A stretch of DNA of 61,044 nucleotides, from positions 1 through 61,044 of the forward strand of contig JBKJOO010000041.1 in the NCBI GenBank assembly GCA_046595615.1. The letters are read 5' to 3'. The translations under genes and the position numbers were made by a program. Positions within the stretch are counted from its first letter, which is position 1; each line of letters opens with the position of its first letter. This stretch comes from Mycobacteriales bacterium. GTDB taxonomy: Bacteria; Actinomycetota; Actinomycetes; Mycobacteriales; SCTD01. The notes beneath the pieces were generated by a model, which was not told the DNA's origin, did not search any database, and worked only from the letters and a program-made list of their open reading frames with translations. Positions 1 through 61,044 of this stretch are shown in pieces.

Positions 1-2
1 AC

Positions 3-116
3 CGACTCAGCATCCAACAGCTCACGCGCATCCAGCGGACGACCCTGCATCCACACATGATCCCAACCCCCGACCAGCGCGACCAGGACGACACGCCTTA
101 TTCAGCAGCGTCCTAG
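3..116 (+). CDS. 3' end of an unidentified CDS entering from upstream of the window
   Basis: Frame open from window edge to TAG at 114-116 with mostly G/C third positions. No recognisable motif. Confidence 0.2.
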   Translation, partial: RLSIQQLTRIQRTTLHPHMIPTPDQRDQDDTPYSAAS

Positions 117-133
117 ACGACCTGGACGACGAC

Positions 134-418
134 GTGCACGACCTGAAGTCGCATGAGGGGGCCGACCTGAACAACGCCGGCACCGGACCGATGAGGGACT
201 ACCTCGACGCCGGGACCGAGGACGTGGACGACGGCGCGGACGACGACGAGGACGACGGCGGGTGGCTCGACGTCGGCGACGACGTCCACGACGCCAAGGG
301 CCGCGAGGCGTCCGAGATCAACAACGGCGGGGTGAGCGCCCAGCTGGCGTACTTGCTGACGGCGTACACCGCGGAGCAGATCGCCAGCCGGTTGCGGACG
401 GGGACGTGGCCGACCTGA
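134..418 (+). CDS. hypothetical acidic protein (94 aa)
   Basis: ORF track. Very high GC3, Asp/Glu-rich. Followed by a strong hairpin terminator. Start (GTG 134) uncertain. Confidence 0.45.
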   Translation: MHDLKSHEGADLNNAGTGPMRDYLDAGTEDVDDGADDDEDDGGWLDVGDDVHDAKGREASEINNGGVSAQLAYLLTAYTAEQIASRLRTGTWPT

Positions 419-451
419 GCGTCGTCCACGGCGGCCGCGAGGAGATCAGCG

Positions 452-482
452 GACCCCGCACGGCGTGATGCCGTGCGGGGTC
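452..482. terminator. bidirectional stem-loop between convergent genes
   Basis: 12-13 bp perfect stem: gaccccgcacgg(c) / (g)ccgtgcggggtc with a 5-7 nt loop. Confidence 0.6.
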
Positions 483-532
483 CGTCGTCGTTCGGGGCGG
501 TCACGGGGGACCGGGTGTCGCTCGAGGGAGCG

Positions 533-771
533 CTACGCGGACCGGTCGAGGTCCGTGGCCCCCTGGGGGAGCCCGCCGGAGTTGATCCGGTGAACAGGTC
601 GACCTCGTCGGCGACGTGCGTGAACTCCGTGCGCAGGACGGTGACCGACGCGCGGTGCAGCCGGGCGACCCCGCTGCCGCTCAGGCCGGAGACCCGCACG
701 TACGGCCCGTCGTCGGTTGGTTCCGCATGCAGGACCTCGTCGTCGCGGAACCACGTGGCCGGGACGGGCAC
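533..771 (-). pseudogene. hypothetical protein, frame disrupted near nt ~585
   Basis: GTG 771 ORF has high GC3 up to ...HVADEVDLF. High GC3 then moves to the frame ending at TAG 533 (..INSGGLPQGATDLDRSA*). The uninterrupted track ORF (199..771) would run through the terminator and into the convergent gene. Confidence 0.3.
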
Positions 772-783
772 GAGACCGGCGAG

Positions 784-819
784 TGGTCGGTGTGGTGGGT
801 GTGGTCGGTGTGGTCGGTG
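784..819. repeat. intergenic tandem repeat, 4 x 9 bp (TGGTCGGTG, one variant copy)
   Basis: tggtcggtg tggtgggtg tggtcggtg tggtcggtg read directly. Confidence 0.8.
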
Positions 820-826
820 CCGCTGG

Positions 827-1535
827 TCAGCCGCCGAGGGCCGCTAGGGCTGCGGGCAGGTCGTCGGGTCGGTGGTGCGCGACCCAGGCGAGGAGGTGCT
901 CAACCCGGATGCCGATGTGGACGCCGTCGCCGTCGGCGTCGTCGTCGAGCAGGTTCTTCATTCCGTCGCAGGACGACCAGGCGGGCCCGGTCGGCTCGGT
1001 GTCGTACAGCTGGTGAGGCATCGTCGTCAGCTCCGATGTGGTCACCTGACGGCCGCCGACGGGGAACAGGGCATCGTCATCGGTCGAACCGAGGTCGCCG
1101 TGGACACCGAGGACGTAGTCCCAGCCGAAAACGGTCAGCGCGGTCGAGACGACGAGGTCGAAGTTCGACCGCCGCGACTGGCGCGCCGGCCACAGCTCGA
1201 GCGAGCCGGATGACGAGAACTGTTGCCGGGGTCCAGGGTGTGCCCGGTTCCGTCACGCCGCGCGTCTCGAGGGTGGGGTCGAGCTGGGGGCCAGCTGCGG
1301 CCACGTCGTCGAAGACGCCGAGCAGGTGCCGACGCGCCTCGACGGGCTGACCGTCGAGGTGGACGGCGAGCGGGTAGAGCGCGGCCGCGAGCTCGCGGTC
1401 GGTGTGCCCGAGCGCGCGGCAGACTGCGGTCGCGGTCTCGAGGGTGCACGTGGTGATGGTGCGGGCGGGGTGGTAGTCAGTCACGGCGAGGACCTTGGTG
1501 GCCTCGCCGGTTCCGAGCGTGGTGTAGCGACGCAT
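827..1535 (-). pseudogene. hypothetical protein (~235 aa if repaired), frame switch near nt ~1225-1235
   Basis: ATG 1535 preceded by AGGAG. GC3 is high in that frame to ~1235, then high only in the frame that ends at 827 (..FGWDYVLGVHGDLGSTDDD..HIGIRVEHLLAWV..). The original frame continues as Arg/Pro junk. Confidence 0.35.
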
Positions 1536-1861
1536 GGGGCGCTCCTGTCGGTTGGGAAGGGGCGTCCACGGCCCCGCAAGATTGGGGGCTGGCGGCGGGT
1601 GTGAACCGGCGGCGTGGTGTCCGCTGGTCTCGATCCCCCGGACGGGAAGGTCCGGCAGCCCCCACTGTGCCGGCGTCTCCGCCTGGGGCAATCGACCACC
1701 TCCACCCAGTCGGTTGGGGACTGGTCGAGCGTCATCTCCGATTGGCCGTGGCGCTATCGAACCCAGGTGAGCCCCCACGGCGGCAGGCACCGTGTGCGTC
1801 GGTGGGAGGCACCTCAGGACACCAGACCGCTCGCGTGAGAGCAGGTGAGGAGGTATCGTTG

Positions 1862-1887
1862 TCTCACTATCTCTCACTATCTCTCAC
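1862..1887. promoter_or_regulatory. direct repeats (TCTCACTATC x2 + TCTCAC) upstream of the antitoxin gene; possible operator/promoter
   Basis: Unusually A/T-rich repeat 37 bp upstream of ATG 1924, in the intergenic region. Confidence 0.35.
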
Positions 1888-1923
1888 GTGACAGCGTGTC
1901 GGTGGCCCACGTCAGGAGCACGC

Positions 1924-2670
1924 ATGACCCCAACACCCTCCGCCAACGCCGCAGGGCCCGCGCGCCTGACCGACAAGGTCGTGGTGGCGCGGCCGACCGC
2001 GCGGCCGACCGCCTTGCGTGGTGGGCCCGTCGGCCAGGGAGTGCGGGAGGTGCAGGTCGGCCGCTCGACCGTTCCCACCGGGGCTGTCACCTTGACGGTG
2101 ACCGTCCCGGACGCCAGGACAGCGGACGTGCTGCAGAGTCTGCTGCCGCTGACGGCCGCGGATGCGTTCCAGCAGGCAACGGACCGCGAGGCGGCGATCG
2201 CCGCCCTGGTCGCCGACGGCGGACGGTTGCGGGCGGCCTCGCCGGCGGGCGGCGCGCAGGCGTACCGCAACGCGAAGGCGCGCGTCGACCTCGCCGCGGA
2301 GTTCCCGCTGCTGTCTGGCGGGCAGGTCGCAGCCGCGGCGCAGTCCGGGGCGGCCAACGCGCACGCGACCGCGTCCCGGTGGCGGACCAAGAACCGTGTC
2401 TTCGCCATCCCCGACAGCGTCGGTTTGCTGTACCCGTCGTTCCAGTTCGACCACCGAGGCCGCCCCCTGCCGGTGATGGCCGCCCTGCTCGCACAGCTTC
2501 AGCCGGCCCTGGACGGGTGGCAGCTCGCCCTTTGGTTCACCACCGCGACCTCCCGACTCGGCGGCCTGCGCCCGGTCGACGTGCTCGACTCTGACGACCC
2601 GACCGACCACGGCCTGCTTCTGGCCGCGGCCCGCGCGCAGGCCGCCGACATCCTCAACCCGGCCTGGTGA
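1924..2670 (+). CDS. Xre/MbcA/ParS-like antitoxin (DUF2384-type C-terminal toxin-binding domain)
   Basis: ATG 1924 with AGGAG 7 nt upstream. C-terminal ..GGLRPVDVLDSDDPTDHGLLLAAARAQ.. resembles antitoxins paired with RES toxins. Stop overlaps the start of the RES gene. Confidence 0.65.
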   Translation: MTPTPSANAAGPARLTDKVVVARPTARPTALRGGPVGQGVREVQVGRSTVPTGAVTLTVTVPDARTADVLQSLLPLTAADAFQQATDREAAIAALVADGGRLRAASPAGGAQAYRNAKARVDLAAEFPLLSGGQVAAAAQSGAANAHATASRWRTKNRVFAIPDSVGLLYPSFQFDHRGRPLPVMAALLAQLQPALDGWQLALWFTTATSRLGGLRPVDVLDSDDPTDHGLLLAAARAQAADILNPAW

Positions 2671-3470
2671 CGCCCTCACTCCCTGGGCAATCCGCGTCGT
2701 CCGTGTCCGACCCTGTGCCCTCTGCGGGGAGTCGCGCCACCGCGGGCGCCTCGGGAGCTGCGAGGCGCCCGGCAGCCCGCCCCGGAGGCAGGGTGCCGTT
2801 GCCGCGGACCCTGCCGGCGCCCGACCTCACCGGACGCCGACCACTGGCGCTCACGTGGCCAGCCGGTCAGCTCGTTGTGCGAGTCCACAACCGCGACTAC
2901 GACGCAAACGCCTTCTGGCCCGGCCGGCCCGGCGGCGCACGCTTCTCCCTGCTGGCCCCGGCGACGAACGCCGCGACGCGTCAAGCGGCGGTCGACCCCG
3001 TTCCCGTGTTGTACGTCGCCGACCATCTCGACGGGGCCCTGTCCGAGTCGGTGTTCCACGCGATCACCCCCACCACCTCGGTGTTGGCCCGCGTCGTCCC
3101 GGGCGCCACGTTGGCGTCCGCGGTTGCGTCGACGCTGCGGCTGAGGCGGCCCGTGACACTGGTCGACCTCACCACCGACGGCCTGCATCGGCTCGGTGTC
3201 GGGCGTGGGGACCTCATCGAGACCGGCCCGGAGTACTACGAGCAGACCGTCGCGTGGGCTGAGGCGTTGCACGCCCTCATGCCTCACGTCGACGGGATGA
3301 CGTGGGTCTCGCGCCAGTACGACACCTCACGGGCCGCGGTCTTGTTCGGGGACAGGATGAGCGCCGACGACCTCGAACTGGACGGCGCCCCGATGGTCCT
3401 GGGCGCCGGCCCGGGCCTCGAGGCGGTCCAGGTCCGCGCTGAACGGATCGAGGTCACGATCAGCTGGTGA
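2667..3470 (+). CDS. RES domain toxin (NAD+-targeting family)
   Basis: R..E..S arrangement (GGARFS ... GALSESVFH ... WVSRQYD). GTGA overlap with the upstream antitoxin. Confidence 0.7.
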   Translation: MTPSLPGQSASSVSDPVPSAGSRATAGASGAARRPAARPGGRVPLPRTLPAPDLTGRRPLALTWPAGQLVVRVHNRDYDANAFWPGRPGGARFSLLAPATNAATRQAAVDPVPVLYVADHLDGALSESVFHAITPTTSVLARVVPGATLASAVASTLRLRRPVTLVDLTTDGLHRLGVGRGDLIETGPEYYEQTVAWAEALHALMPHVDGMTWVSRQYDTSRAAVLFGDRMSADDLELDGAPMVLGAGPGLEAVQVRAERIEVTISW

Positions 3471-3519
3471 GCGGGGCAGCTGGCGGCTGGCGGTGGTCAG
3501 CGTCAGCCGCAAGCTTGCT

Positions 3520-3539
3520 GGGCCGGGCCGGGCCGGGCC
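3520..3539. repeat. (GGGCC)x4 pentanucleotide tract in the intergenic region upstream of the giant gene
   Basis: gggcc gggcc gggcc gggcc read directly. Confidence 0.8.
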
Positions 3540-3665
3540 GCGGAGACGGTGATCGCCCGGTGTCACTGCCTGCAGTTATGGTCGGGTAGTAACGCCGGGT
3601 GGCGGGGGAGTGCGCGTATCGACGCCCCGTTCCGCCCTCACCACCGAGGAAAGAGGCACGTCGTC

Positions 3666-6600
3666 GTGGCGAAGAGCCCGCGCAACCGTAAGCCGCAGCG
3701 CCGCGCTCGTGGGCCGGTCCCGGCCCCGGCGAACCGGCCGTTCGGAGACTACGCCGCAGGCGGCGCGCCGCCGGAGCTGCCGGACGGACAGTCCTGGGTC
3801 AGCGCAGCCGAGATCGCGGACGTCCTCGATGTGCAAGCCGCCATGGCGAGCGCGTTGGATGACCTCAGCGCGGACGACCTGCTGGGCGTGCTCGAAGGGT
3901 CACACGCCTACGACGGGTGGCGTTCGGCGATGTTGCGCATCCTGGGAATGCCGCACGCGGCGACCGTCAACCGGGCCATGGCCAACCAGTTGCTGGCCCG
4001 CGCCAGGACGGCGCCGTTCCCCGACCCGGACGGGGTGCTGCACTTCAACCTCTCATGGCCCACGACCTCCCTGATCGCCCTCTCGTCCGACCCGCGAGCC
4101 TGGAACGTGGCGCTGGCCAAGGACCCGCTCGAGGTTGTCCGGGCACTCGGGGAGGATGAGCCCACCCTGACCACGGTGCTTAACACGGCCGCGGTGATCA
4201 ACAGGTGCATGTTCCTGGCGACATCCCTCATGCCGGCCCCGCTGGTACGGGTCGGCCTGATCGCCGCCATCGCGGACGAGGCGGCGTGCGCGGCTGTCGC
4301 CCTCAGCATGCTCAGCGCCTACGACGCCGACGCCGCCGACGCGTACGACGCTCTCGAGGAGATGGAGCCGGGACGTCTGCCGGTGCGCGCAGCCGGAGAC
4401 CTGACACAGCTCGGAACACCTGGGCGGGTCGTGCCCGAGACTGCCGAGCAGGCAGCTGAGCTGGACGGCGCGGCCGGCCGCCCGCCTGGCACCAGCTGGT
4501 ACGGCCTGGACGAGGCCGCTGCGGGCAAGGTCGACGAGACGGGCGACGACGAGACGGGCGACGACGAGACGGGGGCAGTTGCTGAGCACAGTGCGGGCGA
4601 CGTGCGGTACCGCGCGACCGGGTTCACGACGCACCTGATCGAAGATCTCGGCCTGGAGCAGCTGACCGTCCAGGTCCTGCGCTCCTGGTCCCAGGTGGCG
4701 GTCGTTCTGCGCGCCGCCGCCGACGACATCGACGCGGGGGACCGCCCGAAGAACGGTGCACTGGAGGCGGCGGACACGTTCATGCGGGTCGTCACCGACC
4801 TAGCCGACCTGTGGGAGTGCACGCCGAGCCGGGACGGGCTCCAGGGTTCCCTGGACGCTGCTGAGGCAGCACTGGCTCGCGGACGTCAAATGGAAGCGGA
4901 CGTCCAGATCCGCCGCGCCCTGCTGCAGCAGCTGAGCGCACTGGCAGCGCCGGCGGCGGCCGAGGCCGACGCGTCGCTGGTCCGTGCTGCCGCCGTGCGA
5001 CGGCTGGAGGGGACCGCCGAGGTCGGCGACCCGGACGAGGACGCCCTGAGCCTTCTCCACGAACTGGCCCGCATCGGCCAGCTGCGCCGCGGCGGTGACG
5101 CTGTGTCCTTCGAGGACTTCCTGGCGGCGGAGCAGCGAGCCCGCACGAGCTTTTCGCACGCGACGCCGCTCGTGGTGGCCGCCAGCCTGGGGGACGTGAC
5201 GTTCCCCCCGCCCAGCGAAGACCCCGCCGAGGCCGCCCAGGTCGCCCAGGTCGCCGAGGTCGCCGAGGCTGGGGGGTTCGGGACAGCGTCGGCCCCAGCA
5301 ACCGACGTGACCTTCTTCGAGCAGCTCCTGAGGACAACGGATCGTCATCAGGACATTCACCGGGCCGCAACCGCGGCTGCCAGCCGTGAAGACGCCACCT
5401 TGGGCGCTGTCGACGAGGCAGGCGACGGGCGTCCCGTCACCGATGTTGACCAGGCAGGGGCTCCCGTCCGCGCGCCGGCCGGACCGGACCCGGTCGAGGC
5501 GTCCGACCCCGATGCGCCGGACGCGGGACGAGTGGCGGCCCAGCCTGCCCCTGGCGAGCCCGACGCGGACGGCCTCGAGGGCCACAAGGGCATCTCGGAC
5601 AGCGACCCGACCGCGCCCACTGAGACCCGTGATGACACCACGAGCGCGCGCCCGAAGCGGCCCACCGCAACGGAGCAGGCCGCCCAGGACGGCACGGGGC
5701 AGTCCCCGCACGCCCAAGACGCAGCAGCCCACCCCTCCCACCGTGAGCCGGGCTCCCACCACAGCCCGAGCCCAGCCGAGCAGGTCGCTGACGACGCTGA
5801 CGACGCCCCAGACCCTGCGGCACCCGCCCTCGACGATCTCGCCCTGGCAGACCTCACCCTCGACGACCTCGCACTGGACGCACTGGACCTCGACGACTTG
5901 ACGAGCGACGAGCCAGCCACGTCGGGCGACACCCTGCACGACCCCCTCGAGGACACCGACGGCGACCGCGACGCGTGGCCGTCCGCAGCCGCAGAGCAAG
6001 AGGCGGCCCGCCACGGCGCGCGAACGGCGTCAGCCGCCGGGCGGTTCGGTCTGGCCGCCGACATCCTGCGCGGCGCCGGCGCCGAACCGGCGTCGATCGC
6101 CGCGCGTGAGCTCGCGGCCTACGCGGCTCAGCTCAGCGACCCCGTCGGCCCGCTCGCCCACGCATTCAGCGCCACCAGCGCCGTCATCAGCCGTGAGGCG
6201 CTGTCCGAGGACCGCGACGGCCACCTGCTGGCCTGGGCCGCCGCAGCACGCGCGGCCGTCACCGCTCCGAACGCCGGACCCGGCACGGTCCTGCCGGAGC
6301 TGCGCCCATCCATCAGCGACCTGCCCGCACTCGACCTGTTGACCGAGACCCTCATTGACGCGGCCCACCGTGGCATCGCGCTCGCCGCGACCGCCGACCA
6401 GGTCACGGACGTCACCGCCTCCGAGGACCGCCTCCGCGCGGCCTCGGACGAAGTCGCCACCCTCCTGAGCGACCGCGGCCGGCGAGTGCTGAAGTTTGCC
6501 CCGCTGAACAAGATCTACAGCGAGTGGCTCAACCCTGACGGCGAACTCGGCCGGATCCTCGACAACGCTGCCGCCGGACAGGAAGGCCGCCCGCCCGCCG

Positions 6601-9600
6601 ACCCGGAGGCGCTGGACGCGTCCGTTCTGGATCTGCGCGGGCACGGAATCGACCGCACGAAGGACCGCTACTCGCAGCTGCGCCGCTCGTCCCAGCTGTA
6701 CGACAACGCGGCCCGCGACATGGCGAACCGGTGGGAGCACGTGCTCGACGTCGTCGCCGAGTACGCAACCTCGCTGCGCGCGGCCAGTGCCGCCCGACGC
6801 CCCAGCGGCGAGTCGCAGACACACACCCAGGCCGTCGACCTGCGCACCCGCCTCATGGGCGCCATCGACGGGCTCGAGACCGACCTCGCCACGTTCCCCA
6901 GCGACACCGCCTCAGCCGTTTCACTGCTTCTTGCTGGCGTGCTCGACGCGTGCCGAGGAACGCTCAGCCCCCGCGTCGAACCGTCACCGGCCTGGGCAGC
7001 CCACCACGAGCTGCTAGCCCTGTGTGTGCCTCTCGACCCCGCGACGCTGACCCCGCCCACCCTGGATCCGAACCACGCCGACCAAGGCGGTTCGACGAGC
7101 ACGCCGCCGGGAGACGAGGAGACGCGTGTCCAGGTCCCCGCGGACAACGCCAGCTACGCCAGCCCAGCCCTGTCCGAGAACGGCACCGGACGGGAAGTCC
7201 CTGACGGGCACGACACCGCAGCGCAGTGGCGCGACCTGCTGCCGGACCTGCTGGCGCTCGCCGAGGACGACGAGACTTCCCCGACCGACCTGTACGCCGA
7301 GCTGGCCGCCGCGAACCTGCACGACCTGAGCGCCGAACTCGTCGACGAGCTGCGTCGGACCGGGTCCGAGCTGGCTCAGACCCTCAGCCGCCGCCGCCGC
7401 GAGGACGTCGACGCCAGCCGCGACCGCCGCGACGCCGCGCTCGATGCGCTGGGACGCGACCTGGACGCGCGCCGGATGTCGGGGGTGCTGTCCGAGGGCC
7501 GATGGTCGCAGCTGTCCCACCAGGTGCAGGAGCTGCGCGGCCCGGCGCGGACCGACTTCCACCGGGTCTCCGCAGCGATCGAACGGATCGGCGTCGAGCT
7601 GGCAGCGGCACAGAGCGACCTCGTCGGGCAGTTCCTCGAGCGGCTCACCGCAGCGACCGCCACCTCGATGACCGTCGCGCGGTACGCGGAAGTCATCCGC
7701 AGCCAGGCTCAGGCGGGCCAGCTCGGGGCGGCCGAGTCGTCGCTGGCCAGCGCAGAAGCCGGCGAGGAGCTGCCGTCCGCCACCTCGGAGGCGACCGACC
7801 ACGTGACCGCGTTCTTCCCCGGCGTGCCGTCCCTGCTGACCGGTGCCCTGCCGCCCGGGCGGCTCTTCGACAACCTGTCCGACGCCGGCCTGGACAGCCT
7901 CGACGAGCTCACCGGGGGTCTGCTGCCGTTCTCGCAGCTGAGCCCGGCCCGGCGCAGCAACGCCCGCAACGCCGTCGAAGCGATGCGCCGCCTTGCGCGT
8001 CTCGGGCAGCAGCCGGCCCAGCTGGTCGACATGCTGCGCCCGATCCTGGCCGAGGCCGGTATCGAGCTGCGCAGCGCCAAGATCGAGCAGACGAGGCCCG
8101 AGCGGTACCTCATCGCGGCCAGCGACGTCGCCACCCTCGGCAGCGCCCGCACCCCGTCGTTCGGGTCGGCCATGACGAGCAACCGCGGCGGCGGGCTGCG
8201 GCTGGTCATCCCACGCGTCACCGCGGTCCCGGTCACCCTCGTGGAGTGGGTGCGTGACCTGCCCGCCGACACGACGGTCATCGCCATCTGGCCCGGACCG
8301 CCGCTTCGGCCAGCGGACTGGCGCGCGCTGGCCGACGCGTCCCGCGGCCGAAAGACCCCCGTCCTCGCCGTGCTCGACACCGCCCTGCTGGCGTACCTGT
8401 GCACTCAGGACAGTCCCCAGGTCGCGACGTTCGAAGCGGTCGTGCGTGCGTTCACGTCCGAGTCGCCGTACAAGGACGTGCCCGGCGACACCGCTCGCGA
8501 GATGTTCTACGGGCGCCGGCGTGAGCTCGCGCAGGTCCTCGACATGCGCGGCCCGTCCATCGTCAGCGGTGGCCGGCAGATGGGTAAGTCCGCCCTGGTC
8601 AAGTGGGCACACCGCCAGTTCGAAACTCGCCCGGGATGCATCGCGATCGACTTCGACATCCACGTCATCGGCGCGCAGGGCGACACGTCCGGGCTCTGGC
8701 CGCAGCTGTGGAACGAGCTGTCCATGCGTGACGTAGTGCACGGGCAGCTCGCTGACGGCGACCAGGCCGCCGCAGTCCACAACGCGGTCAAGCGGTGGCT
8801 GCTCGAGGACGAGAGCCGCCAGCTGCTGCTGCTGCTCGACGAGGCCGACGCATTCCTGGACGCGGACGCCGCCGAGAACCAGTTCGTGGCCGTCAACTGG
8901 TTCCGGCGCCTCATGGACGGCACCGACCACCGGTTCAAGGTCGTCTTCGTCGGGCTGCACCGCACCGCACGCTTCGACTCCCTGCCGAACCAGCCGCTGT
9001 CGCACCTGGGACACATCGGCGTCGGCCCGCTCAGCCCGCAGCACGCGCACGAGCTGATCACCCGCCCCCTGCAGGCCCTCGGGTTCCGTTTCGTCGACCC
9101 GGTCGGGACCCCGGCGCGCATCCTCGCGCTGGCGAACAACATGCCGGCCCTGCTCCAGCTGTTCGGTGCCGCCCTCGTGTCGCACCTGACAGCCCGACCT
9201 GTGCCGGACGACGCGCCGCCGCAGGACGTGACCGACGACGACATCGACCAGGTCTGGGCCGATCCGAACGTCAAGGCGTCGTTCCTGGAGAAGTACCGCC
9301 TGACCCTCAACCTCGACCCGCGCTACCGCGTGATCGCGTACGCCGTCGCGTACGCGGCGCACGTCGGCGGTGTCGGCGCCGGCCTGTCGCTGCGTGACCT
9401 GTCCGCGCAGGTCCAGGAGTACTGGCCCGAGGGGTTCGTCGCGTCGAGCTCGGACGAGATCCGCTCCCTCATCGTGGAGTGCGTCGATCTCGGCCTGCTG
9501 GCCGGAGACGCCCGCGCGTACCGGATGCGGACCCCTACCGTGTGGCGTCTGCTCGGGACCGAGGACGAGGTCCTCGACACTCTCACGACCGCGTCCGAGA

Positions 9601-10727
9601 CACTCCAGCTGCCGGCCCCGACCCGTGGCGCGCACCGCCGGAGGATTGCCCCAGCCGGGCCCAGCGACGGTCTCGGCACTGTCTGCCCGTTGACCGAACG
9701 CCAGCTCGGGCAGCTGGCCGACACCCCCGGTGTCACCGTCATCACGGGCGTGCCCGACACCGGAATCCACAACGTCATCGGGTGCCTGAGCGCCATCGTC
9801 GACGGTCACGGTCTACGCGGTCTGCGCCGCGTCGTGACGGCCGACCCGACACCGAAGTCGCTGACCGACGTCGCCCGCGTGACCGTCCTGAACGCCCGTC
9901 CTGGGCAGGCCTCGACCACACCAACCGACCCGAGCAGCATCCTGATCCTGGTCGACGCGACCGGCCTGAGCGGGAAGGAGCTGTCTGCGCTCCTGGGTTC
10001 GGCTGCCGCGGTCGCCGACCATCACCGCGGCCTGCGGGTGGCGGTCACTGCCGGGGTGAAGAACGTCGGCGGCTGGCTCGGGTGGGCCGACCGGATAGAG
10101 CTGGCCCGCCTCGACCGGGTCGGACTGCGCCTGCTGAGCGACGAAGAGTCGCTGCCCTTCCACGACCCGGACCAGGTCGGGCGGCTCGCCGCAGCGACCG
10201 GGGGCTGGACGTGCGTCCTCGACCACGTCCGAGACCGGGTCCGCGCGGACACCGGCGTCACCCCCACCGCACAGACCGTCCTGAGCGACACGCAGGCGTG
10301 GGTCTCGGGCCGATCTGGTCTCGAGCTGGCCCGGCAGGCCGGTGCCCGTTCAAGCGACCCGGCCGGTCAGGCCTTGGCGGCGGCGCTGACCCGGCTGGCT
10401 GACCTGAGTGGGCCGGACACGCTGCTCAACCTCGTCGACCTGCTCGTCCTCGCTGACGCGGACCGCCCGGTTCGTGGGGCCATCCCAGCCCGCGCCGCAA
10501 CGCCGCGCAGCACCGCGGACACCGGCAGTGCGGCGCGCGCGGGCGCCGCAGTCGAGCAGAGCATGTCGTTCACCCAGCTGGCTGCGGCTGCCGGTTGCCC
10601 GGACATCCGTGGCCTGCTCGAAGCGCTGACGTCGTTGGGGTGGCTCGACCCGATTCCGGGCGGGATGCTGCGACCCGAACCGCTGCTCGTCGCTGCGCTC
10701 GGCTCAACCGCGAGCCGGTCCGCATGA
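3666..10727 (+). CDS. giant P-loop NTPase (~2353 aa): long helical/disordered N-terminal 1600 aa + AAA (ORC/STAND-like) module + degenerate second P-loop module
   Basis: Single 7.1-kb ORF. GTG 3666 preceded by GAGGAAAGAGG (track start 3549 also possible). Walker A SGGRQMGKSAL (~8569-8594), Walker B LLLLLDEADAF (~8824-8848). Degenerate ITGVPDTGIHNV...ILILVDATG (~9731-9960). Confidence 0.8.
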   Translation: MAKSPRNRKPQRRARGPVPAPANRPFGDYAAGGAPPELPDGQSWVSAAEIADVLDVQAAMASALDDLSADDLLGVLEGSHAYDGWRSAMLRILGMPHAATVNRAMANQLLARARTAPFPDPDGVLHFNLSWPTTSLIALSSDPRAWNVALAKDPLEVVRALGEDEPTLTTVLNTAAVINRCMFLATSLMPAPLVRVGLIAAIADEAACAAVALSMLSAYDADAADAYDALEEMEPGRLPVRAAGDLTQLGTPGRVVPETAEQAAELDGAAGRPPGTSWYGLDEAAAGKVDETGDDETGDDETGAVAEHSAGDVRYRATGFTTHLIEDLGLEQLTVQVLRSWSQVAVVLRAAADDIDAGDRPKNGALEAADTFMRVVTDLADLWECTPSRDGLQGSLDAAEAALARGRQMEADVQIRRALLQQLSALAAPAAAEADASLVRAAAVRRLEGTAEVGDPDEDALSLLHELARIGQLRRGGDAVSFEDFLAAEQRARTSFSHATPLVVAASLGDVTFPPPSEDPAEAAQVAQVAEVAEAGGFGTASAPATDVTFFEQLLRTTDRHQDIHRAATAAASREDATLGAVDEAGDGRPVTDVDQAGAPVRAPAGPDPVEASDPDAPDAGRVAAQPAPGEPDADGLEGHKGISDSDPTAPTETRDDTTSARPKRPTATEQAAQDGTGQSPHAQDAAAHPSHREPGSHHSPSPAEQVADDADDAPDPAAPALDDLALADLTLDDLALDALDLDDLTSDEPATSGDTLHDPLEDTDGDRDAWPSAAAEQEAARHGARTASAAGRFGLAADILRGAGAEPASIAARELAAYAAQLSDPVGPLAHAFSATSAVISREALSEDRDGHLLAWAAAARAAVTAPNAGPGTVLPELRPSISDLPALDLLTETLIDAAHRGIALAATADQVTDVTASEDRLRAASDEVATLLSDRGRRVLKFAPLNKIYSEWLNPDGELGRILDNAAAGQEGRPPADPEALDASVLDLRGHGIDRTKDRYSQLRRSSQLYDNAARDMANRWEHVLDVVAEYATSLRAASAARRPSGESQTHTQAVDLRTRLMGAIDGLETDLATFPSDTASAVSLLLAGVLDACRGTLSPRVEPSPAWAAHHELLALCVPLDPATLTPPTLDPNHADQGGSTSTPPGDEETRVQVPADNASYASPALSENGTGREVPDGHDTAAQWRDLLPDLLALAEDDETSPTDLYAELAAANLHDLSAELVDELRRTGSELAQTLSRRRREDVDASRDRRDAALDALGRDLDARRMSGVLSEGRWSQLSHQVQELRGPARTDFHRVSAAIERIGVELAAAQSDLVGQFLERLTAATATSMTVARYAEVIRSQAQAGQLGAAESSLASAEAGEELPSATSEATDHVTAFFPGVPSLLTGALPPGRLFDNLSDAGLDSLDELTGGLLPFSQLSPARRSNARNAVEAMRRLARLGQQPAQLVDMLRPILAEAGIELRSAKIEQTRPERYLIAASDVATLGSARTPSFGSAMTSNRGGGLRLVIPRVTAVPVTLVEWVRDLPADTTVIAIWPGPPLRPADWRALADASRGRKTPVLAVLDTALLAYLCTQDSPQVATFEAVVRAFTSESPYKDVPGDTAREMFYGRRRELAQVLDMRGPSIVSGGRQMGKSALVKWAHRQFETRPGCIAIDFDIHVIGAQGDTSGLWPQLWNELSMRDVVHGQLADGDQAAAVHNAVKRWLLEDESRQLLLLLDEADAFLDADAAENQFVAVNWFRRLMDGTDHRFKVVFVGLHRTARFDSLPNQPLSHLGHIGVGPLSPQHAHELITRPLQALGFRFVDPVGTPARILALANNMPALLQLFGAALVSHLTARPVPDDAPPQDVTDDDIDQVWADPNVKASFLEKYRLTLNLDPRYRVIAYAVAYAAHVGGVGAGLSLRDLSAQVQEYWPEGFVASSSDEIRSLIVECVDLGLLAGDARAYRMRTPTVWRLLGTEDEVLDTLTTASETLQLPAPTRGAHRRRIAPAGPSDGLGTVCPLTERQLGQLADTPGVTVITGVPDTGIHNVIGCLSAIVDGHGLRGLRRVVTADPTPKSLTDVARVTVLNARPGQASTTPTDPSSILILVDATGLSGKELSALLGSAAAVADHHRGLRVAVTAGVKNVGGWLGWADRIELARLDRVGLRLLSDEESLPFHDPDQVGRLAAATGGWTCVLDHVRDRVRADTGVTPTAQTVLSDTQAWVSGRSGLELARQAGARSSDPAGQALAAALTRLADLSGPDTLLNLVDLLVLADADRPVRGAIPARAATPRSTADTGSAARAGAAVEQSMSFTQLAAAAGCPDIRGLLEALTSLGWLDPIPGGMLRPEPLLVAALGSTASRSA
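4533..4575 (+). repeat. in-frame 15-bp tandem repeat (~3 copies, DETGD)
   Basis: gacgagacgggcgac x2 plus a partial third copy, inside the giant CDS. Confidence 0.8.
5232..5267 (+). repeat. in-frame 9-bp tandem repeat (4 copies, AAQ-VAQ-VAE-VAE)
   Basis: gccgcccag gtcgcccag gtcgccgag gtcgccgag, inside the giant CDS. Confidence 0.8.
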
Positions 10728-13099
10728 GCGCCGCCGCAGGACACACGGCGCAGACAGTGCCGACGCTGCCTGAGCTGTCCGGGGAGAGCTCGGTCGTGTT
10801 GAACGCCGCCGCAAAGGCGTTCGCTCGCTTCGCCCTGCTGCACGGGGCTGACCCGGACACCGCGACCCGGGAGGCGCACACCGCCACGACCGTGCTCGAG
10901 CTGTGGGGCAAGTATCCGGCGGTGCGCGCGAAGGTGCGCGCCAGCGTCGAGAAGGCGGCGCAGACCTCACCGGCGTGGGCGCAGGTCGTGGCCTGCCCGC
11001 TCCTGGTCGAGGCCACAGCCAAGGACACCGCGTCCCAGCTGTCGCGGGCCATCGAGCAGCGCCGGCGGGAAGAGAAGGCCCGCGAGCGGCGTGAGAGGCG
11101 TGACGCGGAGCGAGAAGCTGCGAAGAAGCCGCTCGAGGAGGTCCGTGTCGCCCGCGAGGAAGACAAGCTCGAGCAGATCCGGCAGGCCCGCGACCTGGCC
11201 ACCCGGCGCGCGGAGACCGCCGCGCGGGAGGCGTCGCAGCTGCGCGACCAGCTCGAGAGCTCGCGCACCGACGTCGACGACATGTCCGGGCAGCTCGCTG
11301 CCGTCACCGCCCGCCTTCGCTCCGCGCAGGAGCAGCTGACCGACCCGGTCGCGCTGGCCGCCGCGCTGGCCGCCGCGCTGGCCGACCTTGACGTGGACGC
11401 GACCATCGCGCCGGTACCGGCTGGCGGCCTCGGGACCCCGGCCACGATGGCCACCGCGGCCCAGTCGGCCATTGCGCACCAGCTGCCGCCGGAGGCGGTC
11501 GGCTCGGTCCAGCAGTGGCTTCCTGTCCTGCTGCGGGCGCTGACCCGGCCGGTCATCCCGGTCGCGCAGGTGCGTGAGCTGCAGCTGCGCGTGGACGTCC
11601 TCGGCGGTGGCACCGAGGTCGGCGGGTCGTGTGTCCTGGTCGAGGCCGGCGGGACCCGCATCCTCGTCGATGCCGGCACTCGCCCCGGCGCCGGCGTCCG
11701 CCCCCCTCGCCGCATCGAGCATGCGCTGCGTCAGGGAATCGACGCGGTCATCATCACGCACGCTCACGCGGACCACGCCGGCTGGGTGCCGGCGCTCGTG
11801 CGTGACCAGCCGGGCCTTCCCGTCTTCGCAACACCCGCGACCGGTGACCTGCTCGAGGTCATGTGGCCCGACGCCGTCAAGGTCATGGCTGCTCCACGCA
11901 CCCAGATCCGTTCGTACGCGAGCACCGGCTGGGGAACGGAAACGTCTGACGGCCCGCGCGGCGCAGGGGCCGGCACGGGAGGCACGGGAGGCACGGGAGG
12001 CACGGCCAGTGGGGCCGACGGGCGGGAGCGCGACGACGAGCTCGAGGACGATGAGCAGGCGGGCACGGTGCGGCCGTACACGGCTACGGACGTGGCCGCC
12101 GCGATGCGGTCGTTGCGTCCGACGCCGTTCGGGCACGCCCAGCGCATCGGGGAACTCAGCGTCACCCTCTTCCCGGCTGGGCACATCGTCGGCGCGGCCG
12201 GGGTCGTCATCCAGGCCGGCGATCAGCGGGTCGTCGTCTCCGGGGACGTGTCCGGTCCGGGCCAGCTGACGGTGTCCGGTATCGAACTGCCCGAGATCGC
12301 GATCGGCGCGGACCTGATGCTTCTCGAGTCGACGTACGGCGACCATGACCGGATCAAGACCCGCGAGGGCAGCGTGGCCGACTTCGTCGCGCAGGTCCGG
12401 TCCATCATCGACTCCGGCGGTCGGGTCCTCGTGCCGTCGTTCGCGCTGGGCCGTGCACAGGAGGTAGCGCTGATCATGGCGCAGCACCTGCCGCAGGTCC
12501 CGGTCTACGTCGACGGGCTGGCCCGGTCGGTGTCGCGGGTGTACGAGGAGCACGACGGCGCTGACGGGCGCGCCATGCGAATCTTCGCCGGCAACGTGCG
12601 CGCCGTGCGGAACGGTGGTGTTGAGCTGCGGTCGAAGACTCCGGCTGTCATTGTGGCCACGTCCGGGATGCTGACCGCGGGCCCGGCGATCTCGTGGGCC
12701 CGGGAGCTGCTGCCGGACCCGAGCAGCGGTCTGCTCATCGTCGGGTACCAGGACGAGGAGTCCCCCGGTCGGGTCCTGCAGGACCTGGCCCGGACTGGCG
12801 GGGGCACGTTCGACCTGCCGAGTCGGCTCCCGCCCGGGTACGAGACGGTGACGGTCAAGGCGACCGTCGGCTCGTTCCAGCTCGGCGCGCACGCGTCCGC
12901 GCCGGAGCTGGTCCAGATCGCCGACCAGGCCCGCGCGGACACCGTCATGCTCGTGCACGGCGACCGGTCCTCGAGGGTCCGGCTCGGGACCACCCTCGAA
13001 CGGCGCGGTTTCCGCCTCGTCGACGCCGGTGGGCCGCTGGAGCTGCAGACAACAAGCGCACCGCCCGACCATCACGGTCGGGCGGTGCGGGGACTTTGA
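10724..13099 (+). CDS. coiled-coil + MBL-fold/beta-CASP nuclease (791 aa)
   Basis: ATG 10724 overlaps the giant gene stop (ATGA). Charged coiled coil RREEKARERRERRDAEREAAKK.. HxHxDH (ITHAHADHAG ~11752-11782). beta-CASP-like LESTYGD, GMLTAGP, HASAPEL, MLVHGD. Confidence 0.8.
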   Translation: MSAAAGHTAQTVPTLPELSGESSVVLNAAAKAFARFALLHGADPDTATREAHTATTVLELWGKYPAVRAKVRASVEKAAQTSPAWAQVVACPLLVEATAKDTASQLSRAIEQRRREEKARERRERRDAEREAAKKPLEEVRVAREEDKLEQIRQARDLATRRAETAAREASQLRDQLESSRTDVDDMSGQLAAVTARLRSAQEQLTDPVALAAALAAALADLDVDATIAPVPAGGLGTPATMATAAQSAIAHQLPPEAVGSVQQWLPVLLRALTRPVIPVAQVRELQLRVDVLGGGTEVGGSCVLVEAGGTRILVDAGTRPGAGVRPPRRIEHALRQGIDAVIITHAHADHAGWVPALVRDQPGLPVFATPATGDLLEVMWPDAVKVMAAPRTQIRSYASTGWGTETSDGPRGAGAGTGGTGGTGGTASGADGRERDDELEDDEQAGTVRPYTATDVAAAMRSLRPTPFGHAQRIGELSVTLFPAGHIVGAAGVVIQAGDQRVVVSGDVSGPGQLTVSGIELPEIAIGADLMLLESTYGDHDRIKTREGSVADFVAQVRSIIDSGGRVLVPSFALGRAQEVALIMAQHLPQVPVYVDGLARSVSRVYEEHDGADGRAMRIFAGNVRAVRNGGVELRSKTPAVIVATSGMLTAGPAISWARELLPDPSSGLLIVGYQDEESPGRVLQDLARTGGGTFDLPSRLPPGYETVTVKATVGSFQLGAHASAPELVQIADQARADTVMLVHGDRSSRVRLGTTLERRGFRLVDAGGPLELQTTSAPPDHHGRAVRGL
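11972..12007 (+). repeat. in-frame 9-bp tandem repeat (GGCACGGGA x3 + variant; GTG tripeptides) in an insert of the MBL domain
   Basis: Read directly. Encodes GTGGTGGTGGTA. Confidence 0.8.
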
Positions 13100-13350
13100 G
13101 GCGGCAAGCGCCGCGGCAGCCTGCCGAAGCTCGTCTGCGGTGCCCGTGAAGCCGGACCGGACGAGTTGGGACGCGCAGCCAAGCGCCTCCGCAGCGAGGC
13201 CAGGGACACGGAACACGCGAGCACGGCCGAGCCCGCGAGTCTCTCCTGCCCCGCCCTGAACGACGGTCGCAGCATGCGACGCGTGGACGCTGACGGTGCC
13301 GTGGCGCACGACGACGTGGGCGGTGTCGTAAGGCCAGACGCGGCCGGTCA
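13100..13350 (-). pseudogene. C-terminal fragment of the 8-residue-repeat paralogue family
   Basis: Minus frame reads ..WPYDTAHVVVRHGTVSVHASHAATVVQGG...LVRSGFTGTADELRQAAAALAA, matching the C-termini of 13434.., 18924.. and 19734.. proteins. It lacks the N-terminal domain and has no stop before running antisense into the MBL gene. Confidence 0.4.
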
Positions 13351-13433
13351 ACCACGGCCGGGCCGTTGCTGCGGGGGAGGGCGCGGCGACGGTCCGTAGG
13401 GATCCCCCAACCGACTGCCCCGACAGGAGCCCC

Positions 13434-14138
13434 ATGCTCACCGAACAGACAGTGTGGTCGCAGGAGAGCCTCGACGCCCTCGCAGACCACCCCGTGTCCG
13501 TCCCGCTGAGGCTGCGCGGCTGGCACACGATGCGGCTCGCCGGACGAGGCCGCACGATCGACATCGCCGGTACCGTGCACGTCACCCTCCAGAACACCGG
13601 GACGCGGCCCGCGCAACGTCCGACGGTACACATCGCCGACCGGGCAAGGCTGGTCGCGCACGAGCCGGCCACCATCCACGCCCGCGGGTACGCCGACGTC
13701 CACGTCAGCTCCGACTGCCTGGTCCATGCCGGTGGCTTCTCGAGGGTGACCGCAGACTCCGAGTGCCGCGTGCACGCCACCGGTGAGTCCACCGTCCTCG
13801 CCGGCAACAGCGCGGTCGTGTTCGCGACCGGCCTCGCGTCGGTGCGCGCCTACGAGAACGCGAGCGTCGTCAGCCACCACGAGACCGCCCTTCAGGTGGG
13901 CGGGTCAGCGGCTGCGCTCTCGTTCGGGTCCAAGGAGCCCCTGGTCACCTTCGGGTACCCTCGGGCGTTCCACCTGCCCGGCCTGGACCGCGCCGTCCAG
14001 GACGTCGCCATCGCGCTGCTCCTGGCCGGGTTCGTCGGCTCGTCCGCCGACCTGCACGCTGCAGCCCTGGCCACAACTGGCACCCGCGCCGTCGGCACAC
14101 CCACCCCGACCGCTGCGACCGTCTCGGACCACAGCTGA
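13434..14138 (+). CDS. 8-residue-repeat (A-x-G-x-S-x-V-x) beta-solenoid-like protein, paralogue 1
   Basis: AGGAG 5 nt upstream of ATG. Repeats: ARGYADVH VSSDCLVH AGGFSRVT ADSECRVH ATGESTVL AGNSAVVF ATGLASVR. C-terminal LLAGFVGSSADLHAAALA. Terminator downstream. Confidence 0.65.
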   Translation: MLTEQTVWSQESLDALADHPVSVPLRLRGWHTMRLAGRGRTIDIAGTVHVTLQNTGTRPAQRPTVHIADRARLVAHEPATIHARGYADVHVSSDCLVHAGGFSRVTADSECRVHATGESTVLAGNSAVVFATGLASVRAYENASVVSHHETALQVGGSAAALSFGSKEPLVTFGYPRAFHLPGLDRAVQDVAIALLLAGFVGSSADLHAAALATTGTRAVGTPTPTAATVSDHS

Positions 14139-14161
14139 GACCCCCGGGTACTGCCCACCCC

Positions 14162-14192
14162 GCACCGCCTGAGCTCCCCGGTCAGGCGGTGC
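14162..14192 (+). terminator. stem-loop after paralogue 1
   Basis: 11-bp stem gcaccgcctga / tcaggcggtgc, 9-nt loop. Confidence 0.5.
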
Positions 14193-14311
14193 GTCGCCGT
14201 CCCCTGCGGCCGGACCGGCTGCGGGCCCTTCTCGCGGTCTGGTTGCCCGGCGGCGCGAGCCCCGACGGTCCGTCCCAGTTCCCATCCCAACTCACCTGAA
14301 ACGAGGCCCCC

Positions 14312-15569
14312 ATGAGCTCTACCCTCTCGCTGGTGCAGGCCGCACTGGACCACGGCATGCCCGCCCACGTCGGCGCGACCCCGGTCGACGCGTGGCGTCT
14401 GGCCAAGCGGCCGCTGACGCACCTGTCGCCTGCCTGCACCCACCTGCGCGGACGGACACCGACCGCGGTCACCGTCCGACTCGACGGGTCCGACCCGTCC
14501 ACCGCACTGCTGTGTGGCAGCTGCGGAGACAACTCGCCGCAGATGCGCGCGATCCTGCGCGGCTGGTTCACCCTGGTCGAAGCGCACGCGTGTGACGGCC
14601 GCGGAAGCGCTCCTGCGCGACCCGGCCACCGACACCCTCACGTACGAGCGGGAGGCCCGCGTCATCCGCAGCGCCCGCCGCCAGCTGGCCGCCGAACTGG
14701 CGACAGCACCGGAAGGGTGGGTCTGGGCGCACGACGTCCAGGCCTTCCTGGAGGGGGTCGACGCGATCGCCGCATCGACTCCGGTCTACCCGCCGTGCGC
14801 GGTCACCTACCTGATCACGCGCAGCTACGCGCTGGTCATGGCCGCCAATGACTGGACATCGCTGGTCCCGCCGTCCCTGAAGGACGGGCAGGGGGCCGTC
14901 TTCGCCCGTTCGGTCACGTGGCAGTCAACGCCGATGCTCCACCGACTGGTCGACGCATGGAACACGTGGGCGGAGACCGCGGCCCCGCTCAAGCCGGGTG
15001 CCACCCCGGCCAGCGGGGCGTGCGAGTCGTTCGCCGGGTCGCTCGATCGCGCCGAGCCGGCCCTGATCAGCCAGGTCCGGGCCGTCCTCGAGGGACCCAC
15101 CGACGGCTGGGACGACGTCGCGACCCGCTGGCGAGCTCAGGCGGTCGACGACCTGTACGCCGTTCTGGTCAGGAGTGCCGCCGGCGCTGCGCTGCCGTCC
15201 ACGAAGAGGGCGAGACGTGCGACCGCGCAGCGGCCGGCCCGCGTGGACCTGGACGCCGTCAAGTGGTCTCTGCTCGCGTTTACGCCCGGAGGCGACCAGA
15301 GGTGCCCCAGCGGGTGTTCGGCCCTGGCCGCCGACGTGCTCGACCTGATGGTCTGCGTCCCGTCGACCACCCCGGGCGAGTACCTCGCGGTCCTGCCCCA
15401 GCAGGTCGCGGTCGACTACGCGGCCCGGCTCCGCCGCGCCGATATGGGTCGGGCCGCGGTCGTGGTCGCGAACGACGTTCCCGCCGGGACGACAGCTATC
15501 GTCCTGGCTCTGGCCGTCGAGCTGCACAACGGACCGGCCAGCATGAAGTACGACCAGGCCGTCATCTGA
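14312..15569 (+). pseudogene. hypothetical protein (~419 aa if repaired), frame switch near nt ~14588
   Basis: High GC3 in the 14312 frame up to ..RGWFTLVEAHA, then only in the 14514..15569 frame from VTAAEALLRDPATDTL.. There is no stop in the first frame at the junction. No recognised domain. Cys cluster C-x29-C-x2-C in the N-terminal part. Confidence 0.4.
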
Positions 15570-15929
15570 GGCCGGCGGTGCGCCGGCGGAAGACGGTCGT
15601 GCACAGCTGCGGAAGGCTGCTGGTCAGGTTGCAGGTCACTCCGAGGATGAGGGTGATCCGGAGAAGAGTCGATTTGGTCATGTGTGGCGACAGTGGCCGC
15701 CGGGCCCGCCGCCGCAATAACCGGGACGCCCGGCGGGCGTTCAGATCAAGGTCCACCAGTGTCAGGGCCATCGCGGAACACCGGGGGGACGTTCGGGCTG
15801 GCCTGCACGGCAACGGCTTGAGCCCGGCGGGCGCGGCACTCCCGTCCGGGTGCGGCACGGGGCTAGCGCGAGCATCCCCGACGCCGTCGAGGTGTCGGGG
15901 ATGAAGTGGCGCGGGAAGTAGTCAGCGCG

Positions 15930-16400
15930 TGACGCGCCCGAACGGCCGTTGGGCCTCGAGCCGGATGAGGAGCGACCCTCGTCGGATGCCGCGAGGCCGG
16001 ATGCTGCGCTGCCGCTGGTCCACGAGGTGGCGGGACAGGGCGGCGTGCTGTGCGTGGTGCATGATGAGCGTTCCTCCCTCCAGGTCGTGGGTGGACCCGG
16101 AGTTGTGTGGGTTGATACGCACTGGTCGGGGGGTGTGGACCAGGTCGGCGTGCCGCTGCCACCGTGCGCGCGACGGAGCGTGCGGCAAACCCCGCCGCCG
16201 TGCGGGCGGTCGCCGCTCGACGGTGCGTCCGGTGCAGCGTGAGGGCGGGTCGGTCTGCCGGGCGGGCCCCGGCCAGCCGGGGGTCCTGACCTGCTGGCGA
16301 CGGGCTGGCGCAGCGTGACGGTCCTCGCAGTGACGACCGACTTCGGCGAGACCGTCCGCGCGCTCCTGGTCATGTCCGGGGTGCGCCGCTACAGCGACCT
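15930..16400 (-). pseudogene. possible decayed HNH (DUF222-type) endonuclease remnant
   Basis: Minus frames give ..VRTPGWPGPARQ..RARWQRHADLVHTPRPVRINP.., loosely like C.PGC..PA...HH.LVH..GW.V.I tails of actinobacterial HNH proteins. Multiple frames, Cys positions lost. Confidence 0.2.
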
Positions 16401-16490
16401 GTTGCCACTCTTCGATGATGGCCGGGAGACCCGCGCCAGCGAGGACGTCGGTACCGTGGCGGTGTTCCGCTGAGGCTCCTGCTGCTCCGT

Positions 16491-16862
16491 GTGTTCGCTG
16501 GCGCTGCCGTGATGGCAGCGCTGAGCGCAGGACTGGGTGGTTGCGGTGCGGCGGTGCACGAGCAGACCACCGCTGCACGCGCGGACGTGGCCAGCGCCGA
16601 CGCGGTAGCTACCCGGTCGGCGGCGTCCGAAGCCGTCGGGGCGCTCAATGCGCTGGCTGCAGAACGGTACGAAGGGGACGCGACGCAGGTCATCGGGAGC
16701 GGGACAGCTGACGAGGTCGCTGCAACCGTCCGGCAGGCTCTCGGCGCCGGGTACTTCGTGCGAGCTGACACTGCCGCCAGCTTCTGGGGCGGGAAGCGGC
16801 CCGACCACGCCTGCCTCATCCTCGTGAAGCCGGTCGGCGCGCGGATGGGCAGCTGCACGTAG
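16491..16862 (+). CDS. putative lipoprotein (123 aa)
   Basis: Signal-like N-terminus with lipobox AALSAGLGGC. High GC3. Strong hairpin downstream. In-frame upstream LRLLLLR suggests a non-canonical earlier start. Confidence 0.55.
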   Translation: MFAGAAVMAALSAGLGGCGAAVHEQTTAARADVASADAVATRSAASEAVGALNALAAERYEGDATQVIGSGTADEVAATVRQALGAGYFVRADTAASFWGGKRPDHACLILVKPVGARMGSCT

Positions 16863-16906
16863 CCGCCGCCGGCGCTGACCGCGTCGGCCTGCGTCGCCCC
16901 GAGCAG

Positions 16907-16947
16907 CTACTGCGAAAGTATCCGCTAGGGGGATGCTTTCGCAGTAG
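16907..16947 (+). terminator. stem-loop after the lipoprotein gene
   Basis: 12-bp perfect stem ctactgcgaaag / ctttcgcagtag, 17-nt loop. Confidence 0.55.
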
Positions 16948-17076
16948 GGCGACCTCCCCACCGACAAGCTCCACCGTGCGAAGGGCCGTCGTGTCCGCAC
17001 CGTCACCGTTACGGCGCCCACCCTGCAGGCGGGGCGCCGCGCGCCAAACCCGCAGCGCACCTCACGAGGAGAACCC

Positions 17077-17358
17077 ATGACCGTCGACGACTCGCCGTTC
17101 TTCGACCTGGCGCAACAGGTTGCCGCGGAGCACCTGGCCCGCACGGGCGTCCCTACCGACGCGCAGCACGTGCATCTCGAGACCGCTGACGCATACCGGT
17201 TCTACCAGCCGGTCCGCGGCGGGTCAGCGGTCATCGTCGGCCGCGACGGGACCTGCCTGTTCGCGAGCTCGAGCGTCTCCCCGGCTCAGCACGAGGCAGC
17301 GTTCGTCGCCGGTCGGCGCACCGAGACCGGGCCGCGCCCCGAACGGCTGGGCAGCTAG
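17077..17358 (+). CDS. hypothetical small protein (93 aa)
   Basis: ATG with GAGGAG upstream, high GC3, no recognised motif. Confidence 0.5.
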   Translation: MTVDDSPFFDLAQQVAAEHLARTGVPTDAQHVHLETADAYRFYQPVRGGSAVIVGRDGTCLFASSSVSPAQHEAAFVAGRRTETGPRPERLGS

Positions 17359-17510
17359 GGCCAAGAACGGCGCCACCACGGTAAGACCGGCAGTGATTCG
17401 GGGAACGTACCGGTGCCGGCCAGGACGACGGATGGGTGCCTGGCGAGCAGCACCGCGTCGAGCTGAGCTTGTGTGGTGACGACGATCGAGTCGTCGGGGT
17501 AGTCGATCAT
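17355..17510 (-). pseudogene. N-terminal fragment (51 aa) of the 8-residue-repeat paralogue family
   Basis: MIDYPDDSIVVTTQAQLDAVLLARHPSVVLAGTGTFPESL parallels IRTQEELDAVIARGDDDPLHFRGSGTFTVSL at the N-terminus of the 18924 paralogue. Truncated after ~50 aa. Confidence 0.35.
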
Positions 17511-17736
17511 GCGTGCCTGCGCGGGTGATTGGGGATAGTGCCGTTCGGGCCCACCGCGGCGGCCAGGCCCTCGTCGGCACTCGCACGGCAGCGACGCGCA
17601 ACCGGGGTGAAGGTCCCCGCTTCTGGGGCTGCCGACCCGCGGCGGCCGCGGGGCCCGCGGGTGTGACTGCACCGCCTGCGGGGGAGGTCACCGTGACTGC
17701 CATACCCCCGCCTACCACGCACGTAAGGACACGACC

Positions 17737-18216
17737 ATGACCGTCGCCATGACCAAGCAGCACCAGCAGGACCAGCCCGAGACGGCACCAACGCGGGACC
17801 GGCAAACGGCCGTGCTCGGTTCCGCCATCGTCGTCGCGATGGTGGTCGGCGCTGCCCTCCTGGGGGTCGCCTTCGTCAACTCGGTCCAGGGGAGTCAGGC
17901 ACCGGGCAAGCAGGCGAAGGCGATCGCGGAGCGGCTCGCGTCCGACCCGGTCGAGCGGGCCCAGCTGCGGGCCCAGATGGGGGCCCCGGGCGTCCACATC
18001 CCGCTCGTCCTGGCGGGCGACCTGGCCCCGCGCGACGAGACCGGGGACATCGTGGCGCTCGCCCACCCGGGCGTGGCCGACGTGATCGACCTGGGGCGTC
18101 GCGAGAACGTCAACGAGGTGCTCGGCACGTGGGTGGGGCTGGGCCCCGACGGCTGGAGCGGCCCCGTCATGTGCTCGGTGCGCCTGACCGACACCACCGC
18201 CGTCGCGGACTGCTGA
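17737..18216 (+). CDS. membrane-anchored hypothetical protein (159 aa)
   Basis: One TM segment (AVLGSAIVVAMVVGAALLGVAFV). High GC3. Terminator hairpin downstream. Confidence 0.55.
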   Translation: MTVAMTKQHQQDQPETAPTRDRQTAVLGSAIVVAMVVGAALLGVAFVNSVQGSQAPGKQAKAIAERLASDPVERAQLRAQMGAPGVHIPLVLAGDLAPRDETGDIVALAHPGVADVIDLGRRENVNEVLGTWVGLGPDGWSGPVMCSVRLTDTTAVADC

Positions 18217-18261
18217 CGCGTGAAGCGCGAACCGACGGCATGACTGGCCTCCCGTACGCGG

Positions 18262-18301
18262 AAGGCGCCACCTGGCTCGGTCAAGAGTCAGGTGGCGCCT
18301 T
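18262..18301. terminator. bidirectional stem-loop between convergent genes
   Basis: 13-bp perfect stem aaggcgccacctg / caggtggcgcctt, 14-nt loop. Confidence 0.6.
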
Positions 18302-18303
18302 GG

Positions 18304-18924
18304 GGTGCGCGTCAGGATGCGGCGGCCCCACTGGGTGACGGCTGTCAAGGGCGTCACGGCCGTGAGAACGGCGACGGCCGCCGCGAGGTCGTCGGTGCTG
18401 CCGGTGAACCCGGCTCGCATCAGGGACAGCGCTGCGCCCCAGGCCTGCTCTGGGAGCAGGGGCAGGTGGTACGCGAAGGCGGTGCTGACTCCCGCGAGCG
18501 GTTGCGCCTGACCGACGCGCAGGGCTCGCGCAGACCGGTGCAGGTGGACTGCGGCGAGGCCCGTGTCGACGATCAGCGAGCGGCCCCAGGCGTTGACGAT
18601 CGAGTCGTCGCGCACGTACACCGTGGCCTGCTCGAAGGTCTGCAGGTAGGCGCCGGCCCCGGCGAGGTGCAGGGTGACCGAGTCGAAGGCGCGCACGTCG
18701 CGCGCACGCTCGAGGGACACCGTGAAGGTGCCGGACCCGCGGAAGTGGAGAGGGTCGTCGTCGCCGCGCGCTATGACCGCGTCCAGCTCTTCCTGGGTGC
18801 GGATCGACAGGGCGGTCCCTGCGGCGTGACGGGGCGAGCCTGCGGATGAAGGTCCGGGCCCGGCGTGGGTGGTCGGGACGGGTGTGGAGGTGGGGGAGGC
18901 GGTAGTGCTCGAGGTGGTGGGCAT
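18304..18924 (-). CDS. 8-residue-repeat family protein, paralogue 2 (3' end unresolved)
   Basis: ATG 18924 with GAGAGAGG upstream. N-terminus IRTQEELDAVIARGDDDPLHFRGSGTFTV, C-terminus LMRAGFTGSTDDLAAAVAVL. There is no in-frame stop before the terminator. The nearest TGA (18312-18314) is out of frame, so the track ORF continues antisense to 17224. Confidence 0.5.
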
Positions 18925-19089
18925 TGGCCTCTCTCGGGTTGTGATGGGTTGGGATCTCCGCCGACCGTGCGAGCCCCTGTTGCCCGGGCAACAGGGGCCG
19001 GCAGGTGGGCACGGAAGACGCCGCCCGACCGTGCGAGACGGTCAGGCGGCATCTTGGCGGAGCGGGGGAGTGCGGGCACTCCCTGGTAG

Positions 19090-19734
19090 TTACACGGTCA
19101 GTGCCGTGGCGGCGCTGACCACGTCGGCGCTCGAGCCGGTGAAGCCGCGGCGGATGAGGCCGATCGCGAGGTCGCGGGTGACGCCGGCCAGGCCGGCCAG
19201 ATCGAAGACCACCGAGCTGCCGTCCGGTTCGACGGCGCCGGTCCCGAAGGACAGCACGCGGACGTTCCCCCTGGAGGTGACCGTGCAGTCCTCGTCGGAC
19301 ACCACGGTCGAAGCTTCGCTCGCGCCGATCGTGGTGTGCCCGCAGGCGTAGACGACACTGGTACCGAAGGACGCCACACGGGTGCTGCCGTCAGCGTGCA
19401 CCGTGCTGCGGCCAAAGGCCTTCACCCCAGAGCGGCCGTGCGCGTACACCGTGCTGTCACCCCGGGCGGTGGAGCGAGACTGATCGTAGAGGTGCACGTT
19501 CGTGACGTCCCACGCGGCGACCTGAGCGCCGTCGTACGCACAGAGCGCGGTGTTGCCGAAGACGCCGACCTCGACGGTGTCGTAGGCGCAGATGTGACGT
19601 CCACGGTCGGACCTCACGAAGAAGATGCCACTGCCGCGCAGGTGGATCGGGGCGGTGCTGACGTCGGCGAGTGCGGTGTCGAGGTCGAAAGGCCGGGTGA
19701 CCACGATCGGTGCCAGGGCTGGTCGACGGGGCAA
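19090..19734 (-). CDS. 8-residue-repeat (A-x-G-x-S-x-V-x) beta-solenoid-like protein, paralogue 3
   Basis: TTG 19734 with AGGAGG 6 nt upstream. Repeats: ARGDSTVY AHGRSGVK AFGRSTVH ADGSTRVA SFGTSVVY ACGHTTIG ASEASTVV SDEDCTVT SRGNVRVL SFGTGAVE. C-terminal LIRRGFTGSSADVVSAATAL. Confidence 0.65.
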   Translation of the reverse strand: MPRRPALAPIVVTRPFDLDTALADVSTAPIHLRGSGIFFVRSDRGRHICAYDTVEVGVFGNTALCAYDGAQVAAWDVTNVHLYDQSRSTARGDSTVYAHGRSGVKAFGRSTVHADGSTRVASFGTSVVYACGHTTIGASEASTVVSDEDCTVTSRGNVRVLSFGTGAVEPDGSSVVFDLAGLAGVTRDLAIGLIRRGFTGSSADVVSAATALTV

Positions 19735-20003
19735 GGAAAGCCTCCTGGGTAGCGAGTCGGTTGGGGCGTGCGCCCCACCGTCGCGGTCGAGGCTCCCGCG
19801 GCAAGGGCGCCGCCTTCGCGTCGGCCGGCCGGCTGGACCAGCTCGGCGACCGTCGGGGGCCGGCGACTTCCGGGTCCCAGACGGGGCTCAGTCGAGGTGG
19901 CCAGCTTGGTGACGGACCCCATCCGCCACTCGGGCCGCTGGTGGCGGGTGCGCGACACCGCCCAGGCGGCACGATGAAGGGCGGCCGCCCCCCCTCTACG
20001 CCA

Positions 20004-20047
20004 CTACGGCAACAGGTGGGGGAGGTGAGCGCGCATCTGCTTAGCGC
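20004..20047 (-). repeat. 33-bp core repeat, copy A (31/33 to copies C/D) + GCGCTAAGC flank
   Basis: Plus strand ctacggcaacaggtgggggaggtgagcgcgcat ctgcttagcgc. Confidence 0.85.
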
Positions 20048-20079
20048 TCCCGTAGCCGAGGTGGGGCGCAAGGTGTCGG

Positions 20080-20493
20080 ATGGCTGCGACTGGGCGCAGC
20101 GCGCTGGACTGTCCGCGTGACACCATGTGCGCCGTGGACCACGTCATCGACCTCGACGCGGCGGCCGCCCAGATCCGCAACCGCGTCGCTTCCTGGCGTG
20201 ACCACGGGCTCGACGTCGGCGAGGTCACTTGGTCGGACGGTCAGACCGCCACCTACGTCATCACCGATGACAGGGATGCTGTGCGCGGCGACTACTCGGT
20301 CGGCGTGAAGGCTCGACGCGGAGCTATCGAGGGCGAGCTCTTGCTGTACGCCGGGGGCTGGTGCGACCTGACGGTCTGGTCCGGCGACCCGGCCGAAGAG
20401 CCCATCGACGAAGCGCCCGGTTGGGAAGACTGGCTGGACCTGCAAGCCTTCGGCCGCGTCCTCGACCGGTTCGAGAGCCTGCTGCTCGGCTGA
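20080..20493 (+). CDS. hypothetical protein (122-137 aa) bracketed by inverted repeat copies A and B
   Basis: Very high GC3 from ATG 20125 (MCAVDHVIDL..). The track start at 20080 is also possible. No recognised domain. Confidence 0.55.
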   Translation: MAATGRSALDCPRDTMCAVDHVIDLDAAAAQIRNRVASWRDHGLDVGEVTWSDGQTATYVITDDRDAVRGDYSVGVKARRGAIEGELLLYAGGWCDLTVWSGDPAEEPIDEAPGWEDWLDLQAFGRVLDRFESLLLG

Positions 20494-20505
20494 GCCGCCC
20501 GCTAC

Positions 20506-20552
20506 GCGCTAAGCGGCGAAGATGCGCGCTCATCTCCCCCATCTGTTGGCGT
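20506..20552 (+). repeat. 33-bp core repeat, copy B (about 28/33) + GCGCTAAGCG flank
   Basis: gcgctaagcg gcgaag atgcgcgctcatctcccccatctgttggcgt. Confidence 0.8.
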
Positions 20553-20722
20553 TTTGGGCCAGGGGGGGAAGATGCTACCCGGCGCCGACGGGTGTTGCCG
20601 GCACCGCAAAACCCGTGACCGGTGCGAGGTCCGGCAGTGGGCGGGCTCCCATACGCCGGCCCCGAGCCCGACTGGGTAGCGAGCCGGAAGCGCACTGGCT
20701 GGGTGCCCGAGTTCCCTCCGCC

Positions 20723-21046
20723 CTACGAGGGCGTTCGAGTCGACGCGCCTTGAGTGCTCCCCGGGCGTGGAGCGGCCCGTCGTTCGCTTGGCCGTTGCGT
20801 GCGGACGACCCTGCCCCCTGCGCAGTCGCTGGTTGGCAGTGGGCGCCCGGGACGCAGGTTCTCCCTGGCATTGCGCCGCTTCTCGTGGTCTCGGCGGAGC
20901 TGCATGAGCGTCGTGGCGAGGGCGAGGAGTTCTCGGGTCGCTCCGGGCAGGGTCAGGAGGTCGTCCCACGCCACGGGGGCGTTAGCTGCGAGGTGGCGTG
21001 ACGCCAGGCCGATCAGGTAGAGGGTGATGGTGCGCACGTAGGGCAT
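20723..21046 (-). CDS. hypothetical protein (107 aa; 3' part doubtful)
   Basis: ATG 21046 preceded by AAGGAG. First ~65 aa (MPYVRTITLYLIGLASRHLAANAPVAWDDLL..) look coding. The tail is Arg/Pro-rich. Confidence 0.35.
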   Translation of the reverse strand: MPYVRTITLYLIGLASRHLAANAPVAWDDLLTLPGATRELLALATTLMQLRRDHEKRRNARENLRPGRPLPTSDCAGGRVVRTQRPSERRAAPRPGSTQGASTRTPS

Positions 21047-21254
21047 GTGGGTCTCCTTGCTCGGTGGTTGCTGACGGTGGCCTCGCGCTCGGCGCGCCGG
21101 AGGGTGATCCCCTGGTAGACGGAGGCGAAGCGCAGGTAGGCGACCTCGTCGAGGTCGCGCAGCGGCTGAACGGCTCGCTCGTATCGCTGCTCTTGACGAC
21201 GCAGGTCAGGCAGGAGCGGGCAGACGCACGGATAGGTCGGCGGTCTAGGACCAT
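21013..21254 (-). pseudogene. NrdR-like remnant with internal deletions and a frame switch
   Basis: One frame gives ..RSCLTCVVKSSDTSEPFS (cf. NrdR VVKR.G..EPFSR). The adjoining frame gives PLRDLDEVAYLRFASVYQG (cf. NrdR VAYLRFASVY). GC3 switches frames exactly at the junction (~21165). Confidence 0.3.
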
Positions 21255-21459
21255 CTCTCGCTCGCACCCCACCTCCAGGAGGGGCCCTATGGACATCAGC
21301 CAGCACCCGCCCACAACGGCGACAGGTGGGGACAACGGCGCGCCAGAGTCCTGCGCTCCTGAAGCGTGAGTTGCCCGCCCGGTCCGTGGCGCGACTGTGG
21401 GCGCCCGCTTTTCACCGCGCGTCGAGGGATGCTCTCGTGGTGGGCCGCCGGCACGACGA

Positions 21460-21492
21460 ATGCGCGCTCATTTCCCCCACCTGTTGCCGTAG
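21460..21492 (+). repeat. 33-bp core repeat, copy C, ~60 bp upstream of tnpB
   Basis: atgcgcgctcatttcccccacctgttgccgtag, identical to the reverse complement of copy D. Confidence 0.85.
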
Positions 21493-21551
21493 GGGCCTCT
21501 ACGGTCTGAGTGTGATGCCCGGGCAGTGACGCCCGCCCTGGGGCCGGCACG

Positions 21552-23011
21552 GTGGCCGTCATGCCCGTCCGCCCTCAGCCTCTCGACACCCTGGGTGCGC
21601 CCGCCGCCCGGGTGCCGGCGCCGGTGCGGCAGTCTGGGCTGAGCTTCCGCCTCGACCCGACGAACGTCCAGGCCCGGCAGCTGCTGCGCGCGGCCGGCGC
21701 CCGACGCAAGGCGTACAACGACGGCGTCGCGGCCCTCCGCGTCAACCACACCGCGTGGGCGGCGCAGCGCGACGCCGTGGTCGACGGCAAGGACCAGGTC
21801 AAACCCCTGTCCGCGATCACCCTGCGGGCCGGGTGGAAGACCCGCCGCCCTGACTGGCACGCCATCCACTTCTCCTGGATCTACGACTTCGCCATCCGTC
21901 AGGCCGCGACCGCGCACGGCAACTTCCTCGCCGGCCGGACCCGGTTCCCCCGGTTCGCCAAGCTCGGCCGGTCCAGAGACCGGTTCACCCTCATCGGCCG
22001 GGTCGCCCCCGTGACCGCGGGCACGCTCACCATCCCGAAGATCGGGACCATCCGGATCGCCTCCCCCGACCCGGCCCAGGCGAAGGTCCGCCGGCTCGTG
22101 CGGCGCGGCCGGGCCCGGATCACCAGCGTGACCATCTCGCGGCGGGCGGACGGGACGTGGTGGGCGGCGTGCAGGTCGAACGCCAGCTGCGCACCGCGCC
22201 GGCACCGCACCCGCTTGCTGGCGCGACCGTCGTGGGTGTCGACCGGGGTGTCAAGACCCTCGCCGTGGTCGCGGACGCTGACGGGGTGCAGCGGCTCGAG
22301 CTGCCGACCTCCCGCGCGCTGCGTGACCAGGCGCGCCGGCTCGCGCACGCCCAACGGACCGTCGCCCGGCGCACTGTACGCGGCAAGGACTCGTCGAAGA
22401 ACCGAGTCAAGGCGGTGAAGAAGGTCGGGCGGCTCCACGTCCGGGTCGCCACCCGACGAGCCGACATGCTGCACGCGTTCACCGCGAAGCTGACCCGGCA
22501 GCACCCGACCCTCGTCCTCGAGACCCTGACCACGAAGAACCTCATGGCCAACCACCACCTCGCCGGAGCTATCGGCGACCAGGGGTGGGGTGAGCTCGCC
22601 CGGCAGGTCACGTACAAGGCCGCCTGGCGCGGCGGCACGGTGCTCGTCGCACCACGATTCTTCCCGAGCAGCAAGACGTGCTCAGGCTGCGGGGCAGTGA
22701 AACACAAGCTGCCCCTCAACGTTCGGCTGTACCGATGTGAGCGATGCGACCTGGTCCTGGACCGGGACGTCAACGCTGCCGCGACCCTCGCCGCCTGGGG
22801 CGAGCACCAGCAGGGCACCTGCCCTTGCCTCGGTGGCTCCCGGGTCCGCGACCGCCACCCTGGCGGCCGGTCAGACGCGGACCCGCCGAGTGTCGGTGGG
22901 TTGCCGCGTCATGCCTGTGGAGGGTGGGTGTCAGGGTCGGCCACAGCTGTGGCCGTCCCGGTGCTGCCCGACGAAGCAGGAACCAGCCCGTCACGCACCC
23001 GCGTGGCGTAA
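21552..23011 (+). pseudogene. tnpB: TnpB-like RNA-guided nuclease (OrfB), single frameshift near nt ~22165
   Basis: Two overlapping ORFs (21552..22418, 22157..23011) join as ..SRRADGTWWAA|VQVERQL.. RuvC-like GVDRG, LVLETL, LDRDVNAA. Zinc ribbon CSGCG..x14..CERC. Confidence 0.75.
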
Positions 23012-23173
23012 GCACTGGAACGCCCCGGACAGGGGCGCTCTGCGAGGTCGACTATCACACCGAGATCGTAGAGGGGGGCCGCCCCACACGACCACCAAGG
23101 TCAGCCGTGATCGCGCCGATGTCGGTGGGTGCGCATACCGTACAACCCAGCGAATGTACCGAAAGGGGGACAG

Positions 23174-24805
23174 ATGACGAACGTAGCCGCCGAGTACCGC
23201 CGGGTCGCCTCCGCGTACGAGCAGCCGACGCTCACGCTTATCTCGCGCAAGTCATCAGCCGCCGTCATCGCGGTGTTCCGCATGATGTTCACCACCGAAC
23301 GCCCCAGCGTCCCCACCGCCCGTATGCACGATCAGGTCGACGTGCTCCTGGCCGACCTGCACCGCGCCGACCTGGACGACATCCCCGCGGTCAACGGACG
23401 CGACGCGTGTCTGCGCTGGGTGCGCGACGGGTGGCTCACCCGCACGTCCGATGACAGCGGCGACGAGGTCTACTCCCTCACCTCGAGCGCCCTCGATGGG
23501 CTGCGCACCGTCGAACGGCTGACCCGTGACCGGTCCGTGTCCCTCAGCACCCACCTCATCTCCGGGCTGGTCCACCACCTGCGTGACTTCTCCGCGTCCA
23601 TCACCCCGGACGTCGAGTCGTACATCGCCGCCCGGACCGAAGAGATCGCCCAGATCCGTGAGGAGCTCGACCGGGTCCTGGCTGGCGGCGAGCTGAAGGA
23701 CATCTCGGACGACAGCGTCGTGGCCGGTTTCACCGAGCTGCAGCGCTTCATCGGCGAGCTGCCCGGCGACTTCAGCCGGGTCGTCGAGTCGTACCGCGAC
23801 TTCGAGCAGCGGACCTTGGCCAACTTCCGCGCCGAAGCGGTCCCCAGTGGCGAGGCCGTCCAGCGCTACCTCGACCACGTCTCCACGATGCAGACCTCGT
23901 CGGCCGCCGGCCGCGGCTTCCAGGGCGCTCTCGAACTGCTCAACGACACAGTGCTGCTCGACCAGGTCCAGCGGTACATCGAGACGCTCGTCGAGGACCC
24001 GCGAGCGCAGTCCCTGCTGACCCCGACCGAGCGCGCCCAGATCCGCAACACCGTGCCCCTCATCCGGCACGGGCTGTCGCGGGTCACCCTGCAGCGCAGC
24101 CGCGTCTCGATGACGCTGCACGAGTACATCACCTCGCATGACGTCAAGCGCGACCACGAGCTCGCCGCGGTCCTGCGCGAGCTCGAGACCGAGCTGTCCA
24201 CCTGGATGCAGACCGCGACCGCCCGCGCGAAGGCCCCTATCGACCTGCTCCCGCCGAGGCCCGACGTGCAGCACCTGCCCACCAAGATGTTCGACCCGGC
24301 CGAGGACTGCGCTCCGGCCCCGCTGGCGCTGCGCTCGACTCCGGCCAGTGACGGGGTGACCCGCGCCGAGCTGCGAGCGCGGGGCGGACCGTCGCACGCC
24401 CGTCTGCGCGAGGAGCTGAGCGATGCGCTGCTCAACGGAGATGGGCCGTCCCTCGCGGCGGCGTTCCACGACCTGCCGGATGACCTGCGCCGGCCCGTCG
24501 AGCTCCTGGGGCTGCTGCCGCTGGCCCGCCGGCACGGACTCGAGCCGACCGACGACGTCGAGGTGTTCGACACCGTCCGCCCTGACGGCAGCCGCCGGCT
24601 CTTGGTGGTGCCGATGTACAGCCGGCCAGCCGCTGGCGCGGGCGGTTCAGCCAGCTCTCGCGGCGCAGACCCAAGCACGGGCCCTGCCAGCAAGGTTGGC
24701 ACGGCCAACCCGTCACCCCACTTCAACGACGCCGCACCCGACCAGCCCGACCAGCCCGACCAGCCCGACCAGAGCCGCCGACCAGGAGACCACCACCATG
24801 AGTGA
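23174..24805 (+). CDS. jetA: Wadjet JetA (MksF-like kleisin, DUF3375-type)
   Basis: ATG 23174 after GGGGGA. First gene of a 4-gene overlapping operon with JetB/C/D. Size and N-terminal sequence fit the DUF3375 family. Confidence 0.8.
   Translation: MTNVAAEYRRVASAYEQPTLTLISRKSSAAVIAVFRMMFTTERPSVPTARMHDQVDVLLADLHRADLDDIPAVNGRDACLRWVRDGWLTRTSDDSGDEVYSLTSSALDGLRTVERLTRDRSVSLSTHLISGLVHHLRDFSASITPDVESYIAARTEEIAQIREELDRVLAGGELKDISDDSVVAGFTELQRFIGELPGDFSRVVESYRDFEQRTLANFRAEAVPSGEAVQRYLDHVSTMQTSSAAGRGFQGALELLNDTVLLDQVQRYIETLVEDPRAQSLLTPTERAQIRNTVPLIRHGLSRVTLQRSRVSMTLHEYITSHDVKRDHELAAVLRELETELSTWMQTATARAKAPIDLLPPRPDVQHLPTKMFDPAEDCAPAPLALRSTPASDGVTRAELRARGGPSHARLREELSDALLNGDGPSLAAAFHDLPDDLRRPVELLGLLPLARRHGLEPTDDVEVFDTVRPDGSRRLLVVPMYSRPAAGAGGSASSRGADPSTGPASKVGTANPSPHFNDAAPDQPDQPDQPDQSRRPGDHHHE
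24737..24772 (+). repeat. in-frame 9-bp tandem repeat (CCCGACCAG x4; PDQ x4) in the JetA C-terminal tail
   Basis: Read directly. Confidence 0.85.
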
Positions 24806-25922
24806 CCAACACCCCACGGGCACGCCCGGACTGGGCGAGCTCACCCTGGACGACCTCGACCTGGGCGGACTGTCCCTCGGCGACCTCGAGCAGCTGGACG
24901 AGCTGGACGAGCTGAACGGCCTGGAGGAGCTGCAGTCGCTGAGACCTCAGACACCGGGACGCGCAGGGCGCGGCCCCGACGTGCCGCAGGTGCGCAGCTG
25001 GCCAGCCGATGAGACCTCGCTCGCCTCGCTGGAGGACGCGGACGAAGACGGGCCCGAGGGCGACGATCCGGAAGGTGAGAACACGGAGGGAGAGGCTGAC
25101 CACGCCGACGAGGAGAGCTACCTGCTGGACGACTCGACCTCCCTGTGGGGTGGCGACAAGGGCACGCTCGACCAGCGCCAGCGAGACACCCTGGTCGCGC
25201 TGCTGAAGAAGGCCTTCATCTCCTCCGACGACACGAAGGAGTGGCGGAGCCTGACCAAGGACCCGGCACCGATCGAGTCCGCGCTGAACAACCTGTACTT
25301 CACCTTGGTCGTCGATGTTCGGTCCGAGGTGGCGTACGCGGCGCCCGCACGCAACGACAGCAACCCGTTCCGCACCCTGGTGCGGGACGCCCCAAACACG
25401 CGCGAGGAGACGCTGCTGCTGGTCCACCTGCGCGAGCGGTTCCGGACCGCGAGCGCGTCCGGGGACCAGTTCGCCTACACCGACCTGGACGCAATCCAGG
25501 CGTACGTGAGGCGGTTCCGCCCCGCGTCCGCGACCGACGAGGCCCTGGACGGGCGGCGGGTCCTCAACGCGGTCAAGTCCCTCAAGACCGCCGGCCTGCT
25601 GGTCACCACCCAGGACGAGACCCGGTACCGGATCCACCGGGCCATCGAAGCCGTCCTGCCGCTACCGAAGCTGCACCAGCTGGTGGCCGGTTTCCAGAAG
25701 CTGCGCGCCGAAGCTGGACCCGGACCCGACACCAGCGGCGAGGACGCCGTCGAGGGCCCCGTCGAGGGCCCTGCTACCGAGGTCGACGTCGACGAGCCGA
25801 TGTACGCGACCCAGCCCCGCCTCAGCGACCCCGGTGACCCCGGCGGCCCGGCCCGGTCTGCTGACCCTGCTGACCCTGCTGACCCTGCTGACCCTGCTGA
25901 CCCTGCTGACGACGCTCCCTAG
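24798..25922 (+). CDS. jetB: Wadjet JetB (MksE-like, DUF4194-type)
   Basis: ATG 24798 (AGGAG 9 nt upstream) overlaps the jetA stop by 8 nt. Acidic N-terminus, then LWGGDKGTLDQRQRDTLVALLKKAFISS.. typical of DUF4194. Confidence 0.8.
   Translation: MSDQHPTGTPGLGELTLDDLDLGGLSLGDLEQLDELDELNGLEELQSLRPQTPGRAGRGPDVPQVRSWPADETSLASLEDADEDGPEGDDPEGENTEGEADHADEESYLLDDSTSLWGGDKGTLDQRQRDTLVALLKKAFISSDDTKEWRSLTKDPAPIESALNNLYFTLVVDVRSEVAYAAPARNDSNPFRTLVRDAPNTREETLLLVHLRERFRTASASGDQFAYTDLDAIQAYVRRFRPASATDEALDGRRVLNAVKSLKTAGLLVTTQDETRYRIHRAIEAVLPLPKLHQLVAGFQKLRAEAGPGPDTSGEDAVEGPVEGPATEVDVDEPMYATQPRLSDPGDPGGPARSADPADPADPADPADPADDAP
25860..25910 (+). repeat. in-frame 9-bp tandem repeat (GCTGACCCT x5 + partial; ADP x5-6) in the JetB C-terminal tail
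   Basis: Read directly. Confidence 0.85.
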
Positions 25923-25930
25923 GAGGACTC

Positions 25931-28900
25931 ATGACGACCATCCAGACCGGCCTGTTCTCTGGCGACGAGCTCGACCAGATCCTCGACCAGAGCGTGGACC
26001 CCACGTCGGCCCAGTGGCACCTGTCCGCGATGCAGGTGGTCAACTGGGGCGGGTTCGAAGGGTGCAACGACCTGCCGTTCCACCCGAACGCAACGCTGGT
26101 CTCCGGCGGATCCGGGACCGGCAAGTCGACGCTGCTCGACGCGTACACCGCCCTGATGATGCCGTCGTCGGTCGCCTTCAACGGGGCGTCGAACACCTCC
26201 GGGACCGGACGCGCCCGCAGCGAAGCAGGAGGGCAGCGCACCCTGCTGACGTACCTGCGAGGCAAGCAGGGAGTCAACGACGAGTCGGGCGGCGCGACCA
26301 GCGACCACCTGCTGCGCGGCAAGGGCGTCCCGACGTGGGGCGCGATCGGGGCGACGTTCACCGACACCACCGGCCGCGTCTTCAGCGCGATGCGCGTCTA
26401 CTTCGTGCCCGTCTCAGCGACCGACGCCGGCGGCGTGACCGAGCGAATGGTGACCCGGTCCGGGCCAGCCGACCTGGCCGACCTGGACCGACTCATGTCG
26501 TCGTTCACCGCCGGGAAGCGCCTGGCCGACGTCATCAGCGGCACTTGGCCGGGCGCGAAGATCACCGGCACGTACACCGAGTTCGCCAACACCCTGTTCA
26601 CCCAGCTGGGGATCGGCGCGAACGGCGACGGCGCGAAGGCGCTCGACCTGCTCGCCCGCATCCAGGCCGGCCGGTCGGTCAACAGCGTCAACGCGCTGTT
26701 CCGCGACCTGGTCCTGGACGAGCCGACCACGTTCAAGTTCGCCGACCGGGCCCTGGCGCACTTCGACGTGATCGCCGACGACCTCGCCCGGATGGAGGAA
26801 GCTGAACGCAAGCACACCACCCTCAGCCCGATCCGCAACGTGCACGAGCAGCTCGTCACCGCCCGCGCCCGGGTCGCCGAGCTCGACCAGTACGGGCTGT
26901 CGTCCCGCGGGTTCTCCAAGATGACGGCCTGGTCGATACGCCGCGAGAGCGACCTGCTCGACGCGGCCGTCGACCTGACCCAGGCGCGCCGGGCCACCGC
27001 CTCAGAGAAGGCCGCGGCCTCCGCCGCCCTGGTAGGGAAGCTGCGCGGCGAGCTGCGCGCGGCGCAAGCTGACTACCGCAAGAGCGGAGGCGACGAGCTC
27101 GCCGGCCTCGAGGGGCGGATCGAGGTGCTCGAAGGTGAACTGGCCGAGGCGACCGCGAGCCGGGACCAGCTCGACACGCTCGCCGACCAGGTCTCGATGC
27201 CGCTGAACAGCCGAGGCGACTTCGACGCGCTCCAGGAGGCCGCCGACCGGTTCATCACCGGGCGCCCCGAGTGGATGCGCCAGCAGGAGGACCGCCGTGA
27301 CGGGCTGCGTGACCGGCTCGTGCCGCTGCGGCGGCGCGAGAAGGAGATCGTCGCCGACCTGCTCCAGCTCGAGCAGTCCGGTACCCGCATCAAGGCCACC
27401 CTCGGCCAGCTGCGCACCCAGATCGCGCAGGCGATCGGAATGGACCCGGGCGACCTGCCTTACCTGGCCGAGCTGATCGACCTGCGCCCGGGCCAGGAGC
27501 GGTGGCGCACCGCGGTCGAGACCGTCCTCGGCGGCGACGCGTCCCGCCTGGTCATCCCGCGAGCCCGCCGGCGTGAGATCGCCCGGATCCTCGACCAGCT
27601 GCACGTCAGCCGCCAGGTGCGTCTCATCGACGCCGACCCGGACCTGCCGCTGCGGGCCTCCCTCGACGGTGACGACACGCCCGAGCACCAGGGACGCATC
27701 CTCGGCAAGCTCCAGTTCGTCGACCACCCCTACACGGGGTGGGTGCAGCGCCACCTCGCCGGGCCCGGACTGAACGCGTGGTGCGTCGAGCGCCCCGACG
27801 ACCTCGACGCCGACAGCAACGGGGCCGGAGGTGCCGGCGGCCTGCGCGTGACGGCGGCCGGGCAGACGCGCAACGGGGTCAGGTCGTCCATCGGCCGGTC
27901 GTCGCGCGACGACATCATCGGGTTCAGCAACGCCGGCGACGTGGCCCGGCTCACCGACGAGCTGACCGCGACCCGGGGCGAGCTCGCCGCCGTCCTGCAC
28001 CAGATGACGCAGGTGGGGGAGGAGACCTCAGAGCGGGCGCTCCAGCACGACGCGCACCATTCCATCCAGCGGTTCCGCTGGGTCGACGTCGACGTCGCCG
28101 CAGCGCAGACAGCCGTCGAGGACGCCCGCCAGCGCCAGTCCGACATCCTCGGCTCCAACGACGTCGTGCGCCAGCTCGGTGAGCTCGTCGAGCTCCTCGA
28201 ACAGCAGGTCAACGACGCCCTCGAGGCCAAGGTGAAGGACGAGGCAGCCCAGACGACGCTGGACAAGCTGTGGGACTCGCTCACCGTTAGCAAGGACGCC
28301 CTCAGCAACCAGCTCGCCCCGCACGAGTTCGACGACGCGTACGCCCTGAGCCCGACGCAGCAGCAGGACCTGGACGAGGCGTACGCCGACGCCGTCGCCG
28401 GGGCCGACGGCGAGGACGCCGTCCTGGAGGCGTCACGGTTTGGTGAGCGGACCGGGGTCATGCATCGCCTGCTCGCGGACAAGCTCAAGGCCGCGACGAA
28501 CGTCGTCGTCGAGCGCGAGAACGACCTGACGCGCACGTTCCGCCAGTACCAGCGCGACTGGCCGGACGCGAACCGTGGGGTGGCCCTCGAGTCGTACCTC
28601 GACTACAAGGCCATCCTGGACGACCTGGACGCCACAGGCCTGCACCTCGCCCGCGAGAACTGGCAGCGCACCGTGACGCAGTGGTCGGCCCAGGACCTCA
28701 TGGACCTCAAGGGCGCCCTGTCGGGTGACGTCGACATCATCAAGTCCCGGGTCGCCCCGATCAACGACATCCTGGCCACCCTGCCGTTCGGCGCCCGGCA
28801 GGGCCGGCTGCGGCTCAAGGTCGACACGCTCTCGTCCGAGACGGTCCGCCAGTTCCGGCGGCGGCTCATTGACGTCACGTCGTGGGCAGACAAGGTCGTG

Positions 28901-29551
28901 ACCTTCGACGACACCAAGCGGGCGTTCGAGAACCTCGCCGGGTTCATGGACCAGCTGCGGGCCCCGGGCGACCGGCTGTTCAACCCGGACCGGTCCAACC
29001 GACAGCCCCTGCTCGATGTGCGCCGTCACGTCGAGGTGTACGCCGTCGAGTACCCAGTCGGGTCGGACACGTGGCCGGCGACCGAGCACCGACAGATCGG
29101 GTCGGCCTCCGGTGGGGAGTCCCAGGAGCTCATCGCGTTCATCCTCGGCTCAGCGCTGCGGTTCCGCCTCGGGGACGAGCTGCGGGACCGGCCGCGCTTC
29201 TCGCCGGTCTTCCTCGACGAGGGTTTCGTCAAGGCCGACAGCCAGTTCGCCGGGCGCGCCGTTTCGGCGTGGCGCGGCCTGGGGTTCCAGATCATCGTGG
29301 GCTCACCCGAAGACAAGTTCACCGGGCTCGAGCGCTACATGGACGAGTTCATCGTCATCACCAAGGACCCGAGCACCGGCTTCTCGCAGATCGACCGGAT
29401 GACCGACGCCGCCCTCCACGACGCCAGGGGTTCGCAAGCTGGTGAGGACGCCGGTGAAGACGCCGCTGAGGACGCCGTCACGGGTTCGGCCGTGCCCGCT
29501 GGCGCGTCGGGCCCCACCGGGCTCGGCCATGACGGAGAGCTGCACGGGTGA
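25931..29551 (+). CDS. jetC: Wadjet JetC (MksB-like SMC ATPase)
   Basis: AGGAGG before the ATG. Walker A GGSGTGKST. Long coiled-coil middle. C-terminal SGGESQ signature and FLDEGF Walker B. Confidence 0.85.
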   Translation: MTTIQTGLFSGDELDQILDQSVDPTSAQWHLSAMQVVNWGGFEGCNDLPFHPNATLVSGGSGTGKSTLLDAYTALMMPSSVAFNGASNTSGTGRARSEAGGQRTLLTYLRGKQGVNDESGGATSDHLLRGKGVPTWGAIGATFTDTTGRVFSAMRVYFVPVSATDAGGVTERMVTRSGPADLADLDRLMSSFTAGKRLADVISGTWPGAKITGTYTEFANTLFTQLGIGANGDGAKALDLLARIQAGRSVNSVNALFRDLVLDEPTTFKFADRALAHFDVIADDLARMEEAERKHTTLSPIRNVHEQLVTARARVAELDQYGLSSRGFSKMTAWSIRRESDLLDAAVDLTQARRATASEKAAASAALVGKLRGELRAAQADYRKSGGDELAGLEGRIEVLEGELAEATASRDQLDTLADQVSMPLNSRGDFDALQEAADRFITGRPEWMRQQEDRRDGLRDRLVPLRRREKEIVADLLQLEQSGTRIKATLGQLRTQIAQAIGMDPGDLPYLAELIDLRPGQERWRTAVETVLGGDASRLVIPRARRREIARILDQLHVSRQVRLIDADPDLPLRASLDGDDTPEHQGRILGKLQFVDHPYTGWVQRHLAGPGLNAWCVERPDDLDADSNGAGGAGGLRVTAAGQTRNGVRSSIGRSSRDDIIGFSNAGDVARLTDELTATRGELAAVLHQMTQVGEETSERALQHDAHHSIQRFRWVDVDVAAAQTAVEDARQRQSDILGSNDVVRQLGELVELLEQQVNDALEAKVKDEAAQTTLDKLWDSLTVSKDALSNQLAPHEFDDAYALSPTQQQDLDEAYADAVAGADGEDAVLEASRFGERTGVMHRLLADKLKAATNVVVERENDLTRTFRQYQRDWPDANRGVALESYLDYKAILDDLDATGLHLARENWQRTVTQWSAQDLMDLKGALSGDVDIIKSRVAPINDILATLPFGARQGRLRLKVDTLSSETVRQFRRRLIDVTSWADKVVTFDDTKRAFENLAGFMDQLRAPGDRLFNPDRSNRQPLLDVRRHVEVYAVEYPVGSDTWPATEHRQIGSASGGESQELIAFILGSALRFRLGDELRDRPRFSPVFLDEGFVKADSQFAGRAVSAWRGLGFQIIVGSPEDKFTGLERYMDEFIVITKDPSTGFSQIDRMTDAALHDARGSQAGEDAGEDAAEDAVTGSAVPAGASGPTGLGHDGELHG

Positions 29552-30903
29552 AGGCTCCCAGCGACCTGATCACCCGGTTGCGGCGCCACCTCGACACCGG
29601 GTGGGCCGTGATGGTCGCGGCCGAGTTCCCGCTGGCGGACGAGAGCCGGAGCCGCATGTCGGTCCTGGACACGGCTCCGAACGACCCGAGCGAAGACCCG
29701 AGCGAAGACCGCGGAGAGGACGGGCGGGACGAAGAGGGCGCCCCTGACGCCGGAACAGCCGGGGTAGCCGCGCTAGACGGGGTAGCCGGGGTAGCCGGGG
29801 CAGGCGCTGACGCCCGCTGGCCGTACCCGTTCGTGATCGGCGCCGTCCCCTCATCACTCCTCGCGACCCAGTTCGCGGTGCACCTGCAGGCAGCCCTCGA
29901 CTGGCGAGACTGGTCCGCGGCCCAGGGCGTGCAGCTCGAGTGGAAGGTCCGCCTGGTCTCCGGGACCAGGCAGCGGATGCCGGTGAAGGCCCTCGTCCCG
30001 AACATCGACGTTGCCGCCGGCATCGCCGGTGCCGGCTGGCCCGACCGTCTCGCCCAGGCCCGCGCCCGCGCCCGCGAGGTCCGCGCTCTCTTCCCGGACG
30101 TCACCGACCTGCGGCGGGTCCTGGTCGCCGTCGGCCCCCTGAGCGACGTCGACTTCGACATCGCCTGCCGGGTCGCGACCTGGTTCGTCGCCCACCGCGA
30201 CCCCGCCGCCCGCGACACCCTCGGCGCGCCCACGATGACGGCCCGGCAGGTCCCGGTCGAGGGGGTCCACGCGAAGTGGCTGAACGCCCACCACCGGCTG
30301 GTGCGCGACCTGTGCGGTCTCGACGACCTCGCCCTCGCCCCGCCGCACCCGGCACGCGTTCACTTCACCTACCTTGACCCGGCCCACCGCGCCGCCGGTG
30401 GGCGCTGGCACGACTCGCACAGCGTCGGCGACCACGACGTCGTCGCGTACCCGCCGCGGGTCGTGCTCATCTCCGAGAACAAGGACACCGCGGTCGGCTT
30501 CCCCCCGGTGCCCGCAGGTATCGCCGTCGAAGGCGAAGGGCGAGGCGCGACCACGATGGCGTCGGTGCCGTGGGTGCACACCGCATCGACGGTCATCTAC
30601 TGGGGAGACATGGACCGGGCCGGGCTCGAGATCCTCAACGAGTTCCGCGGCGCCGGGATCCGGGTGACGTCCATGCTCATGGACGTGCCCACCTACCGGC
30701 GGTACGCCCGGTTCGGAACCAACCTGGACACGCGCGGCCGGCCCCTCGAGATCGGAACCGCCCGACCCACCCCCCACCTGACCGTCGCCGAGAGGGAGCT
30801 GTACGAGCTGCTCACCAGCGGCACCGCACCCGTCCTGCGGGTCGAGCAGGAACGCATCCCGCTGGCCGCCGCCGTGCGCGAGCTGACCGCCGTCCTGAGC
30901 TGA
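29548..30903 (+). CDS. jetD: Wadjet JetD (MksG-like; DUF3322 + Toprim/DUF2220 nuclease)
   Basis: GTGA overlap with jetC. Toprim-like SENKD and YWGDMDRAG motifs. Confidence 0.85.
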   Translation: MKAPSDLITRLRRHLDTGWAVMVAAEFPLADESRSRMSVLDTAPNDPSEDPSEDRGEDGRDEEGAPDAGTAGVAALDGVAGVAGAGADARWPYPFVIGAVPSSLLATQFAVHLQAALDWRDWSAAQGVQLEWKVRLVSGTRQRMPVKALVPNIDVAAGIAGAGWPDRLAQARARAREVRALFPDVTDLRRVLVAVGPLSDVDFDIACRVATWFVAHRDPAARDTLGAPTMTARQVPVEGVHAKWLNAHHRLVRDLCGLDDLALAPPHPARVHFTYLDPAHRAAGGRWHDSHSVGDHDVVAYPPRVVLISENKDTAVGFPPVPAGIAVEGEGRGATTMASVPWVHTASTVIYWGDMDRAGLEILNEFRGAGIRVTSMLMDVPTYRRYARFGTNLDTRGRPLEIGTARPTPHLTVAERELYELLTSGTAPVLRVEQERIPLAAAVRELTAVLS

Positions 30904-31097
30904 CCGGCACCCGACGACAGGCGATCGGCTCGTGCCTGAGCGTGTCGACCGCGCACGCCGAGGTCCAGACCCAGGCGAGGCCACGCACTGGCCGACCACC
31001 CGCAGGCCGGCATCACGATCGAGCTGCACCGCAACGGCGCCCCACCGGGCGCGGGCCTTCCCAAGAGAGCCGGGCCTCACGGTCCCCAGTCGGCGGC

Positions 31098-34000
31098 TCA
31101 GGCGGAAGCCATCACCGTTGGGGAGCTTCCGCGGCCGGCGTCACGGGCCGCGGCGGGCGGCAGCTCGAGGTGGCGGTGCTCGACCCCGTCGAGGTGGGTG
31201 CGGGCCCAGTCGGTCACGACCGGGTCCTGGGCGAACAGGACGACCTGCCGGGTGGCGGCCACGTCGCGCAGCAGCTCGAGGATGGCGACCGTCCTGTCCT
31301 CGTCGGCCTGGACGGTGACGTCGTCGAGCAGCAGCGGGATGCTCTCGTTCGACGAACCCAGGTGCTGCGCCAACGCGATCCGCAGCAGGAGGTACACCTG
31401 CTCGGCCGTCCCGACCGACAGCAGCCGGGCGTCGCGGCGGCGCCCACCGGGACCGAGGACGGTCACGGCGAGCGTGGCCGGGTCGACCGTCGCCTCATCG
31501 TATCGGCCGGCGGTGATCCGCGGCAGCCACTGCGTGAGCGTCGCGGCCAGCACAGGCGCGATGTCGCGGTGCACGTTCTCCTGTGCCGAGGTGAGGAACG
31601 CGGTGGTCATCGACAGCGTGTCCGCCAGCGCCTCCACCCGGGCCAGCTCGGCCTCCGCGGCCGCGACTGCCTCCTCGGCCTCCGGGACCGACGCGATGCT
31701 CGCCGCGCGCTCCGCGTGCCCGCCGGCCGCGGACGCGGCCACGTCCGCCGCGGAACGCAGCTGCGCGGACACGAGCTCGCAGGCGGACTGCACAGCGCCC
31801 AGCACCGGGCTGACCTGCGCCGGTGCCCACGTCGCCGGCGGCTGCTCGTGCAGCAGCGCCCACTCGGCGGTCGTGGTCACGTCCGGGTGCCCGCCCACGG
31901 TCTCGAGCGCGGCGAGCACCAGGTCCGTCGCTGCGCCTTCGGCCTGAGCCGCCTGGGAGGCCTTGGCGCAGGCGGTGTCGTATCGGCCGTGCATGGCGAG
32001 CGTGTCCGCGCGGGCCTGCTCGACGCTGCGCCCGTGCAGAAGGGCGGCCAGGGAGGCCCGGCGCCGGTCGCGGGACGCGTCAGCGGCCTCGCGCTCACGG
32101 GCTCCGGACTGCCAGATGTGCAGCTCGCGGGCGAGCTCGTGCCCGAGCTCTTCCGGACCGGGTCCGGTCCCGTCGCCGCGGATGGCACGCACGGCGGTGT
32201 CGATGCCGCTGCGCGCGGTGGCGCGTCGCTGTGCAGCGGCCTCGGTGGTCGCGGCCTGACCCTCCAGGGTCGCGATCTGGGCCGAAAGGGTCTCGCGGCG
32301 CGCGTCGAGACGGGACACCTCGGCGCGCTCGGCGCACACCTGCGCGTAGGCGCCGGCGGCACGCAGCACGCTCTGCGCGTCGTCGGCCACTGCGGTGAGT
32401 GCTGACCTCGAGGTCACGGCCGTCGCGGTACCCGCCCACCCGCGCGAGGACAGGGCCTGGGTGAGCGCGAGCGTCGAGCGGCGGACGCGGTCGGTGGCCC
32501 GGGACGTGTCGTGCTGCCAGGTCGCGTCCAGGGTGCGCCAGGCGACGACCCGGTCGGCGGCGGCGGCCAGGTCGGCCAGCTCGGCCGCGTCCGCTGGCAG
32601 ACCCAAGCGGGCGCACTCGTCGAGGTGGAGACGGCGGGCGCTGTCGGCGCGGGAGAACTGCTCGCTCGCGGCCGCGTGACGCCCGCGCATCTCAGCCAGG
32701 TCGAGCGCGGCCCGCGACGACTGGGCCCGGGCCGCCGCCGCAGCGGCGGCCGCGACCTGCACGGCGTGCACCGCCTGAGGGTCAGGAGCGGGCGAGGATG
32801 CCTCGGGAGCTCCGCGCCCGTCGGCGAGAGGCTGCGGGAGGCGGTGGCCCGGGCGCCGCATCGTCTGTGCGGCGACGAAGGCGCCGGCGCCGGCCAGCGC
32901 GAGCGCGGCGGTCACAGGCACGGAACGTGTCAGGACGTACGTCAACGCCGCGGCGGCCAGGAGTGCCACGGCAGTCCACGTCAGGGCCATCGACCGACCC
33001 TGGCCACCCGGCGCGGGCGACGATGTTGACGTGCGCGAGGTCACGGAGGGACCGGAGGTCACGGAGGGACCGGTCGGGGTGGTGGGGGGCTGCGCGGCCC
33101 ACGCCGGGGCCGGGTTGGCCAGGACGGCGCGCGCGGCTGCCTCTGCGCTCTCGGCGTCGGCCGCGTGGCGGTGCAGGTCGGCCGCGTGACTCTCAGCGCG
33201 TACCAGGTCCTCGTCGGTCGGACCGGACCATCGGGGCGCCGGCTCGCCCACGGCCGCCGCCAACGTGCGCAGGGCCGGTCCGGCCTGGAGCGCGGCCCCG
33301 ACCTGCGCGCGCACATGCCCGTCCGGGCTCACGTCCGCCGGAGACTTCGGTTGGGTGTCAGCGAGGTCGTCCAAGGAGGTGAGGGCAACCCTCAGCGTGC
33401 GTTCGGCGTCGGCGACGTCGCGGTGCACCTGAAGGTCGCTCGTACAGGCCGCCGGGTCCTCGGCACCCGCGAGGGCCGAGGAGGTAGGCCGGTGCTGGTC
33501 GAGGTCGTCGAGGTCGGCTCGCAGCCCAGCGAGTGTGCCCGCCAGATGGGCGCCGTCCCCGGAGCCGGCTCGAGGATCAGCGTCCGGCGACGTTCCCACC
33601 TCGAGCGTCTCCCACGCCGCCAGAGCGGCGGCGACGGTGTCGCGCAGGTCGGGAGGACCGTCCGGACCGGAAAGGTCCTGGGCCCCGTCCCGTCCGGCGA
33701 GCTCACCGGGGCGGTCTTCGCCGAGTTCCCCGAACTCGGCGCTGAGGGCGTCGATCTGCTCCTGGGCCTGGCCGGCGTCGACCACCCGGTCGGTGGCCTG
33801 CTGCAGGGCTGCCGCAGCGGTCGCCGTGTCCTTGGCTGCCTGTTCCCGGGCCCGGACGGCACCGGCGAGGGCCTGCAGCGCACGGGCGGACTCAGTCAGC
33901 TCAGCGACGCGCGAGCTCAGCGCGTCGGCCTGCGCGGACGAGTGCTCGGCGGACTCGACCAGCGACAGGTACGCCTCGTGCTGCTGGCGTGCCTCACCCA

Positions 34001-34652
34001 GGTGCGCCCTCGCGCCGGCTAGGGCAGTCTTCGCCGCTCGTAGCGGCTTCGTGCTGTTCGACCGGTCCTGGCCGACGTGGTCGCGGAAGAACGTCTCGAG
34101 GTGCTCGAGCGCGGACGCGGCCGTCGCGTCGGACGCTCCCGCGGACGCCGCCGCACGCTGCAGGTGCTCCTGCAGGTCGCCCGCTGCGGACAGGACCGAC
34201 AGCAGCTCGGCCTGGGTCACGACTGCGGTCGCGGCGTACGAGTCGCGGTCCAGCCCGAGGAGGCGGGCCCCGTCCGGGGCGCCTTCGTGCATGATCGTCG
34301 CGCTGATGTCGCGGCCGAGGGCCAGGTCGGTCGCCCGGCAGTCGACCTTGCCCTCGAGGTCGTGAGCGAGCTCGATCCGTTGGCCGTCGTCGAGCTGGAC
34401 GACCGCGGAGACCCGCCACTGCACCGGGTCGGGTCCGTCCCACGGGCGGTGCTTGTCCACGAACGCCCGCTCCTGCTTGCGCGGCTGCCCCTTGCCGCGA
34501 CGCCGGCCGCAGATCGCGGCGTACACCGCGGCGTGCCAGCTCGACTTCGCGGCCTCGTTCGGGCCGGTGATGACCGTCAGGCCGGGACCGAGCTCGAGAC
34601 GCTGCTCCCGCAACGGGCCGAACGCGTGAGCGATGACGTACTCAATCCTCAT
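31098..34652 (-). CDS. SbcC/Rad50-like AAA ATPase with central membrane hairpin (YhaN-like), 1184 aa
   Basis: Walker A GPNEAAKSS. Long Ala-rich coiled coils. Two hydrophobic helices mid-protein (ALTWTAVALLAAAALTYVL, VTAALALAGAGAFVAAQ). Signature LSVGTAEQ, Walker B LLLDDV. Confidence 0.75.
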   Translation of the reverse strand: MRIEYVIAHAFGPLREQRLELGPGLTVITGPNEAAKSSWHAAVYAAICGRRRGKGQPRKQERAFVDKHRPWDGPDPVQWRVSAVVQLDDGQRIELAHDLEGKVDCRATDLALGRDISATIMHEGAPDGARLLGLDRDSYAATAVVTQAELLSVLSAAGDLQEHLQRAAASAGASDATAASALEHLETFFRDHVGQDRSNSTKPLRAAKTALAGARAHLGEARQQHEAYLSLVESAEHSSAQADALSSRVAELTESARALQALAGAVRAREQAAKDTATAAAALQQATDRVVDAGQAQEQIDALSAEFGELGEDRPGELAGRDGAQDLSGPDGPPDLRDTVAAALAAWETLEVGTSPDADPRAGSGDGAHLAGTLAGLRADLDDLDQHRPTSSALAGAEDPAACTSDLQVHRDVADAERTLRVALTSLDDLADTQPKSPADVSPDGHVRAQVGAALQAGPALRTLAAAVGEPAPRWSGPTDEDLVRAESHAADLHRHAADAESAEAAARAVLANPAPAWAAQPPTTPTGPSVTSGPSVTSRTSTSSPAPGGQGRSMALTWTAVALLAAAALTYVLTRSVPVTAALALAGAGAFVAAQTMRRPGHRLPQPLADGRGAPEASSPAPDPQAVHAVQVAAAAAAAARAQSSRAALDLAEMRGRHAAASEQFSRADSARRLHLDECARLGLPADAAELADLAAAADRVVAWRTLDATWQHDTSRATDRVRRSTLALTQALSSRGWAGTATAVTSRSALTAVADDAQSVLRAAGAYAQVCAERAEVSRLDARRETLSAQIATLEGQAATTEAAAQRRATARSGIDTAVRAIRGDGTGPGPEELGHELARELHIWQSGAREREAADASRDRRRASLAALLHGRSVEQARADTLAMHGRYDTACAKASQAAQAEGAATDLVLAALETVGGHPDVTTTAEWALLHEQPPATWAPAQVSPVLGAVQSACELVSAQLRSAADVAASAAGGHAERAASIASVPEAEEAVAAAEAELARVEALADTLSMTTAFLTSAQENVHRDIAPVLAATLTQWLPRITAGRYDEATVDPATLAVTVLGPGGRRRDARLLSVGTAEQVYLLLRIALAQHLGSSNESIPLLLDDVTVQADEDRTVAILELLRDVAATRQVVLFAQDPVVTDWARTHLDGVEHRHLELPPAAARDAGRGSSPTVMASA
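33037..33072 (-). repeat. in-frame 18-bp tandem duplication (GPSVTS x2) in the SbcC-like gene
   Basis: gaggtcacggagggaccg x2 on the plus strand. Confidence 0.8.
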
Positions 34653-35755
34653 CAGCAGACCTCCAGGGAGTCGGTGCGACCGTCGAGGGCGCGTAGCCCG
34701 GTGACCAGGACCTTGCGCCGGCTGTCGTCGTCCAGCTGCGGCGCGGCGCGCACATCGCGCACGAACTGCCCGCGGACCGTCTGCTCGGCCGCGAGCCGGT
34801 CGAAGTCGTAGCCGACGTCGACGCGGCCCAGCCGCGGCATGAACGCCTCCAGGTGGGCGCCGACCCCGCGCAGGTCGCCCAGGTGGACGGACACCTCCGG
34901 GGCGACCTCGCCGTGCAGGGTGGCCCGCACGATCCCGCTCAGCCCGGCCACGGCCGCTTCGGCCCGTTCCCGGATCCCGGTCGAGGACGTGACCCCGTCA
35001 AGGTCGACGCTGACATCGGTCACCGCGGTCGTCGCGACGCTGAACCGTTCGCGGGCGACGCCGCCGTGCTCGCCGATGGTGAAGATGACCGGGCCACGCC
35101 CGGGCGACTCCCCGAACGAGAGCGGGTCCGGGTTGCCCGGGTACGTGTGCTGGTCGCTGTCGCGGGGGGTGTGGAAGTGGCCGAGCATCACGTGGTCGAG
35201 ACCGGACGCGGCAACCTGGTCGGCGGTGAACGGGGCGTGGGGCAGCTTGCCGCTCTCCTGGTGGGGCAACAGCGCCGCCTCGGAACCGTGGAACAGGCCC
35301 AGGTTGACTCCGCCGCGGTCGGGCCGGAACCCGGTCGCGAGGAAGCCGTCGGTGTTCGCCGGCCCGTGATGGGCGCCGCCCCACACGGTGACGCCGTCAG
35401 CGAGGGTGTGCGCGCTCAGGTGAGTCTCGGTGAACAGGTGCACGTTGCCCGGCCAGTGCGCGAGCGCGTACAGCGACGACGGGCCGTACCAGTCGTGGTT
35501 GCCGGGCGCGAGGAGCACGGGGACGTCGATGCGGGAGAACGCGTCGGTGAGGAAGTTCGTGGTGTCAGGGCTGAACCGGTCGTGCTCGTAGAGGTCGCCG
35601 CCGCACGCGACCGCGTCGACGTCGTGGGTGGCGGCCAGCTCGAGGATGGACGTCAGCGTGTCTCGCAGCTGCTGGCGGCGGGCGCGGGCCAGGTCCGGGC
35701 CGGCCCACTGGAACGGAGTGTCCAGGTGCAGGTCGGCGAACAGCAGGATCTTCAC
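34652..35755 (-). CDS. SbcD/Mre11-like metallophosphoesterase (YhaO-like), 367 aa
   Basis: GTG 35755 gives VKILLFADLHLD. GDLYEHD, GNHD, GHFH motifs. Stop overlaps the start of the SbcC-like gene (TGATG). The track ORF start at 36112 is rejected as an N-terminal extension lacking GC3 support. Confidence 0.75.
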   Translation of the reverse strand: MKILLFADLHLDTPFQWAGPDLARARRQQLRDTLTSILELAATHDVDAVACGGDLYEHDRFSPDTTNFLTDAFSRIDVPVLLAPGNHDWYGPSSLYALAHWPGNVHLFTETHLSAHTLADGVTVWGGAHHGPANTDGFLATGFRPDRGGVNLGLFHGSEAALLPHQESGKLPHAPFTADQVAASGLDHVMLGHFHTPRDSDQHTYPGNPDPLSFGESPGRGPVIFTIGEHGGVARERFSVATTAVTDVSVDLDGVTSSTGIRERAEAAVAGLSGIVRATLHGEVAPEVSVHLGDLRGVGAHLEAFMPRLGRVDVGYDFDRLAAEQTVRGQFVRDVRAAPQLDDDSRRKVLVTGLRALDGRTDSLEVC

Positions 35756-35951
35756 GATGCCCCCCAAAGCGGTGCGGAACGACGAGCGGTTGCCCGCGGC
35801 GACTGGTCGGGTGGATGGTCCGGGGTGCCGGGGCGGTCGCACGCACCACAGGTGGGGGTGGACGACGCGCCCGATTGTTCCATGGGGGTGTGACAACTCG
35901 GACATCACGTCCCCCGCCGCCGCCCAACGCACGCTCGAGGGCAAGGGGCCA

Positions 35952-36006
35952 CTACGGCAACAGGTGGGGGAAATGAGCGCGCATTCTGGCCGCGAAGCGC
36001 TTAGCG
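35952..36006 (-). repeat. 33-bp core repeat, copy D + GCGCTTAGCG flank, ~190 bp upstream of the SbcD-like gene
   Basis: Plus strand ctacggcaacaggtgggggaaatgagcgcgcat...gcgcttagcg. An adjacent 11-bp hairpin gcggcctagct/agctaggccgc lies at 36004-36030. Confidence 0.85.
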
Positions 36007-36103
36007 GCCTAGCTAGGACAGCTAGGCCGCGTAACCCACCCACACATACGTCAGGAGAGCCGGAAAACAGCGTCAGTGGATACGGGCTCAGAGTGGCTCG
36101 CTC

Positions 36104-36313
36104 CGGCTGCACCCCAGGCTGCGTAGCCGCTACTGGTCGGCCTACGCCTCGAGCTACGAGACCATCTGGGACTCCCCGCTCAGCGACCGCATCGCGGCGC
36201 AGGTGATCGACGCCCTGCCGGGTTGGGGCAGCGTGCTCATCCCCAAGCGCGTCATCCTCGTCCTCTCTACTTGTGCCAGGGTGTGCAGTGATGAGGGCTC
36301 CGGTCCGCGCTAG
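36104..36313 (+). pseudogene. possible 5' fragment of a SAM-dependent methyltransferase-like gene
   Basis: Frame reads RYWSAYASSYETIWDSPLSDRIAAQVIDALPGWGSVL.. with high GC3, then degenerates and stops. No start codon identified. Confidence 0.2.
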
Positions 36314-36333
36314 CGTGCGGCACCGGAGCCCTC
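36293..36333 (-). terminator. stem-loop ending the long minus-strand operon
   Basis: 12-bp perfect stem gagggctccggt / accggagccctc, immediately 3' of the WXG100 gene. Confidence 0.6.
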
Positions 36334-36338
36334 GACCG

Positions 36339-36611
36339 TCAGTGCGAGGAGACCTCGCGCTGCGCGGTCGCGTTGTTTAGCGCTGCCTGCCCGAGCCCGT
36401 CGATGGCGTGCATCGCCGTGGTCAGGGCGGGCTTGTGCTGGCTGGTCCACCAGCCGTGGAACTCGTGCGCGTCATTGCCGTCCCAGACCGAGATCGCCTG
36501 CTGGACGAGGCTGTCGATCTGCGAGATGAGGCCTTGCAGGTTGTGTGACTGAGACTTCAGTCCCCGGCCGACGGACTCGACCTCGTCGACATCCATTCCC
36601 AAGCGAGCCAT
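36339..36611 (-). CDS. WXG100 family (EsxA/EsxB-like) protein, 90 aa
   Basis: ~90 aa helical protein with a central W-D-G (VWDGNDA). Homologous to the N-terminal domain of the adjacent lipase protein. Confidence 0.8.
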   Translation of the reverse strand: MARLGMDVDEVESVGRGLKSQSHNLQGLISQIDSLVQQAISVWDGNDAHEFHGWWTSQHKPALTTAMHAIDGLGQAALNNATAQREVSSH

Positions 36612-36687
36612 GTGGAGTCCTTCCCGATGTTTCCTGATGACCCGCTGCGGGTCTGTCGTCCCATCCTGGCAACGCTCGGGCCAGACG

Positions 36688-37802
36688 TCATGACCCCTGT
36701 TCGGGGGACGCGATGGCCTGCTTCTCGAGCTCGCGCTCGATCGAGTTGAGGCTGTGGTCGGGACCCACTACGGACGCACCGACCCAGTCTTGGCGCCCCA
36801 ATGACCCTGGCACGGCGTCGAGGAGAGCCGCTGCGCCGCTCACGATCGACGGGGGACCGAATCCTGGTAGGGGCATCTGACGCTGCACCTCCGCCAACTT
36901 CTGGAGCAGGGTAAGCGGGTCGCTCTCGAGTGAGACGTTCACGATGTCCCCCTCCGCCTGGGACCTTGCCCTACTGAAGTCGCCCGTGACGTACGGCAGC
37001 AAGCTCACGTACTGCCCCTTGGCCCCCAGCGCGACCGCGAGCTCGCTGTTGCTAACCCCCGCTGCGTCGAACGTCACCGCCGGGCAACCTGTCGCAACAG
37101 AAGACACGGCCGCGAGGCGGCCGCCGAGGGAGTGCCCGGTGAAGGACACATGATCGGCACCTACGCTCTGCACAAGACCTTTGGCCAGCGTCACCGCCTC
37201 CTCAGTCTGCGTGGAGACATAGATTCCCCCGACCACGTCAGCGCCGACATCGGGGTTACCCAGCAGCCGAAGAAGAGCTTTCCGCTAGCCACACCCTGCG
37301 TGCCCGCGTAGCTGATGACGTAGTGCCCGGCGTCGTCGACGTAGATCCTTGCCTCGAAGCCCAACCGGGGGTCTTTTGTGGTGAGGCCCAGACGACGGAT
37401 CTCGTCATCGTCGAGACGATGGTAGCCGTCCACATCCGCCTGATCCCCGCGGGCGAGCGAGAGCATGTCACGGACAGGGGCCACCCGGGGCGTGGACGGC
37501 ACATTCTTCCTCCCCTTCGCGGACGACGCCCGCGAAGGGGACGAGACAGCGCGTTGCTCGTCGGCGTTCTTGCGGGCTGCACCGCTCAGCTGCACGACGT
37601 CGGCGGCTACGGTCGCGAGAATGGGCCTCGCTTGGTGCCAAGCTCGCGTCTGCTGCTCGGCGTCAGCACCCTCCCACAGCCCGCCACCGCGCACGATCCC
37701 GACGTCGACCGCGGCGATCAGGGCCTTGAGTCGCGATCCGGCAGCGCTGGGGGCATCAGCGATCGCGGCGACCCGATCAACGTCCATCCCCTCGGACGAC
37801 AT
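36688..37802 (-). pseudogene. WXG100-domain / class-3-lipase-like (GHSLGG) T7SS effector, split by a frame switch near nt ~37230-37260
   Basis: ORF 37191..37802 has N-terminal GMDVDRV...LWEGADA...NADEQRAVSS (WXG100-like), then ..GHYVISYAGTQG. ORF 36688..37236 continues GNPDVGADVVGGIYV...FTGHSLGGRLAA. TAG in the second frame lies just upstream of the junction. Confidence 0.65.
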
Positions 37803-37817
37803 GAGTTCCTTTCGATC

Positions 37818-40800
37818 TCAGGGGATTGCGATCTGGACGAGCTCGTGACGGCCCGACCGCACGAGATAGCCGCGCCCAGGCGGGAAGTCGCTGCGCCGAG
37901 TCCGGAACGGAAGCCTGGCGCCGAGCTGGTCCTGTCCGTCGCCGGCCTCGGGCTGCAGAAGAACGCCAACACGACTGGCGTTGAGCTGGGCCAAGAGCCC
38001 GTGCCGCCGGTACTGCCCGATCTCACCTTCGGACACGACGAGGCCGTTGCCCCGCACCAACAGCTTGACGAGGTCGGTCAGCGACTGCTCCGCCGGGCTC
38101 ATATCCCACTCCGCGACGTCCTCGACGACGAGTGTCACCTCGACGTCTACGCCCTCCGTGACGAGTTGCGTCAGCTCTCCGTCCAGGCGGAGCGCGAGGT
38201 CAATCGCCTCGTCGACGCCGACAGCCACCTCTGTCCAGCCCTCTGTGCGCGCGAGGGCCGAGCGACGGTGGGCAGTCACGAGGTAGCGCCGCAGCCTGGG
38301 GCGGACCCGGAGTGCGGCAAGGACGACCGCCTCGGCGGCTTCCGCACGCCCTGAACCCGGCGGACCCGCGACGAGGAAGGTCCCGGCCGGCGAGATCGCC
38401 ACCGGTCCCAGGGTCTCGGCGGAGAGGCCGATGGCCGCCTGGCCCCCCACGCTCGCCGGCAGCTGGCCAAGGCGCACGACCTGCGCCAACGCATGAACAG
38501 GCACCGCCTGGGGCCCAGCGATCTGGCCGAGATGTTTTGAGAGGTGGGAGACCTCCTCGGCCTGACTGGCGAGGTCGCTCCCGCCCAGCACGGCCACCTG
38601 CACCTCACGCCGGTCCCACACGCCTCGTCCCGCCGGCGACGACGAGCTCAGTAGGTCGGGCGGCACGTCGAGGCTGCGGTACTCCTCGGCGTCCGGCATC
38701 CTCAGCACGAGCGACTGCTGGACGGTCGCCGCGAGCTGAAACGGGATACCCGAGCCTCGGTCGGTGGTGGCGATCACGTGGACGCCGTAGGCTCTCCCGG
38801 ACGTGGCGACGCGGACCAGACCCGCCCATGTGCCGCCGCTGGCGTCGTTCTCGTAGGCCGAGTAGAACGCCCCGATCCCGTCGATCATCAGCAGCATGCG
38901 GGGCTCATGCGGCTCACCGGCACCCTCCCGGTACTCGCCCAGAGAGCTGGCCTCTACCTGCGCGTACCGAGTGGCGCGCTCCTCGACCACGACATCGAGC
39001 CAGTCGACGAGGCGGCGCACGCGCTCGTCCTCCGAGCCCGCGATCACTGCACCGACATGCGGCAGCTTCTCGAGCAAGGTGAGGCCACGGGCCGCGAAGT
39101 CCAAGGCGTAGACATGGCAAGGCGCCTCACCGAAGGTCAGCCCCGCCGCCACCGCGATGGTGCGCAAGAACGTGCTCTTCCCACTCCCGCTCGCCCCGTA
39201 GACCGCGAGATTCCCCAGCTCGGGGTCGTAGGCGACGGGCCGCTGCTCCTGGGCGCCCGGATCGTCCAGCAGGCCGAAGATGAGCCGGCGGTCGCTCCCC
39301 GACATTGGCAGGTCGGCGCGCAGGTGAACGTGGTCCGCGAGGGCCGGCAACCACGGCTTGCGCGGCGTCGGAAGGACGGCCAGCCGGTGTGCCTGCGTGA
39401 TGCGAGCGACGACCTTCACCAGGTCTGTCGGCCCGCTCTGCTCGTCGTTGAGCTGCTCGGTCTGCGGCAGCTCCCAGACCACACCGGGATCCACCTTGAG
39501 CTCGGCGACGGCGATGTCCGGTTGCACGGGCCCCTGACCGGACCGTCCGCCGACGTACGCCGTCTGGAAGGGCACGAGCCGACCCGCGCCGCTCTTGCTC
39601 ATCGCCCGTCCTGGAACGTCCTGGTCGAAGAACGCGGCGTCGGGGGTCCCGAGCACGTCTGTCGAGTCGCTCTCGTCGGCGACCCTGAGAGCCACGCGTA
39701 GGTTCGTGTTGGCGCGCAGGTTGTCCTTGATCACCCCGGCCGGACGCTGGGTGGCGAGGACGAGGTGCAACCCGAGCGAGCGCCCACGCTGGGCGACGTT
39801 GACCACGCCCTCGACGAACTCAGGCACCTCCTGCACCAGGGCGGCGAACTCGTCGACGACGATGACCAGGCTCGGAGGCGCCTGGGGGTCTCCGGACCGT
39901 TCGAGGGTGATGAGATCTTTGGCCTTACCCCGCTCGCGCAGCAGCCTTTCCCGATAGGTCAGCTCGGCGCGTAGCGAGTCCAAGGCTCGACGTACCCCGT
40001 GCGGGTCGAGGTCCGTGACCAGCCCCACGGTGTGGGGGAGCTCGGCGCACTCGGCGAATGCCGAGCCTCCCTTGTAGTCAATGAGCAAGAAGGTGAGCCG
40101 CTGCGGGCTGTGGCTTGCGGCCATCGACAGGATCCAGGTCTGCAGCAGCTCGGACTTGCCCGATCCCGTCGTGCCGCCGACCAGGGCGTGAGGCCCGTCG
40201 GCGCGCAGGTCGACAGTAAGCAGCTCGGCCCCCCGCATGCCGATGGCGGCCCGCAGCGAACCCGCACGCCGGGCCGGCTCCGCCGGTGCCATCGGCCCGG
40301 TGAGCAGCGACTGCGACTGCAGCCACCGCTCGACGACCGGCTCCGGCCCGTCGGCGAGCTGCTCGTGGCCCGCCATAGCGAGGAAGGGGACGCTGCGGGG
40401 CAGGTCAGTGGCGTCCTCGGCGAGCGCCCCGAGGTCGGTGACGGGCGAGAGCGATCGCGCCACAGCCAGGGCGACCTCCGCCGAGACGGTGTCGAGCTCG
40501 ACCGGGGTCGTCACCTCGCGCTGGCCGACGTACCCCACGCTCCCGGTGGTGAGGGACTCGACGACCGTGAAGGTGCGGCACGCGGCCGGGAGCTGGTCGA
40601 GGTCGGGGGCCAGCCAGAGGACGTGAACCCCACGCCTCCACCCGTGCTCGGCGAGCTCCGACAGCCGAGCGAAGTCGGCCGGGCAGTCCCCTTCCACGAG
40701 CACGGTGATGGAGTGCGCGGGTCGAGCCGCTTGCGCGGCGTCGGCCGCCTCGGTGCGCTCCCCGACGAGGGTCTCCAGCTCGGAGAGCAGGGCAGCGCAG

Positions 40801-42212
40801 GAGGCCGGACTGGACGCCAACGGGAAACGCGCGAAGGGCGAGTACACCGAGCCCACGTGCGGCAGCCACTTGACCCAGTCCCAGTCGGCCGCAGTGCGGG
40901 TCGAGGCGAGGACGGCGATGCTCAGCACCCCGGGCGTGTGCAGGGTGGCCTCCTGGAGCAGCAGCGCGCGCATGTGCGCGAGGGCCGCCGACCGGGCCCC
41001 TGCCACGCCGACCGCGCCATCCTTCTCGAGACGGGCGACGACGGGAACCCCGTGGACCACAGCGAGCGGGAGCAGGACGGCGAGCGTCTCGGATGCCAGT
41101 TCCCGTGGGGCGCGCTTGAGCTCTGGTGGCTTCACCGTCGTGCGCGAGGCGGCGGAACCGAGGCCCAGCCGCAGCTCGAGGTGACCCAGCTCGCCCGGAC
41201 GACGGCTCCACAGCAGCGCGCCACGCGCTCGGGCGGCCTGCGCCGCCTCGACGGCCGCTGGGTGCTCGAGCAGGCGGACAGCGACCTCGTCGACGTGGGC
41301 GGCCTCGACCTGGCTACGCAACCCCTCAAGGTCGTCGCGATACGACGCCAGGGACTGCTTTCCCAGCCGACCCGCCTGACGTCGCTGCTCGATCGCGCTG
41401 CCCGCGAGCATGAGCGGGCTGAGCCCGGCCAGGAGCAGTGACGCCGGGTTCTTCGTCGTCCAGTACAGGACGCCGGCCATGAGCAGGGGCGCGAAGAGCA
41501 TCACCCAGGGGAACGGAGCGCGGCGCTGACGCTCCGGCACGTCGGGCGCCTCGAACGAGAGGCCTTCGCAGTACGGGGGCACCACGGGCTGTCGGATGAA
41601 GCCGACCGAGCCGGAGTCGATCCGGCCGGCCGTCTCGGGTGCGTGAAGCAAGCGGATGGACAGCACGGTGTCACCGAGCCGCACGCGGTCGCTCGCTCTC
41701 AGCGAGGCGCGTGTGGTCTGGACGTCGTTGATCTCCAGGCCATTGGCCGACCCGAGATCGATGACTTCGACCTCGGAGGTGACGTTGATCCGGGCGTGCT
41801 GTCGCGACACCAGAGGGTCGTCGAGGAGTACCTCGCAGCCGGCGAGACGCCCCACCACGTTGGCGCCGCTGCCGAGGGGGTACTCGCGACCCCGATCCGG
41901 GCCGTCCACCACCGTGGCGGTCGCCACTGCGTCGCGCTCGCCGGGGCGATAGGCCTGGCTGGCCGGTAGGAGCGAGATCCGGGCGCCTGAGCGCAGCGGG
42001 CTGTCGGCGAGAGCCGTTCGCGGGTCGAGGTGGCGAGGTGCGTCGGAGATGAGCGCCACCGTCAGCGGCCCGGAAGCAGGGGTGGAGCGGCGGCCGGGGT
42101 CGACCGCCGCGAGGCGGTCCGCCAGGGCTCCGACGGTGCAGGTCGCGTCCGTGGTCACCTCGACATCCACGGGTGACCCGCCAGACCGTTCGAGAGTCAG
42201 CTTGATCCTCAC
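37818..42212 (-). CDS. FHA-domain EccC/EssC-like triple FtsK/SpoIIIE ATPase (1464 aa)
   Basis: N-terminal beta-grasp-like segment. FHA (VVGRLAGCEVLLDDPLVSRQHARI..DLGSANGLEINDV, ~41700-41860). TM helices. P-loops GGTTGSGKSE, GASGSGKST and degenerate GPPGSGRAE. Confidence 0.85.
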   Translation of the reverse strand: MRIKLTLERSGGSPVDVEVTTDATCTVGALADRLAAVDPGRRSTPASGPLTVALISDAPRHLDPRTALADSPLRSGARISLLPASQAYRPGERDAVATATVVDGPDRGREYPLGSGANVVGRLAGCEVLLDDPLVSRQHARINVTSEVEVIDLGSANGLEINDVQTTRASLRASDRVRLGDTVLSIRLLHAPETAGRIDSGSVGFIRQPVVPPYCEGLSFEAPDVPERQRRAPFPWVMLFAPLLMAGVLYWTTKNPASLLLAGLSPLMLAGSAIEQRRQAGRLGKQSLASYRDDLEGLRSQVEAAHVDEVAVRLLEHPAAVEAAQAARARGALLWSRRPGELGHLELRLGLGSAASRTTVKPPELKRAPRELASETLAVLLPLAVVHGVPVVARLEKDGAVGVAGARSAALAHMRALLLQEATLHTPGVLSIAVLASTRTAADWDWVKWLPHVGSVYSPFARFPLASSPASCAALLSELETLVGERTEAADAAQAARPAHSITVLVEGDCPADFARLSELAEHGWRRGVHVLWLAPDLDQLPAACRTFTVVESLTTGSVGYVGQREVTTPVELDTVSAEVALAVARSLSPVTDLGALAEDATDLPRSVPFLAMAGHEQLADGPEPVVERWLQSQSLLTGPMAPAEPARRAGSLRAAIGMRGAELLTVDLRADGPHALVGGTTGSGKSELLQTWILSMAASHSPQRLTFLLIDYKGGSAFAECAELPHTVGLVTDLDPHGVRRALDSLRAELTYRERLLRERGKAKDLITLERSGDPQAPPSLVIVVDEFAALVQEVPEFVEGVVNVAQRGRSLGLHLVLATQRPAGVIKDNLRANTNLRVALRVADESDSTDVLGTPDAAFFDQDVPGRAMSKSGAGRLVPFQTAYVGGRSGQGPVQPDIAVAELKVDPGVVWELPQTEQLNDEQSGPTDLVKVVARITQAHRLAVLPTPRKPWLPALADHVHLRADLPMSGSDRRLIFGLLDDPGAQEQRPVAYDPELGNLAVYGASGSGKSTFLRTIAVAAGLTFGEAPCHVYALDFAARGLTLLEKLPHVGAVIAGSEDERVRRLVDWLDVVVEERATRYAQVEASSLGEYREGAGEPHEPRMLLMIDGIGAFYSAYENDASGGTWAGLVRVATSGRAYGVHVIATTDRGSGIPFQLAATVQQSLVLRMPDAEEYRSLDVPPDLLSSSSPAGRGVWDRREVQVAVLGGSDLASQAEEVSHLSKHLGQIAGPQAVPVHALAQVVRLGQLPASVGGQAAIGLSAETLGPVAISPAGTFLVAGPPGSGRAEAAEAVVLAALRVRPRLRRYLVTAHRRSALARTEGWTEVAVGVDEAIDLALRLDGELTQLVTEGVDVEVTLVVEDVAEWDMSPAEQSLTDLVKLLVRGNGLVVSEGEIGQYRRHGLLAQLNASRVGVLLQPEAGDGQDQLGARLPFRTRRSDFPPGRGYLVRSGRHELVQIAIP

Positions 42213-44578
42213 GGGGTCACCTCACGACGCCGGGTCCATGGCGTCGCTCGCCGAGCGCGAGCCGGGGATAGCTGCTCGACCGGACGTCGATCCCGGGCGA
42301 GCAACCCACGCAACGACAGGGGAGCAGCCACTCGGCGGACCCGGCCGGTGGCCTTGGCGAGCGACCGACCGGCGGCGCGCGTCTGCTGCCAGTACGACGA
42401 CACCTCGTCCTCGCTGGGCTGTCCCCATCCGAACACGGCGGCGTCGGCTTCCTGCGCGAGGCGGTGGCCACCTACTACATCGGCCTGCTGCTGGCGGGTG
42501 AGGCCGGCAGGCACGTCGTACCCGAGGTCGCGGGCCCGATCGACGTAGTCGCGCCACCCCTGCGCCAACCGTCTGGCAGGAGCACCGCGGCGGCGGCGAC
42601 GCCGTCGCCTGACCCCGCGGATGGCGGCGAGCACGACCCCGGCAGTGAGCAGCAACAGCGGGAGGACGAGAGCGTAGAGCAGCCAGACCGGTGGCGCCCA
42701 GGCGACGTTGGGTCGGTCGCTGGTCGTCCGGCTTGAGGCGCCGTGCGTGTCCGAGGTGGCCTCCAGGGCTCCGGGTGGCCGCTGCGCGTTCGGTGGGGGG
42801 ACGACCGCCGCGTTCTCGTCGACGTTGGGCGGCGGTGGCTGTTGCGTGGCGTGCTTGTCTCGATCGGGGGTGAAGATCGAGTACGGCATGGCGTACCAGC
42901 CTCCGTCGGTTGCTTGCAGCTCAACCCACGCATGGACGTCCTGACCTCTCACAGCTCCACCCGCCGGCATCTCGGCGCCCAGCACCACGCGGGCCGGAAC
43001 TCCGAGGTAGCTGGCCGCCAGGGCGAACGTCGCAGCGTACTGCTCGTCATTGCCGACCAGCTGCTGTCCCGCCACGAAGCGGGTCAGGCGTCCGACCCCA
43101 TGACCGGGAAGGTACTGCGTCTCCCCAGAGGCAGTGCCGTCGGTGTAAGCGCCGGAGCTGCGCATGAAGGCGGCTACTGCCTGGAGCTGCGCCCACGTCG
43201 TCGGCTTCTTGGCCACCCATTTCTGGATCTGTGGGGCGAGGAAGGCGAAGGTGGTGGGGTCCACCTGACTCCCGCCGGCGAGGTCCAGTTGGCGGGGGGC
43301 AACTGGCACCGACCGTCCCTGCAGGCTAACGACGTCGCCCGACTGGAGCCGTCCAGGGGCCACCGCCTGGCTCGTCGAGGGGTCATAGCGCAGCGTGTCG
43401 CCAAGGGTCGACCGATCGGCATGGGTGACCTGCAGATCCTCCAGCGCTCCAACGCCCGGCACCCAGACGTCGAGGTCGGACACGCCCGCGAAGGCCGGCT
43501 CGATAGTCATCGACACGTTGACGGGGGGACCCGAGTTGGTCGCCAGACTGGGGTCGATCTGTCGACCCACCTTGCGGAAGGCGGTCGTCGTCAGGTCGGA
43601 CGGGTTACCCGCCCCCCACGCGGTGCCGGAGTAGCGAGTCAGGACGGCGAAGCGCACCAACCCCCCTGGTGGTAGCCCCTGCACCTGCAACAGCTTCTGG
43701 TCCCAGAGCAGCTTGACACCCTTGGTGTACCGGCGAAACCCGACGAGTGGCGAGGGGTACTGGGTGATGTCGAACGGGGGTTGGACGTAGGTGCGCAGGA
43801 TTTGGCGGGCACCGGTCGATGGCATCAGCGGGTCGCCGAGGGCGAACGCCCCGGCGGCGGCCCCGGCGATGAGTAGGACCGCAACCACGCGACGGCCCAC
43901 CAGGCCCGCGCCCGATGCGATGAGATGCACCGAGCGCTCGCGGCGCGCCACCGCCCAGAGGAAAGCCACGAGCGCGAAGCCGAGTCCCTGGACGAGAACC
44001 GCTGCTGGCGTAAGCGTGCCGAGTGCCACTACCGCCACCGCCAGTCCTGCCGGTACGGGTAGCGGGGCCCAGGCTCGGGCTGTCCATCGGGCGAGGGCGA
44101 AGCCCGCCGCCCCGGTGAGCAGACCCAAGAGGTAGGGCAACACGAGGAGCTGCCCGGCGCCGTCCACCGGGGGGAGTGTGGTCAGCATCTCCTTCCACCC
44201 CGACACGGCAGTCTGTGCGAGCACGGCGAGCACGCCTCGGGTGGGGAGGACGCTGGCGAGCGCATCTCCGCGGACCGCGACCGCCCCACCTAGGAGAAAG
44301 TAGACGGCGGCACTCATCAGCGCGAGGACGAGCCACGGGCGTCGTACGCGCGTTGCGAGGTGGGCGACCGCGAGACCCAGGAGGAGGCCCGCCGACCCGA
44401 CGGCGAGGAAGCGCCAGTCGTCGAAGGTCGTTCGGAATCCTAAGAGCGCGATGACCCCGAGGAGGAGCAGGTAGCCCCCGTCGACGAGGTCGTGACGGTC
44501 GGGGCGGGCGGTCAGCGCGGCAAGCGGGCGGGTCGCCGAACCCCCCGCTCGTGCGGGGGCTGAGGCTGCGGCGCTCAC
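42209..44578 (-). CDS. TgpA-like transglutaminase-fold membrane protein (DUF3488 + TGase core + DUF4129-like tail)
   Basis: Multi-TM N-terminus. Core ..QLVGNDEQYAATFALAASYLGVPARVV..DVHAWVE... C-terminal TM + RRRRRRR + helical tail. 4-nt overlaps on both sides. Confidence 0.75.
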   Translation of the reverse strand: MSAAASAPARAGGSATRPLAALTARPDRHDLVDGGYLLLLGVIALLGFRTTFDDWRFLAVGSAGLLLGLAVAHLATRVRRPWLVLALMSAAVYFLLGGAVAVRGDALASVLPTRGVLAVLAQTAVSGWKEMLTTLPPVDGAGQLLVLPYLLGLLTGAAGFALARWTARAWAPLPVPAGLAVAVVALGTLTPAAVLVQGLGFALVAFLWAVARRERSVHLIASGAGLVGRRVVAVLLIAGAAAGAFALGDPLMPSTGARQILRTYVQPPFDITQYPSPLVGFRRYTKGVKLLWDQKLLQVQGLPPGGLVRFAVLTRYSGTAWGAGNPSDLTTTAFRKVGRQIDPSLATNSGPPVNVSMTIEPAFAGVSDLDVWVPGVGALEDLQVTHADRSTLGDTLRYDPSTSQAVAPGRLQSGDVVSLQGRSVPVAPRQLDLAGGSQVDPTTFAFLAPQIQKWVAKKPTTWAQLQAVAAFMRSSGAYTDGTASGETQYLPGHGVGRLTRFVAGQQLVGNDEQYAATFALAASYLGVPARVVLGAEMPAGGAVRGQDVHAWVELQATDGGWYAMPYSIFTPDRDKHATQQPPPPNVDENAAVVPPPNAQRPPGALEATSDTHGASSRTTSDRPNVAWAPPVWLLYALVLPLLLLTAGVVLAAIRGVRRRRRRRRGAPARRLAQGWRDYVDRARDLGYDVPAGLTRQQQADVVGGHRLAQEADAAVFGWGQPSEDEVSSYWQQTRAAGRSLAKATGRVRRVAAPLSLRGLLARDRRPVEQLSPARARRATPWTRRREVTP

Positions 44579-45867
44579 GACGTGGACACCCGCCCCGATA
44601 GGGCGGCTGGCAGGTCCGGTAGCGATCCCACGCTGACGACGGTGGTGCCTCCGGCCCGGTGGACGGTGGGTGGTGAGCCCGCCTCGACCCGAACGCCGAC
44701 CACGTTCACCGACGGGCCGAAAAGTCGCGCGGCCCGGTGCACCGAGGTAAACGGCGTCAGCGGCCCCACCACGAGCAGCGCGGCGCTGATGCCTGGGGCC
44801 CGACGCGTGAGGCGCGCGGCCACCGCCTCGAGACTCGCTTCCCCTGGCGAGACTCGCGCGTAGAGGTCGAGCCCCGTGGCCCGCGAGGGGAGGGTGACGA
44901 CGGCGTCACCGGCCGCGTGGCTGAGGTCCTGCCCGTCCTGCTGCGCTCGACGGGCGACGGACGCTGCCACGCTGACCGCGAGCTCGAACTCGTCATCCTC
45001 GGTGTATGACGAGGTGCGCGTGTCGAGGGCGACGCCGATGTGGGAGCGACGGGTGTCGACGAACTGGCGGACGAGGAAGGTGTCCAGACCGCTGAGGGAG
45101 GAGCGCTTGGCGCTGGAAGCCCAATGGATGTGTCGCCGGTCGTCGCCGGGCGCGTATTCCCGCAGGGTATGGAACGACAGGTCGCTGGCCGAGATGTGGC
45201 TGGTGGTGTGACCCTCGAGATCCTTCAGCAGCCCGGACTCCAGCGGCTGCAGGCCGACCAGCCGTGGCCACACGATCAGCTCCGTCGGCTCGGTCAGCGC
45301 TACCTGGCGCGCGACGATGCCGAAGGGGTCGCCGCGGCGGGTGACGGCCGGACCGACGACGAGGACGCCTCGGCGATCGGTCGGCATGACAAGCACTTCC
45401 TCCCAGGTTGCGGCGTGTCCGAGGGCCGACAGGGCGAAACGGGTCACGCCCTGACCAGTGGGCAGGTCGAGGGTCGAGGGCAGTACAGGCCTCCTGCCCG
45501 GGTTACGCACGGCGACGCGCAAGATCGACGGCGACCCGACGCCCACCCGAGTGGGGTCGAGCACGGTCGTGACGTCCAGTTGTGTCCGGCCGATGGTCAG
45601 CAGGCAGGAGAGGGCGAACAGCACGACAAGGGCCGAGGCTGCGTACCCGAGCTCCTGCCAGCCCAGCAGCCGAAGCCCGACTGCACAGCCCAAGGCGGCG
45701 ACCAGGACGGACCAGCCGGTGGCGGAGACGCAAGCGAGAACGCGCCCTACCGGCGCAGTGAGCGGAGACAGAAGCTCGCTCCAGTCGGCGACGGTACGTC
45801 GCAACGCCTCTCTGACATCGCGAAAGAGGCGACGTGCGTGGATGGCGGGGCTCTGCTCGGCGGACAC
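44575..45867 (-). CDS. DUF58 (vWA-like) protein
   Basis: Two N-terminal TM helices. LREYAPGDDRRHIHW signature. Sits between the MoxR and TGase genes. Confidence 0.8.
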   Translation of the reverse strand: MSAEQSPAIHARRLFRDVREALRRTVADWSELLSPLTAPVGRVLACVSATGWSVLVAALGCAVGLRLLGWQELGYAASALVVLFALSCLLTIGRTQLDVTTVLDPTRVGVGSPSILRVAVRNPGRRPVLPSTLDLPTGQGVTRFALSALGHAATWEEVLVMPTDRRGVLVVGPAVTRRGDPFGIVARQVALTEPTELIVWPRLVGLQPLESGLLKDLEGHTTSHISASDLSFHTLREYAPGDDRRHIHWASSAKRSSLSGLDTFLVRQFVDTRRSHIGVALDTRTSSYTEDDEFELAVSVAASVARRAQQDGQDLSHAAGDAVVTLPSRATGLDLYARVSPGEASLEAVAARLTRRAPGISAALLVVGPLTPFTSVHRAARLFGPSVNVVGVRVEAGSPPTVHRAGGTTVVSVGSLPDLPAALSGRVSTS

Positions 45868-45873
45868 GTCAGG

Positions 45874-46863
45874 TCACTGCATCTGGTGGGCGGGGGCAGC
45901 GACTGCCGTGAGGAGCTCGTTGACGATGGCGCCTACCGAGACCCCGGTGAACTGGGCCTCGTCCTGTAGAACCAGTCGATGTCCAAGGACCGGCCGCGCG
46001 AGTGCCTGCACGTCGTCGGGGATGACGTGGTCACGGCCGAGCGAGGCCGCCCAGGTCTTGGCGCAGCGGATCAGGGCCAGGCCGCCGCGCACTGATACGC
46101 CGAGCGCCACCTGAGGGTGCCGGCGGGACTCTTCGGAGAGCCGGCTGACGTAGGCGAGGATGGCGTTGTCGACATGGACCTGGCCGGCGAGCATCGACAT
46201 GCCGATCACACCCTGCGCGGTGATCACTGGACTGATGGCCGCGCTGCGGTCGCGGGTCTGGGCCTCGGCGAAGAGCTCGATCGTCGTCGCGTGGTCGGGG
46301 TAGCCGAGGGACGTGCGCATAAGGAAGCGATCGAGCTGCGCCTCGGGAAGGGGGTATGTTCCGGCCTGTTCGATGGGGTTCTGGGTGGCGATGACCATGA
46401 ACGGCTGACCGACGTCGTGGGTGATGCCGCTGTCGCTCACGTGCCCCTCCTCCATGACCTCGAGGAGGGCGGACTGGGTCTTGGGGGAGGCCCGGTTGAT
46501 CTCGTCGGCAAGGACGATCGTGGCGAAGATCGGGCCCCGGCGGAACTGGAACTCCTGGCTGCGTTGGTCATAGAGCGTCACGCCGGTCACGTCGGACGGC
46601 AGCAGGTCGGGCGTGAACTGAATCCGGTTGTGCACGCCGGAGACCGATCCCGCAATCGCCTTGGCGAGCTGGGTCTTGCCGGTACCGGGGTTGTCCTCGA
46701 GGAGCAGGTGCCCCTGTGAGAGCAGGCAGGTCAGCGCGAGCCGGACCTCGTGGTCCTTGCCGCGCACGACGAGGCCGACGTTGTCGGCGAGCTGGGTGAA
46801 GGAACGACCGAAGAAGTCGCGCTGCTCGGGTGTCATGGACATGAAGTCTGCCTTTCCTGCCAA
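45874..46863 (-). CDS. MoxR-family AAA+ ATPase
   Basis: Walker A NPGTGKTQLAKA, Walker B/sensor VLADEINRASPKTQSALLEVMEE. Likely true start is ATG 46842 (GGAAAGG upstream) rather than TTG 46863. Confidence 0.85.
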   Translation of the reverse strand: MAGKADFMSMTPEQRDFFGRSFTQLADNVGLVVRGKDHEVRLALTCLLSQGHLLLEDNPGTGKTQLAKAIAGSVSGVHNRIQFTPDLLPSDVTGVTLYDQRSQEFQFRRGPIFATIVLADEINRASPKTQSALLEVMEEGHVSDSGITHDVGQPFMVIATQNPIEQAGTYPLPEAQLDRFLMRTSLGYPDHATTIELFAEAQTRDRSAAISPVITAQGVIGMSMLAGQVHVDNAILAYVSRLSEESRRHPQVALGVSVRGGLALIRCAKTWAASLGRDHVIPDDVQALARPVLGHRLVLQDEAQFTGVSVGAIVNELLTAVAAPAHQMQ

Positions 46864-49800
46864 TTACCAGTTATTGAAGGTGCCATTAGCCGAGTGGCCT
46901 TGGCCGTCCGTGCACGTCACGGTGACCGAGAAGCGGTATCCCGATTGGACGACATTCGGGCTGTCTTTGGTCTGGTTGGCGCCTTGTGTGAAGCCCACGA
47001 AGCCTCCTCCAGCAGTACTCGTGACGGTGCAGCTCACGTTGCTGGTGAAGTTGGCCGTTGTCACGCCAACGTGGAGGCAGGTAGGTGGGCAAGTCACAAC
47101 CGTTGTCTCAACACGTCCGTGGTAGACGGTCACGGTTGCCGGTGGGGGCGGAGGAGGGTCGGCGGTCTGGGCATTGGAGTCGACCTGGCCCGGGACTGGC
47201 CGCTTGGCACTGTCGATGATGGTCACATGGGCTTGGTCGCGCTGGTTGTATCCCACCCCGTAACCACCGAGGTCCCAGTGCGCCGGTCCAGTGGTCGTCT
47301 TGTCCCAGGCGTGACCGGAGTCCGTCGTGACGTGGACAGTGATCACTCGGCCGTTGCCGTTGGCATCGACGTGGACCTGGAATGTCGTCGGCCCGTCCTT
47401 CGACAAAGACACACCGGGGGTGGGTATCGGACCGAAGGGGGTCACGGTCTGGCTGGTGGCGGTGCTGCCGCACCGGTCCTTCTCGTTGCAGACCTTGAGC
47501 GTGAGAGTGTGGGTCGTTCCGTTCTCGAAGCTCGCCATCTGGTCGAGCGGGCCCCCGCCAGGCGACACCGCCCAGGTGTTGACGACCGCTGTGCCGTCGA
47601 GAAGAGTCACCGTGGCGCTCGCTCCACGCGACGGTGGGACCGTCGCCGTGACGTGCACCTGGCGATCCACGCCAGTGGCCGATGCGGCCCATCCTCCCCA
47701 CGAGGCGGGGTTGCCGATGCTCTGGTAGGCGCCCGAAGTGGCCGGCGGCCCTGCGTGGCCGGGGGTCGCGTTGGCCGCCGAAACGACGTAGGTGTAGGTC
47801 GTCCCGTCGTACGCCACGCCGTCATCGGTGCAGCTGGTCGCCGTAACCCCCGAGCAGATCACCTTGCCGTCATTCCTCCTGACCCCGTAGGTCGTAGGAC
47901 CTGGCCCGTTGGCAACGACCGCTCCCCACGAGACCCGGACTGCGGCTGCCGACCCGTCCGCAGTCGCTATGCCGGCCACCGTGATGCCGGTGGGAGCCAA
48001 GGGGACCCCTGATGACTGGCCCTTGGTGGCCGCCGCGGGTCCGGCGCCCGCCGCGTTGTAGGGCACCACCGCGAAGGTGTTGGGCGCGTTGTTGTCCAAC
48101 CCGCTGGCCCGCACTGAGGTTGCTGCGGTCGTCGTCGACCCGCCGACCCAGGTGACGACGTACTTCGTCACTGGCGAGCCATCGACCACCGCGGCGTTCC
48201 ACCGAAGCTGCATCGAGTGGTCCTGTGGGTCCGACGCGGTGAGGCCGGTGACGGCCTGAGGCTTGGCGTTGGGGGTGACGCCGCCCGAGGACGGTGACCA
48301 CGCGCTCCACCCGGCCTTGTTGTGGGCGCGCACCATGAAGGTGATCGGGCTCCCGTTGGGCAGGCCGGTGATCGTGCACGGCGAGGCCTGACACGTCCGG
48401 GAGGCGCCGCTGCCCCGCACCTCGAAGGAGTCGATCGGTGCTCCGTTGGCCGCCCCCGTCCTCCAGGACAGTACCGCCGAGTGCGACAGCAGTGCCGTCT
48501 GCCCCTGCGGGGCAGACGGGGCATCCGGTACCCCGAACACGGAGAGCGACAGGGTCGTCGTCACCTGGCGGTCACTGCGGGTCTTGTCGCCGACGTCGCT
48601 GGCCGTGACGAGGAAGCTCATGGGCCCGTGCGAGGTCGGCCCCGGGGTCACGGACAGCACTGACCCGTTAGATGTGATGGTGCCGGGCATCCCACTCGTG
48701 TGCCGGGCCGAGACCACGGTGTAGGACGGCGTCGCGAGCGGTGATGTCATGTAGCTGTGCACGTCGACCTGGGCGCTCTGCCCCTGCTTCACCTCTTGCA
48801 AGGTGATGGGCGAGATCGTCGGCGGCGGAGCAGCGACGACGCGCACCGTCATCGTCGCGGGAGTCGCCCTCGTGCCGGTCGCGGTGAGGGAGAACCCCGC
48901 TGTGGCCCCGGGTTTGGCAGAGCTGCCGGCCACGACGGACAGCCGACGGCCGGGTGACCCCTCCACGCGCACATCGCCGGCGGACTTGGTCCAGGTCGTC
49001 GTATACGTGAGCGCGGCGACCTGCGACGGGTCAGGCATCCACACGTGACACAGCGACCCGGGGTCGAACGTCCACGGAGCACCGCCTTCGACGACCGCGA
49101 TGACGTCGGTCGGGCAGTGGAGAACCGGCGTGACCGGGCCGACCTGGACGGGCACCGTGACGAGCACTGTGTGCGCCTTGGGGTCGGTCAGGGAGGTGCC
49201 GTCGGTGACTTCGAAGGTGATGGCCGCTGGGCCGACGTAGCTGCCGTGAGCGGTGACCTGCAGTCGGCCTTTGGCGGGGCTCGTCAAAGTGACCATCCCA
49301 GCGGGAGCAGCCCACAGCCGGTCCTGCGTCGTCAGGGACAGCGGCTTCCTCTTGGGCGAGACGACGTAGTCGGCCAGGGAGACGGTGGCCGACTTCCCCT
49401 GATCCACGGTGATCGACTTGCCGGGCACGGCGTAGGGCAGGTCAGCGCCGACTGCCGGTACGTAGAGCACCGCTGAGGAGACTGCGCCACCGGAGTCGGT
49501 GACCTGGAAGGGAATCGCCTGTGCATGGTCGGCGACCGCGACGGTGATCGCCCCCCCGGTCACGGTGGCGGCAGGGTCCGCCACCTGCGAGATGCGTAGC
49601 GCGGTGGTGTCCCCGTCGGGGTCGTACGCCCGCTTCAGGACGTCGGTTGTCACGGTCGGCGCGCCCGTGGGCTGGGCGGATTCGCTGAATACCCGAGGAG
49701 GCAGGTTGATGCCGTCCTGGGAACGCACCGTGACCGTGGTGAGGGGCCCGTTGCCCGCGTTTCCGCTGAGCCCGTAGCTCAAGACGGCGGGGCGCTCGCC

Positions 49801-52800
49801 TGCGCCTGGGGCGATCATCCGCAGCGGCCCGGTCGCCGACTCCAGGCGAGCGCCGGCGGGGAGCGCGGCATTGGTCTGCGCCAGTGGTCGGATATTCACG
49901 TCGTCGTCGGCGCTCGTCAGGTCGTTTTCCATCGGGTCGATTGTCACGGTGGCCCCCGGGGCCGCCGTGACCGTGTCGGGCACGGAAATCGGCAGCTGCG
50001 GCGCACCCGGCTCGGTGACAGCGATCCGGATCGTCGACGTCGCTGATAGGCCGAAGCGGTCTGTGACGACGTAGTCGACGGAGTCGGTCCCCGACGACGT
50101 CGGGTATGCCTGATAGGTCAGCGAGGTCGGGGAATAGCCCGTTACCCGTCCGAGCTGGCTGGCCGAGCCGACGCCCACGACGGTCGTCGAGTCACCGTCG
50201 GGGTCAGTCCCGCTGGAGGGGATCGGCACCACCACCGTGTCGCCGGCCACGACCCTCGCCTCGAGCGGGTGGGGCGTGGGCGCTTGGTCCGGCCGCGTCG
50301 CCGACGGCGGTGGCAACACGGTGACCTGCACTTGTCCCGTGGCACGCTCACCAGCATCCGTCTGTGCCACGTAAGTGACGAGGATCGTGCGGCTTTGCGC
50401 GGCCGCAGCCGGGGCGACATAGCGCACCTGCTTGCCCACGACGTAAGCCGTCCCGACATCCTTGGACGTCGGTTGGGCGGGATCCAGCACCGGAAGCATG
50501 CCGGCCGCGGGAGCCCCCTCGACATCAGGCAGCAGGCTGAGGGCGGAGCCGCCGACGGTGGAGTCGTTGTCGAGTACCGGCACCAGCACGGAGTCACCGG
50601 CCCGCACTGTTGCGGAGTCCTGCTGCACCACGGGCGGATCGGGCGACACCACCGGAAGCTGGCTGACCGAGACGTCTCCGGTGACGGGCGACCCGACGCC
50701 GTTCGTCAGTGTGTAGTGGACGACTTGCGGGGTCGGGTGGAGGGTGGCAGTGGTTGGCACGATCCGCAGCCAGCGTCCCTTGACCACCGCCACACTCAGC
50801 TGTTGCGGCTGCTCGGCGGTCGCGGACAGCACGGTGAGCATCCCACCGGCGGGGTCGACGTCGTTGGCGACGGCATCGACGGTCGTCGGAGTGGCGCCGT
50901 GCACGGTCGCCTGGTCCGGCATGGCGATCGGGGGCCGCGGCGACGTCGGGCGCGGGACGACGTTGACCCGGATCTGGCCCGTTGCCAATGGTGCTGCCCC
51001 AAAGGCGACGTTGTAGCTGAGGAAGTAGGGGCCTGGTGCCTTCGCTGTCACTGCCAGCTGGCCTGTGGCCAGGTCGGTGGTCACCGTGGTGCCGGGGGGG
51101 GACGCCACGGGCGAGGCCAGCGCCATCTGGGTCGAGGTGTTCGTCGGGTCGGCGCCCGGCAGGTCGTTTTGCAGCGGGCTGACGATGATGCTCGACCCCG
51201 CGTCGCCGCTCGCGACATCGGGCTCGGTGCGGGCCTGGACTCCCGTCGTCGCCGACGCGGCGAGGACCGACACGGTCACGGATGCCGCAGTGGGCTTGGG
51301 GGCGATCCCGTCGGTCACGGTGTAGTCGACCTGTTGCGGGCCGCCCGGGCTCTGCGGAGGAGACGTGTAGGAGACGGTGCCGTCGGCCGCCGCCAGGGCC
51401 ACCCCCGCCTTCGCCGACACGTCGGCCAGCGACACCGGGTCACCGTCGTAGTCACGCCAGTCGGTGAGTAGCGGCATCGACACCCGGGCGCCGGAAGCCA
51501 CCGAGTACGACGGTGCTCTCGAACCGAGAGGGCGCAGGGCGGGTGGGGCGTTCTGGCCTGGCAGTCGGCTCTCCACCGTGACCCGTCCCGAGTCCGTGCC
51601 CCCCTCGGTGCCGTTGTCGATCGTGTAGCTGAAGCTTCCGCTCGGGGCGCCGCTGGGCAGGTGGTAGAGCAGAGTCTGGCCGTCCGGTGACGGCGACACG
51701 CTGGCTCCGTTGTTGGGCTGGGTCACCGAGCTGATCGACAGGATGCGACCCGAGGGGTCGGTGTCGTTGTCGAGCACGTGAAGGACGGTAGTGCGCCCGG
51801 GCCGCGCCCCGAGCTTGTCGTCCGTTGCGGTGGGCTTCTTCTTCCGATCACGTGTCGCCTGGGTGGTGGGGTTCTGATTGTGCTGTGGCTGTTGCGGGGG
51901 CTGCACCTGCTTCCACTGGTCGACGCTGCGCCGTAGGTCGAGGTCGAAGACCCTGCCGTCCGCCTCGTCGTTGAGGACGAAGCTGGCTCGGTTGACCCGG
52001 AAGACCGGCTTCACGAGGGCGCCCTGGCGGTCCAGAGGTATGCGGGTCGCCGTACCGCCTGGGCAGACGGAGACCAGGGTGGCCGAGGTGCCTGCCCACA
52101 CCTCATAGGCACAGCCGGCCACGCGAATGGGCTGCGCTGGCGACCCGAGCGGAGCAGAGTAGAGCGAGGACACTGCCCCTGACCCGTCGAGACGGATCGA
52201 GATGAGGCCGGCCCGTGACCCGAGCAGGACGGAGTCCGCGTCCCCCGAAGGCTGCTGCAGCACAGCCCCCTCGACACCTGGCGGCAGGGCAATGACTGGG
52301 CCGCCGTCCACGGCGACCTTGCCGGCAGTGGGGTCGAGCGCGACGACGTGCGACCCCACGGCTGTGAGCGACACCTGGGCCCACGACGAGGCGGTGCCCC
52401 TGACTGGTGGGGCCAAGCGCGAGCCAGAGGGCGAAATCGTCACGCTGTGCCCGGTGGCGTCAAGGGCATGCACGACGCCGTCGGCGCCGACGACGAGCGC
52501 ACTGGACGGTGCCCGGCCCGCGGGCTGGGGCGAGAGCATTGCCAATGGCTTGGCGTCCAGGCCCAGTCCGTCGAGCCCGATGATGGGAGCCGCGGCGTCG
52601 TACCGTGTCGCCCAGATCTTGCCCGATGCGCGGTCGAGCACTGCGAGCGTGCCGCCGCGTAGGTCGACCACAGCGTCGGCTCCGATGGCTTTGGCCTGGT
52701 CGACGATGGGCGTCCCCGACCGCACGTCGACCGGAACGACTTTTCCACCCGACTCGTCTCGCGCCAGCACCGAGCTCGCATCCTGGAGCACGTCGAGCTG

Positions 52801-53121
52801 GTATGTCGCCTGTGCTCCCCCGGGAGGGTTGAAGACCGCGTCGAGCGCGGCCGCAGACTTGTTGAGACGACCGAACACGCCTTGCAGGTTGTTGGTCACC
52901 CAAATGCCGGCATCGTTGAGATCGACCTTGCGCCCGGGGTAGCCCGACGAGGCGACGGCGAAGGCCGTGAGGGATCCGGCGGCTAGCGCGAGGAGCACGA
53001 TGACGCTAGTCACGCGAATCCGTTTGCCCACCAGCGAATGAGCCCCTCGCCACCCCGTCACGTTGAGCACTCTAGGCAGGTGTGGCCACCCGGCGAAGGG
53101 GCTCGAGGCAGTTGTCACCAA
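46864..53121 (-). CDS. giant membrane-anchored Ig-like/FN3/cadherin-like repeat surface protein (2085 aa)
   Basis: N-terminal signal anchor (IRVTSVIVLLALAAGSLTAFAVA). Long Thr/Val/Pro/Gly-rich beta-repeat body with VLDNDTDPDGD-type and FN3-like modules. Poly-Pro linker + Cys-containing C-terminal domain. Alternative start GTG 53031. Confidence 0.8.
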   Translation of the reverse strand: MVTTASSPFAGWPHLPRVLNVTGWRGAHSLVGKRIRVTSVIVLLALAAGSLTAFAVASSGYPGRKVDLNDAGIWVTNNLQGVFGRLNKSAAALDAVFNPPGGAQATYQLDVLQDASSVLARDESGGKVVPVDVRSGTPIVDQAKAIGADAVVDLRGGTLAVLDRASGKIWATRYDAAAPIIGLDGLGLDAKPLAMLSPQPAGRAPSSALVVGADGVVHALDATGHSVTISPSGSRLAPPVRGTASSWAQVSLTAVGSHVVALDPTAGKVAVDGGPVIALPPGVEGAVLQQPSGDADSVLLGSRAGLISIRLDGSGAVSSLYSAPLGSPAQPIRVAGCAYEVWAGTSATLVSVCPGGTATRIPLDRQGALVKPVFRVNRASFVLNDEADGRVFDLDLRRSVDQWKQVQPPQQPQHNQNPTTQATRDRKKKPTATDDKLGARPGRTTVLHVLDNDTDPSGRILSISSVTQPNNGASVSPSPDGQTLLYHLPSGAPSGSFSYTIDNGTEGGTDSGRVTVESRLPGQNAPPALRPLGSRAPSYSVASGARVSMPLLTDWRDYDGDPVSLADVSAKAGVALAAADGTVSYTSPPQSPGGPQQVDYTVTDGIAPKPTAASVTVSVLAASATTGVQARTEPDVASGDAGSSIIVSPLQNDLPGADPTNTSTQMALASPVASPPGTTVTTDLATGQLAVTAKAPGPYFLSYNVAFGAAPLATGQIRVNVVPRPTSPRPPIAMPDQATVHGATPTTVDAVANDVDPAGGMLTVLSATAEQPQQLSVAVVKGRWLRIVPTTATLHPTPQVVHYTLTNGVGSPVTGDVSVSQLPVVSPDPPVVQQDSATVRAGDSVLVPVLDNDSTVGGSALSLLPDVEGAPAAGMLPVLDPAQPTSKDVGTAYVVGKQVRYVAPAAAAQSRTILVTYVAQTDAGERATGQVQVTVLPPPSATRPDQAPTPHPLEARVVAGDTVVVPIPSSGTDPDGDSTTVVGVGSASQLGRVTGYSPTSLTYQAYPTSSGTDSVDYVVTDRFGLSATSTIRIAVTEPGAPQLPISVPDTVTAAPGATVTIDPMENDLTSADDDVNIRPLAQTNAALPAGARLESATGPLRMIAPGAGERPAVLSYGLSGNAGNGPLTTVTVRSQDGINLPPRVFSESAQPTGAPTVTTDVLKRAYDPDGDTTALRISQVADPAATVTGGAITVAVADHAQAIPFQVTDSGGAVSSAVLYVPAVGADLPYAVPGKSITVDQGKSATVSLADYVVSPKRKPLSLTTQDRLWAAPAGMVTLTSPAKGRLQVTAHGSYVGPAAITFEVTDGTSLTDPKAHTVLVTVPVQVGPVTPVLHCPTDVIAVVEGGAPWTFDPGSLCHVWMPDPSQVAALTYTTTWTKSAGDVRVEGSPGRRLSVVAGSSAKPGATAGFSLTATGTRATPATMTVRVVAAPPPTISPITLQEVKQGQSAQVDVHSYMTSPLATPSYTVVSARHTSGMPGTITSNGSVLSVTPGPTSHGPMSFLVTASDVGDKTRSDRQVTTTLSLSVFGVPDAPSAPQGQTALLSHSAVLSWRTGAANGAPIDSFEVRGSGASRTCQASPCTITGLPNGSPITFMVRAHNKAGWSAWSPSSGGVTPNAKPQAVTGLTASDPQDHSMQLRWNAAVVDGSPVTKYVVTWVGGSTTTAATSVRASGLDNNAPNTFAVVPYNAAGAGPAAATKGQSSGVPLAPTGITVAGIATADGSAAAVRVSWGAVVANGPGPTTYGVRRNDGKVICSGVTATSCTDDGVAYDGTTYTYVVSAANATPGHAGPPATSGAYQSIGNPASWGGWAASATGVDRQVHVTATVPPSRGASATVTLLDGTAVVNTWAVSPGGGPLDQMASFENGTTHTLTLKVCNEKDRCGSTATSQTVTPFGPIPTPGVSLSKDGPTTFQVHVDANGNGRVITVHVTTDSGHAWDKTTTGPAHWDLGGYGVGYNQRDQAHVTIIDSAKRPVPGQVDSNAQTADPPPPPPATVTVYHGRVETTVVTCPPTCLHVGVTTANFTSNVSCTVTSTAGGGFVGFTQGANQTKDSPNVVQSGYRFSVTVTCTDGQGHSANGTFNNW

Positions 53122-53151
53122 AAGGGAGGACAGCCTCTGGGGGACTCCCCC

Positions 53152-54792
53152 TCAGGAAGCACAGCCGGGCGACGACCACTGCCGGCTTGCGTCTGCGCCG
53201 CTAGCGCGCACGACGATGACCTGAACGCACGTGCGCCGACCCGCCGACACCCGCGGAACCGTGACCTTCGTCGACGACGTCACTCCAGAGGGTGCGCCGC
53301 CCACCACCTGCCAGCGAAAAGTGTCTGACGAGAGGGCGGCCGAGTAGTCCCAGGAGAAGACGAGGTCGGCTCCGACACGTCGACCCTGCACGGTCACTGG
53401 CCCGGGGGGAATGACATCCTGTGCCACGCCGGTGGTCACCACCACCTGAGGAGGCGCAGGTGGTGGTGCAGCTTCGTCTCGCGTGATGAGGAGCACGGCG
53501 CCGCTCACGGCCACGGCGACCGCGCCGACGGCGCCAGCGAGCAGCATCCCGCGTCGACGGCCAGCCACAGGGTCGGGCCCATGGGGCAGCTCGACCTCGC
53601 GGGTGCGAGGGCGCTTCGCCGTCGGTGTCCCTGGCGCCCCGCCGGGCGACCGCCCAGCCGGCATGGTTGTGTGGGCCTGAGCCGTCCCCGGGCGCAGCAT
53701 GGTCGGAGACTGAACGCCCGGTTCGCCCTGGGGTGCCACTCGTTCGCTGGCCGATCGCGCGGAGACACGCGCCGGGGGGAGCACCGTCGGAGGTGCTCCA
53801 CCCTGACCGGGAATGGGTGGCGGCGGTGCAAGCGATGACGCCCGCGCAGGGGCCAGACGCGTGGCATGGCTTGGGCCAGCGTCGGCCGCGGATCCTGTCG
53901 TTCCGGAGCCGGCCGCTATCCCTGAGTCAAGAAGTCGCGGTAGGCGCGCGTCCCTCTCGTGGGTGCCCGGCAGCCCCAGCTCTCTCTCGACCGACTGCAA
54001 GCTGGCGATGACCGACCGCATCGACGCCGGACGTTGAGATGGCTCCTTGGCCATCGTTGCCCGTAAGAGGTGGTCAAGGCCCACCGGAACGCCGGGTATG
54101 CCGGTAGGGGGTGCCTGGAGGCTCAGCATCCGCTTGAGAAGCTCGGCCTCGGAGTTGTCCCGGCCCGGGGTGACGAAGGGGGAACGGCCGACAAGGAGGT
54201 GCCATAGCGTCGCCCCGAACGAGTAGATGTCCGAGCGAACCGAGCCCATGTCCTGGTGGAAGAGCATCTCTGGGGCAGCCCACTCCAACGAAACCCCGAC
54301 CGAGTCCGGATCCTCGACGTCCACGCTCGAGGCCGCGATCCCGAAGTCGGTGAGGCGCGGCGCTGCGTTCGCGTCGAGGAGGATGTTGGCTGGCTTGACA
54401 TCGCGATGCCTGAGATCACGTTGATGCGCGTGCTCGAGGGCCGACCCGACGCCGATACCCACAGCGAGGACCTCTGCGACCGTCAAGGGTCGGAGGGCGA
54501 TCAGTCTCTCGAGCGACCCGAGGGCGCAGTACTCCATCGACAGGCACGGCCGCCCGTCCTCCGTCCGGCGCACGCCCCATATCCGCACAATGTGGGGGTG
54601 ATCGAGGCCTGACATGCGTACGGCCTCGGACTCGAACCTCGCCATCTCGTCGGCCCCACCACCGACTCGGGGAACCTTGATCGCCACGTCGCGCTGCAGG
54701 GTGAGGTCGCGGTAGAGATACACATCCCCGAAACCGCCGCCGTCACTGAGCAGACGCAGATGCCGGTGGTCCGGCAGTCGAGGAGCCGTCAT
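53152..54792 (-). CDS. Hanks-type Ser/Thr protein kinase with TM and extracytoplasmic domain
   Basis: GGGFGDVY, VAIKV, HRDVKPANILL, DFGIA. TM LLAGAVGAVAVAVSGAVLLI. C-terminal beta-rich domain. Confidence 0.85.
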   Translation of the reverse strand: MTAPRLPDHRHLRLLSDGGGFGDVYLYRDLTLQRDVAIKVPRVGGGADEMARFESEAVRMSGLDHPHIVRIWGVRRTEDGRPCLSMEYCALGSLERLIALRPLTVAEVLAVGIGVGSALEHAHQRDLRHRDVKPANILLDANAAPRLTDFGIAASSVDVEDPDSVGVSLEWAAPEMLFHQDMGSVRSDIYSFGATLWHLLVGRSPFVTPGRDNSEAELLKRMLSLQAPPTGIPGVPVGLDHLLRATMAKEPSQRPASMRSVIASLQSVERELGLPGTHERDARLPRLLDSGIAAGSGTTGSAADAGPSHATRLAPARASSLAPPPPIPGQGGAPPTVLPPARVSARSASERVAPQGEPGVQSPTMLRPGTAQAHTTMPAGRSPGGAPGTPTAKRPRTREVELPHGPDPVAGRRRGMLLAGAVGAVAVAVSGAVLLITRDEAAPPPAPPQVVVTTGVAQDVIPPGPVTVQGRRVGADLVFSWDYSAALSSDTFRWQVVGGAPSGVTSSTKVTVPRVSAGRRTCVQVIVVRASGADASRQWSSPGCAS

Positions 54793-56333
54793 GCGCCGAA
54801 CGGCTCGACGTGCAGCTCGACGACCCCCGCGAGGACGATCACGCTTCCTGGTTGCACCGCGACGGGCTGGTGAGGTACCAGCTGCTGCCGTCGACCGTTT
54901 CGATGCACGATGTCCGTCCCGTTGCTGGAGCCGAGATCGGTCGCGAGAATGTGCCAGTCGTCCAGCACCAGCGACAGATGGGTGCGCGAGATGGCGCTTC
55001 CCTCGGGGTGGCCCTCGGGATCCGAGATGGTCACAAGCTTGGGGGGCCGACCGGACATCGATGCGGCGGAGCCCGGCTCCCTGCCCAAGATGATGTCGCG
55101 GTCAAGGAGGACCGGGCTCTGCCCCGGAATAGGGATCCGGGCCAGCGGGGGTCGCTCGACCGTCGTCACGGCCGAGGACTCGACAGGAGCACCACACACG
55201 CGACACTGCGGATCTGTGGGTGCGCTCAGATGACCCCGTGGGCAGGTGATCGCTGCGACAAACGTCGTGCCCAACGGCGTCGGGGACATCGGCAGCTGGC
55301 TCCGAAGTCGAGTACGACCGGCCTCGGTGAGATCGAATCCGGAACGGGGTGGGGCGGGGTCGTTCCTCACCTCGGACGAGGGCACTCGTGACGTGGGCAT
55401 CGGTCGCGAGGGCTGTTGGTCTGCGGGAATTGACGCCTCGCGCTTGGCATCATCGGGACGCTGCCATCCGAGGCTGACACCCGGCACATGGTCGATCAAG
55501 GTAGGAGTTCCCGAAGATGGGCCCCCAGCCCTTGGCCCCAGCTCCAGGGACCGCACTTCAGGCCACACGGACTCGATGGACCGCGGATGCTCGACCTGCC
55601 CGACGACCTCGACGACCTCGACTGGCTGGACTTTCTCCGTGGATGGGACCAACTGCGAAGTCGAACCAGTCGCGCCCGTCGTGAAGGCGCCAGTCGCCGC
55701 GACCGGCTGCTCTTTGGTCCATCCCGAGATGAGCGTCCTCGCAGCTGACCGGTCGGGCTGCTCGCCGACTTCAACGGGGTCGTCCTCGGCGGTGCGAACA
55801 GCCTGAGGGGTGACGGCTTCAGTGGGGCCTGAGTGCCCGTCGGACCGCGAGGGCCTGACAAGCGCGTCCGGCGTCGGCGCGGCGAGCATCACGACCAGAC
55901 CCTTCGTCCATACCACCCCGAGGTCGCAGGGCCAGCAGTCCGCCGGGTCGATTGCCAACCGCTCGGAGGAAAAGGCGATGACGACGCGCCCGGGCGGGAC
56001 GTCGTGCTCGGCGTAGGGCTCCCCGCCCGCCAGGTCCCCCGATGGGGTCCGCGCCACGAGTGGGCCGGCGAGCAAGAGGCGGCCGCCGGCGCCGCCTCTC
56101 TCGAGGAGTGCGAACGGGAGGGAGCCCCTTGCGGGCGCCAGCAGCGAGAGCGCGTCGTCAACCGTCCCGTCGGGGATGAGGCGCTCACTGAGCGCCAGCA
56201 AGAGCGGGGCAGGAACATCGCCGGGCAGCATGACGGCCAGTCTCCGGTTGAGCAAAGCGACTCCGTCACCTCGCGTATACCGCCACAAGTAGGTAAAGGC
56301 GTTGGCCTCCGTGCTTGGGCCTTCGTCGCTCAT
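54789..56333 (-). CDS. FHA domain protein with zinc-ribbon
   Basis: C-terminal FHA (ILGREPG...ISRTHLSLVL..DLGSSNGTDIV). CPRGH..x9..CRVCG. 4-nt overlaps with the kinase and phosphatase genes. Confidence 0.8.
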   Translation of the reverse strand: MSDEGPSTEANAFTYLWRYTRGDGVALLNRRLAVMLPGDVPAPLLLALSERLIPDGTVDDALSLLAPARGSLPFALLERGGAGGRLLLAGPLVARTPSGDLAGGEPYAEHDVPPGRVVIAFSSERLAIDPADCWPCDLGVVWTKGLVVMLAAPTPDALVRPSRSDGHSGPTEAVTPQAVRTAEDDPVEVGEQPDRSAARTLISGWTKEQPVAATGAFTTGATGSTSQLVPSTEKVQPVEVVEVVGQVEHPRSIESVWPEVRSLELGPRAGGPSSGTPTLIDHVPGVSLGWQRPDDAKREASIPADQQPSRPMPTSRVPSSEVRNDPAPPRSGFDLTEAGRTRLRSQLPMSPTPLGTTFVAAITCPRGHLSAPTDPQCRVCGAPVESSAVTTVERPPLARIPIPGQSPVLLDRDIILGREPGSAASMSGRPPKLVTISDPEGHPEGSAISRTHLSLVLDDWHILATDLGSSNGTDIVHRNGRRQQLVPHQPVAVQPGSVIVLAGVVELHVEPFGA

Positions 56334-57127
56334 GTGGTCCGCTGGTTCATGAGACTCGACCGCGGGATCGTCGTCGCTGAAGATTCTCGGTGAGCTGCAG
56401 GCTCTGGCCCACCTGTCGGCACCACCAGGACGACGGTGATGTTGTCCTCTCCTCCGTGCTCCTCGGCGAGGACCACTAGCCGTCGTGCCTTCTCGTCCAA
56501 AGAGCTCGGTTCGTCCAGCACGTGCGCGATGAGCTCGTCAGAGAGCGAGGACGTCAGGCCGTCGCTAGCCAGCAGGAACAGGTCCGACTCGGAAGGGGAC
56601 AGTCGGCGAAGGTCCACGGTGGCAGGGGGCGCTTGGCCCAGTGCCCGCGTGATGACGTGACGGGAGGGATGAACCTCGGCTTCTGCGGGGGTGATCGCCC
56701 CTGCAGCAACCAGCTCCTGGACCTCCGAGTGGTCTGTGGTCAGACGTTCGAGCAGGTCAGCGCGCCATCGGTAGGCCCGAGAGTCACCGACATGGAAGAC
56801 GACCCAGCTCCCCCCCTCATCGACCGTCCGAGCCAGCCCGACAATGGTGCTGCCCAGACCCGTCGCCTCAGGATGGCGCTCCCCATGCTCAAGAATGGCG
56901 GCGTTGACGCGGTGGAGACAGTGCAGAAGGACGTCCGTGGTGATGCGCATCTCCCCATCGAGGGCGGTCAGGAACTCAATGGCCAGGCGGCTCGCCACAT
57001 CGCCTGCAGCGTGGCCTCCCATCCCGTCGGCGACGGCAAAGATCCGGGAGCCCGCGAGGAAGGCGTCCTCGTTCAGGAGCCGCACTCGGCCCACGCTCGT
57101 AGCCCCGGCCACCATCACTGCCACCAC
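56330..57127 (-). CDS. PP2C-family Ser/Thr phosphatase
   Basis: NEDAF, FAVADGMGGHAAGDVAS, ASDGL, GGEDNITVV motifs. Confidence 0.85.
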   Translation of the reverse strand: MVAVMVAGATSVGRVRLLNEDAFLAGSRIFAVADGMGGHAAGDVASRLAIEFLTALDGEMRITTDVLLHCLHRVNAAILEHGERHPEATGLGSTIVGLARTVDEGGSWVVFHVGDSRAYRWRADLLERLTTDHSEVQELVAAGAITPAEAEVHPSRHVITRALGQAPPATVDLRRLSPSESDLFLLASDGLTSSLSDELIAHVLDEPSSLDEKARRLVVLAEEHGGEDNITVVLVVPTGGPEPAAHRESSATTIPRSSLMNQRTT

Positions 57128-57336
57128 ACCCGCACCCTAGGCGACCGAGGGGTGCCTCGGGCGGGCCGGACGCCCCTTCGTCACCCGAAATGGGGACGGT
57201 TCCCGACTCCTGGTCTAGCTAGGAAAGCTCGGCCTTGTCAGGGTTCAGCGCAGAGCGTTGGCGGCAGGCAGCCGGCGTCGGTTGGCACACTCCGCGCGGA
57301 AACGGATCCCGAGCACCACGCTGATGGCGCTCAGCT

Positions 57337-57385
57337 GAAAGTCCCCAGGGCCGCTGGAGTCCGCCGAGCAGCCCTGGGGACTTTC
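57337..57385 (-). terminator. stem-loop between integrase 3' end and the PP2C operon start
   Basis: 14-bp perfect stem gaaagtccccaggg / ccctggggactttc, 21-nt loop. Confidence 0.5.
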
Positions 57386-57461
57386 CGTGAGCGGCATCAT
57401 CTCCACTGCCGTGGCTTTCACGCCGAAGAAACCCAGCGGCCGGACCATCCTCAACGCCCTG

Positions 57462-58600
57462 TCAGCCGTGCTCAGCGATCTTCGAGAGGGCGGCTGCGAT
57501 CTGCGCGTCCCGACCTTGAGCTGCGTGTTGGTAGCGCAGGGCCGCTTGGGGGGTGGAGTGCCCGAGGCGGCTCATCCTCTCGGCAAGAGTGGCCCCTGTC
57601 TGCGCGGCGCGCACCGCTCCCGTGTGGCGGAGGTCGTGCCAGCGCAGGTCCGGGCGGTCGGCAGCTTCGAGGGCGCGGTAAAACATCCGGTAGAGCGTAG
57701 AGGGGGCCAGCGTGCTTACACCATCAGCAGCAGGGAAGAGGAGTCCGTCACGACCGCCTTGGACTGCCTTCGTCAGATGCTCGCGGACAAAGGGCTTGAG
57801 GTGCGGCGGAATGGTTAAGTCGCGGACGCCGGCCTCGGACTTGGGTGTCCCGATGACTACCCTCCCTTCGGCGCGGACGGCGCCGCGTCGGACACGGATC
57901 ACCCCATTGGTGAGGTCGATGTCCCGGCGCCGCCGCTCGACGAGCTCCCCAAACCTCAGGGCACACCAAGAAGCGAGAAGCGCCATGAGCCGGTAGCGGT
58001 GGGGGAGCGCGGCCACGAGGGTCTCGAGTTCGGCCAGCGTCGCAGGCTGGATCTTCTTCGCACGCTTCACGTTGCCAGCGCCCTTGATGTGGCAGGGATT
58101 CGCCAGCACCTTCTCGTCGACTACCCGCGGTGGCGAAGATGGTGCGCACGAGACCGTAGGCGTGAGAGCGCAGCGTGGGCTTGGTTGAGTCGAGGCTGGC
58201 GTGCCAGGTGCGGACGTCTTCACTCGTGATCTCCCGGAGGGGAACATCGCCGAACCGGGGGAGGATCTGGTGTGCGAGCAGCGAGTGATAGCGGGCTCGC
58301 GTGCGGGGCTTGAGGTCTCGTTCGGTCATCCACCGGTCGGCGTACTGCCCGAACGTCGGAGCGCGTGACGCCTTGACCCGCGAGGCTCGGGATGTTGGGG
58401 CTACCCACCCGCCGCTCGAGATGAGGCGGCCTTCGTCGGTGAGCCAGGCCTCGGCGTCCTGCGTCGTGTCGAACGTCGATGGGGCCCTGTGCCAAGCACC
58501 GTCGGGCCGACGCATCCTTGCACTCAGTCGCTGCTGTCCGCGTCGCCTCGGATCGAGCGGAAAGCAGGTGGGCGCCTCGCGGACCGCATCGTGTGTCAAG
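57462..58600 (-). pseudogene. tyrosine recombinase/integrase, single frameshift near nt ~58125
   Basis: N-terminal SAM-like part (..RLSARMRRPDGAWH..TFDTTQDAEAWL..YHSLLAHQILPRFGD..) is in one frame and joins VVDEKVLANPCHIKG..ALRFGEL..HDLRHTGA..LGHSTPQAALRYQH in another. An extra base in a G-run at the junction. Possible TTG start at 58600. Confidence 0.7.
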
Positions 58601-58721
58601 GGCCATGTAGATCTGCCCAGAGGCGGTCGTGAGACCTGCCCGGCGACGGTCACGAGAAGTGCCCGGTGGTGGCCATGGGATCTGCCCAGTGCTGGCCACC
58701 CTCGGGCCGGGTGGTGGGGGG

Positions 58722-59534
58722 TCAGGTCAAGGGGCTCACCCCCCGGCCCGCGAGGGCTTGGGTCAGGCGGACGCTGTCGCCGGTGGTCTGACAGATGTGG
58801 GCGTGGTGCAGCAGCCGGTCGACGGTCGCGGTCGCGAGGGTCTTGGGCATCAGCTCGTCGAAGGAGGCGGGGTGAAGGTTCGAGCTGATCGCGATGGACC
58901 GCTTCTCGTACGCGGCATCGACGAGGCGGTACAGGCCCTCGGCGGCGTCGTGCGCCACGGGCAGCAGGCCGATGTCGTCGACCACGACGAGATCCGCTCG
59001 CAGGACGCGGGCGATGGCTCGGGTGACGGTGTCGTCGGCGCGGTGGCGGCGTAGCAGGATCCCGAGGTCCTCGAGGGTGAACCAGGCGACCTTGAGTCCT
59101 TGCTCGACGGCCTGCTGGCCGAGGGCTTCGAGCAGGAACGTCTTGCCCGTGCCCGATGGGCCGCACACGACGAGGTTCTCCCGCCGGTGGACCCACTCCA
59201 GGGTCCGCAGGGCCTGCTGGGTCGGGGCGGGGATCGAGGACGCCTGGGGGTCCCACGCGTCGAACGTCTTGCCGGTGGGGAACCCGGCGGTGCTGCGGCG
59301 GGTCGCGAGGGCGGACCGTTCCCGGCCGGCGGCTTCCTCACCGAGCAGAGCCCGCAGGACCTCGACCGGTTCCCACCGTTGGGCCTTCGCGGTCGCGACG
59401 ACCTCGGGGGCGTGGCGGCGGATGTGCGGCAGCCGCAACCGCCGCAGCAGCGCCTCGAGGTCGTCGGGCAACGGCGGCGGGGCCGGAACGCCGAGGACCG
59501 GGACCGCCGTCGTCGTCTTCGTCGCCGAGCTCAC
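58722..59534 (-). CDS. istB: IS21 helper ATPase IstB
   Basis: Walker A VVCGPSGTGKTFLLEALG, Walker B LVVVDDIG. DnaA/DnaC-like family. Confidence 0.85.
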   Translation of the reverse strand: MSSATKTTTAVPVLGVPAPPPLPDDLEALLRRLRLPHIRRHAPEVVATAKAQRWEPVEVLRALLGEEAAGRERSALATRRSTAGFPTGKTFDAWDPQASSIPAPTQQALRTLEWVHRRENLVVCGPSGTGKTFLLEALGQQAVEQGLKVAWFTLEDLGILLRRHRADDTVTRAIARVLRADLVVVDDIGLLPVAHDAAEGLYRLVDAAYEKRSIAISSNLHPASFDELMPKTLATATVDRLLHHAHICQTTGDSVRLTQALAGRGVSPLT

Positions 59535-61044
59535 GAGATCACCTCCGGTCGAGCGTCGACGACCGTGACGGTGGGCTCGCTGCCCGGCGCCGGCGAGGTC
59601 GTCGAGGACGACGTTGGTTCAGCGCCGAGGGCGGCCCAGCTGGCGGTGCCTTGGGTCAGGGAGCCGTCTTCGCCGGCGCGGCTGACCGCAGCGTTCCTCG
59701 TGTCGCTGCTCGTGTGTTGGTGGTGGTCGAGGATGGAGGCGAGGTCGGCCTCGGCGAACCGGGCGTGCACGGCGGCGTGGCCGAGCGCCCAGTCGACGTC
59801 CTTGGTGTCGAACAGCTTCGCGAGGGTCACGGCTTGGGCCATCTTGACCCGGATCTTCGTCGTGCCCGCGGCCGCGGCCTCGCTCAGCCACAGCCGGGCG
59901 CCGTCACCGATGGTGAGGAACTCGACCTCAGCAGTGTTACGGGCCAACGGTTTCCGGTCCAACGCCCCGACCGGGGCGTGGGGGAAGTGGTCATCGGTGA
60001 TCTTCGGGCTGCCCGGAGTGGCCCGGGCGTGCCGCGCGACCTCCAACGGCCCGGACGGGCCGACGTGCACGAGCACGATCATCTCGTCGGCGCCCTGGCC
60101 GTGGACACGGACCCACACCGTCTGACCCAGGAGCCGGGCCGGGACGGAGTACTGCCCACCCTCGAACGCGACCATCGGGGTGGACGGCGGCACCGTGCGG
60201 GTGACGCCGAACGCCACCGTGTGCGGGACGGTGGGGATGGGGTGCAAGCGGGAGTGTTCCTCGGCGAGCATCTCGACCGGGACGCGGCGGGTGACCCGGT
60301 GGACCCTGGTGTTGACGTGGTCACAGAACTCCTCGCAGGCGGTCTCGAGCTCGGTGAACGAGGTGTACTGCTCGCGCAGGTTCGTGTCTTTCGGGACCAG
60401 GTCGGCCTTGGCGATCTTCACCGACGACTCCGACCCACCCTTGGACGCCGGGTCAGCGGGCACGCAGGTGTGGATGGTGATGCCGTAGTGCCGGGCGAAC
60501 GCCACGATGCCGGGGTTGCGCACCGGCATCCCCGCGATGTGCTCGGTCGTGACGGTCTTCTCGTTGTCCGTCAACACGTACGTCGGGGCGCCACCGAACC
60601 GGCGCAGGGTGACGTCGAGCGCGGCCATGACCGAGGGCATCGTCTTGTCCCGGATCGGCAGGACCACCCGGAACCGCGACCACGCCAACCACGCGATGAA
60701 CAACGTCGTCTTGACCCCGTCGATGACCGGGCCGTCGCCGAAGTCGTACTGCACCCACATCCCCGGCTCCGTCACCCAGGGCCGGTGGACCCGCACCCGG
60801 CCGAGGCGGTAGTTCGCCTTGACCGCCGCGACCGCGCGGCGGGTCGTGCGCTCCGACCCGGTGTACCCGAGGCCGACCAGCTTCTCGTGAGCGCGGTCCG
60901 CGCGGAGCTTGCCCGTGGAGCGCTGGATCCACTTCTCGATCTTGGGCAGGAACTCGTCGATCAGCTGCGGTCTCGCAGCGGGACGATCGGACAGAACGCC
61001 CGCTTCGCGGGCGGCGACGTACCTGGCGACGGTGTGGTGCGAGA
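59531..61044 (-). CDS. istA: IS21 transposase IstA (5' end outside the window)
   Basis: DDE region WVQYDFGDG...YVLTDNEKT... The frame stays open upstream of the track start to the window edge (..HHTVARYVAAREAG..KLRADRAHEKLVGLGYTGSERTTRRAV..). Confidence 0.85.
   Translation of the reverse strand, partial: SHHTVARYVAAREAGVLSDRPAARPQLIDEFLPKIEKWIQRSTGKLRADRAHEKLVGLGYTGSERTTRRAVAAVKANYRLGRVRVHRPWVTEPGMWVQYDFGDGPVIDGVKTTLFIAWLAWSRFRVVLPIRDKTMPSVMAALDVTLRRFGGAPTYVLTDNEKTVTTEHIAGMPVRNPGIVAFARHYGITIHTCVPADPASKGGSESSVKIAKADLVPKDTNLREQYTSFTELETACEEFCDHVNTRVHRVTRRVPVEMLAEEHSRLHPIPTVPHTVAFGVTRTVPPSTPMVAFEGGQYSVPARLLGQTVWVRVHGQGADEMIVLVHVGPSGPLEVARHARATPGSPKITDDHFPHAPVGALDRKPLARNTAEVEFLTIGDGARLWLSEAAAAGTTKIRVKMAQAVTLAKLFDTKDVDWALGHAAVHARFAEADLASILDHHQHTSSDTRNAAVSRAGEDGSLTQGTASWAALGAEPTSSSTTSPAPGSEPTVTVVDARPEVIS

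Follow-up and report, generated by a model that had tools for sequence, protein, structure and literature searches.

The two genes that lie end to end at positions 3666 to 13099 of a contig from a Mycobacteriales bacterium (GCA_046595615.1 JBKJOO010000041.1:1-61044; the window, 61,044 nt, is the whole stretch of DNA that was analysed) probably form a two-gene conflict module, in which a giant NTPase acting as sensor or scaffold would license an RNase effector. Judged from the sequences, the target of such a module would most likely be an invader, phage or plasmid, and the system would be one that has not been described so far.

Both reading frames are coding sequence and not chance open frames of 72% GC DNA. 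The giant has a GC3 of 0.87 against a GC2 of 0.54 and its partner 0.86 against 0.56, and both have homologues with E-values down to 1e-190. The frame of the giant runs uninterrupted from 3471 up to a TGA at 10725-10727 and its earliest in-frame start is a GTG at 3549, while the GTG at 3666 is preceded by the Shine-Dalgarno-like GAGGAAAGAGG and yields the 2,353 aa of the recorded gene call (3666-10727, plus strand, as are the features of both proteins given below), with homologues of ~1,800-2,450 aa in more than 80 loci. The partner gene (10724-13099) encodes 791 aa, and its open frame, Pfam matches and motifs mark it as a coiled-coil beta-CASP nuclease and predicted RNase effector. A sequence-only reading of this DNA had described a 7.06-kb ORF whose stop overlaps the start of the 791-aa ORF in an ATGA at 10724-10727. 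Both ORFs lie where it placed them, all of the motifs that it quoted were located in the translations, and the translational coupling that it proposed is upheld by a 4-nt overlap at each of the 12 other loci where the complete junction was read, comprising 11 loci of the beta-CASP clade, all with ATGA or GTGA, and the locus L088. The operon ends in a GC-rich hairpin with a perfect 15-bp stem (13057-13089), a possible terminator or RNA-stability element that was reported on the minus strand and also forms in the plus-strand transcript because the stem is palindromic.

The C-terminal third of the giant is modelled as an Arch_ATPase/ORC-Cdc6/STAND-like AAA+ NTPase whose motifs are intact and which is predicted to be active. 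Its core, lid and winged-helix-like region occupy aa ~1610-1980 (8493-9605), as delimited by Pfam, the AF2 model (pLDDT 80-92), Foldseek and motifs. The sequence FYGRRRELAQVLD lies at aa 1614-1626, Walker A (GGRQMGKS) at aa 1635-1642 (8568-8591) and Walker B (LLLLLDEADAF) at aa 1720-1730 (8823-8855); the GGRxxGK[ST] motif and the DE pair show no variation in 85-86 of the 86 family members compared. The only match of the giant to a Pfam ATPase family is AAA_22 at aa 1629-1765 (27.7 bits, cut-off 27); relatives match ATPase_2, AAA_16, AAA_22 and TniB weakly. Foldseek placed the ATPase model closest to 2fna (E 3e-8, TM to target 0.61), 2qen (3e-7) and ORC2 (1w5s, 4e-6), with CED-4 (1e-5), the plant NLR RPP1, Dark and Avs3 (1.2e-4) ranking lower, which bears out at the level of the fold the earlier suggestion of an ORC/Cdc6- or STAND-like P-loop. 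The Arch_ATPase family (PF01637; SSO1545, 2fna; PAB2304, 2qen) and ORC/Cdc6 share with the giant the FxGR...GxxGxGK[ST] and hhhhDE layout, and the arrangement of Walker A/B, lid and C-terminal winged helix is likewise found at fold level. Membership of PF01637 or ORC/Cdc6 is not found by sequence (relatives reach 26 bits for ATPase_2 against a cut-off of 33.2), and identity to the Arch_ATPase and ORC structures is 13-16%. Those proteins are stand-alone, at ~350-400 aa, whereas the module of the giant is embedded in ~2,000 aa with extra domains.

The remainder of the giant is mainly helical or of low complexity. An N-terminal region (aa 1-260, 3666-4445) shows weak conservation towards its closest homologue, and aa 44-258 align to aa 7-208 of the L088 giant at 26% identity (blastp). 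An Ala/Asp-rich low-complexity stretch follows (aa ~261-790, 4446-6035) that composition and TRF mark as specific to the window, with the in-frame short tandem repeats DETGD and DDLAL at 4532-4573, 5225-5268 and 5825-5897; alignments to homologues begin only from aa ~790. The all-helical region at aa ~791-1500 (6036-8165; AF2 pLDDT 76) is conserved family-wide and is modelled as a candidate sensor or scaffold surface. Its PDB fold search gave no match (best E 0.68), and neither recognisable sensor repeats nor Pfam repeat families were detected in it, which both count against a sensor role. Ahead of the ATPase lies a small alpha/beta domain (aa ~1511-1580, 8196-8405; AF2 model residues 31-100) of three strands and helices, with the family consensus RVLxVWxRP...LVxDDAxLAYLA. 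The sequence-only reading had also proposed a second, degenerate P-loop; here an alpha/beta domain of P-loop-like form does appear in the AF2 model (aa ~2011-2145, 9696-10100; strands and helices 531-665), with ITGVPDTGIHNV at aa 2026-2037 and ILILVDATG at aa 2092-2100, but the family consensus GSxATG has no Walker lysine, and the domain is probably inactive. The C-terminal tail (aa ~2146-2353, 10101-10724) is helical in a low-confidence AF2 model and carries a conserved ATGGW (10197-10208), in which T2178 and W2181 are invariant and G2179 and G2180 nearly so.

The partner is an MBL/beta-CASP/RMMBL nuclease whose catalytic motifs are intact, and it falls in the RNA-cleaving clade of TTHA0252, aCPSF1, CPSF73 and Cas14. 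It opens with a helical head (aa 1-95, 10724-11008), weakly conserved among 12 partners and matched by no Pfam family, which is a candidate docking domain. A charged coiled coil follows (aa ~97-250, 11012-11473; 46% D/E/K/R over aa 111-215), which is found in all partners compared and is longest in that of the window; aa 97-247 match only coiled coils of SMC, JetC and Rad50, and the JetC, LmuB and SMC matches extend over aa ~25-247 with E-values of 9e-4 to 0.1. Pfam places the metallo-beta-lactamase domain (Lactamase_B) at aa 297-514 (11612-12265), Beta-Casp at aa 579-684 (12458-12775) and the RMMBL (RNA-specificity) domain at aa 709-762 (12848-13009). HAHADH occupies aa 346-351 (11759-11776), motif A (LESTYGD) aa 534-540 (12323-12343), slightly 5' of the Beta-Casp domain, the motif B histidine lies in HASAPEL at aa 723-729 (12890-12910) and the motif C histidine in VHGD at aa 744-747 (12953-12964). 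The 12 partners compared retain MBL motifs 1-4 and beta-CASP motifs A-C, and motif C is histidine, which reportedly (Callebaut and colleagues, 2002) marks RNA-specific members, valine marking DNA-specific ones. A Gly/Thr-rich and acidic insertion in the MBL domain (~11933-12067), containing a 9-nt repeat at 11972-12005, is specific to the window and missing from 11 other partners and L088. The best PDB sequence matches are TTHA0252 (7.5e-42), aCPSF1/FttA and CPSF73 (1e-38 to 1e-33) and Cas14 (2.7e-34), and this placement in an RNA-cleaving clade makes an RNase effector more likely than a DNase. Pfam, NCBIfam, PDB matches and the partner alignment thus agree with the architecture first read from the sequence, a helical head and charged coiled coil before a complete MBL and beta-CASP nuclease.

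Giant and beta-CASP partner recur together in 13 other actinomycete loci, one of them partial (L089). Homologues that occur mostly apart were looked for, and the two genes are adjacent throughout the clade that holds this giant. In the ATPase phylogeny the giant of the window branches deepest within the beta-CASP clade. No further gene common to all of these loci was found; five Actinomadura/Spirillospora loci have a downstream gene in common, which suggests that they inherited it vertically and not by mobility, a point against the conflict-module reading. The wider family of the giant comprises 1,611 clusters at 50% identity (E<=1e-30), nearly all of ~2,000 aa. The giant of the window has its features: a length of ~1,800-2,450 aa, the helical region, the alpha/beta domain, an AAA+ module with GGRQLGK[ST] and LLLDEAD in the C-terminal third, and an adjacent nuclease or helicase partner on the same strand, usually overlapping the giant stop codon. 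With at least 195 loci among 185,579 species genomes, spread patchily across many phyla, the distribution of the family is accessory and patchy; 25 plasmid records contain members, as do 5 in IMG/VR, and the phage records searched have none.

The class of partner tracks the ATPase phylogeny. HEPN-like proteins are the most frequent partners in the family: in 22 genome loci a coupled downstream protein of 350-550 aa ends in an invariant RNxLAH (HEPN Rx4H). At 14 of these 22 its assigned start (TTG in two cases) shares 4 nt with the giant stop, and at the others it lies at most 14 nt away. HEPN_Swt1 weakly matched five of the 23 HEPN-like partners scanned, which were those of the 22 genome loci and of a plasmid locus, L091. 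Six cyanobacterial loci pair the giant with a PLD-SNF2 helicase. At 23 loci of a helicase clade the giant is preceded by a ~770-aa protein without a recognisable family and, within the fetched DNA of ~10 of them, ahead of that by a ~1,950-aa DinG- and DpdF-like helicase; comparison of the ~770-aa protein with PIWI gave an hhalign probability of 0.4%, and homology was rejected. Fusions to pPIWI-RE also occur among relatives (P0015, and a 3,256-aa protein of an Azospirillum plasmid, H17/L090). That the giant stays constant while the adjacent nuclease is swapped between clades strengthens the case for a sensor plus an effector. No docking domain common to the different partner classes was found, and this counts against the proposed conflict module.

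PADLOC (2023, PADLOC-DB v2.0.0) assigned neither gene to a described system, in keeping with the earlier failure to match the pair to a known one. The giant has no match in PADLOC, NCBIfam or PDB sequences, for the partner PADLOC-DB v2.0.0 gives nothing beyond coiled-coil and generic MBL matches (E>=8.6e-4), and giants of other loci, the ~770-aa protein and the HEPN-like and beta-CASP partners matched no PADLOC model. A limited literature text search, which could miss a description from 2024-2026, returned no named system for the giant family. Avs/AVAST and other STAND systems, for instance Avs3 (PDB 8dgc), likewise join a large NTPase of the ORC/STAND fold group to a nuclease effector and to an extensive non-catalytic region that might sense invader molecules. 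In Avs, however, the effector is fused N-terminally and the sensor is C-terminal, whereas here the nuclease is a separate, coupled ORF, the helical region of ~1,500 aa comes first and the NTPase forms the last third. A C-terminal repeat sensor of the STAND kind is missing, the ATPase being followed only by the alpha/beta domain and a short helical tail. Arch_ATPase and ORC2 score better in the fold search than the STAND-clade structures (CED-4, RPP1, Dark and Avs3, E 1e-5 to 1e-4), Pfam nSTAND1/6 matches in relatives are weak or below cut-off, and the PADLOC Avs and NLR models do not match the giant.

BREX and BREX-related systems follow a comparable logic, as these combine an ORC/Cdc6-like ATPase (BrxC/DUF499), an inactive STAND (BrxB) and swappable nucleases (PMC12839542). 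There too an AAA+ scaffold and an eroded P-loop domain accompany interchangeable effectors (HEPN, HKD-SNF2, REase), the cyanobacterial HKD and SNF2 partner resembles the Type-2 BR helicase effector, and the second alpha/beta domain of the giant may be read, from its model, as resembling iSTAND. Pfam and PADLOC found no DUF499/BrxC match to the giant, which differs in its length of ~2,000 aa with the ATPase placed in the C-terminal third, and the methyltransferase and PglZ of BREX are found beside the pair neither in the window nor at beta-CASP-clade loci. In pPIWI-RE triads, relatives of the C-terminal half of the giant are fused to pPIWI-RE within REase-helicase-PIWI operons, an association that the 2013 pPIWI-RE paper does not mention (PMC3702460). 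The helicase clade shares a DinG-like helicase with these triads; in the window no gene for a PIWI protein, REase or helicase forms part of the module.

For the partner the nearest immune protein is Cas14 of type VII CRISPR-Cas (PDB 8yhd), a separate nuclease recruited by a large recognition complex (PMC13069675) and, as far as we found, the only beta-CASP nuclease among described immune effectors. The match is clear in sequence and spans only partner aa 475-687, leaving head and coiled coil unmatched. Assignment as a type VII Cas14 was rejected: the partner reaches 173.6 of the 800 bits that NF045584 requires, and the 61-kb window has no cas5 or cas7 gene near the pair, where the neighbours are RES, uncharacterised genes and Wadjet, no CRISPR array-like tandem repeat and no Rfam match. 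The housekeeping enzymes aCPSF1/FttA, CPSF73 and TTHA0252 share with the partner the catalytic fold and every motif, RMMBL included. The partner was nevertheless rejected as an equivalog of aCPSF1 (TIGR03675, 209.9 bits against 580.2, over aa 438-761 only) or RNase J (TIGR00649, 25 against 400); it has no KH domains, unlike aCPSF1, and a different N-terminus of head and coiled coil, and in contrast to housekeeping beta-CASP RNases it is strictly linked to the giant ATPase gene, rare and patchy. A Wadjet- or SMC-like identity (JetC, LmuB) was also discarded, as Pfam detects no ABC-type heads and neither AAA_23 nor SbcC_Walker_B.

We infer that the giant associates with the partner, senses through its helical region and licenses, in an NTP-dependent manner, a nuclease that acts on RNA and confers defence. 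The giant would be the constant chassis, with ~1,500 aa of helical and low-complexity sequence followed by the AAA+ NTPase, the degenerate P-loop-like domain and the tail. The partner, translated by coupling from the ATGA overlap, would dock on it through head and coiled coil and be kept inactive. A cue derived from an invader might be recognised by the helical region or by the winged helix, upon which the AAA+ module, changing shape or oligomerising in an NTP-dependent way, could license the RNase, and degradation of invader RNA, host RNA or both would lead to growth arrest or abortive infection.

The genomic surroundings fit this module unevenly. The sequence-only reading had placed the pair in a defence island between a RES/Xre toxin-antitoxin and TnpB, Wadjet and SbcCD-like genes. 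The RES gene immediately upstream (2595-3470), Wadjet JetABCD (23111-30903) and the SbcC/SbcD-like pair (31098-36376, minus strand) are indeed present, but the supposed Xre partner (1849-2670) has no Pfam match and TnpB amounts to a fragment with an HTH_OrfB_IS605 domain (21552-22415). Of the eight loci whose context was annotated, six have defence neighbours: RES and Wadjet in the window, a JetD-like operon at L088, and elsewhere ScoMcrA, an SLFN-like helicase, NERD-kinase and MmeI (L003), a pPIWI-RE triad nearby (L004), McrBC (L005) or DUF2397 (L007). The island context stands for the window, L088 and the helicase clade and fails at most beta-CASP-clade loci; of the 11 genome loci in that clade only two (L012 and L013) carry GmrSD, Eco57I-type and SNF2 genes, and the flanks are mostly housekeeping and secondary-metabolism genes, which counts against defence. 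So does the mainly housekeeping nature of the beta-CASP RNase and ORC/Cdc6-like ATPase families.

These flanks agree with a housekeeping or regulatory complex for RNA processing or transcription, which we consider unlikely. The giant would then be a scaffold, like a degradosome or an RNA polymerase factor, and the beta-CASP enzyme would have cellular transcripts as its substrate, for processing or termination, in the manner of RNase J, aCPSF1/FttA and CPSF73. The partner clade does consist of RNA 3'-end processing and termination enzymes, and six cyanobacterial family members with a complete embedded sigma-70 (regions 1.2-4) point the same way. Set against this are the rarity and patchiness of the family, which also occurs on plasmids, the equivalog scores far under their cut-offs and the swapping of partners among sister clades (HEPN-like, PLD-SNF2, helicase, PIWI fusions), which is typical of conflict systems and untypical of conserved housekeeping complexes. 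The embedded sigma-70, the FttA/aCPSF1/CPSF73 affinity of the partner and the prevalence of HEPN-like partners also hint at an immune role directed at transcription, somewhat less probable still, in which a widespread chassis would act on the RNA polymerase of an invader or on its nascent RNA and recruit an RNase to cut or terminate the transcript. Were it true, a family-wide immune chassis would carry out co-transcriptional cutting or termination of invader transcripts.

Compared with an invader-directed module, there is a slim chance that the pair serves regulated cell suicide or kin conflict in filamentous, "multicellular" bacteria, with an unchanged NTPase and nuclease logic but triggered by development or stress and not by phage. 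Among the matches listed, members come mostly from Actinomycetota, filamentous Cyanobacteria, Polyangiaceae and Chloroflexi-like lineages, which is reportedly the phyletic pattern of NTP-dependent conflict systems of multicellular prokaryotes (PMC7159879). Members are also found, however, in unicellular Proteobacteria, Salinibacter, Verrucomicrobia and Latescibacterota, and the effector-associated and death-like adaptor domains that characterise such systems went undetected in Pfam searches. An equally slim chance attaches to a selfish addiction or stabilisation module resembling toxin-antitoxin pairs, with the nuclease as toxin, the giant as its inhibitor and no sensing of invaders. Tight coupling to a potentially toxic downstream nuclease, the RES toxin gene immediately upstream in the window, and 25 plasmid records of the family, with transposase neighbours as at L091, would suit it; 15 of the 25 plasmids, though, are non-mobilizable large replicons, most loci are chromosomal without mobile-element genes, and addiction needs nothing like an antitoxin of 2,000 aa whose NTPase is strictly conserved and predicted to be active. 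Very improbable is a DNA-repair or end-processing machine in which an ORC-like ATPase loads the beta-CASP enzyme on DNA (compare Artemis/SNM1 and the ligase-associated exonuclease), since a weak NCBIfam match to the ligase-associated DNA-damage-response exonuclease (68 bits, cut-off 325), the SbcC/SbcD-like and Wadjet genes of the window and the DNA helicases and PLD nucleases of sister clades are opposed by best sequence matches that are all RNA-cleaving beta-CASP enzymes, an RMMBL domain, a motif C histidine and a commonest family partner that is HEPN-like, which implies an RNase.

On balance we favour the view that the NTPase and its coupled nuclease are a variant of NTPase-plus-nuclease conflict systems, their function being deduced from these comparisons. 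The giant belongs to a large, unnamed family that pairs with different nucleases by lineage.

The giant ATPase and its beta-CASP partner are genuine, overlapping genes. On the plus strand the frame of the giant is open from 3471 to a TGA at 10725-10727, with its earliest in-frame start a GTG at 3549; the GTG at 3666 has GAGGAAAGAGG upstream and gives a product of 2,353 aa, identical to the recorded gene call (P0001). The partner starts at the ATG inside the ATGA of 10724-10727 and ends at 13099, encoding 791 aa. Long open frames are common in DNA of 72% G+C, and both genes are overlain by antisense ORFs exceeding 900 codons. The two ORFs carry a coding signature in their GC3 and GC2 values (0.87 vs 0.54 for the giant, 0.86 vs 0.56 for the partner) and each has many homologues, which together identify them as real coding sequence. 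Their stop/start overlap is as the sequence-only reading had described it. The motifs quoted in that reading all lie at their expected positions, and Pfam places AAA_22 at aa 1629-1765 of the giant and Lactamase_B, Beta-Casp and RMMBL in the partner.

The partner consists of a helical head of ~95 aa, a coiled coil at aa ~97-250 and a complete MBL/beta-CASP/RMMBL nuclease. The coil, 46% charged over aa 111-215, matches solely the coiled coils of SMC, JetC and Rad50. The best relative of solved structure in a PDB sequence search is the Thermus RNase TTHA0252 (E 7.5e-42), and the others are archaeal aCPSF1/FttA, eukaryotic CPSF73 and INTS11, and the type VII CRISPR RNase Cas14. The NCBIfam scores are 210 bits for aCPSF1 (cut-off 580) and 174 bits for Cas14 (cut-off 800), and the RNase J cut-off is likewise not reached. 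Since these relatives agree while the scores fall far below the equivalog cut-offs, the partner is, by sequence, a distinct member of the RNA-cleaving beta-CASP clade. It resembles the Cas14 effector, but the window has no cas genes; a CRISPR link was rejected, as neither arrays nor Rfam matches occur in the window. Further partners were collected by tblastn on the loci fetched around relatives of the giant, and in an alignment of 12 the residues that bind metal and motifs A-C of the beta-CASP domain are retained, motif C being His. The window partner has the longest charged coil among them and alone carries an insertion of ~45 aa, Gly/Thr-rich plus acidic, in the MBL domain. Over the final codons of its ORF lies a perfect hairpin (13057-13089; 15-bp stem, 12 GC), which could serve as terminator or RNA-stability element; on the plus strand it is not followed by a T-tract.

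The giant has no match in NCBIfam or by PDB sequence search, and its architecture was derived from family conservation and from structure models of medium confidence. Residues 1-260 are weakly conserved, and only in the closest homologous pair (L088), and aa ~261-790 form a low-complexity, Ala/Asp-rich segment with in-frame 9- and 15-nt tandem repeats that is specific to the window copy. The stretch at aa ~791-1500 is conserved across the whole family and is modeled by AF2 as an all-helical array (pLDDT 76); Foldseek found no PDB fold match for aa 760-1500 (best E 0.68). The model of aa 1481-2353 has an overall pLDDT of 67, with 80-92 for the ATPase core. Its order of domains is a small alpha/beta domain, the AAA+ core and its lid, an element like a winged helix, a second alpha/beta domain and a helical tail. 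Foldseek ranks the archaeal AAA+ proteins SSO1545 (E 3e-8) and PAB2304 (E 3e-7) nearest to the ATPase, followed by ORC2/Cdc6, CED-4, a plant NLR and Avs3, so that the original "ORC/Cdc6- or STAND-like" label is right at the level of fold. The second, degenerate P-loop suggested at ITGVPDTG...ILILVD is a real alpha/beta domain in the model, but the Walker lysine is missing both from the giant and from the family consensus GSxATG. Across 86 family members the Walker A motif GGRxxGK[ST] and the Asp-Glu of Walker B are invariant or nearly so, as are the FxGR arginine, a GLH motif and several further arginines, which indicates that the NTPase is under selection as an enzyme. Tandem repeats occur in both genes (giant, 4532-4573, 5225-5268 and 5825-5897; partner, 11350-11384 and 11972-12005). 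They are in-frame, with 9-, 12- and 15-nt periods and up to 100% identity, and encode DETGD, DDLAL and GTG units inside insertions missing from homologues; such a pattern suggests that disordered segments have recently expanded by slippage.

Relatives of the giant form a large family whose existing annotation goes no further than "hypothetical protein" or "AAA family ATPase". A word-based protein search returned 14 full-length relatives of 1,800-3,150 aa, none of them named, and an exhaustive HMMER scan with the C-terminal 873 aa against protein clusters at 50% identity matched 2,822 cluster representatives, with E<=1e-30 for 1,611. In most of them the length is 1,800-2,300 aa and the module occupies the final third; shorter sequences have the look of fragments. 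When one genome of each species was scanned, at least 195 loci were confirmed, of which 80 were fetched, with ORFs of about 1,700-2,450 aa. They are spread over Actinomycetota, Cyanobacteria, Alpha-, Beta- and Deltaproteobacteria, Verrucomicrobia, Latescibacterota, Chloroflexi-like lineages and others, and the family also occurs in 25 plasmid records. No member occurs among 50,697 phage records and IMG/VR has next to none (5 loci), and a phage-encoded origin was rejected on these grounds.

The gene adjacent to the giant changes by clade. In clade A, to which the window belongs with 11 species genomes (from Micromonospora, Sphaerisporangium, Thermomonospora, Actinomadura, Nonomuraea and Spirillospora), L088 and the partial locus L089, the giant and the beta-CASP partner recur side by side and are the only genes common to the loci. 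In L088 and in each of the 11 genome loci, the stop of the giant and the start of the partner share an ATGA or GTGA. A third conserved gene was considered and rejected, the ~270-aa candidate being common to five related Actinomadura/Spirillospora loci only. Clade B (23 loci, mostly Streptomyces) has a ~770-aa protein upstream of the giant, preceded in about ten loci, where the fetched DNA reaches, by a ~1,950-aa DinG-like plus DpdF-like tandem helicase, sometimes with RNase_T. L003 (135-14340), L002, L004 and L007 are among the loci of this clade. The ~770-aa protein has no Pfam or PADLOC match and no detectable family, and its identification as a diverged pPIWI-RE was rejected (hhalign probability 0.4%). 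Clade B loci often lie beside ScoMcrA, McrBC, MmeI or pPIWI-RE systems.

In clade C (22 loci across phyla) the neighbor is a HEPN-like protein of 350-550 aa, which overlaps the giant stop by 4 nt in 14 of the 22 loci, with starts as assigned here. A profile search against PDB gave nothing meaningful for it, so the HEPN call rests on the invariant C-terminal RNxLAH, equivalent to the HEPN Rx4H signature, and on weak Pfam matches: among 23 partners scanned (the 22 genome loci and the plasmid locus L091), five match HEPN_Swt1 weakly, one HepT and one RNase 2-5A. L091 (6806-13725), on the 119-kb Salinibacter ruber plasmid pSR118, encodes a 1,927-aa family member and a 377-aa HEPN-like partner flanked by IS110-type and other transposases, with a 1,721-aa DUF3320 protein nearby. 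Clade D (6 cyanobacterial loci) carries a PLD plus SNF2 helicase that matches, over its full length, the PADLOC CRISPR-linked candidate "HKD+Snf2" (C3a139; E 1.5e-129). A further arrangement joins pPIWI-RE to the giant's C-terminal half (aa ~1227-2019 of the window protein) in proteins of more than 3,100 aa, namely the protein relative P0015 and the 3,256-aa product of L090:4519-14289 on Azospirillum oryzae plasmid NZ_CP054617.1, both inside pPIWI-RE-type operons. Eight plasmid matches including L090 are annotated "RNaseH domain-containing protein", and the other seven are probably fusions of the same kind; the 2013 description of pPIWI-RE does not mention fusions to giant ATPases (PMC3702460).

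In a neighbor-joining tree of the ATPase module, clade A is monophyletic and the window protein branches deepest within it; clade B is the sister of clade A, and clade D falls inside a broad, paraphyletic clade C. Because the adjacent gene changes by clade, one conserved chassis has swapped nucleases several times, a pattern characteristic of conflict systems. A docking domain common to the partner classes was sought by comparing beta-CASP partner heads with HEPN-like partners and with the ~770-aa protein, and rejected (hhalign probabilities <=0.3%). A TniB-like transposon role was also rejected, with one weak TniB match (L077) and no conserved transposase adjoining the family. Several cyanobacterial giants (L037:4910-12265, L042, L044, L045, L050 and L058) contain a complete sigma-70 (regions 1.2, 2, 3 and 4; Pfam E 1e-12 to 1e-22), embedded far upstream of the ATPase at aa ~234-496. 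PADLOC matches this segment to its MzaA model (E 1e-58). No sigma-like part occurs in the window giant.

Just upstream of the pair, the toxin-antitoxin system of the sequence-only reading is found in part: the RES-domain gene (2595-3470, +) is detected by Pfam (E 8.5e-14), but the ORF presumed to be its Xre-type antitoxin (1849-2670, +) has no Pfam match at E<=0.01. From 13.3 to 21 kb, Pfam matches none of the window ORFs. Downstream, the expected Wadjet and SbcCD-like genes are present, but of TnpB there is just an HTH_OrfB_IS605 segment (21552-22415, +; E 7.8e-8), probably what is left of an IS605/IS607-family accessory gene after truncation or decay. The Wadjet operon, 10 kb downstream of the pair, is complete (23111-30903, +; DUF3375 JetA, DUF4194 JetB, JetC and JetD), and beyond it lie an SbcC-like (AAA_27/AAA_23, ~1,300 aa) and SbcD-like (Metallophos) pair (31098-36376, -) and a 1,467-aa protein built like EccC/EssC, with FHA and an FtsK/SpoIIIE ATPase (37818-42221, -). 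A second giant ORF (46864-53151, -; 2,096 aa, GC3 0.84), with no PDB sequence relative, has directly downstream of it the genes for a MoxR-like AAA+ ATPase (2r44, E 9e-62), for a DUF58 protein and for a transglutaminase-core protein (45874-46863, 44575-45873 and 42209-44905, all -).

At L088 a JetD-like four-gene operon (960-9131, -) is divergent from and immediately adjacent to the pair, so that Wadjet-type systems are found near the pair in two independent cases, which may or may not carry meaning. Defense genes also neighbor other family members: ScoMcrA, an SLFN-like helicase, a NERD-kinase and an MmeI-type enzyme at L003, a pPIWI-RE triad at L004, McrBC at L005 and DUF2397 at L007. For clade A itself, a consistent defense-island setting was rejected after 91 ORFs on the flanks of its 11 genome loci were surveyed with Pfam: most are housekeeping genes, mainly for lipases, kinases, transporters and biosynthetic enzymes, and GmrSD, Eco57I-type and SNF2 genes occur at L012 and L013 only.

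Comparison with described systems yields no counterpart. As had been suspected, PADLOC (2023 release) does not assign the pair to any of them, and giants and partners of the other clades are also unmatched, except for the sigma-70 segment and the PLD-SNF2 partner. As an "ATPase scaffold plus nuclease" module it would work like Avs/STAND proteins, but lacks a fused effector and a C-terminal repeat sensor; it would likewise resemble BREX-type systems in its working, but lacks the methyltransferase, PglZ and DUF499. No named system for the family was found in the literature on the HEPN census, pPIWI-RE, BREX-related systems, STAND, beta-CASP immunity and language-model Streptomyces systems, and the paper describing Ceres, Geb, Veles and Prithvi as well as Ukko and Oshun mentions neither a beta-lactamase-fold nor a HEPN component.

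We therefore regard the pair as a real feature and, most likely, as a variant of NTPase-plus-nuclease conflict system not described before, within a large unnamed family. Building on the computed coupling, motifs, partner swapping and distribution, we favor an NTPase-licensed RNase. The giant would act as sensor and scaffold, on which the coupled partner would dock by way of head and coiled coil. Once the helical region or the winged helix senses a cue, an NTP-dependent switch or oligomerization would free or position the beta-CASP RNase, and RNA cleavage would then stop the invader or the infected cell. Among rival readings, a housekeeping RNA or transcription complex appears unlikely. A developmental or kin-conflict suicide module and an addiction module strike us as improbable to an equal degree, and a DNA-repair machine is the most doubtful reading of all.

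Should the module prove defensive, it would add a new large chassis family to prokaryotic immunity, of about 1,600 clusters at 50% identity in many phyla and on plasmids, and no other beta-CASP RNase would precede it as an effector beyond type VII CRISPR-Cas. A conserved NTPase of 2,000 aa that is connected with four or five different nucleases (beta-CASP, HEPN-like, PLD-SNF2, DinG/DpdF-like helicase and pPIWI-RE) would be a natural experiment, making it possible to ask how a single sensor controls unrelated effectors. It would also bear on the little-explored immunity of actinomycetes and cyanobacteria, organisms of importance in making antibiotics and in phage-based strain engineering. If the module is not defensive, a conserved giant ATPase-RNase complex, with sigma-70 fusions in some members, would represent unknown RNA or transcription biology.

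Follow-up and report, generated by a model that had tools for sequence, protein, structure and literature searches.

Several proteins with eight-residue repeats are encoded at positions 13100–19734 of the window (the whole 61,044-nucleotide stretch of Mycobacteriales DNA analysed here), and the locus raises the question of whether they form a genuine family and, if so, what that family is and might do. The paralogy is real, and an artefact of composition is excluded. Using BLASTP with compositional adjustment, copy 1 is 33% identical to copy 3 across 204 residues (E = 1e-17), and the alignment of copy 2 with copy 3 has E = 8e-11. The alignments include the non-repetitive N- and C-terminal modules, and identity among the copies is 25–33%. 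With the profile matches given below, these alignments support the original prediction of three full-length copies and two fragments (Table 1), which had named compositional bias as the possible alternative. A profile search of the 3.8-Mb assembly finds family members only as these five pieces, all within 6.6 kb.

Table 1. Pieces of the repeat-protein family and associated elements, in order along the window
Feature	Position	Strand	Description
Terminator-like hairpin, 3′ end of C-terminal fragment	13057..13092	-	Terminator scan: 15 pairs, then T-rich tail
C-terminal fragment	13076..13324	-	Last solenoid units and two-helix GFTGT module
Upstream element of copy 1, CCCCAACCGACT...CAGGAG	13405..13429	+	Shine-Dalgarno-like AGGAG immediately 5′ of copy 1 start
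Copy 1, 234 aa	13434..14138	+	Cap, ~13–14 octapeptide units, two-helix tail, disordered 16-residue end
GC-rich hairpin 3′ of copy 1	14158..14193	+	Inverted repeat I3, 36 nt, 78% complementary
N-terminal fragment (MIDYPDDSIVVTTQAQLDAVLLARHPSVVLAGTGTF...)	17358..17510	-	Truncated after cap
Copy 2	18343..18924	-	Pro/Thr-rich leader, cap, ~8 degenerate units, two-helix tail
Copy 3, 214 aa, TTG start	19090..19734	-	Cap, 17 octapeptide units in a single register, two-helix tail
Upstream element of copy 3, CCCCAACCGACT...CAGGAG	19742..19766	-	Homologous to copy 1 element

The DNA is 72% GC, and an open frame is weak evidence here. GC3 favours coding throughout copy 1 (0.84–0.94 in frame) and copy 3, and on the minus strand at ~18300–18900 for copy 2. 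Copies 1 and 3 look intact. Their upstream elements align with each other and pair as inverted repeat I6. The hairpins 3′ of copy 1 and of the C-terminal fragment are related in sequence (inverted repeat I3), and copy 3 likewise has a hairpin 3′ of the gene. The hairpin of the C-terminal fragment falls within the 3′ end of a metallo-beta-lactamase (MBL)/beta-CASP gene.

The remaining pieces are in a different state; copy 2 is eroding and the two fragments are relics. Copy 2 is matched by the family profile with E = 1.1e-70, but its expected stop is missing. The end originally placed at ~18304 has no stop codon near it, and the frame stays open to 17224 (ORF 17224–18924), running antisense to the better-supported plus-strand gene 17737–18216, while minus-strand coding by GC3 is limited to 18300–18900. 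The C-terminal fragment lies head-to-head with copy 1, lacks both a start and a stop of its own, and has a weakened GC3 of ~0.70–0.78. It is matched at positions 141–223 of a three-copy profile built without it (E = 9.9e-10 for the window, 6e-8 for the whole genome). The N-terminal fragment matches a profile of 34 N-termini from distant relatives, none derived from the window, with E = 1.1e-4 when the window is searched and 0.0067 across the genome. Within the window this profile finds that fragment and the three copies (copy 2 at 8.9e-5, copy 3 at 0.14 and copy 1 at 0.5) and nothing more; genome-wide, only the fragment and copy 2 fall below E = 0.01.

The repeat has the register V-x-A-x-G-x-S-x. 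In copy 3 the 17 units run unbroken from residue 48 to 183, with autocorrelation z = 6.2, 7.2, 5.7 and 4.8 at lags of 8, 16, 24 and 32. The odd positions are conserved (V in 13/17, A/S in 13/17, G/D/E in 16/17 and S/T in 11/17) and the even positions are variable. Copy 1 gives z = 4.1, 4.4, 2.0 and 4.7 at the same lags. The tandem eight-residue periodicity noted earlier is thus confirmed for copies 3 and 1 but not for copy 2, where the array is short and degenerate and has no significant period by autocorrelation (z = 0.8). The earlier figure of 8–11 units per copy was an undercount for the longer arrays, with 17, ~13–14 and ~8 units in copies 3, 1 and 2 respectively. That the repeat is not of the pentapeptide, hexapeptide or bactofilin kind holds, given the period of eight and the absence of any Pfam match at E ≤ 1. 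At the DNA level the repeats are degenerate, and Tandem Repeats Finder detects no 24-bp arrays in 13000–20000. From this and from the low identity among the copies it follows that the amplification is not recent. Of the local amplification with decay that had been proposed, the clustering and decay therefore stand (two fragments, and a stopless copy 2 with a shortened array), but recent amplification does not.

AlphaFold2 models of copies 1 and 3, each from an alignment of only three sequences, have a common architecture (pLDDT 83.7 and pTM 0.80 for copy 1; pLDDT 88.0 and pTM 0.82 for copy 3). The predicted fold begins with an N-terminal cap, continues as ~17 short strands spaced by eight residues, and ends in a two-helix tail, with the copy 3 protein terminating immediately past helix 2. 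The suggested beta-solenoid is thus upheld by the models of both copies, and the predicted structure is indeed repetitive. The C-terminal module is conserved as was proposed, but it is not a single helix; GFTGS is predicted as the turn joining two helices. The N-termini of the copies have no signal peptide or membrane segment, so the proteins should be cytoplasmic. A DNA mimic of the Ocr, ArdA or Qnr/MfpA type was rejected, as the pI is 6.3–7.1 (net charge ~0 to −2) and the surface is not strongly acidic.

All five pieces might instead be inert, the decaying and presently functionless leftovers of old prophage cargo. We consider this unlikely, while giving it some weight. Two of the five pieces are clearly fragmentary, copy 2 lacks a stop and has a degenerate array, a frameshifted TnpB lies in the surrounding 13–21 kb, and no member of the family turns up in close relatives. 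Yet copies 1 and 3 retain a host-like GC3 (0.85–0.94) and share the conserved upstream element with AGGAG and a hairpin after the gene, and a pLDDT of 84–88 from only three sequences is rare for eroded sequences.

Sequence comparison identifies the cap and repeat module as homologous to the phage family PHROG 15773. Using hmmscan, copy 3 matches this family with E = 1.2e-7 and copy 1 with E = 0.0047, while copy 2 gives no direct match; the match spans only positions ~34–135 of the 288 in the profile. The three-copy profile aligns with gp51 of Mycobacterium phage Squirty over 149 columns from the cap onward (hhalign, 97.5% probability, E = 5.7e-12), and gp51 itself is a member of PHROG 15773 (E = 6.6e-196) carrying DUF7666. 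The cap motif V-x-T-Q-x-E-L-D-x-A-L is present. The family had been described as unrecognised; its cap and repeats belong to a catalogued family, but one that is itself uncharacterised. The copies map to no housekeeping Pfam family or DUF, and have no Pfam match at E ≤ 1, DUF7666 (PF24703) included.

When 1.84 billion representative proteins are searched with the profile, there are 1285 matches at E ≤ 1e-3, each a cluster at 50% identity. The relatives are spread over many bacterial phyla and their phages, and are mostly phage or prophage early-region proteins of 250–450 aa. Among the best 148 of the 1285 matches, ~40 start in the cap and none extends into the tail, and the two-helix tail is matched elsewhere in none of the searches run. 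DUF7666 is present in 32 of the 94 relatives scanned against Pfam. Compared with a viral structure library, the predicted fold is closest to DUF7666 proteins or to phage proteins that are uncharacterised (probability 0.99–1.0, TM ≤0.57). Squirty gp51 comes after repressor, cro and xis genes, gp32 of Gordonia phage BillDoor sits in the non-structural genome arm, and the G053 copy is preceded by two genes resembling (by eye) an XRE-type repressor and an excisionase. At two loci in Nocardioidaceae and Iamiaceae metagenome-assembled genomes the gene lies between integrase/ParB and exonuclease/RecT genes.

These positions also bear on whether the repeat could form a trimeric triple beta-helix like that of gp5 or VgrG, giving a spike or fibre, and not a solenoid made from one chain. 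The eight-residue period is that of T4 gp5C, Pfam Gp5_trimer_C is matched by 27 of the 94 relatives (best E = 5.9e-11), and the window copies weakly match the baseplate families PHROG 9992 (0.002–0.01) and PHROG 27932 (0.05). A trimer is nevertheless very unlikely here; the copies have no Gp5_trimer_C match at E ≤ 1, the single-chain models are confident, the relatives lie in early, non-structural regions, and the neighbourhood has no genes for tails or type VI secretion.

On balance we think that the window copies are a local ‘headless’ offshoot of the phage early-gene octapeptide beta-solenoid family. The cap would comprise one strand and then a helix bearing the (T)Q-x-x-LD-x-x-L motif, after which 8 to 17 units of eight residues would make up a narrow beta-solenoid. 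The conserved V/A/G/S positions most likely face inward and the alternating variable positions are most likely exposed. The globular head of the relatives (DUF7666 or another domain) would have been replaced by the short helix-GFTGS-helix hairpin, and old duplication and decay would have shaped the genes, in a birth-and-death process within an accessory island beside a Wadjet system. The variable face of the solenoid would contact a target, with the conserved cap and hairpin docking or oligomerizing. By analogy with the phage relatives and from genomic position, the copies are probably rigid cytoplasmic protein-binding rods acting in phage–host conflict; in this view they are neither enzymes nor toxins nor DNA mimics. 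Taken as a whole, this account of lineage-specific headless solenoids is the one we favour, with some reserve. Their immediate neighbours include no phage hallmark gene. The copies may be domesticated, or may simply be drifting.

The island is accessory DNA between a gene pair for a giant P-loop ATPase and a beta-CASP nuclease on one side and the Wadjet system on the other; Wadjet and further conflict genes flank the stretch. It was not found in three congeneric genomes, which are 73–83% complete. Seven neighbouring ORFs have no PHROG match, and no phage hallmark gene was found beside the copies; among the neighbours only the MBL/beta-CASP nuclease matches phage families (PHROG 36352, E = 1.4e-37). 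An FHA-FtsK/SpoIIIE ATPase is encoded nearby, and one of the interleaved small ORFs resembles a lipoprotein and another a membrane-anchored protein.

This setting invites a reading in which copy 1, and perhaps others, would serve as an accessory or sensor of the ATPase and nuclease in a new defence system. Copy 1 shares its strand with the nuclease gene and lies 335 bp downstream of it in an island rich in defence genes, nucleases or recombinases often adjoin the phage relatives, and the nuclease has its own phage match. We hold it to be quite unlikely, as the terminator-like hairpin and the inverted gene fragment separate the nuclease gene from copy 1, PADLOC gives no match, and full-length solenoid relatives were not found elsewhere, so that a conserved gene pairing cannot be shown. 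A bolder and slightly less probable version makes the headless solenoids a host-domesticated, diversifying family of phage sensors or decoys working with the adjacent ATPase and nuclease, in which the face of each paralogue would mimic or trap the phage PHROG 15773 protein or its target and the GFTGS hairpin would dock.

The polymorphic toxin/immunity or decoy cassette array of the original prediction fares worst. It would account for clustered, diverged paralogues and fragments interleaved with small ORFs near an FHA-FtsK/SpoIIIE ATPase. Against it, Pfam, NCBIfam and PADLOC find no toxin, immunity, export or defence-system domain in the locus, and the N-termini lack a signal peptide, membrane segment or LXG/WXG-type region. 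The small ORFs, which had been put forward as immunity or cassette partners, are unrelated to one another and have no family match, and the relatives of the solenoids are phage early genes. We regard such an array as extremely unlikely, and already weakly refuted.

PHROG 15773 was already catalogued. The wider family is large, is encoded in phage early regions close to genes for nucleases and recombination, and has no assigned function or solved structure. To this the locus adds a form on the chromosome in which the usual head domain is gone, a two-helix module of its own has been acquired, and the gene has multiplied within a defence island. Should the copies be active, they would allow the role of the rod to be told apart from that of the head, and they could indicate what the family as a whole targets in the cell. 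Should they be inactive, the locus is no more than a small case of birth-and-death evolution in accessory DNA.

Other known systems resemble the copies in part. The C-terminal triple-stranded beta-helix of T4 gp5 (PF22178) and the VgrG/gpV spikes share the eight-residue period and the small or glycine turn residue, and many relatives have sub-threshold to moderate PF22178 matches. The window copies differ in having no such match (E ≤ 1), a predicted single chain, an unrelated cap and tail, and no baseplate or tail context. DUF2807 (‘head GIN’), FapA and YdcK are likewise narrow single-chain beta-solenoids, matched in Pfam by 14, 7 and 1 of the 94 relatives respectively; the window copies match none of them (E ≤ 1), and 3lyc and 3jx8, solved structures of the DUF2807 type, reach a Foldseek TM of only ~0.2. 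The ice-nucleation repeat (PF00818) was rejected, with no match to the copies at E ≤ 1, and it is absent from the 25 most frequent Pfam families in the 94 relatives.

Bbp36 of Bordetella phage BPP-1 is also an octapeptide-repeat protein of a phage early region, encoded two genes 5′ of an annotated exonuclease. PMC2884959, citing Liu et al. 2002 and 2004, describes Bbp36, with its ‘variable region 2’ (VR2), as dispensable for phage growth and of unknown function. Its N-terminal part resembles, by eye only, the C-terminal domain with cysteines that is present in the DUF7666 relatives. The domain order of Bbp36 is reversed. Near-perfect 24-bp units, which the window copies lack, encode its GTATAGYR repeat. 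The Bbp36/VR2 type was rejected, as no sequence relation to the window profile is detected (hhalign probability 0.1) and 24-bp arrays are absent in 13000–20000.

The closest comparison is with PHROG 15773 itself, whose members, such as Squirty gp51 (356 aa, with DUF7666) and BillDoor gp32 (167 aa), are annotated ‘hypothetical protein’. The window copies lack the DUF7666 half and end in the helix-GFTGS-helix hairpin, their repeats are degenerate and without 24-bp DNA repeats, and they lie clustered, five pieces together, in a defence island of the chromosome and not in a phage early operon. The two have in common the cap motif V-T-Q-x-E-L-D-x-A-L and the V-x-A-x-[GD]-S-x octapeptide solenoid.

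The family comprises three full-length copies, each consisting of an N-terminal module (the cap), an array of 8-residue repeats (the solenoid) and a C-terminal module (the tail), together with one C-terminal and one N-terminal fragment. In the codon-position GC profile there is a clear coding signal for all three copies (for copy 2 at ~18300–18900, − strand), within DNA of ~72% G+C, and their products can be aligned end to end. Using BLASTP with compositional correction copy 3 matches copy 1 with E = 1e-17 (33% identity) and copy 2 with E = 8e-11, while copies 1 and 2 match with E = 7e-8. The non-repetitive ends lie within these alignments, so the paralogy put forward in the original prediction is confirmed and is not an artefact of composition. 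The two fragments claimed there are also recovered, the C-terminal fragment with E = 9.9e-10 to a profile built without it, and the N-terminal fragment with E = 1.1e-4 to a profile made from 34 distant family members that all come from outside the window; judged by these matches both are real pieces of the family. Six-frame translation of the whole assembly (3.8 Mb in 477 contigs, the window being contig C383; 57,208 open stretches) revealed no sixth member, and the five pieces all fall within 6.6 kb.

Coordinates of the paralogue cluster and of neighbouring features in the window
Feature	Position	Strand	Remarks
Nuclease	10595–13099		MBL/beta-CASP/RMMBL
C-terminal fragment	13076–13324	−	
Copy 1	13434–14138	+	234 aa
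Orphan ORF	16491–16862		
N-terminal fragment	17358–17510	−	
Orphan ORF	17737–18216	+	
Copy 2	~18343–18924	−	
Palindrome	18968–19003		perfect stem, 18+18 nt, no loop; between copy 3 stop and copy 2 start
Copy 3	19090–19734	−	214 aa
Inverted arms	19990–20038 / 20520–20568		49 nt, 82% complementary; flank the orphan ORF at 20080–20493
Orphan ORF	20080–20493		
Segment shared with congeners	21114–21167		~54 bases, 91%
Third copy of arm core	21460–21496		core of the 49-nt arms, just 5′ of the split TnpB
SbcCD-like pair	31098–36112		adjoins Wadjet; 1184-aa AAA_27 ATPase and calcineurin-like phosphoesterase; PADLOC matches weak only (mad3 1.7e-7, LmuB, GajA)
Multi-ATPase cluster	37818–46863		1464-aa FHA + FtsK/SpoIIIE multi-ATPase protein with EssC-like layout; transglutaminase-like protein, DUF58 protein, MoxR AAA ATPase, then 2085-aa ORF

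Relative to shuffled sequences the period of eight residues is evident in copy 3 (z = 6.2, 7.2, 5.7 and 4.8 at lags of 8, 16, 24 and 32) and in copy 1 (z = 4.1, 4.4, 2.0 and 4.7 at the same lags), and is not significant in copy 2. There are 17 consecutive in-register units in copy 3, 13–14 in copy 1 and ~8 in copy 2. The repeat has the pattern V-x-A-x-G-x-S-x, with conservation at the odd positions and variability at the even ones. The stronger signal of copy 1 at lags of 16 and 32 hints at a coil of 16 residues. The arrays contain no tandem repeats at the DNA level, which rules out slip-prone contingency repeats.

AlphaFold2, given an alignment of the three paralogues only, models copies 1 and 3 to one common plan (pLDDT 83.7 and pTM 0.80 for copy 1; 88.0 and 0.82 for copy 3), and the solenoid originally suggested from the periodicity is borne out by these two confident models. 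From the N-terminus the predicted chain forms a short strand and one helix carrying an LD-x-x-L motif, followed by two to three longer strands. It then passes into ~17 strands of 4–5 residues with a spacing of exactly 8 residues, and ends in two helices of 12–15 residues each. The conserved GFTGS, which had been placed within a single C-terminal helix, is instead the turn between these two helices. The C-terminal 16 residues of copy 1 are disordered, whereas copy 3 terminates directly after the second helix. The N-termini of the copies have neither a signal peptide nor a membrane segment. Their pI of 6.3–7.1 rules out a DNA mimic.

No Pfam or NCBIfam entry matches the three copies. The original prediction had not recognised the family, but in PHROGs the phage family PHROG 15773 (function unknown) is matched by copy 3 with E = 1.2e-7 and by copy 1 with E = 0.0047. 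A profile of the three copies found 1285 hits with E ≤ 1e-3 (276 with E ≤ 1e-10) among 1.84 billion representative proteins, typically 250–450 aa in length. Among the best 148 of the 1285, ~40 align to the cap from their own first residues, and none aligns to the two-helix tail. Pfam annotation covered 94 of the 1285 relatives, in which it placed DUF7666 (32), Gp5_trimer_C (27), DUF2807 (14), the FapA solenoid (7), the ALTTAQ repeat (7) and DUF5758 (6). The best match in the phage collection by tblastn is gp51 of Mycobacterium phage Squirty, which contains DUF7666 and belongs to PHROG 15773 with E = 6.6e-196. The window profile aligns with gp51 over 149 columns from the cap onwards (hhalign probability 97.5%, E = 5.7e-12), the cap pairing IVVTRPFDLDTALAD of the window profile with VTVHTQAELDQALAD of gp51. 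The top Foldseek matches among viral models are DUF7666 or uncharacterised phage proteins (probability 0.99–1.0, TM ≤ 0.57). By its PHROG, hhalign and Foldseek matches the cap-plus-solenoid module is a genuine, though distant, member of a phage family that has been catalogued but not studied. The window copies are a variant of this known, uncharacterised family, and we hold their identity and architecture with considerable confidence.

The phage family is without a solved structure. Foldseek comparison of the models of copies 1 and 3 with the PDB gave no match below E = 0.2, returning generic beta-helices only. It is very improbable that the copies form a trimeric, spike-like helix. Searching the PDB by sequence profile gave only noise; a hit to N2O reductase was a chance match of RRGFTGSS to its Tat signal. 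No mention of DUF7666, DUF5758, ALTTAQ or PHROG 15773 was found in the literature searched.

The copies in the window are headless, that is they have no globular DUF7666 domain of the kind carried by many relatives, and the helix–GFTGS–helix tail takes its place. A word-indexed search of 5.8 billion proteins with copy 3, the three-copy alignment or the tail alone returned only the proteins of the window itself. Neither pattern search nor tblastn found anything in 185,579 species genomes and IMG/VR, and plasmids gave no match by DNA or protein search. The tail profile made four marginal hits in 400 genomes of the class; the two inspected are unrelated proteins, one resembling a sigma factor and one a polytopic membrane protein, and the remaining two have E ~9e-4. 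The headless, clustered version is unusual, and the wider family is a real blind spot.

Identity within the cluster of five pieces is 25–33%, at which synonymous sites are saturated. Of the local amplification and decay originally envisaged the decay stands, but the divergence is old and the amplification not recent. Copies 1 and 3 share the element CCCCAACCGACT...CAGGAG, located a few bases 5′ of the start, and a related GC-rich hairpin lies 3′ of both copy 1 and the C-terminal fragment. It follows that the unit originally duplicated was a whole gene cassette. Copy 2 has no stop codon at the end point of its relatives. Its frame is open to 17224, running antisense to the better-supported gene at 17737–18216, and the missing stop and short array suggest that this copy is undergoing erosion. 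It is conceivable but unlikely that all five pieces are inert relics.

The cluster is preceded on its 5′ side by a 2392-aa AAA_22 protein and the nuclease, and followed on its 3′ side by a split TnpB, a complete Wadjet JetABCD system and the SbcCD-like pair. Compared with three genomes of the same genus (73–83% complete), the stretch from 9 to 25 kb has a single shared segment (see table). Its absence otherwise from these congeners and the nature of the flanking genes mark the stretch as strain-specific accessory DNA within a defence island. The nuclease has no PADLOC match, and matches phage family PHROG 36352 (function unknown) with E = 1.4e-37, so the ATPase–nuclease pair, too, may derive from a phage or mobile element. 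That the copies are an accessory of this upstream pair is improbable. The toxin/immunity cassettes of the original prediction are less probable still: Pfam, NCBIfam and PADLOC revealed no domain for a toxin, immunity or secretion, and the interleaved small ORFs are mutually unrelated and match no family. Of these, the ORF at 16491–16862 is lipoprotein-like, with a lipobox-like LGGC close to the N-terminus, and that at 17737–18216 has one N-terminal hydrophobic membrane helix.

Phages carry the gene in their early, non-structural arm: gp51 of Squirty comes after the repressor, cro, antirepressor and excisionase genes, and gp32 of BillDoor has the lysis/tail arm on one side and the recombination genes on the other. 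The family is sporadic in bacteria, being present in 5 of 301 genomes from the order, and a pattern scan places it in Actinomycetota, Proteobacteria, Myxococcota, Bacteroidales and others. The bacterial copies look prophage-borne. One (G053, L006 1417–2589; 390 aa, with DUF7666) lies just 3′ of two adjacent genes that look by eye like those for an XRE-type repressor and an excisionase, a Nocardioidaceae copy is flanked by integrase/ParB genes and an exonuclease gene, and an Iamiaceae copy comes immediately before RecT and SbcC-like genes.

The fold class and the homology to the phage family are established, and the copies carry no export signals, enzyme domains or acidic charge. The conserved V, A, G and S positions would make up the solenoid core and the alternating variable positions its exposed faces, and the protein would thus be a rigid scaffold for display. 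Docking or self-association is likely to take place at the conserved cap and hairpin. We tentatively suggest that the protein may function as a binding rod in phage–host conflict, the likeliest arena because of the position of the gene in phages and in the island.

Two phage proteins considered as relatives, Tweety gp54 and Bbp36 of a Bordetella phage (VR2), show no relation to the window profile. Tweety gp54 has been likened to VR2, and bbp36 is described in the same paper as dispensable for phage growth and of unknown function (PMC2884959). Bbp36 has the repeat GTATAGYR and a reversed domain order. Within the family, the G053 relative has ~25 near-identical SASVSAFD/SASVSASG units that form a near-perfect repeat at the DNA level, whereas the arrays in the window are degenerate.

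Follow-up and report, generated by a model that had tools for sequence, protein, structure and literature searches.

Gene organization of the operon

Ten co-directional genes lie on the minus strand between positions 57127 and 36339 of the DNA stretch analysed here (61,044 nt; hereafter the 61-kb window), in the order PP2C phosphatase, FHA protein, Hanks kinase, Ig/FN3 protein, MoxR, DUF58 protein, transglutaminase (TGase)-like protein, FHA-EccC, WXG-lipase and WXG100 protein. Their spacing, calculated from the coordinates, is −4 to +76 nt. An earlier note on this DNA had described ten tightly packed genes with these domains, and all ten are present with Pfam/NCBIfam support. The same gene order occurs in dozens of genomes, a recurrence far beyond chance. 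The features are listed below; Esr designations refer to the epibiont sensing and response pathway, a threat-sensing pathway of Actinomycetes (Wang et al., bioRxiv, Sept 2026; PMC13622651).

56330..57127, minus strand: PP2C Ser/Thr phosphatase, EsrF-like (Pfam PP2C_2, E 4e-11)
54789..56333, minus strand: FHA output protein, 514 aa, EsrG-like (Pfam FHA at aa 445-501)
53152..54792, minus strand: membrane Hanks Ser/Thr kinase, EsrE-like (Pfam Pkinase, E 1e-37)
46864..53121, minus strand: surface filament protein, 2085 aa, EsrA-like (Pfam Big_9 x6, Cadherin_5, Cadherin_4, fn3 x2)
51862..52956, minus strand: beta-propeller domain, aa 56-420 of the Ig protein, N-terminal tip (profile, AF2, Foldseek)
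45874..46863, minus strand: MoxR-type AAA+ ATPase (Pfam AAA_3, E 6e-61; AAA_lid_2)
44575..45867, minus strand: DUF58 membrane protein, usual vWA-like partner of MoxR (Pfam DUF58, E 5e-7)
42209..44578, minus strand: polytopic TgpA-like transglutaminase-fold protein, EsrD-like (Pfam Transglut_core, E 6.5e-12)
37818..42212, minus strand: T7SS-type ATPase, 1464 aa (Pfam FtsK_SpoIIIE and FHA)
36688..37802, minus strand: gene for a WXG100-domain and lipase effector, frameshifted (two ORFs in different frames)
36339..36611, minus strand: WXG100 protein, 90 aa (Pfam WXG100, 28.5 bits; cutoff 27.3)
36293..36333, minus strand: stem-loop 3' of the last gene, likely terminator without a U-tract (centroid −36.5 kcal/mol, z −4.75)

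The inverted repeat at the 3' end has a folding energy of −36.5 to −39.7 kcal/mol, which none of 200 shuffles equalled; the proposed terminator is thus borne out as a strong hairpin but lacks the U-tract. A Pfam scan of 31 ORFs in the window gave no match to the EccB, EccD, EccE, MycP, EssA, EssB or EsaA families, in agreement with the earlier statement that EccB/D/E, MycP and EssA/EsaA are missing. Many defence and mobile genes surround the operon in the window.

Components of the proposed phosphorelay

The kinase comprises a cytoplasmic kinase domain, a single TM helix (aa 418-436) and an outside domain of ~110 aa. Given that VAIK36, HRD129, DFG149 and APE173 are intact, the protein is predicted to be an active transmembrane Hanks kinase, as had been proposed together with the presence of a PP2C and a second FHA protein, both of which we confirmed. 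The PP2C retains metal-binding motifs (DGMGGH, GDSR, SDGL and GEDN) and scores 219 bits against NCBIfam Stp1_PP2C, slightly below the cutoff of 230. The 514-aa FHA protein consists of a globular N-terminus, a long P/S/T-rich linker, a CxxxH...CxxC motif and the C-terminal FHA domain; homologue searches with its N-terminal 175 aa found no detectable relative, nor any similarity to pseudophosphatases.

The predicted surface filament and the MoxR, DUF58 and TGase-like proteins

The 2085-aa protein begins with a signal peptide or anchor at aa 36-59, a hydrophobic segment followed by AVA-SS, and continues with the beta-propeller and then with Big_9, cadherin-like and FN3 repeats; neither LPXTG nor a C-terminal TM helix is present. 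A propeller profile built from 55 orthologues has hits (E 1e-7 to 1e-5) to the sensor domain of PknD and to designed propellers derived from it, and the AF2 model (pTM 0.80, pLDDT 77) retrieved only propellers as top matches in Foldseek. The predicted architecture of signal peptide, N-terminal beta-propeller and Ig filament is that of the sensor EsrA.

MoxR scores 29.4 bits against Pfam bpMoxR, the model for MoxR of MoxR-vWA-beta-propeller systems, above the cutoff of 27 bits. The DUF58 protein has two N-terminal TM helices (aa 43-61 and 74-92), and its gene is conserved across the 80 fetched loci. The TGase-like protein has 6-7 TM helices ahead of the Transglut_core domain and one behind it. 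Its motif G-N-D-E-Q-Y-A aligns to G-x-C404-A-H-Y-A of TgpA, so that the catalytic Cys is replaced by Asp; the triad Asp is also missing. Among aligned fetched relatives, the catalytic-Cys position is occupied by Asp in 71/78, by G, E, A or Q in 7/78 and by Cys in none. Because all the relatives examined lack the catalytic Cys, the covalent anchoring that the preprint proposes is doubtful in this clade.

The FHA-EccC ATPase

The 1464-aa ATPase is composed of a ubiquitin-like domain (aa 1-85), an FHA domain (aa 97-190), two TM helices (aa 232-274), a stalk and three FtsK-like ATPase domains, in which the Walker motifs were located. The profile of the N-terminus matches redesigned ubiquitin (E 0.007). 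In the AF2 model of aa 1-230 (pLDDT 85.6), the FHA domain superposes on GarA/OdhI with an rmsd of 1.2-1.4 Å, which, together with the Pfam match, corroborates the N-terminal FHA domain assigned earlier to this FtsK-type ATPase. R122, S136, H139 and N157, at the canonical pThr-binding motif positions, are invariant in 54 homologues.

Homologues carry the source name 'DNA segregation ATPase FtsK/SpoIIIE', and a DNA segregation or translocation ATPase without a link to secretion might therefore be suspected. However, the PDB matches are 242 bits to Thermomonospora curvata EccC and 193 bits each to YukB and EccC5, against 61 bits to FtsK; this, the three tandem ATPase domains with the EccC stalk region and the strict co-occurrence with WXG100 genes make such a role extremely unlikely. 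NCBIfam scores were 505 bits for EssC (cutoff 778), 367 for EccCa and 300 for EccCb, each below its cutoff. No channel-forming partner (EccB/D/E, MycP, EssA/B or EsaA) was found within 10 kb here or at seven independent places looked up from an EccC homologue, and EccC might not function from this locus alone.

WXG100 and WXG-lipase genes

In the WXG100 family, 21 of 22 members match WXG100, and the family profile retrieves S. aureus EsxA with an E of 6e-12. The WXG-lipase gene is split between ORFs at 37191-37802 (WXG-like N-terminus) and 36688-37236 (lipase part with the GHSLGG nucleophile elbow). Both parts align in one frame to a homologue of 343 aa that is intact (L007:20018-21046), which puts the frameshift between 37266 and 37296. 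Both domains that had been assigned to this gene are thus there, but not in a single open frame; this could mean a non-functional toxin or an error in the assembly. The N-terminal 88 aa can be aligned to the WXG100 family, the Pfam Lipase_3 match is weak, and among PDB entries a T6SS lipase effector matches best (E 2e-4).

Conservation of the predicted sensor and secretion genes

Two surveys were made, one of places looked up from a homologue of FHA-EccC (seven independent) and one of DUF58-seeded loci (60 informative). At 7/7 EccC-seeded places, from Dactylosporangium to Acidiferrimicrobium, the order Ig-MoxR-DUF58-TGase-FHA-EccC-WXG100 is kept, with FHA-EccC directly downstream of the TGase gene and overlapping its stop codon by 4 nt. 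EccC lies within the locus in 17/60 DUF58-seeded loci, and a further four Arthrobacter/Paenarthrobacter loci carry it behind PP2C-FHA-kinase, so that at least 21/60 sensor operons contain EccC. The remaining 39/60 (~65%) have the Ig-MoxR-DUF58-TGase-kinase set without EccC or WXG100 within 10 kb. Matches to the WXG100 profile are confined to EccC-containing loci, where the WXG100 gene is often followed by genes for WXG-domain proteins with variable C-termini. The co-occurrence survey that the earlier note had called for therefore gave a divided answer: EccC/WXG100 genes were linked to the sensor genes at every place looked up from an EccC homologue but are numerically absent from most relatives. 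The note would have taken such absence for fortuitous juxtaposition, against which the strict one-way linkage argues. The EccC/WXG100 genes are a genuine conserved part of the operon, not an accidental neighbour.

Since ~65% of homologous loci lack EccC/WXG100, secretion is only one output of the sensor module. The same loci bear on the earlier suggestion of a new minimal T7SS in which the Ig protein and the MoxR-DUF58-TGase triad supply envelope-spanning or assembly parts and the kinase takes the place of EssB. The 4-nt overlap of the TGase stop and EccC start wherever the two adjoin, the EssB-like topology of the kinase and the degenerate catalytic site of the TGase-fold protein, which may thus be structural, would fit such parts. 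Nevertheless, the occurrence of the set without EccC, the Sec signal and distal propeller of the Ig protein (the design of a sensor or adhesin, not a channel) and the near wild-type export of EsxA/EsxB in an esrA2 deletion of S. odontolytica (PMC13622651) make this suggestion quite unlikely, and we did not retain it. The Ig/MoxR/DUF58/TGase proteins make up a sensor module, which in most loci has no EccC.

The hosts are free-living actinobacteria of soil, sludge and water from many orders, and the module was also found in Acidimicrobiia and Thermoleophilia. The Streptomyces ESX system affects development. Likewise, the sensor here could report the state of the cell's own wall or intraspecies contact, with the WXG proteins acting in development or kin interactions rather than in defence; the hosts and the many Esr outputs besides secretion (PMC13622651) are in keeping with this. 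We consider it unlikely, given the variable WXG-tagged C-termini, which include the lipase and a weak CHAP match, the small downstream genes resembling toxin-immunity cassettes, the richness of the window in defence and mobile genes, and the direct defence data in the preprint.

Comparison with known systems

In gene content and architecture, the operon resembles Esr, especially Esr2 of Schaalia odontolytica, with the same parts list of EsrA, MoxR, vWA/DUF58, EsrD, EsrE, EsrF and EsrG. Both have an EsrA-type filament of Ig repeats that is exported by Sec and ends in a beta-propeller, an EsrG-type FHA output protein whose linker is disordered, adjacent EccC/WXG100 genes and an FHA domain joined to EccC. 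Esr pathways, for which the evidence includes genetics and phosphoproteomics, are frequently linked or fused to EccC (40% Esx linkage; FHA(EsrG)-EccC fusions), and experiments on Esx-linked Esr2 show post-translational control of secretion for a subset of substrates (PMC13622651). Unlike in Esr, a separate EsrG-like protein stands here alongside FHA-EccC, EccC bears a ubiquitin-like domain, Asp replaces the catalytic Cys of the TGase-fold protein, and the effectors are WXG-tagged enzymes (lipase) instead of AesA/AesB (the AesB motif GYVNP was looked for and is absent). The preprint confines Esr to one class, beyond which the present module reaches.

The EccC and WXG genes are here the sole T7SS genes in the neighbourhood, whereas the linked Esr2 cluster of S. 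odontolytica sits inside a full Esx cluster (PMC13622651). Both facts would suit an Esr-type sensor whose FHA-EccC/WXG genes are no secretion system of their own but contribute a sensor-gated ATPase and substrates to a canonical ESX/T7SS membrane complex, with EccB/D/E/MycP genes at another site in the genome. However, Firmicute EssC/EsxA models describe the ATPase and WXG100 better than the actinobacterial EccC/ESAT-6 models do, a poor fit with docking to EccB/D/E, and in this clade ubiquitin-like and FHA domains are fused to EccC itself; we regard such an accessory role as possible but doubtful. The operon shares with ESX (type VIIa) systems WXG100 substrates and an EccC-family ATPase with TM helices, stalk and three ATPase domains, whose best solved relative is T. 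curvata EccC. It differs in lacking EccB/D/E and MycP at the locus, in the extra ubiquitin-like and FHA N-terminus, in EccCa/EccCb scores below equivalog cutoffs and in the weak match of WXG100 to mycobacterial ESAT-6/CFP-10.

Firmicute T7SSb (PMC9600267; bioRxiv 10.1101/2025.01.24.634720) comprises EssC/YukB, the pseudokinase EssB/YukC, ubiquitin-like EsaB/YukD, EsxA and LXG toxins. Similarities are the N-terminal FHA on the ATPase, for which EssC is the best NCBIfam model, the best matches of the WXG100 family profile to S. aureus, Bacillus and Streptococcus EsxA, toxins whose N-terminus is a WXG/LXG-like helical domain, and the presence of both a ubiquitin-like module and a membrane protein with a kinase fold. 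In contrast, the T7SSb ATPase carries two FHA domains and YukD is a protein of its own, whereas one FHA and a fused ubiquitin-like domain are found here; the kinase here is predicted to be catalytically intact, EssA and EsaA are absent, and the EssC score is below its cutoff (505 vs 778 bits).

The core of the operon matches the PFNA operon of Bifidobacterium, which consists of pkb2, fn3, aaa-atp, duf58 and tgm, plus prpC, a hypothetical gene and fha (PMC8430577, PMC6803598), and in which Pkb2 phosphorylates the MoxR ATPase (PMC8430577). The likeness, a single operon with membrane kinase, FN3/Ig protein, MoxR, DUF58, TGase-like protein, PP2C and FHA, is one of gene set. The PFNA papers call the cluster bifidobacterium-specific, read it as host-cytokine sensing and do not describe EccC or WXG100 (PMC8430577, PMC6803598); the present hosts are environmental actinobacteria, the proposed output is secretion, and the gene order starts with PP2C and FHA. 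The MoxR-vWA-beta-propeller ternary conflict systems (Kaur, Burroughs, Iyer and Aravind, eLife 2020; PMC7159879) share a MoxR passing the bpMoxR model, a vWA-like partner, a propeller sensor and kinase/FHA parts, but here a giant secreted Ig filament, rather than the vWA protein, bears the propeller. The 2026 preprint states that these clusters escaped that survey (PMC13622651).

Proposed mechanism and significance

Taken together, we consider it probable (roughly 70%) that the operon encodes a surface-sensing phosphorelay of the Esr and PFNA type, with a type VII-like secretion module as its built-in output. By analogy with S. odontolytica Esr, the propeller tip would detect something at the cell surface, for example a competitor or epibiont attached there, and the TGase-like anchor together with the MoxR/DUF58 pair might relay the signal to the kinase. 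Threonines phosphorylated by the kinase would lie in the disordered linker of the 514-aa FHA protein and perhaps also in linkers of the kinase itself or of EccC; the FHA domain of EccC, with its invariant pThr pocket, could read this mark and license assembly or activity of the ATPase, which would export WXG100 and the WXG-tagged effectors, with PP2C resetting the switch. Secretion had been proposed to be phospho-switchable, and the invariant FHA motif, the kinase and PP2C motifs, the conserved EccC linkage and, by analogy, the Esr2 experiments (PMC13622651) support this proposal.

Because the 2026 preprint already describes an Esr pathway of this type, the operon is a new example and not a new kind. 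The details that it adds are the ubiquitin-like domain of EccC, the Cys-less TGase, an EccC without other T7SS core genes nearby and the occurrence of the module in Acidimicrobiia and Thermoleophilia.

Organization of the operon

Ten co-directional genes run on the minus strand from 57127 to 36339 with spacings of −4 to +76 nt, in high-GC DNA (approximately 70% over the window). An earlier note had described this operon from the sequence alone, and the domains named there were all backed by Pfam and NCBIfam.

Genes of the operon, in order of transcription (Pfam and NCBIfam)
56330-57127, minus strand, PP2C
54789-56333, minus strand, 514-aa protein with an FHA domain at the C-terminus
53152-54792, minus strand, Hanks kinase
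46864-53121, minus strand, 2085-aa Big_9/cadherin-like/FN3 protein (Ig protein)
45874-46863, minus strand, MoxR
44575-45867, minus strand, DUF58
42209-44578, minus strand, Transglut_core protein (TGase)
37818-42212, minus strand, 1464-aa FHA and FtsK-type ATPase
36688-37802, minus strand, WXG-lipase, in two frames
36339-36611, minus strand, 90-aa WXG100 protein

The inverted repeat at 36293-36333 has no U-tract and was therefore missed by a consensus terminator scan, but folding confirmed it as a very stable hairpin (z = −4.75).

On its parts and their conservation, we read the operon as a surface sensor with a phosphorelay that controls, in this clade, a type VII-like exporter, and assign this reading a probability of about 0.7. 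The kind of system is already described: the Esr pathway was defined in Schaalia odontolytica in a preprint that preceded this analysis by weeks (Wang et al. 2026, bioRxiv, 9 September 2026; PMC13622651). There, EsrA is exported by Sec and forms a filament of Ig-like repeats with a beta-propeller tip, the transglutaminase-like EsrD is required in that its deletion releases EsrA, and the pathway also has a MoxR/vWA pair, the kinase EsrE, the phosphatase EsrF and the FHA protein EsrG. Contact with an epibiont leads to phosphorylation of EsrG on a linker threonine, and an Esx-linked pathway, Esr2, exerts post-translational control over the export of some of the substrates. The preprint reports 3502 Esr pathways, 40% of them adjoining esx genes, and "numerous" EsrG-EccC fusions (PMC13622651).

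The gene composition of the operon also matches that of the PFNA operon of Bifidobacterium, which consists of the kinase gene pkb2, fn3, the MoxR gene aaa-atp, duf58 and tgm together with prpC, a hypothetical gene and fha, and which was read as sensing host cytokines, EccC and WXG100 being unmentioned (PMC8430577). This likeness, which is one of composition and not of sequence, suggests that PFNA has the components of this wider threat-sensing system and could be a pared-down form of it.

Sensor and phosphorelay components

The Ig protein has a signal-like hydrophobic segment near its N-terminus (aa 36-59, followed by AVA-SS), Big_9, Cadherin and fn3 repeats (Pfam) and no C-terminal TM helix or anchor; no LPXTG was seen by eye in the C-terminal 385 aa. 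The stretch from aa 56 to 420 is conserved in 66 loci, and a profile of it finds the PknD sensor propeller and designed proteins derived from that propeller (E 1e-7 to 1e-5). The AF2 model of this region is a confident all-beta domain (pTM 0.80) whose Foldseek neighbors are all beta-propellers; the underlying alignment was shallow because the search for homologues of the N-terminus gave four matches with a single sequence and only eight with a profile, but the model was still confident. Because of the signal segment, the missing C-terminal anchor and the propeller found by profile and by AF2/Foldseek, the protein shares the EsrA architecture, namely a Sec signal, a long filament of Ig-like repeats and a terminal beta-propeller with no LPXTG. 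In Knoellia/Janibacter-type loci that lack EccC (L022, L023, L026, L027, L029-L031 and L057), the Ig/propeller homologue lies approximately 13.5-20 kb downstream of TGase, and the PP2C, FHA-protein and kinase genes lie upstream of MoxR, an order that differs from that of the window.

The kinase retains VAIK, HRD, DFG and APE, and its single TM helix spans aa 418-436, in agreement with the active membrane kinase predicted by the earlier note. The metal-binding motifs of PP2C are also kept, so that a Ser/Thr kinase and a PP2C are clustered as in Esr. In the 514-aa FHA protein, a globular N-terminal part is followed by a long linker rich in P, S and T, by CxxxH...CxxC and, at the C-terminus, by the FHA domain. 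EsrG combines an FHA domain with a disordered, phosphorylatable linker, and its type example bears a pseudophosphatase at the N-terminus; this last feature is not strictly defining because 13 different EsrG architectures are reported (PMC13622651). No relative of the N-terminal domain of our protein was found in Pfam, with BLAST/phmmer against 24 orthologues or in a scan of 1.8 billion representatives. The sole non-self match of its N-terminal 175 aa was P0130, a 2966-aa protein in which residues 2-60 were matched in 14 separate stretches; this match may be a repeat or compositional artefact.

MoxR matches AAA_3 (E 6e-61) and scores above the cutoff of Pfam bpMoxR, described as "MoxR of MoxR-vWA-beta-propeller systems". 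With the DUF58 protein, also above its Pfam cutoff, it would correspond to the MoxR AAA+ ATPase and vWA-type partner of Esr.

A transglutaminase fold without the catalytic cysteine

The TGase is a polytopic protein with a Transglut_core match (E 6.5e-12). It has Asp at the position of TgpA Cys404 and lacks the triad Asp. Among 78 fetched relatives aligned, the Cys position is occupied by Asp in 71 and by G, E, A or Q in the remaining seven, Cys occurs in none, and the catalytic His position is variable. Since Cys is absent from the window protein and all of these relatives, the clade is unlikely to form covalent links by thiol chemistry. The family motif G-[NDS]-D-E-Q-[YF]-A, with Asp in place of the catalytic Cys, is nearly invariant in the window and all fetched loci, and such strong conservation indicates a different, non-thiol function. 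EsrD is proposed to link EsrA covalently as a transglutaminase-like membrane protein; here the fold family is present, but the covalent chemistry is doubtful, and anchoring of the filament may be non-covalent in this clade. The missing cysteine is of direct relevance to how the preprint envisages anchoring.

The EccC-family ATPase

Against its PDB relatives, the 1464-aa ATPase scored 242 bits with Thermomonospora curvata EccC, 193 with YukB, 193 with EccC5 and 61 with FtsK. We accordingly rejected a reading as a DNA translocase, and these scores place the protein in the EccC/EssC family. It falls below all NCBIfam equivalog cutoffs, with the EssC model highest (EssC, 505 against 778; EccCa, 367 against 509; EccCb, 300 against 347). 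The architecture of type VIIa EccC (TM helices, a stalk and three FtsK-like domains) and EccC/YukB as best PDB relatives are found here, whereas the EccCa and EccCb cutoffs are not reached. Walker A and B are intact in domain 1, and domains 2 and 3 are degenerate. EccC domains 2 and 3 are likewise degenerate.

In the model of residues 1-230 (pLDDT 85.6), a canonical FHA domain at aa 97-190 superposes on GarA/OdhI at 1.2-1.4 Å. The residues at the motif positions that canonically bind pThr are invariant in 54 homologues. Ahead of it, aa 1-85 are modelled as a beta-beta-alpha-beta-beta, beta-grasp-like domain, the profile of which weakly matches ubiquitin (E 0.007). This strand and helix order, with the one weak profile match, weakly suggests a ubiquitin-like domain; the Foldseek list for the N-terminal model was dominated by FHA matches, and none was separable for this domain. 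Type VIIb EssC differs in having two N-terminal FHA domains, whereas here one FHA domain follows the beta-grasp-like domain.

The WXG100 protein and the WXG-lipase

The 90-aa protein scores above the Pfam WXG100 cutoff, and 21 of 22 family members match at E ≤ 0.01. The family profile matched EsxA/EsxB structures at E 6e-12, the value for Staphylococcus aureus EsxA, which was a better match than mycobacterial ESAT-6/CFP-10. G45 is invariant in the alignment, and W43 nearly so (at least 90%). Judged by these matches, the small downstream proteins are true WXG100 members, and the N-terminus of the lipase aligns along the whole WXG100 domain. Hence both forms of T7SS substrate are represented: the helical hairpin of approximately 100 aa with a central WxG, and toxins that carry it as an N-terminal domain. 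The WXG100 protein (36339-36611), the WXG domain of the lipase (37539-37802) and 20 relatives share the start M-A-x-x-G-M-D-V-D and the tail N-A-x-x-Q-x-x-A-S-S. No YxxxD/E motif was seen in this alignment, and the conserved C-terminal tail could be a candidate export signal of this clade.

At many loci, the WXG100 gene is followed by genes for proteins that begin with the same domain but vary at the C-terminus, and a small gene often comes next, a layout that on sequence grounds is that of a toxin cassette. The window effector ends in a lipase that has a GHSLGG elbow and whose best solved relative is a T6SS lipase effector; GYVNP, the motif of the Esr effector AesB, is absent from the window and all 88 loci.

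The earlier note needs one correction here, as the coding sequence of the WXG-lipase is split over two frames, 37191-37802 and 36688-37236. Both halves align to an unbroken homologue of 343 aa from the closest relative, which locates the frameshift between 37266 and 37296. In that relative, a MAG, the EccC gene (L007:13605-17992) is broken into three frames, probably by long-read indel errors, and the WXG-lipase is intact. These EccC breaks call for caution, since the frameshift in the window may be an assembly error too.

Conservation and linkage to the sensor operon

The ATPase gave 548 matches from many actinobacterial lineages, nearly all of 1450-1500 aa with an FHA domain. The best non-self match was 54% identical, and the closest relatives (50-54%) were Nostocoides-, Ornithinibacter- and Micropruina-like MAGs. 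Eight homologues were looked up; they lie at seven independent places, which range from Dactylosporangium to Acidiferrimicrobium, a member of the class Acidimicrobiia. At all seven, the order was giant Ig gene, MoxR, DUF58, TGase, ATPase and a gene for 88-93 aa, with a 4-nt overlap between the ATPase gene and the TGase stop. Complete genomes with the operon include Dactylosporangium sp. CA-139066 (GCA_050936175.1), Knoellia locipacati (NZ_CP087730) and strains of Terrabacter and Arthrobacter. A DUF58-seeded genome scan yielded 80 loci, 60 of which had at least 5 kb after the TGase gene. The ATPase lay within the locus in 17 of these 60 and after the PP2C-FHA-kinase block in four more (Arthrobacter/Paenarthrobacter), giving at least 21/60. 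The small-protein profile matched only ATPase-bearing loci, and every one of them with downstream sequence.

Surveyed across Actinomycetota, the co-occurrence suggested by the earlier note therefore stands in one direction: the ATPase clade and WXG100 are always in the operon, but many sensor operons are without them. The 40% Esx linkage given in the preprint agrees with this. The same note had proposed that the Ig protein, MoxR, DUF58 and TGase are missing structural parts of the secretion machine. We rejected this proposal, as these proteins occur mostly without EccC and have the design of a sensor.

Acidimicrobiia and one MAG of the Solirubrobacterales also have the core module, made up of Ig, MoxR, DUF58, TGase, EccC and WXG100; neither belongs to the class within which the preprint places Esr.

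The earlier note had seen no genes for EccB, EccD, EccE, MycP, EssA or EsaA; Pfam found neither these nor EssB in the 31 window ORFs scanned, and none was found at the seven places looked up in any gene up to 10 kb away. In type VIIa systems, by contrast, EccB, EccD, EccE and MycP are encoded with EccC. The type VIIb components EssB (a pseudokinase), EssA, EsaA and EsaB/YukD have no Pfam match either; instead, there are an intact kinase of the same topology as EssB and a fused, putatively ubiquitin-like domain. The ATPase is possibly accessory to a T7SS core encoded elsewhere in the genome. Set against this is a bolder reading, which we consider rather unlikely: the ubiquitin-like-FHA-EccC protein, the active membrane kinase and WXG100 would form a self-sufficient, stripped-down, T7SSb-like machine in Actinomycetota that needs none of EccB/D/E/MycP or EssA/EssB/EsaA. 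The fused domain and the real kinase would take the roles of YukD and EssB, and the machine would be gated by pThr from a surface sensor on a catalytically dead TGase-fold anchor.

Genomic surroundings

A tyrosine integrase and IS21 flank the operon on one side, and an SbcCD-like pair, Wadjet and other defence and mobile genes on the other.

Genes flanking the operon
1888-3470, plus strand, RES-domain toxin gene with a partner ORF upstream
3549-13099, plus strand, 2392-aa protein with AAA_22 as sole Pfam match, then a beta-CASP metallo-beta-lactamase nuclease
22157-23011, plus strand, and 57462-60796, minus strand, tyrosine integrase directly upstream of PP2C, IS21 pair and IS605 OrfB/TnpB-like gene
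23129-30903, plus strand, complete Wadjet-type system: JetA (DUF3375), JetB (DUF4194), JetC (SMC-like, 1206 aa) and JetD
31098-36112, minus strand, SbcC-like AAA_27 protein (1184 aa) and calcineurin-like phosphoesterase (486 aa), directly downstream of the hairpin on the operon strand
58722-59534, minus strand, IS21 IstB
59531-60796, minus strand, IS21 IstA

The operon lies in a stretch rich in mobile elements, and its flanks are not conserved among relatives (seven places looked up). These unconserved flanks and the defence and mobile neighbors fit a mobile, conflict-related module. The SbcC-like/phosphoesterase pair is not beside the operon in relatives and is therefore probably a separate nuclease or defence pair. 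PADLOC returned only generic kinase and FtsK-domain matches, with nothing for MoxR/DUF58/TGase, and the operon cluster is absent from the 2023 anti-phage catalogue.

Proposed mechanism and implications

With the order of events taken from the Schaalia experiments and the invariant FHA pocket, the filament tip would sense first, and the signal would pass via the TGase-fold anchor and MoxR/DUF58 to activate the kinase. The kinase step would be followed by the setting of pThr on the linker of the FHA protein, which the FHA domain of EccC would read; WXG100 and the WXG-lipase would then be exported, and PP2C would reset the relay. The phospho-switchable secretion put forward in the earlier note is supported, with its sequence of events remaining conditional on these two sources.

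New beside the preprint are that the ubiquitin-like-FHA-EccC proteins form an orphan clade, that the transglutaminase is dead, that the phylogenetic range is wider and that there is a link to PFNA. The coupling of a sensor to a T7SS reported for oral Schaalia proves to be a module with deep conservation and translational coupling, spread over Actinomycetota, including Acidimicrobiia and Thermoleophilia, and the operon is a compact candidate for how phosphorylation switches on a T7SS ATPase.
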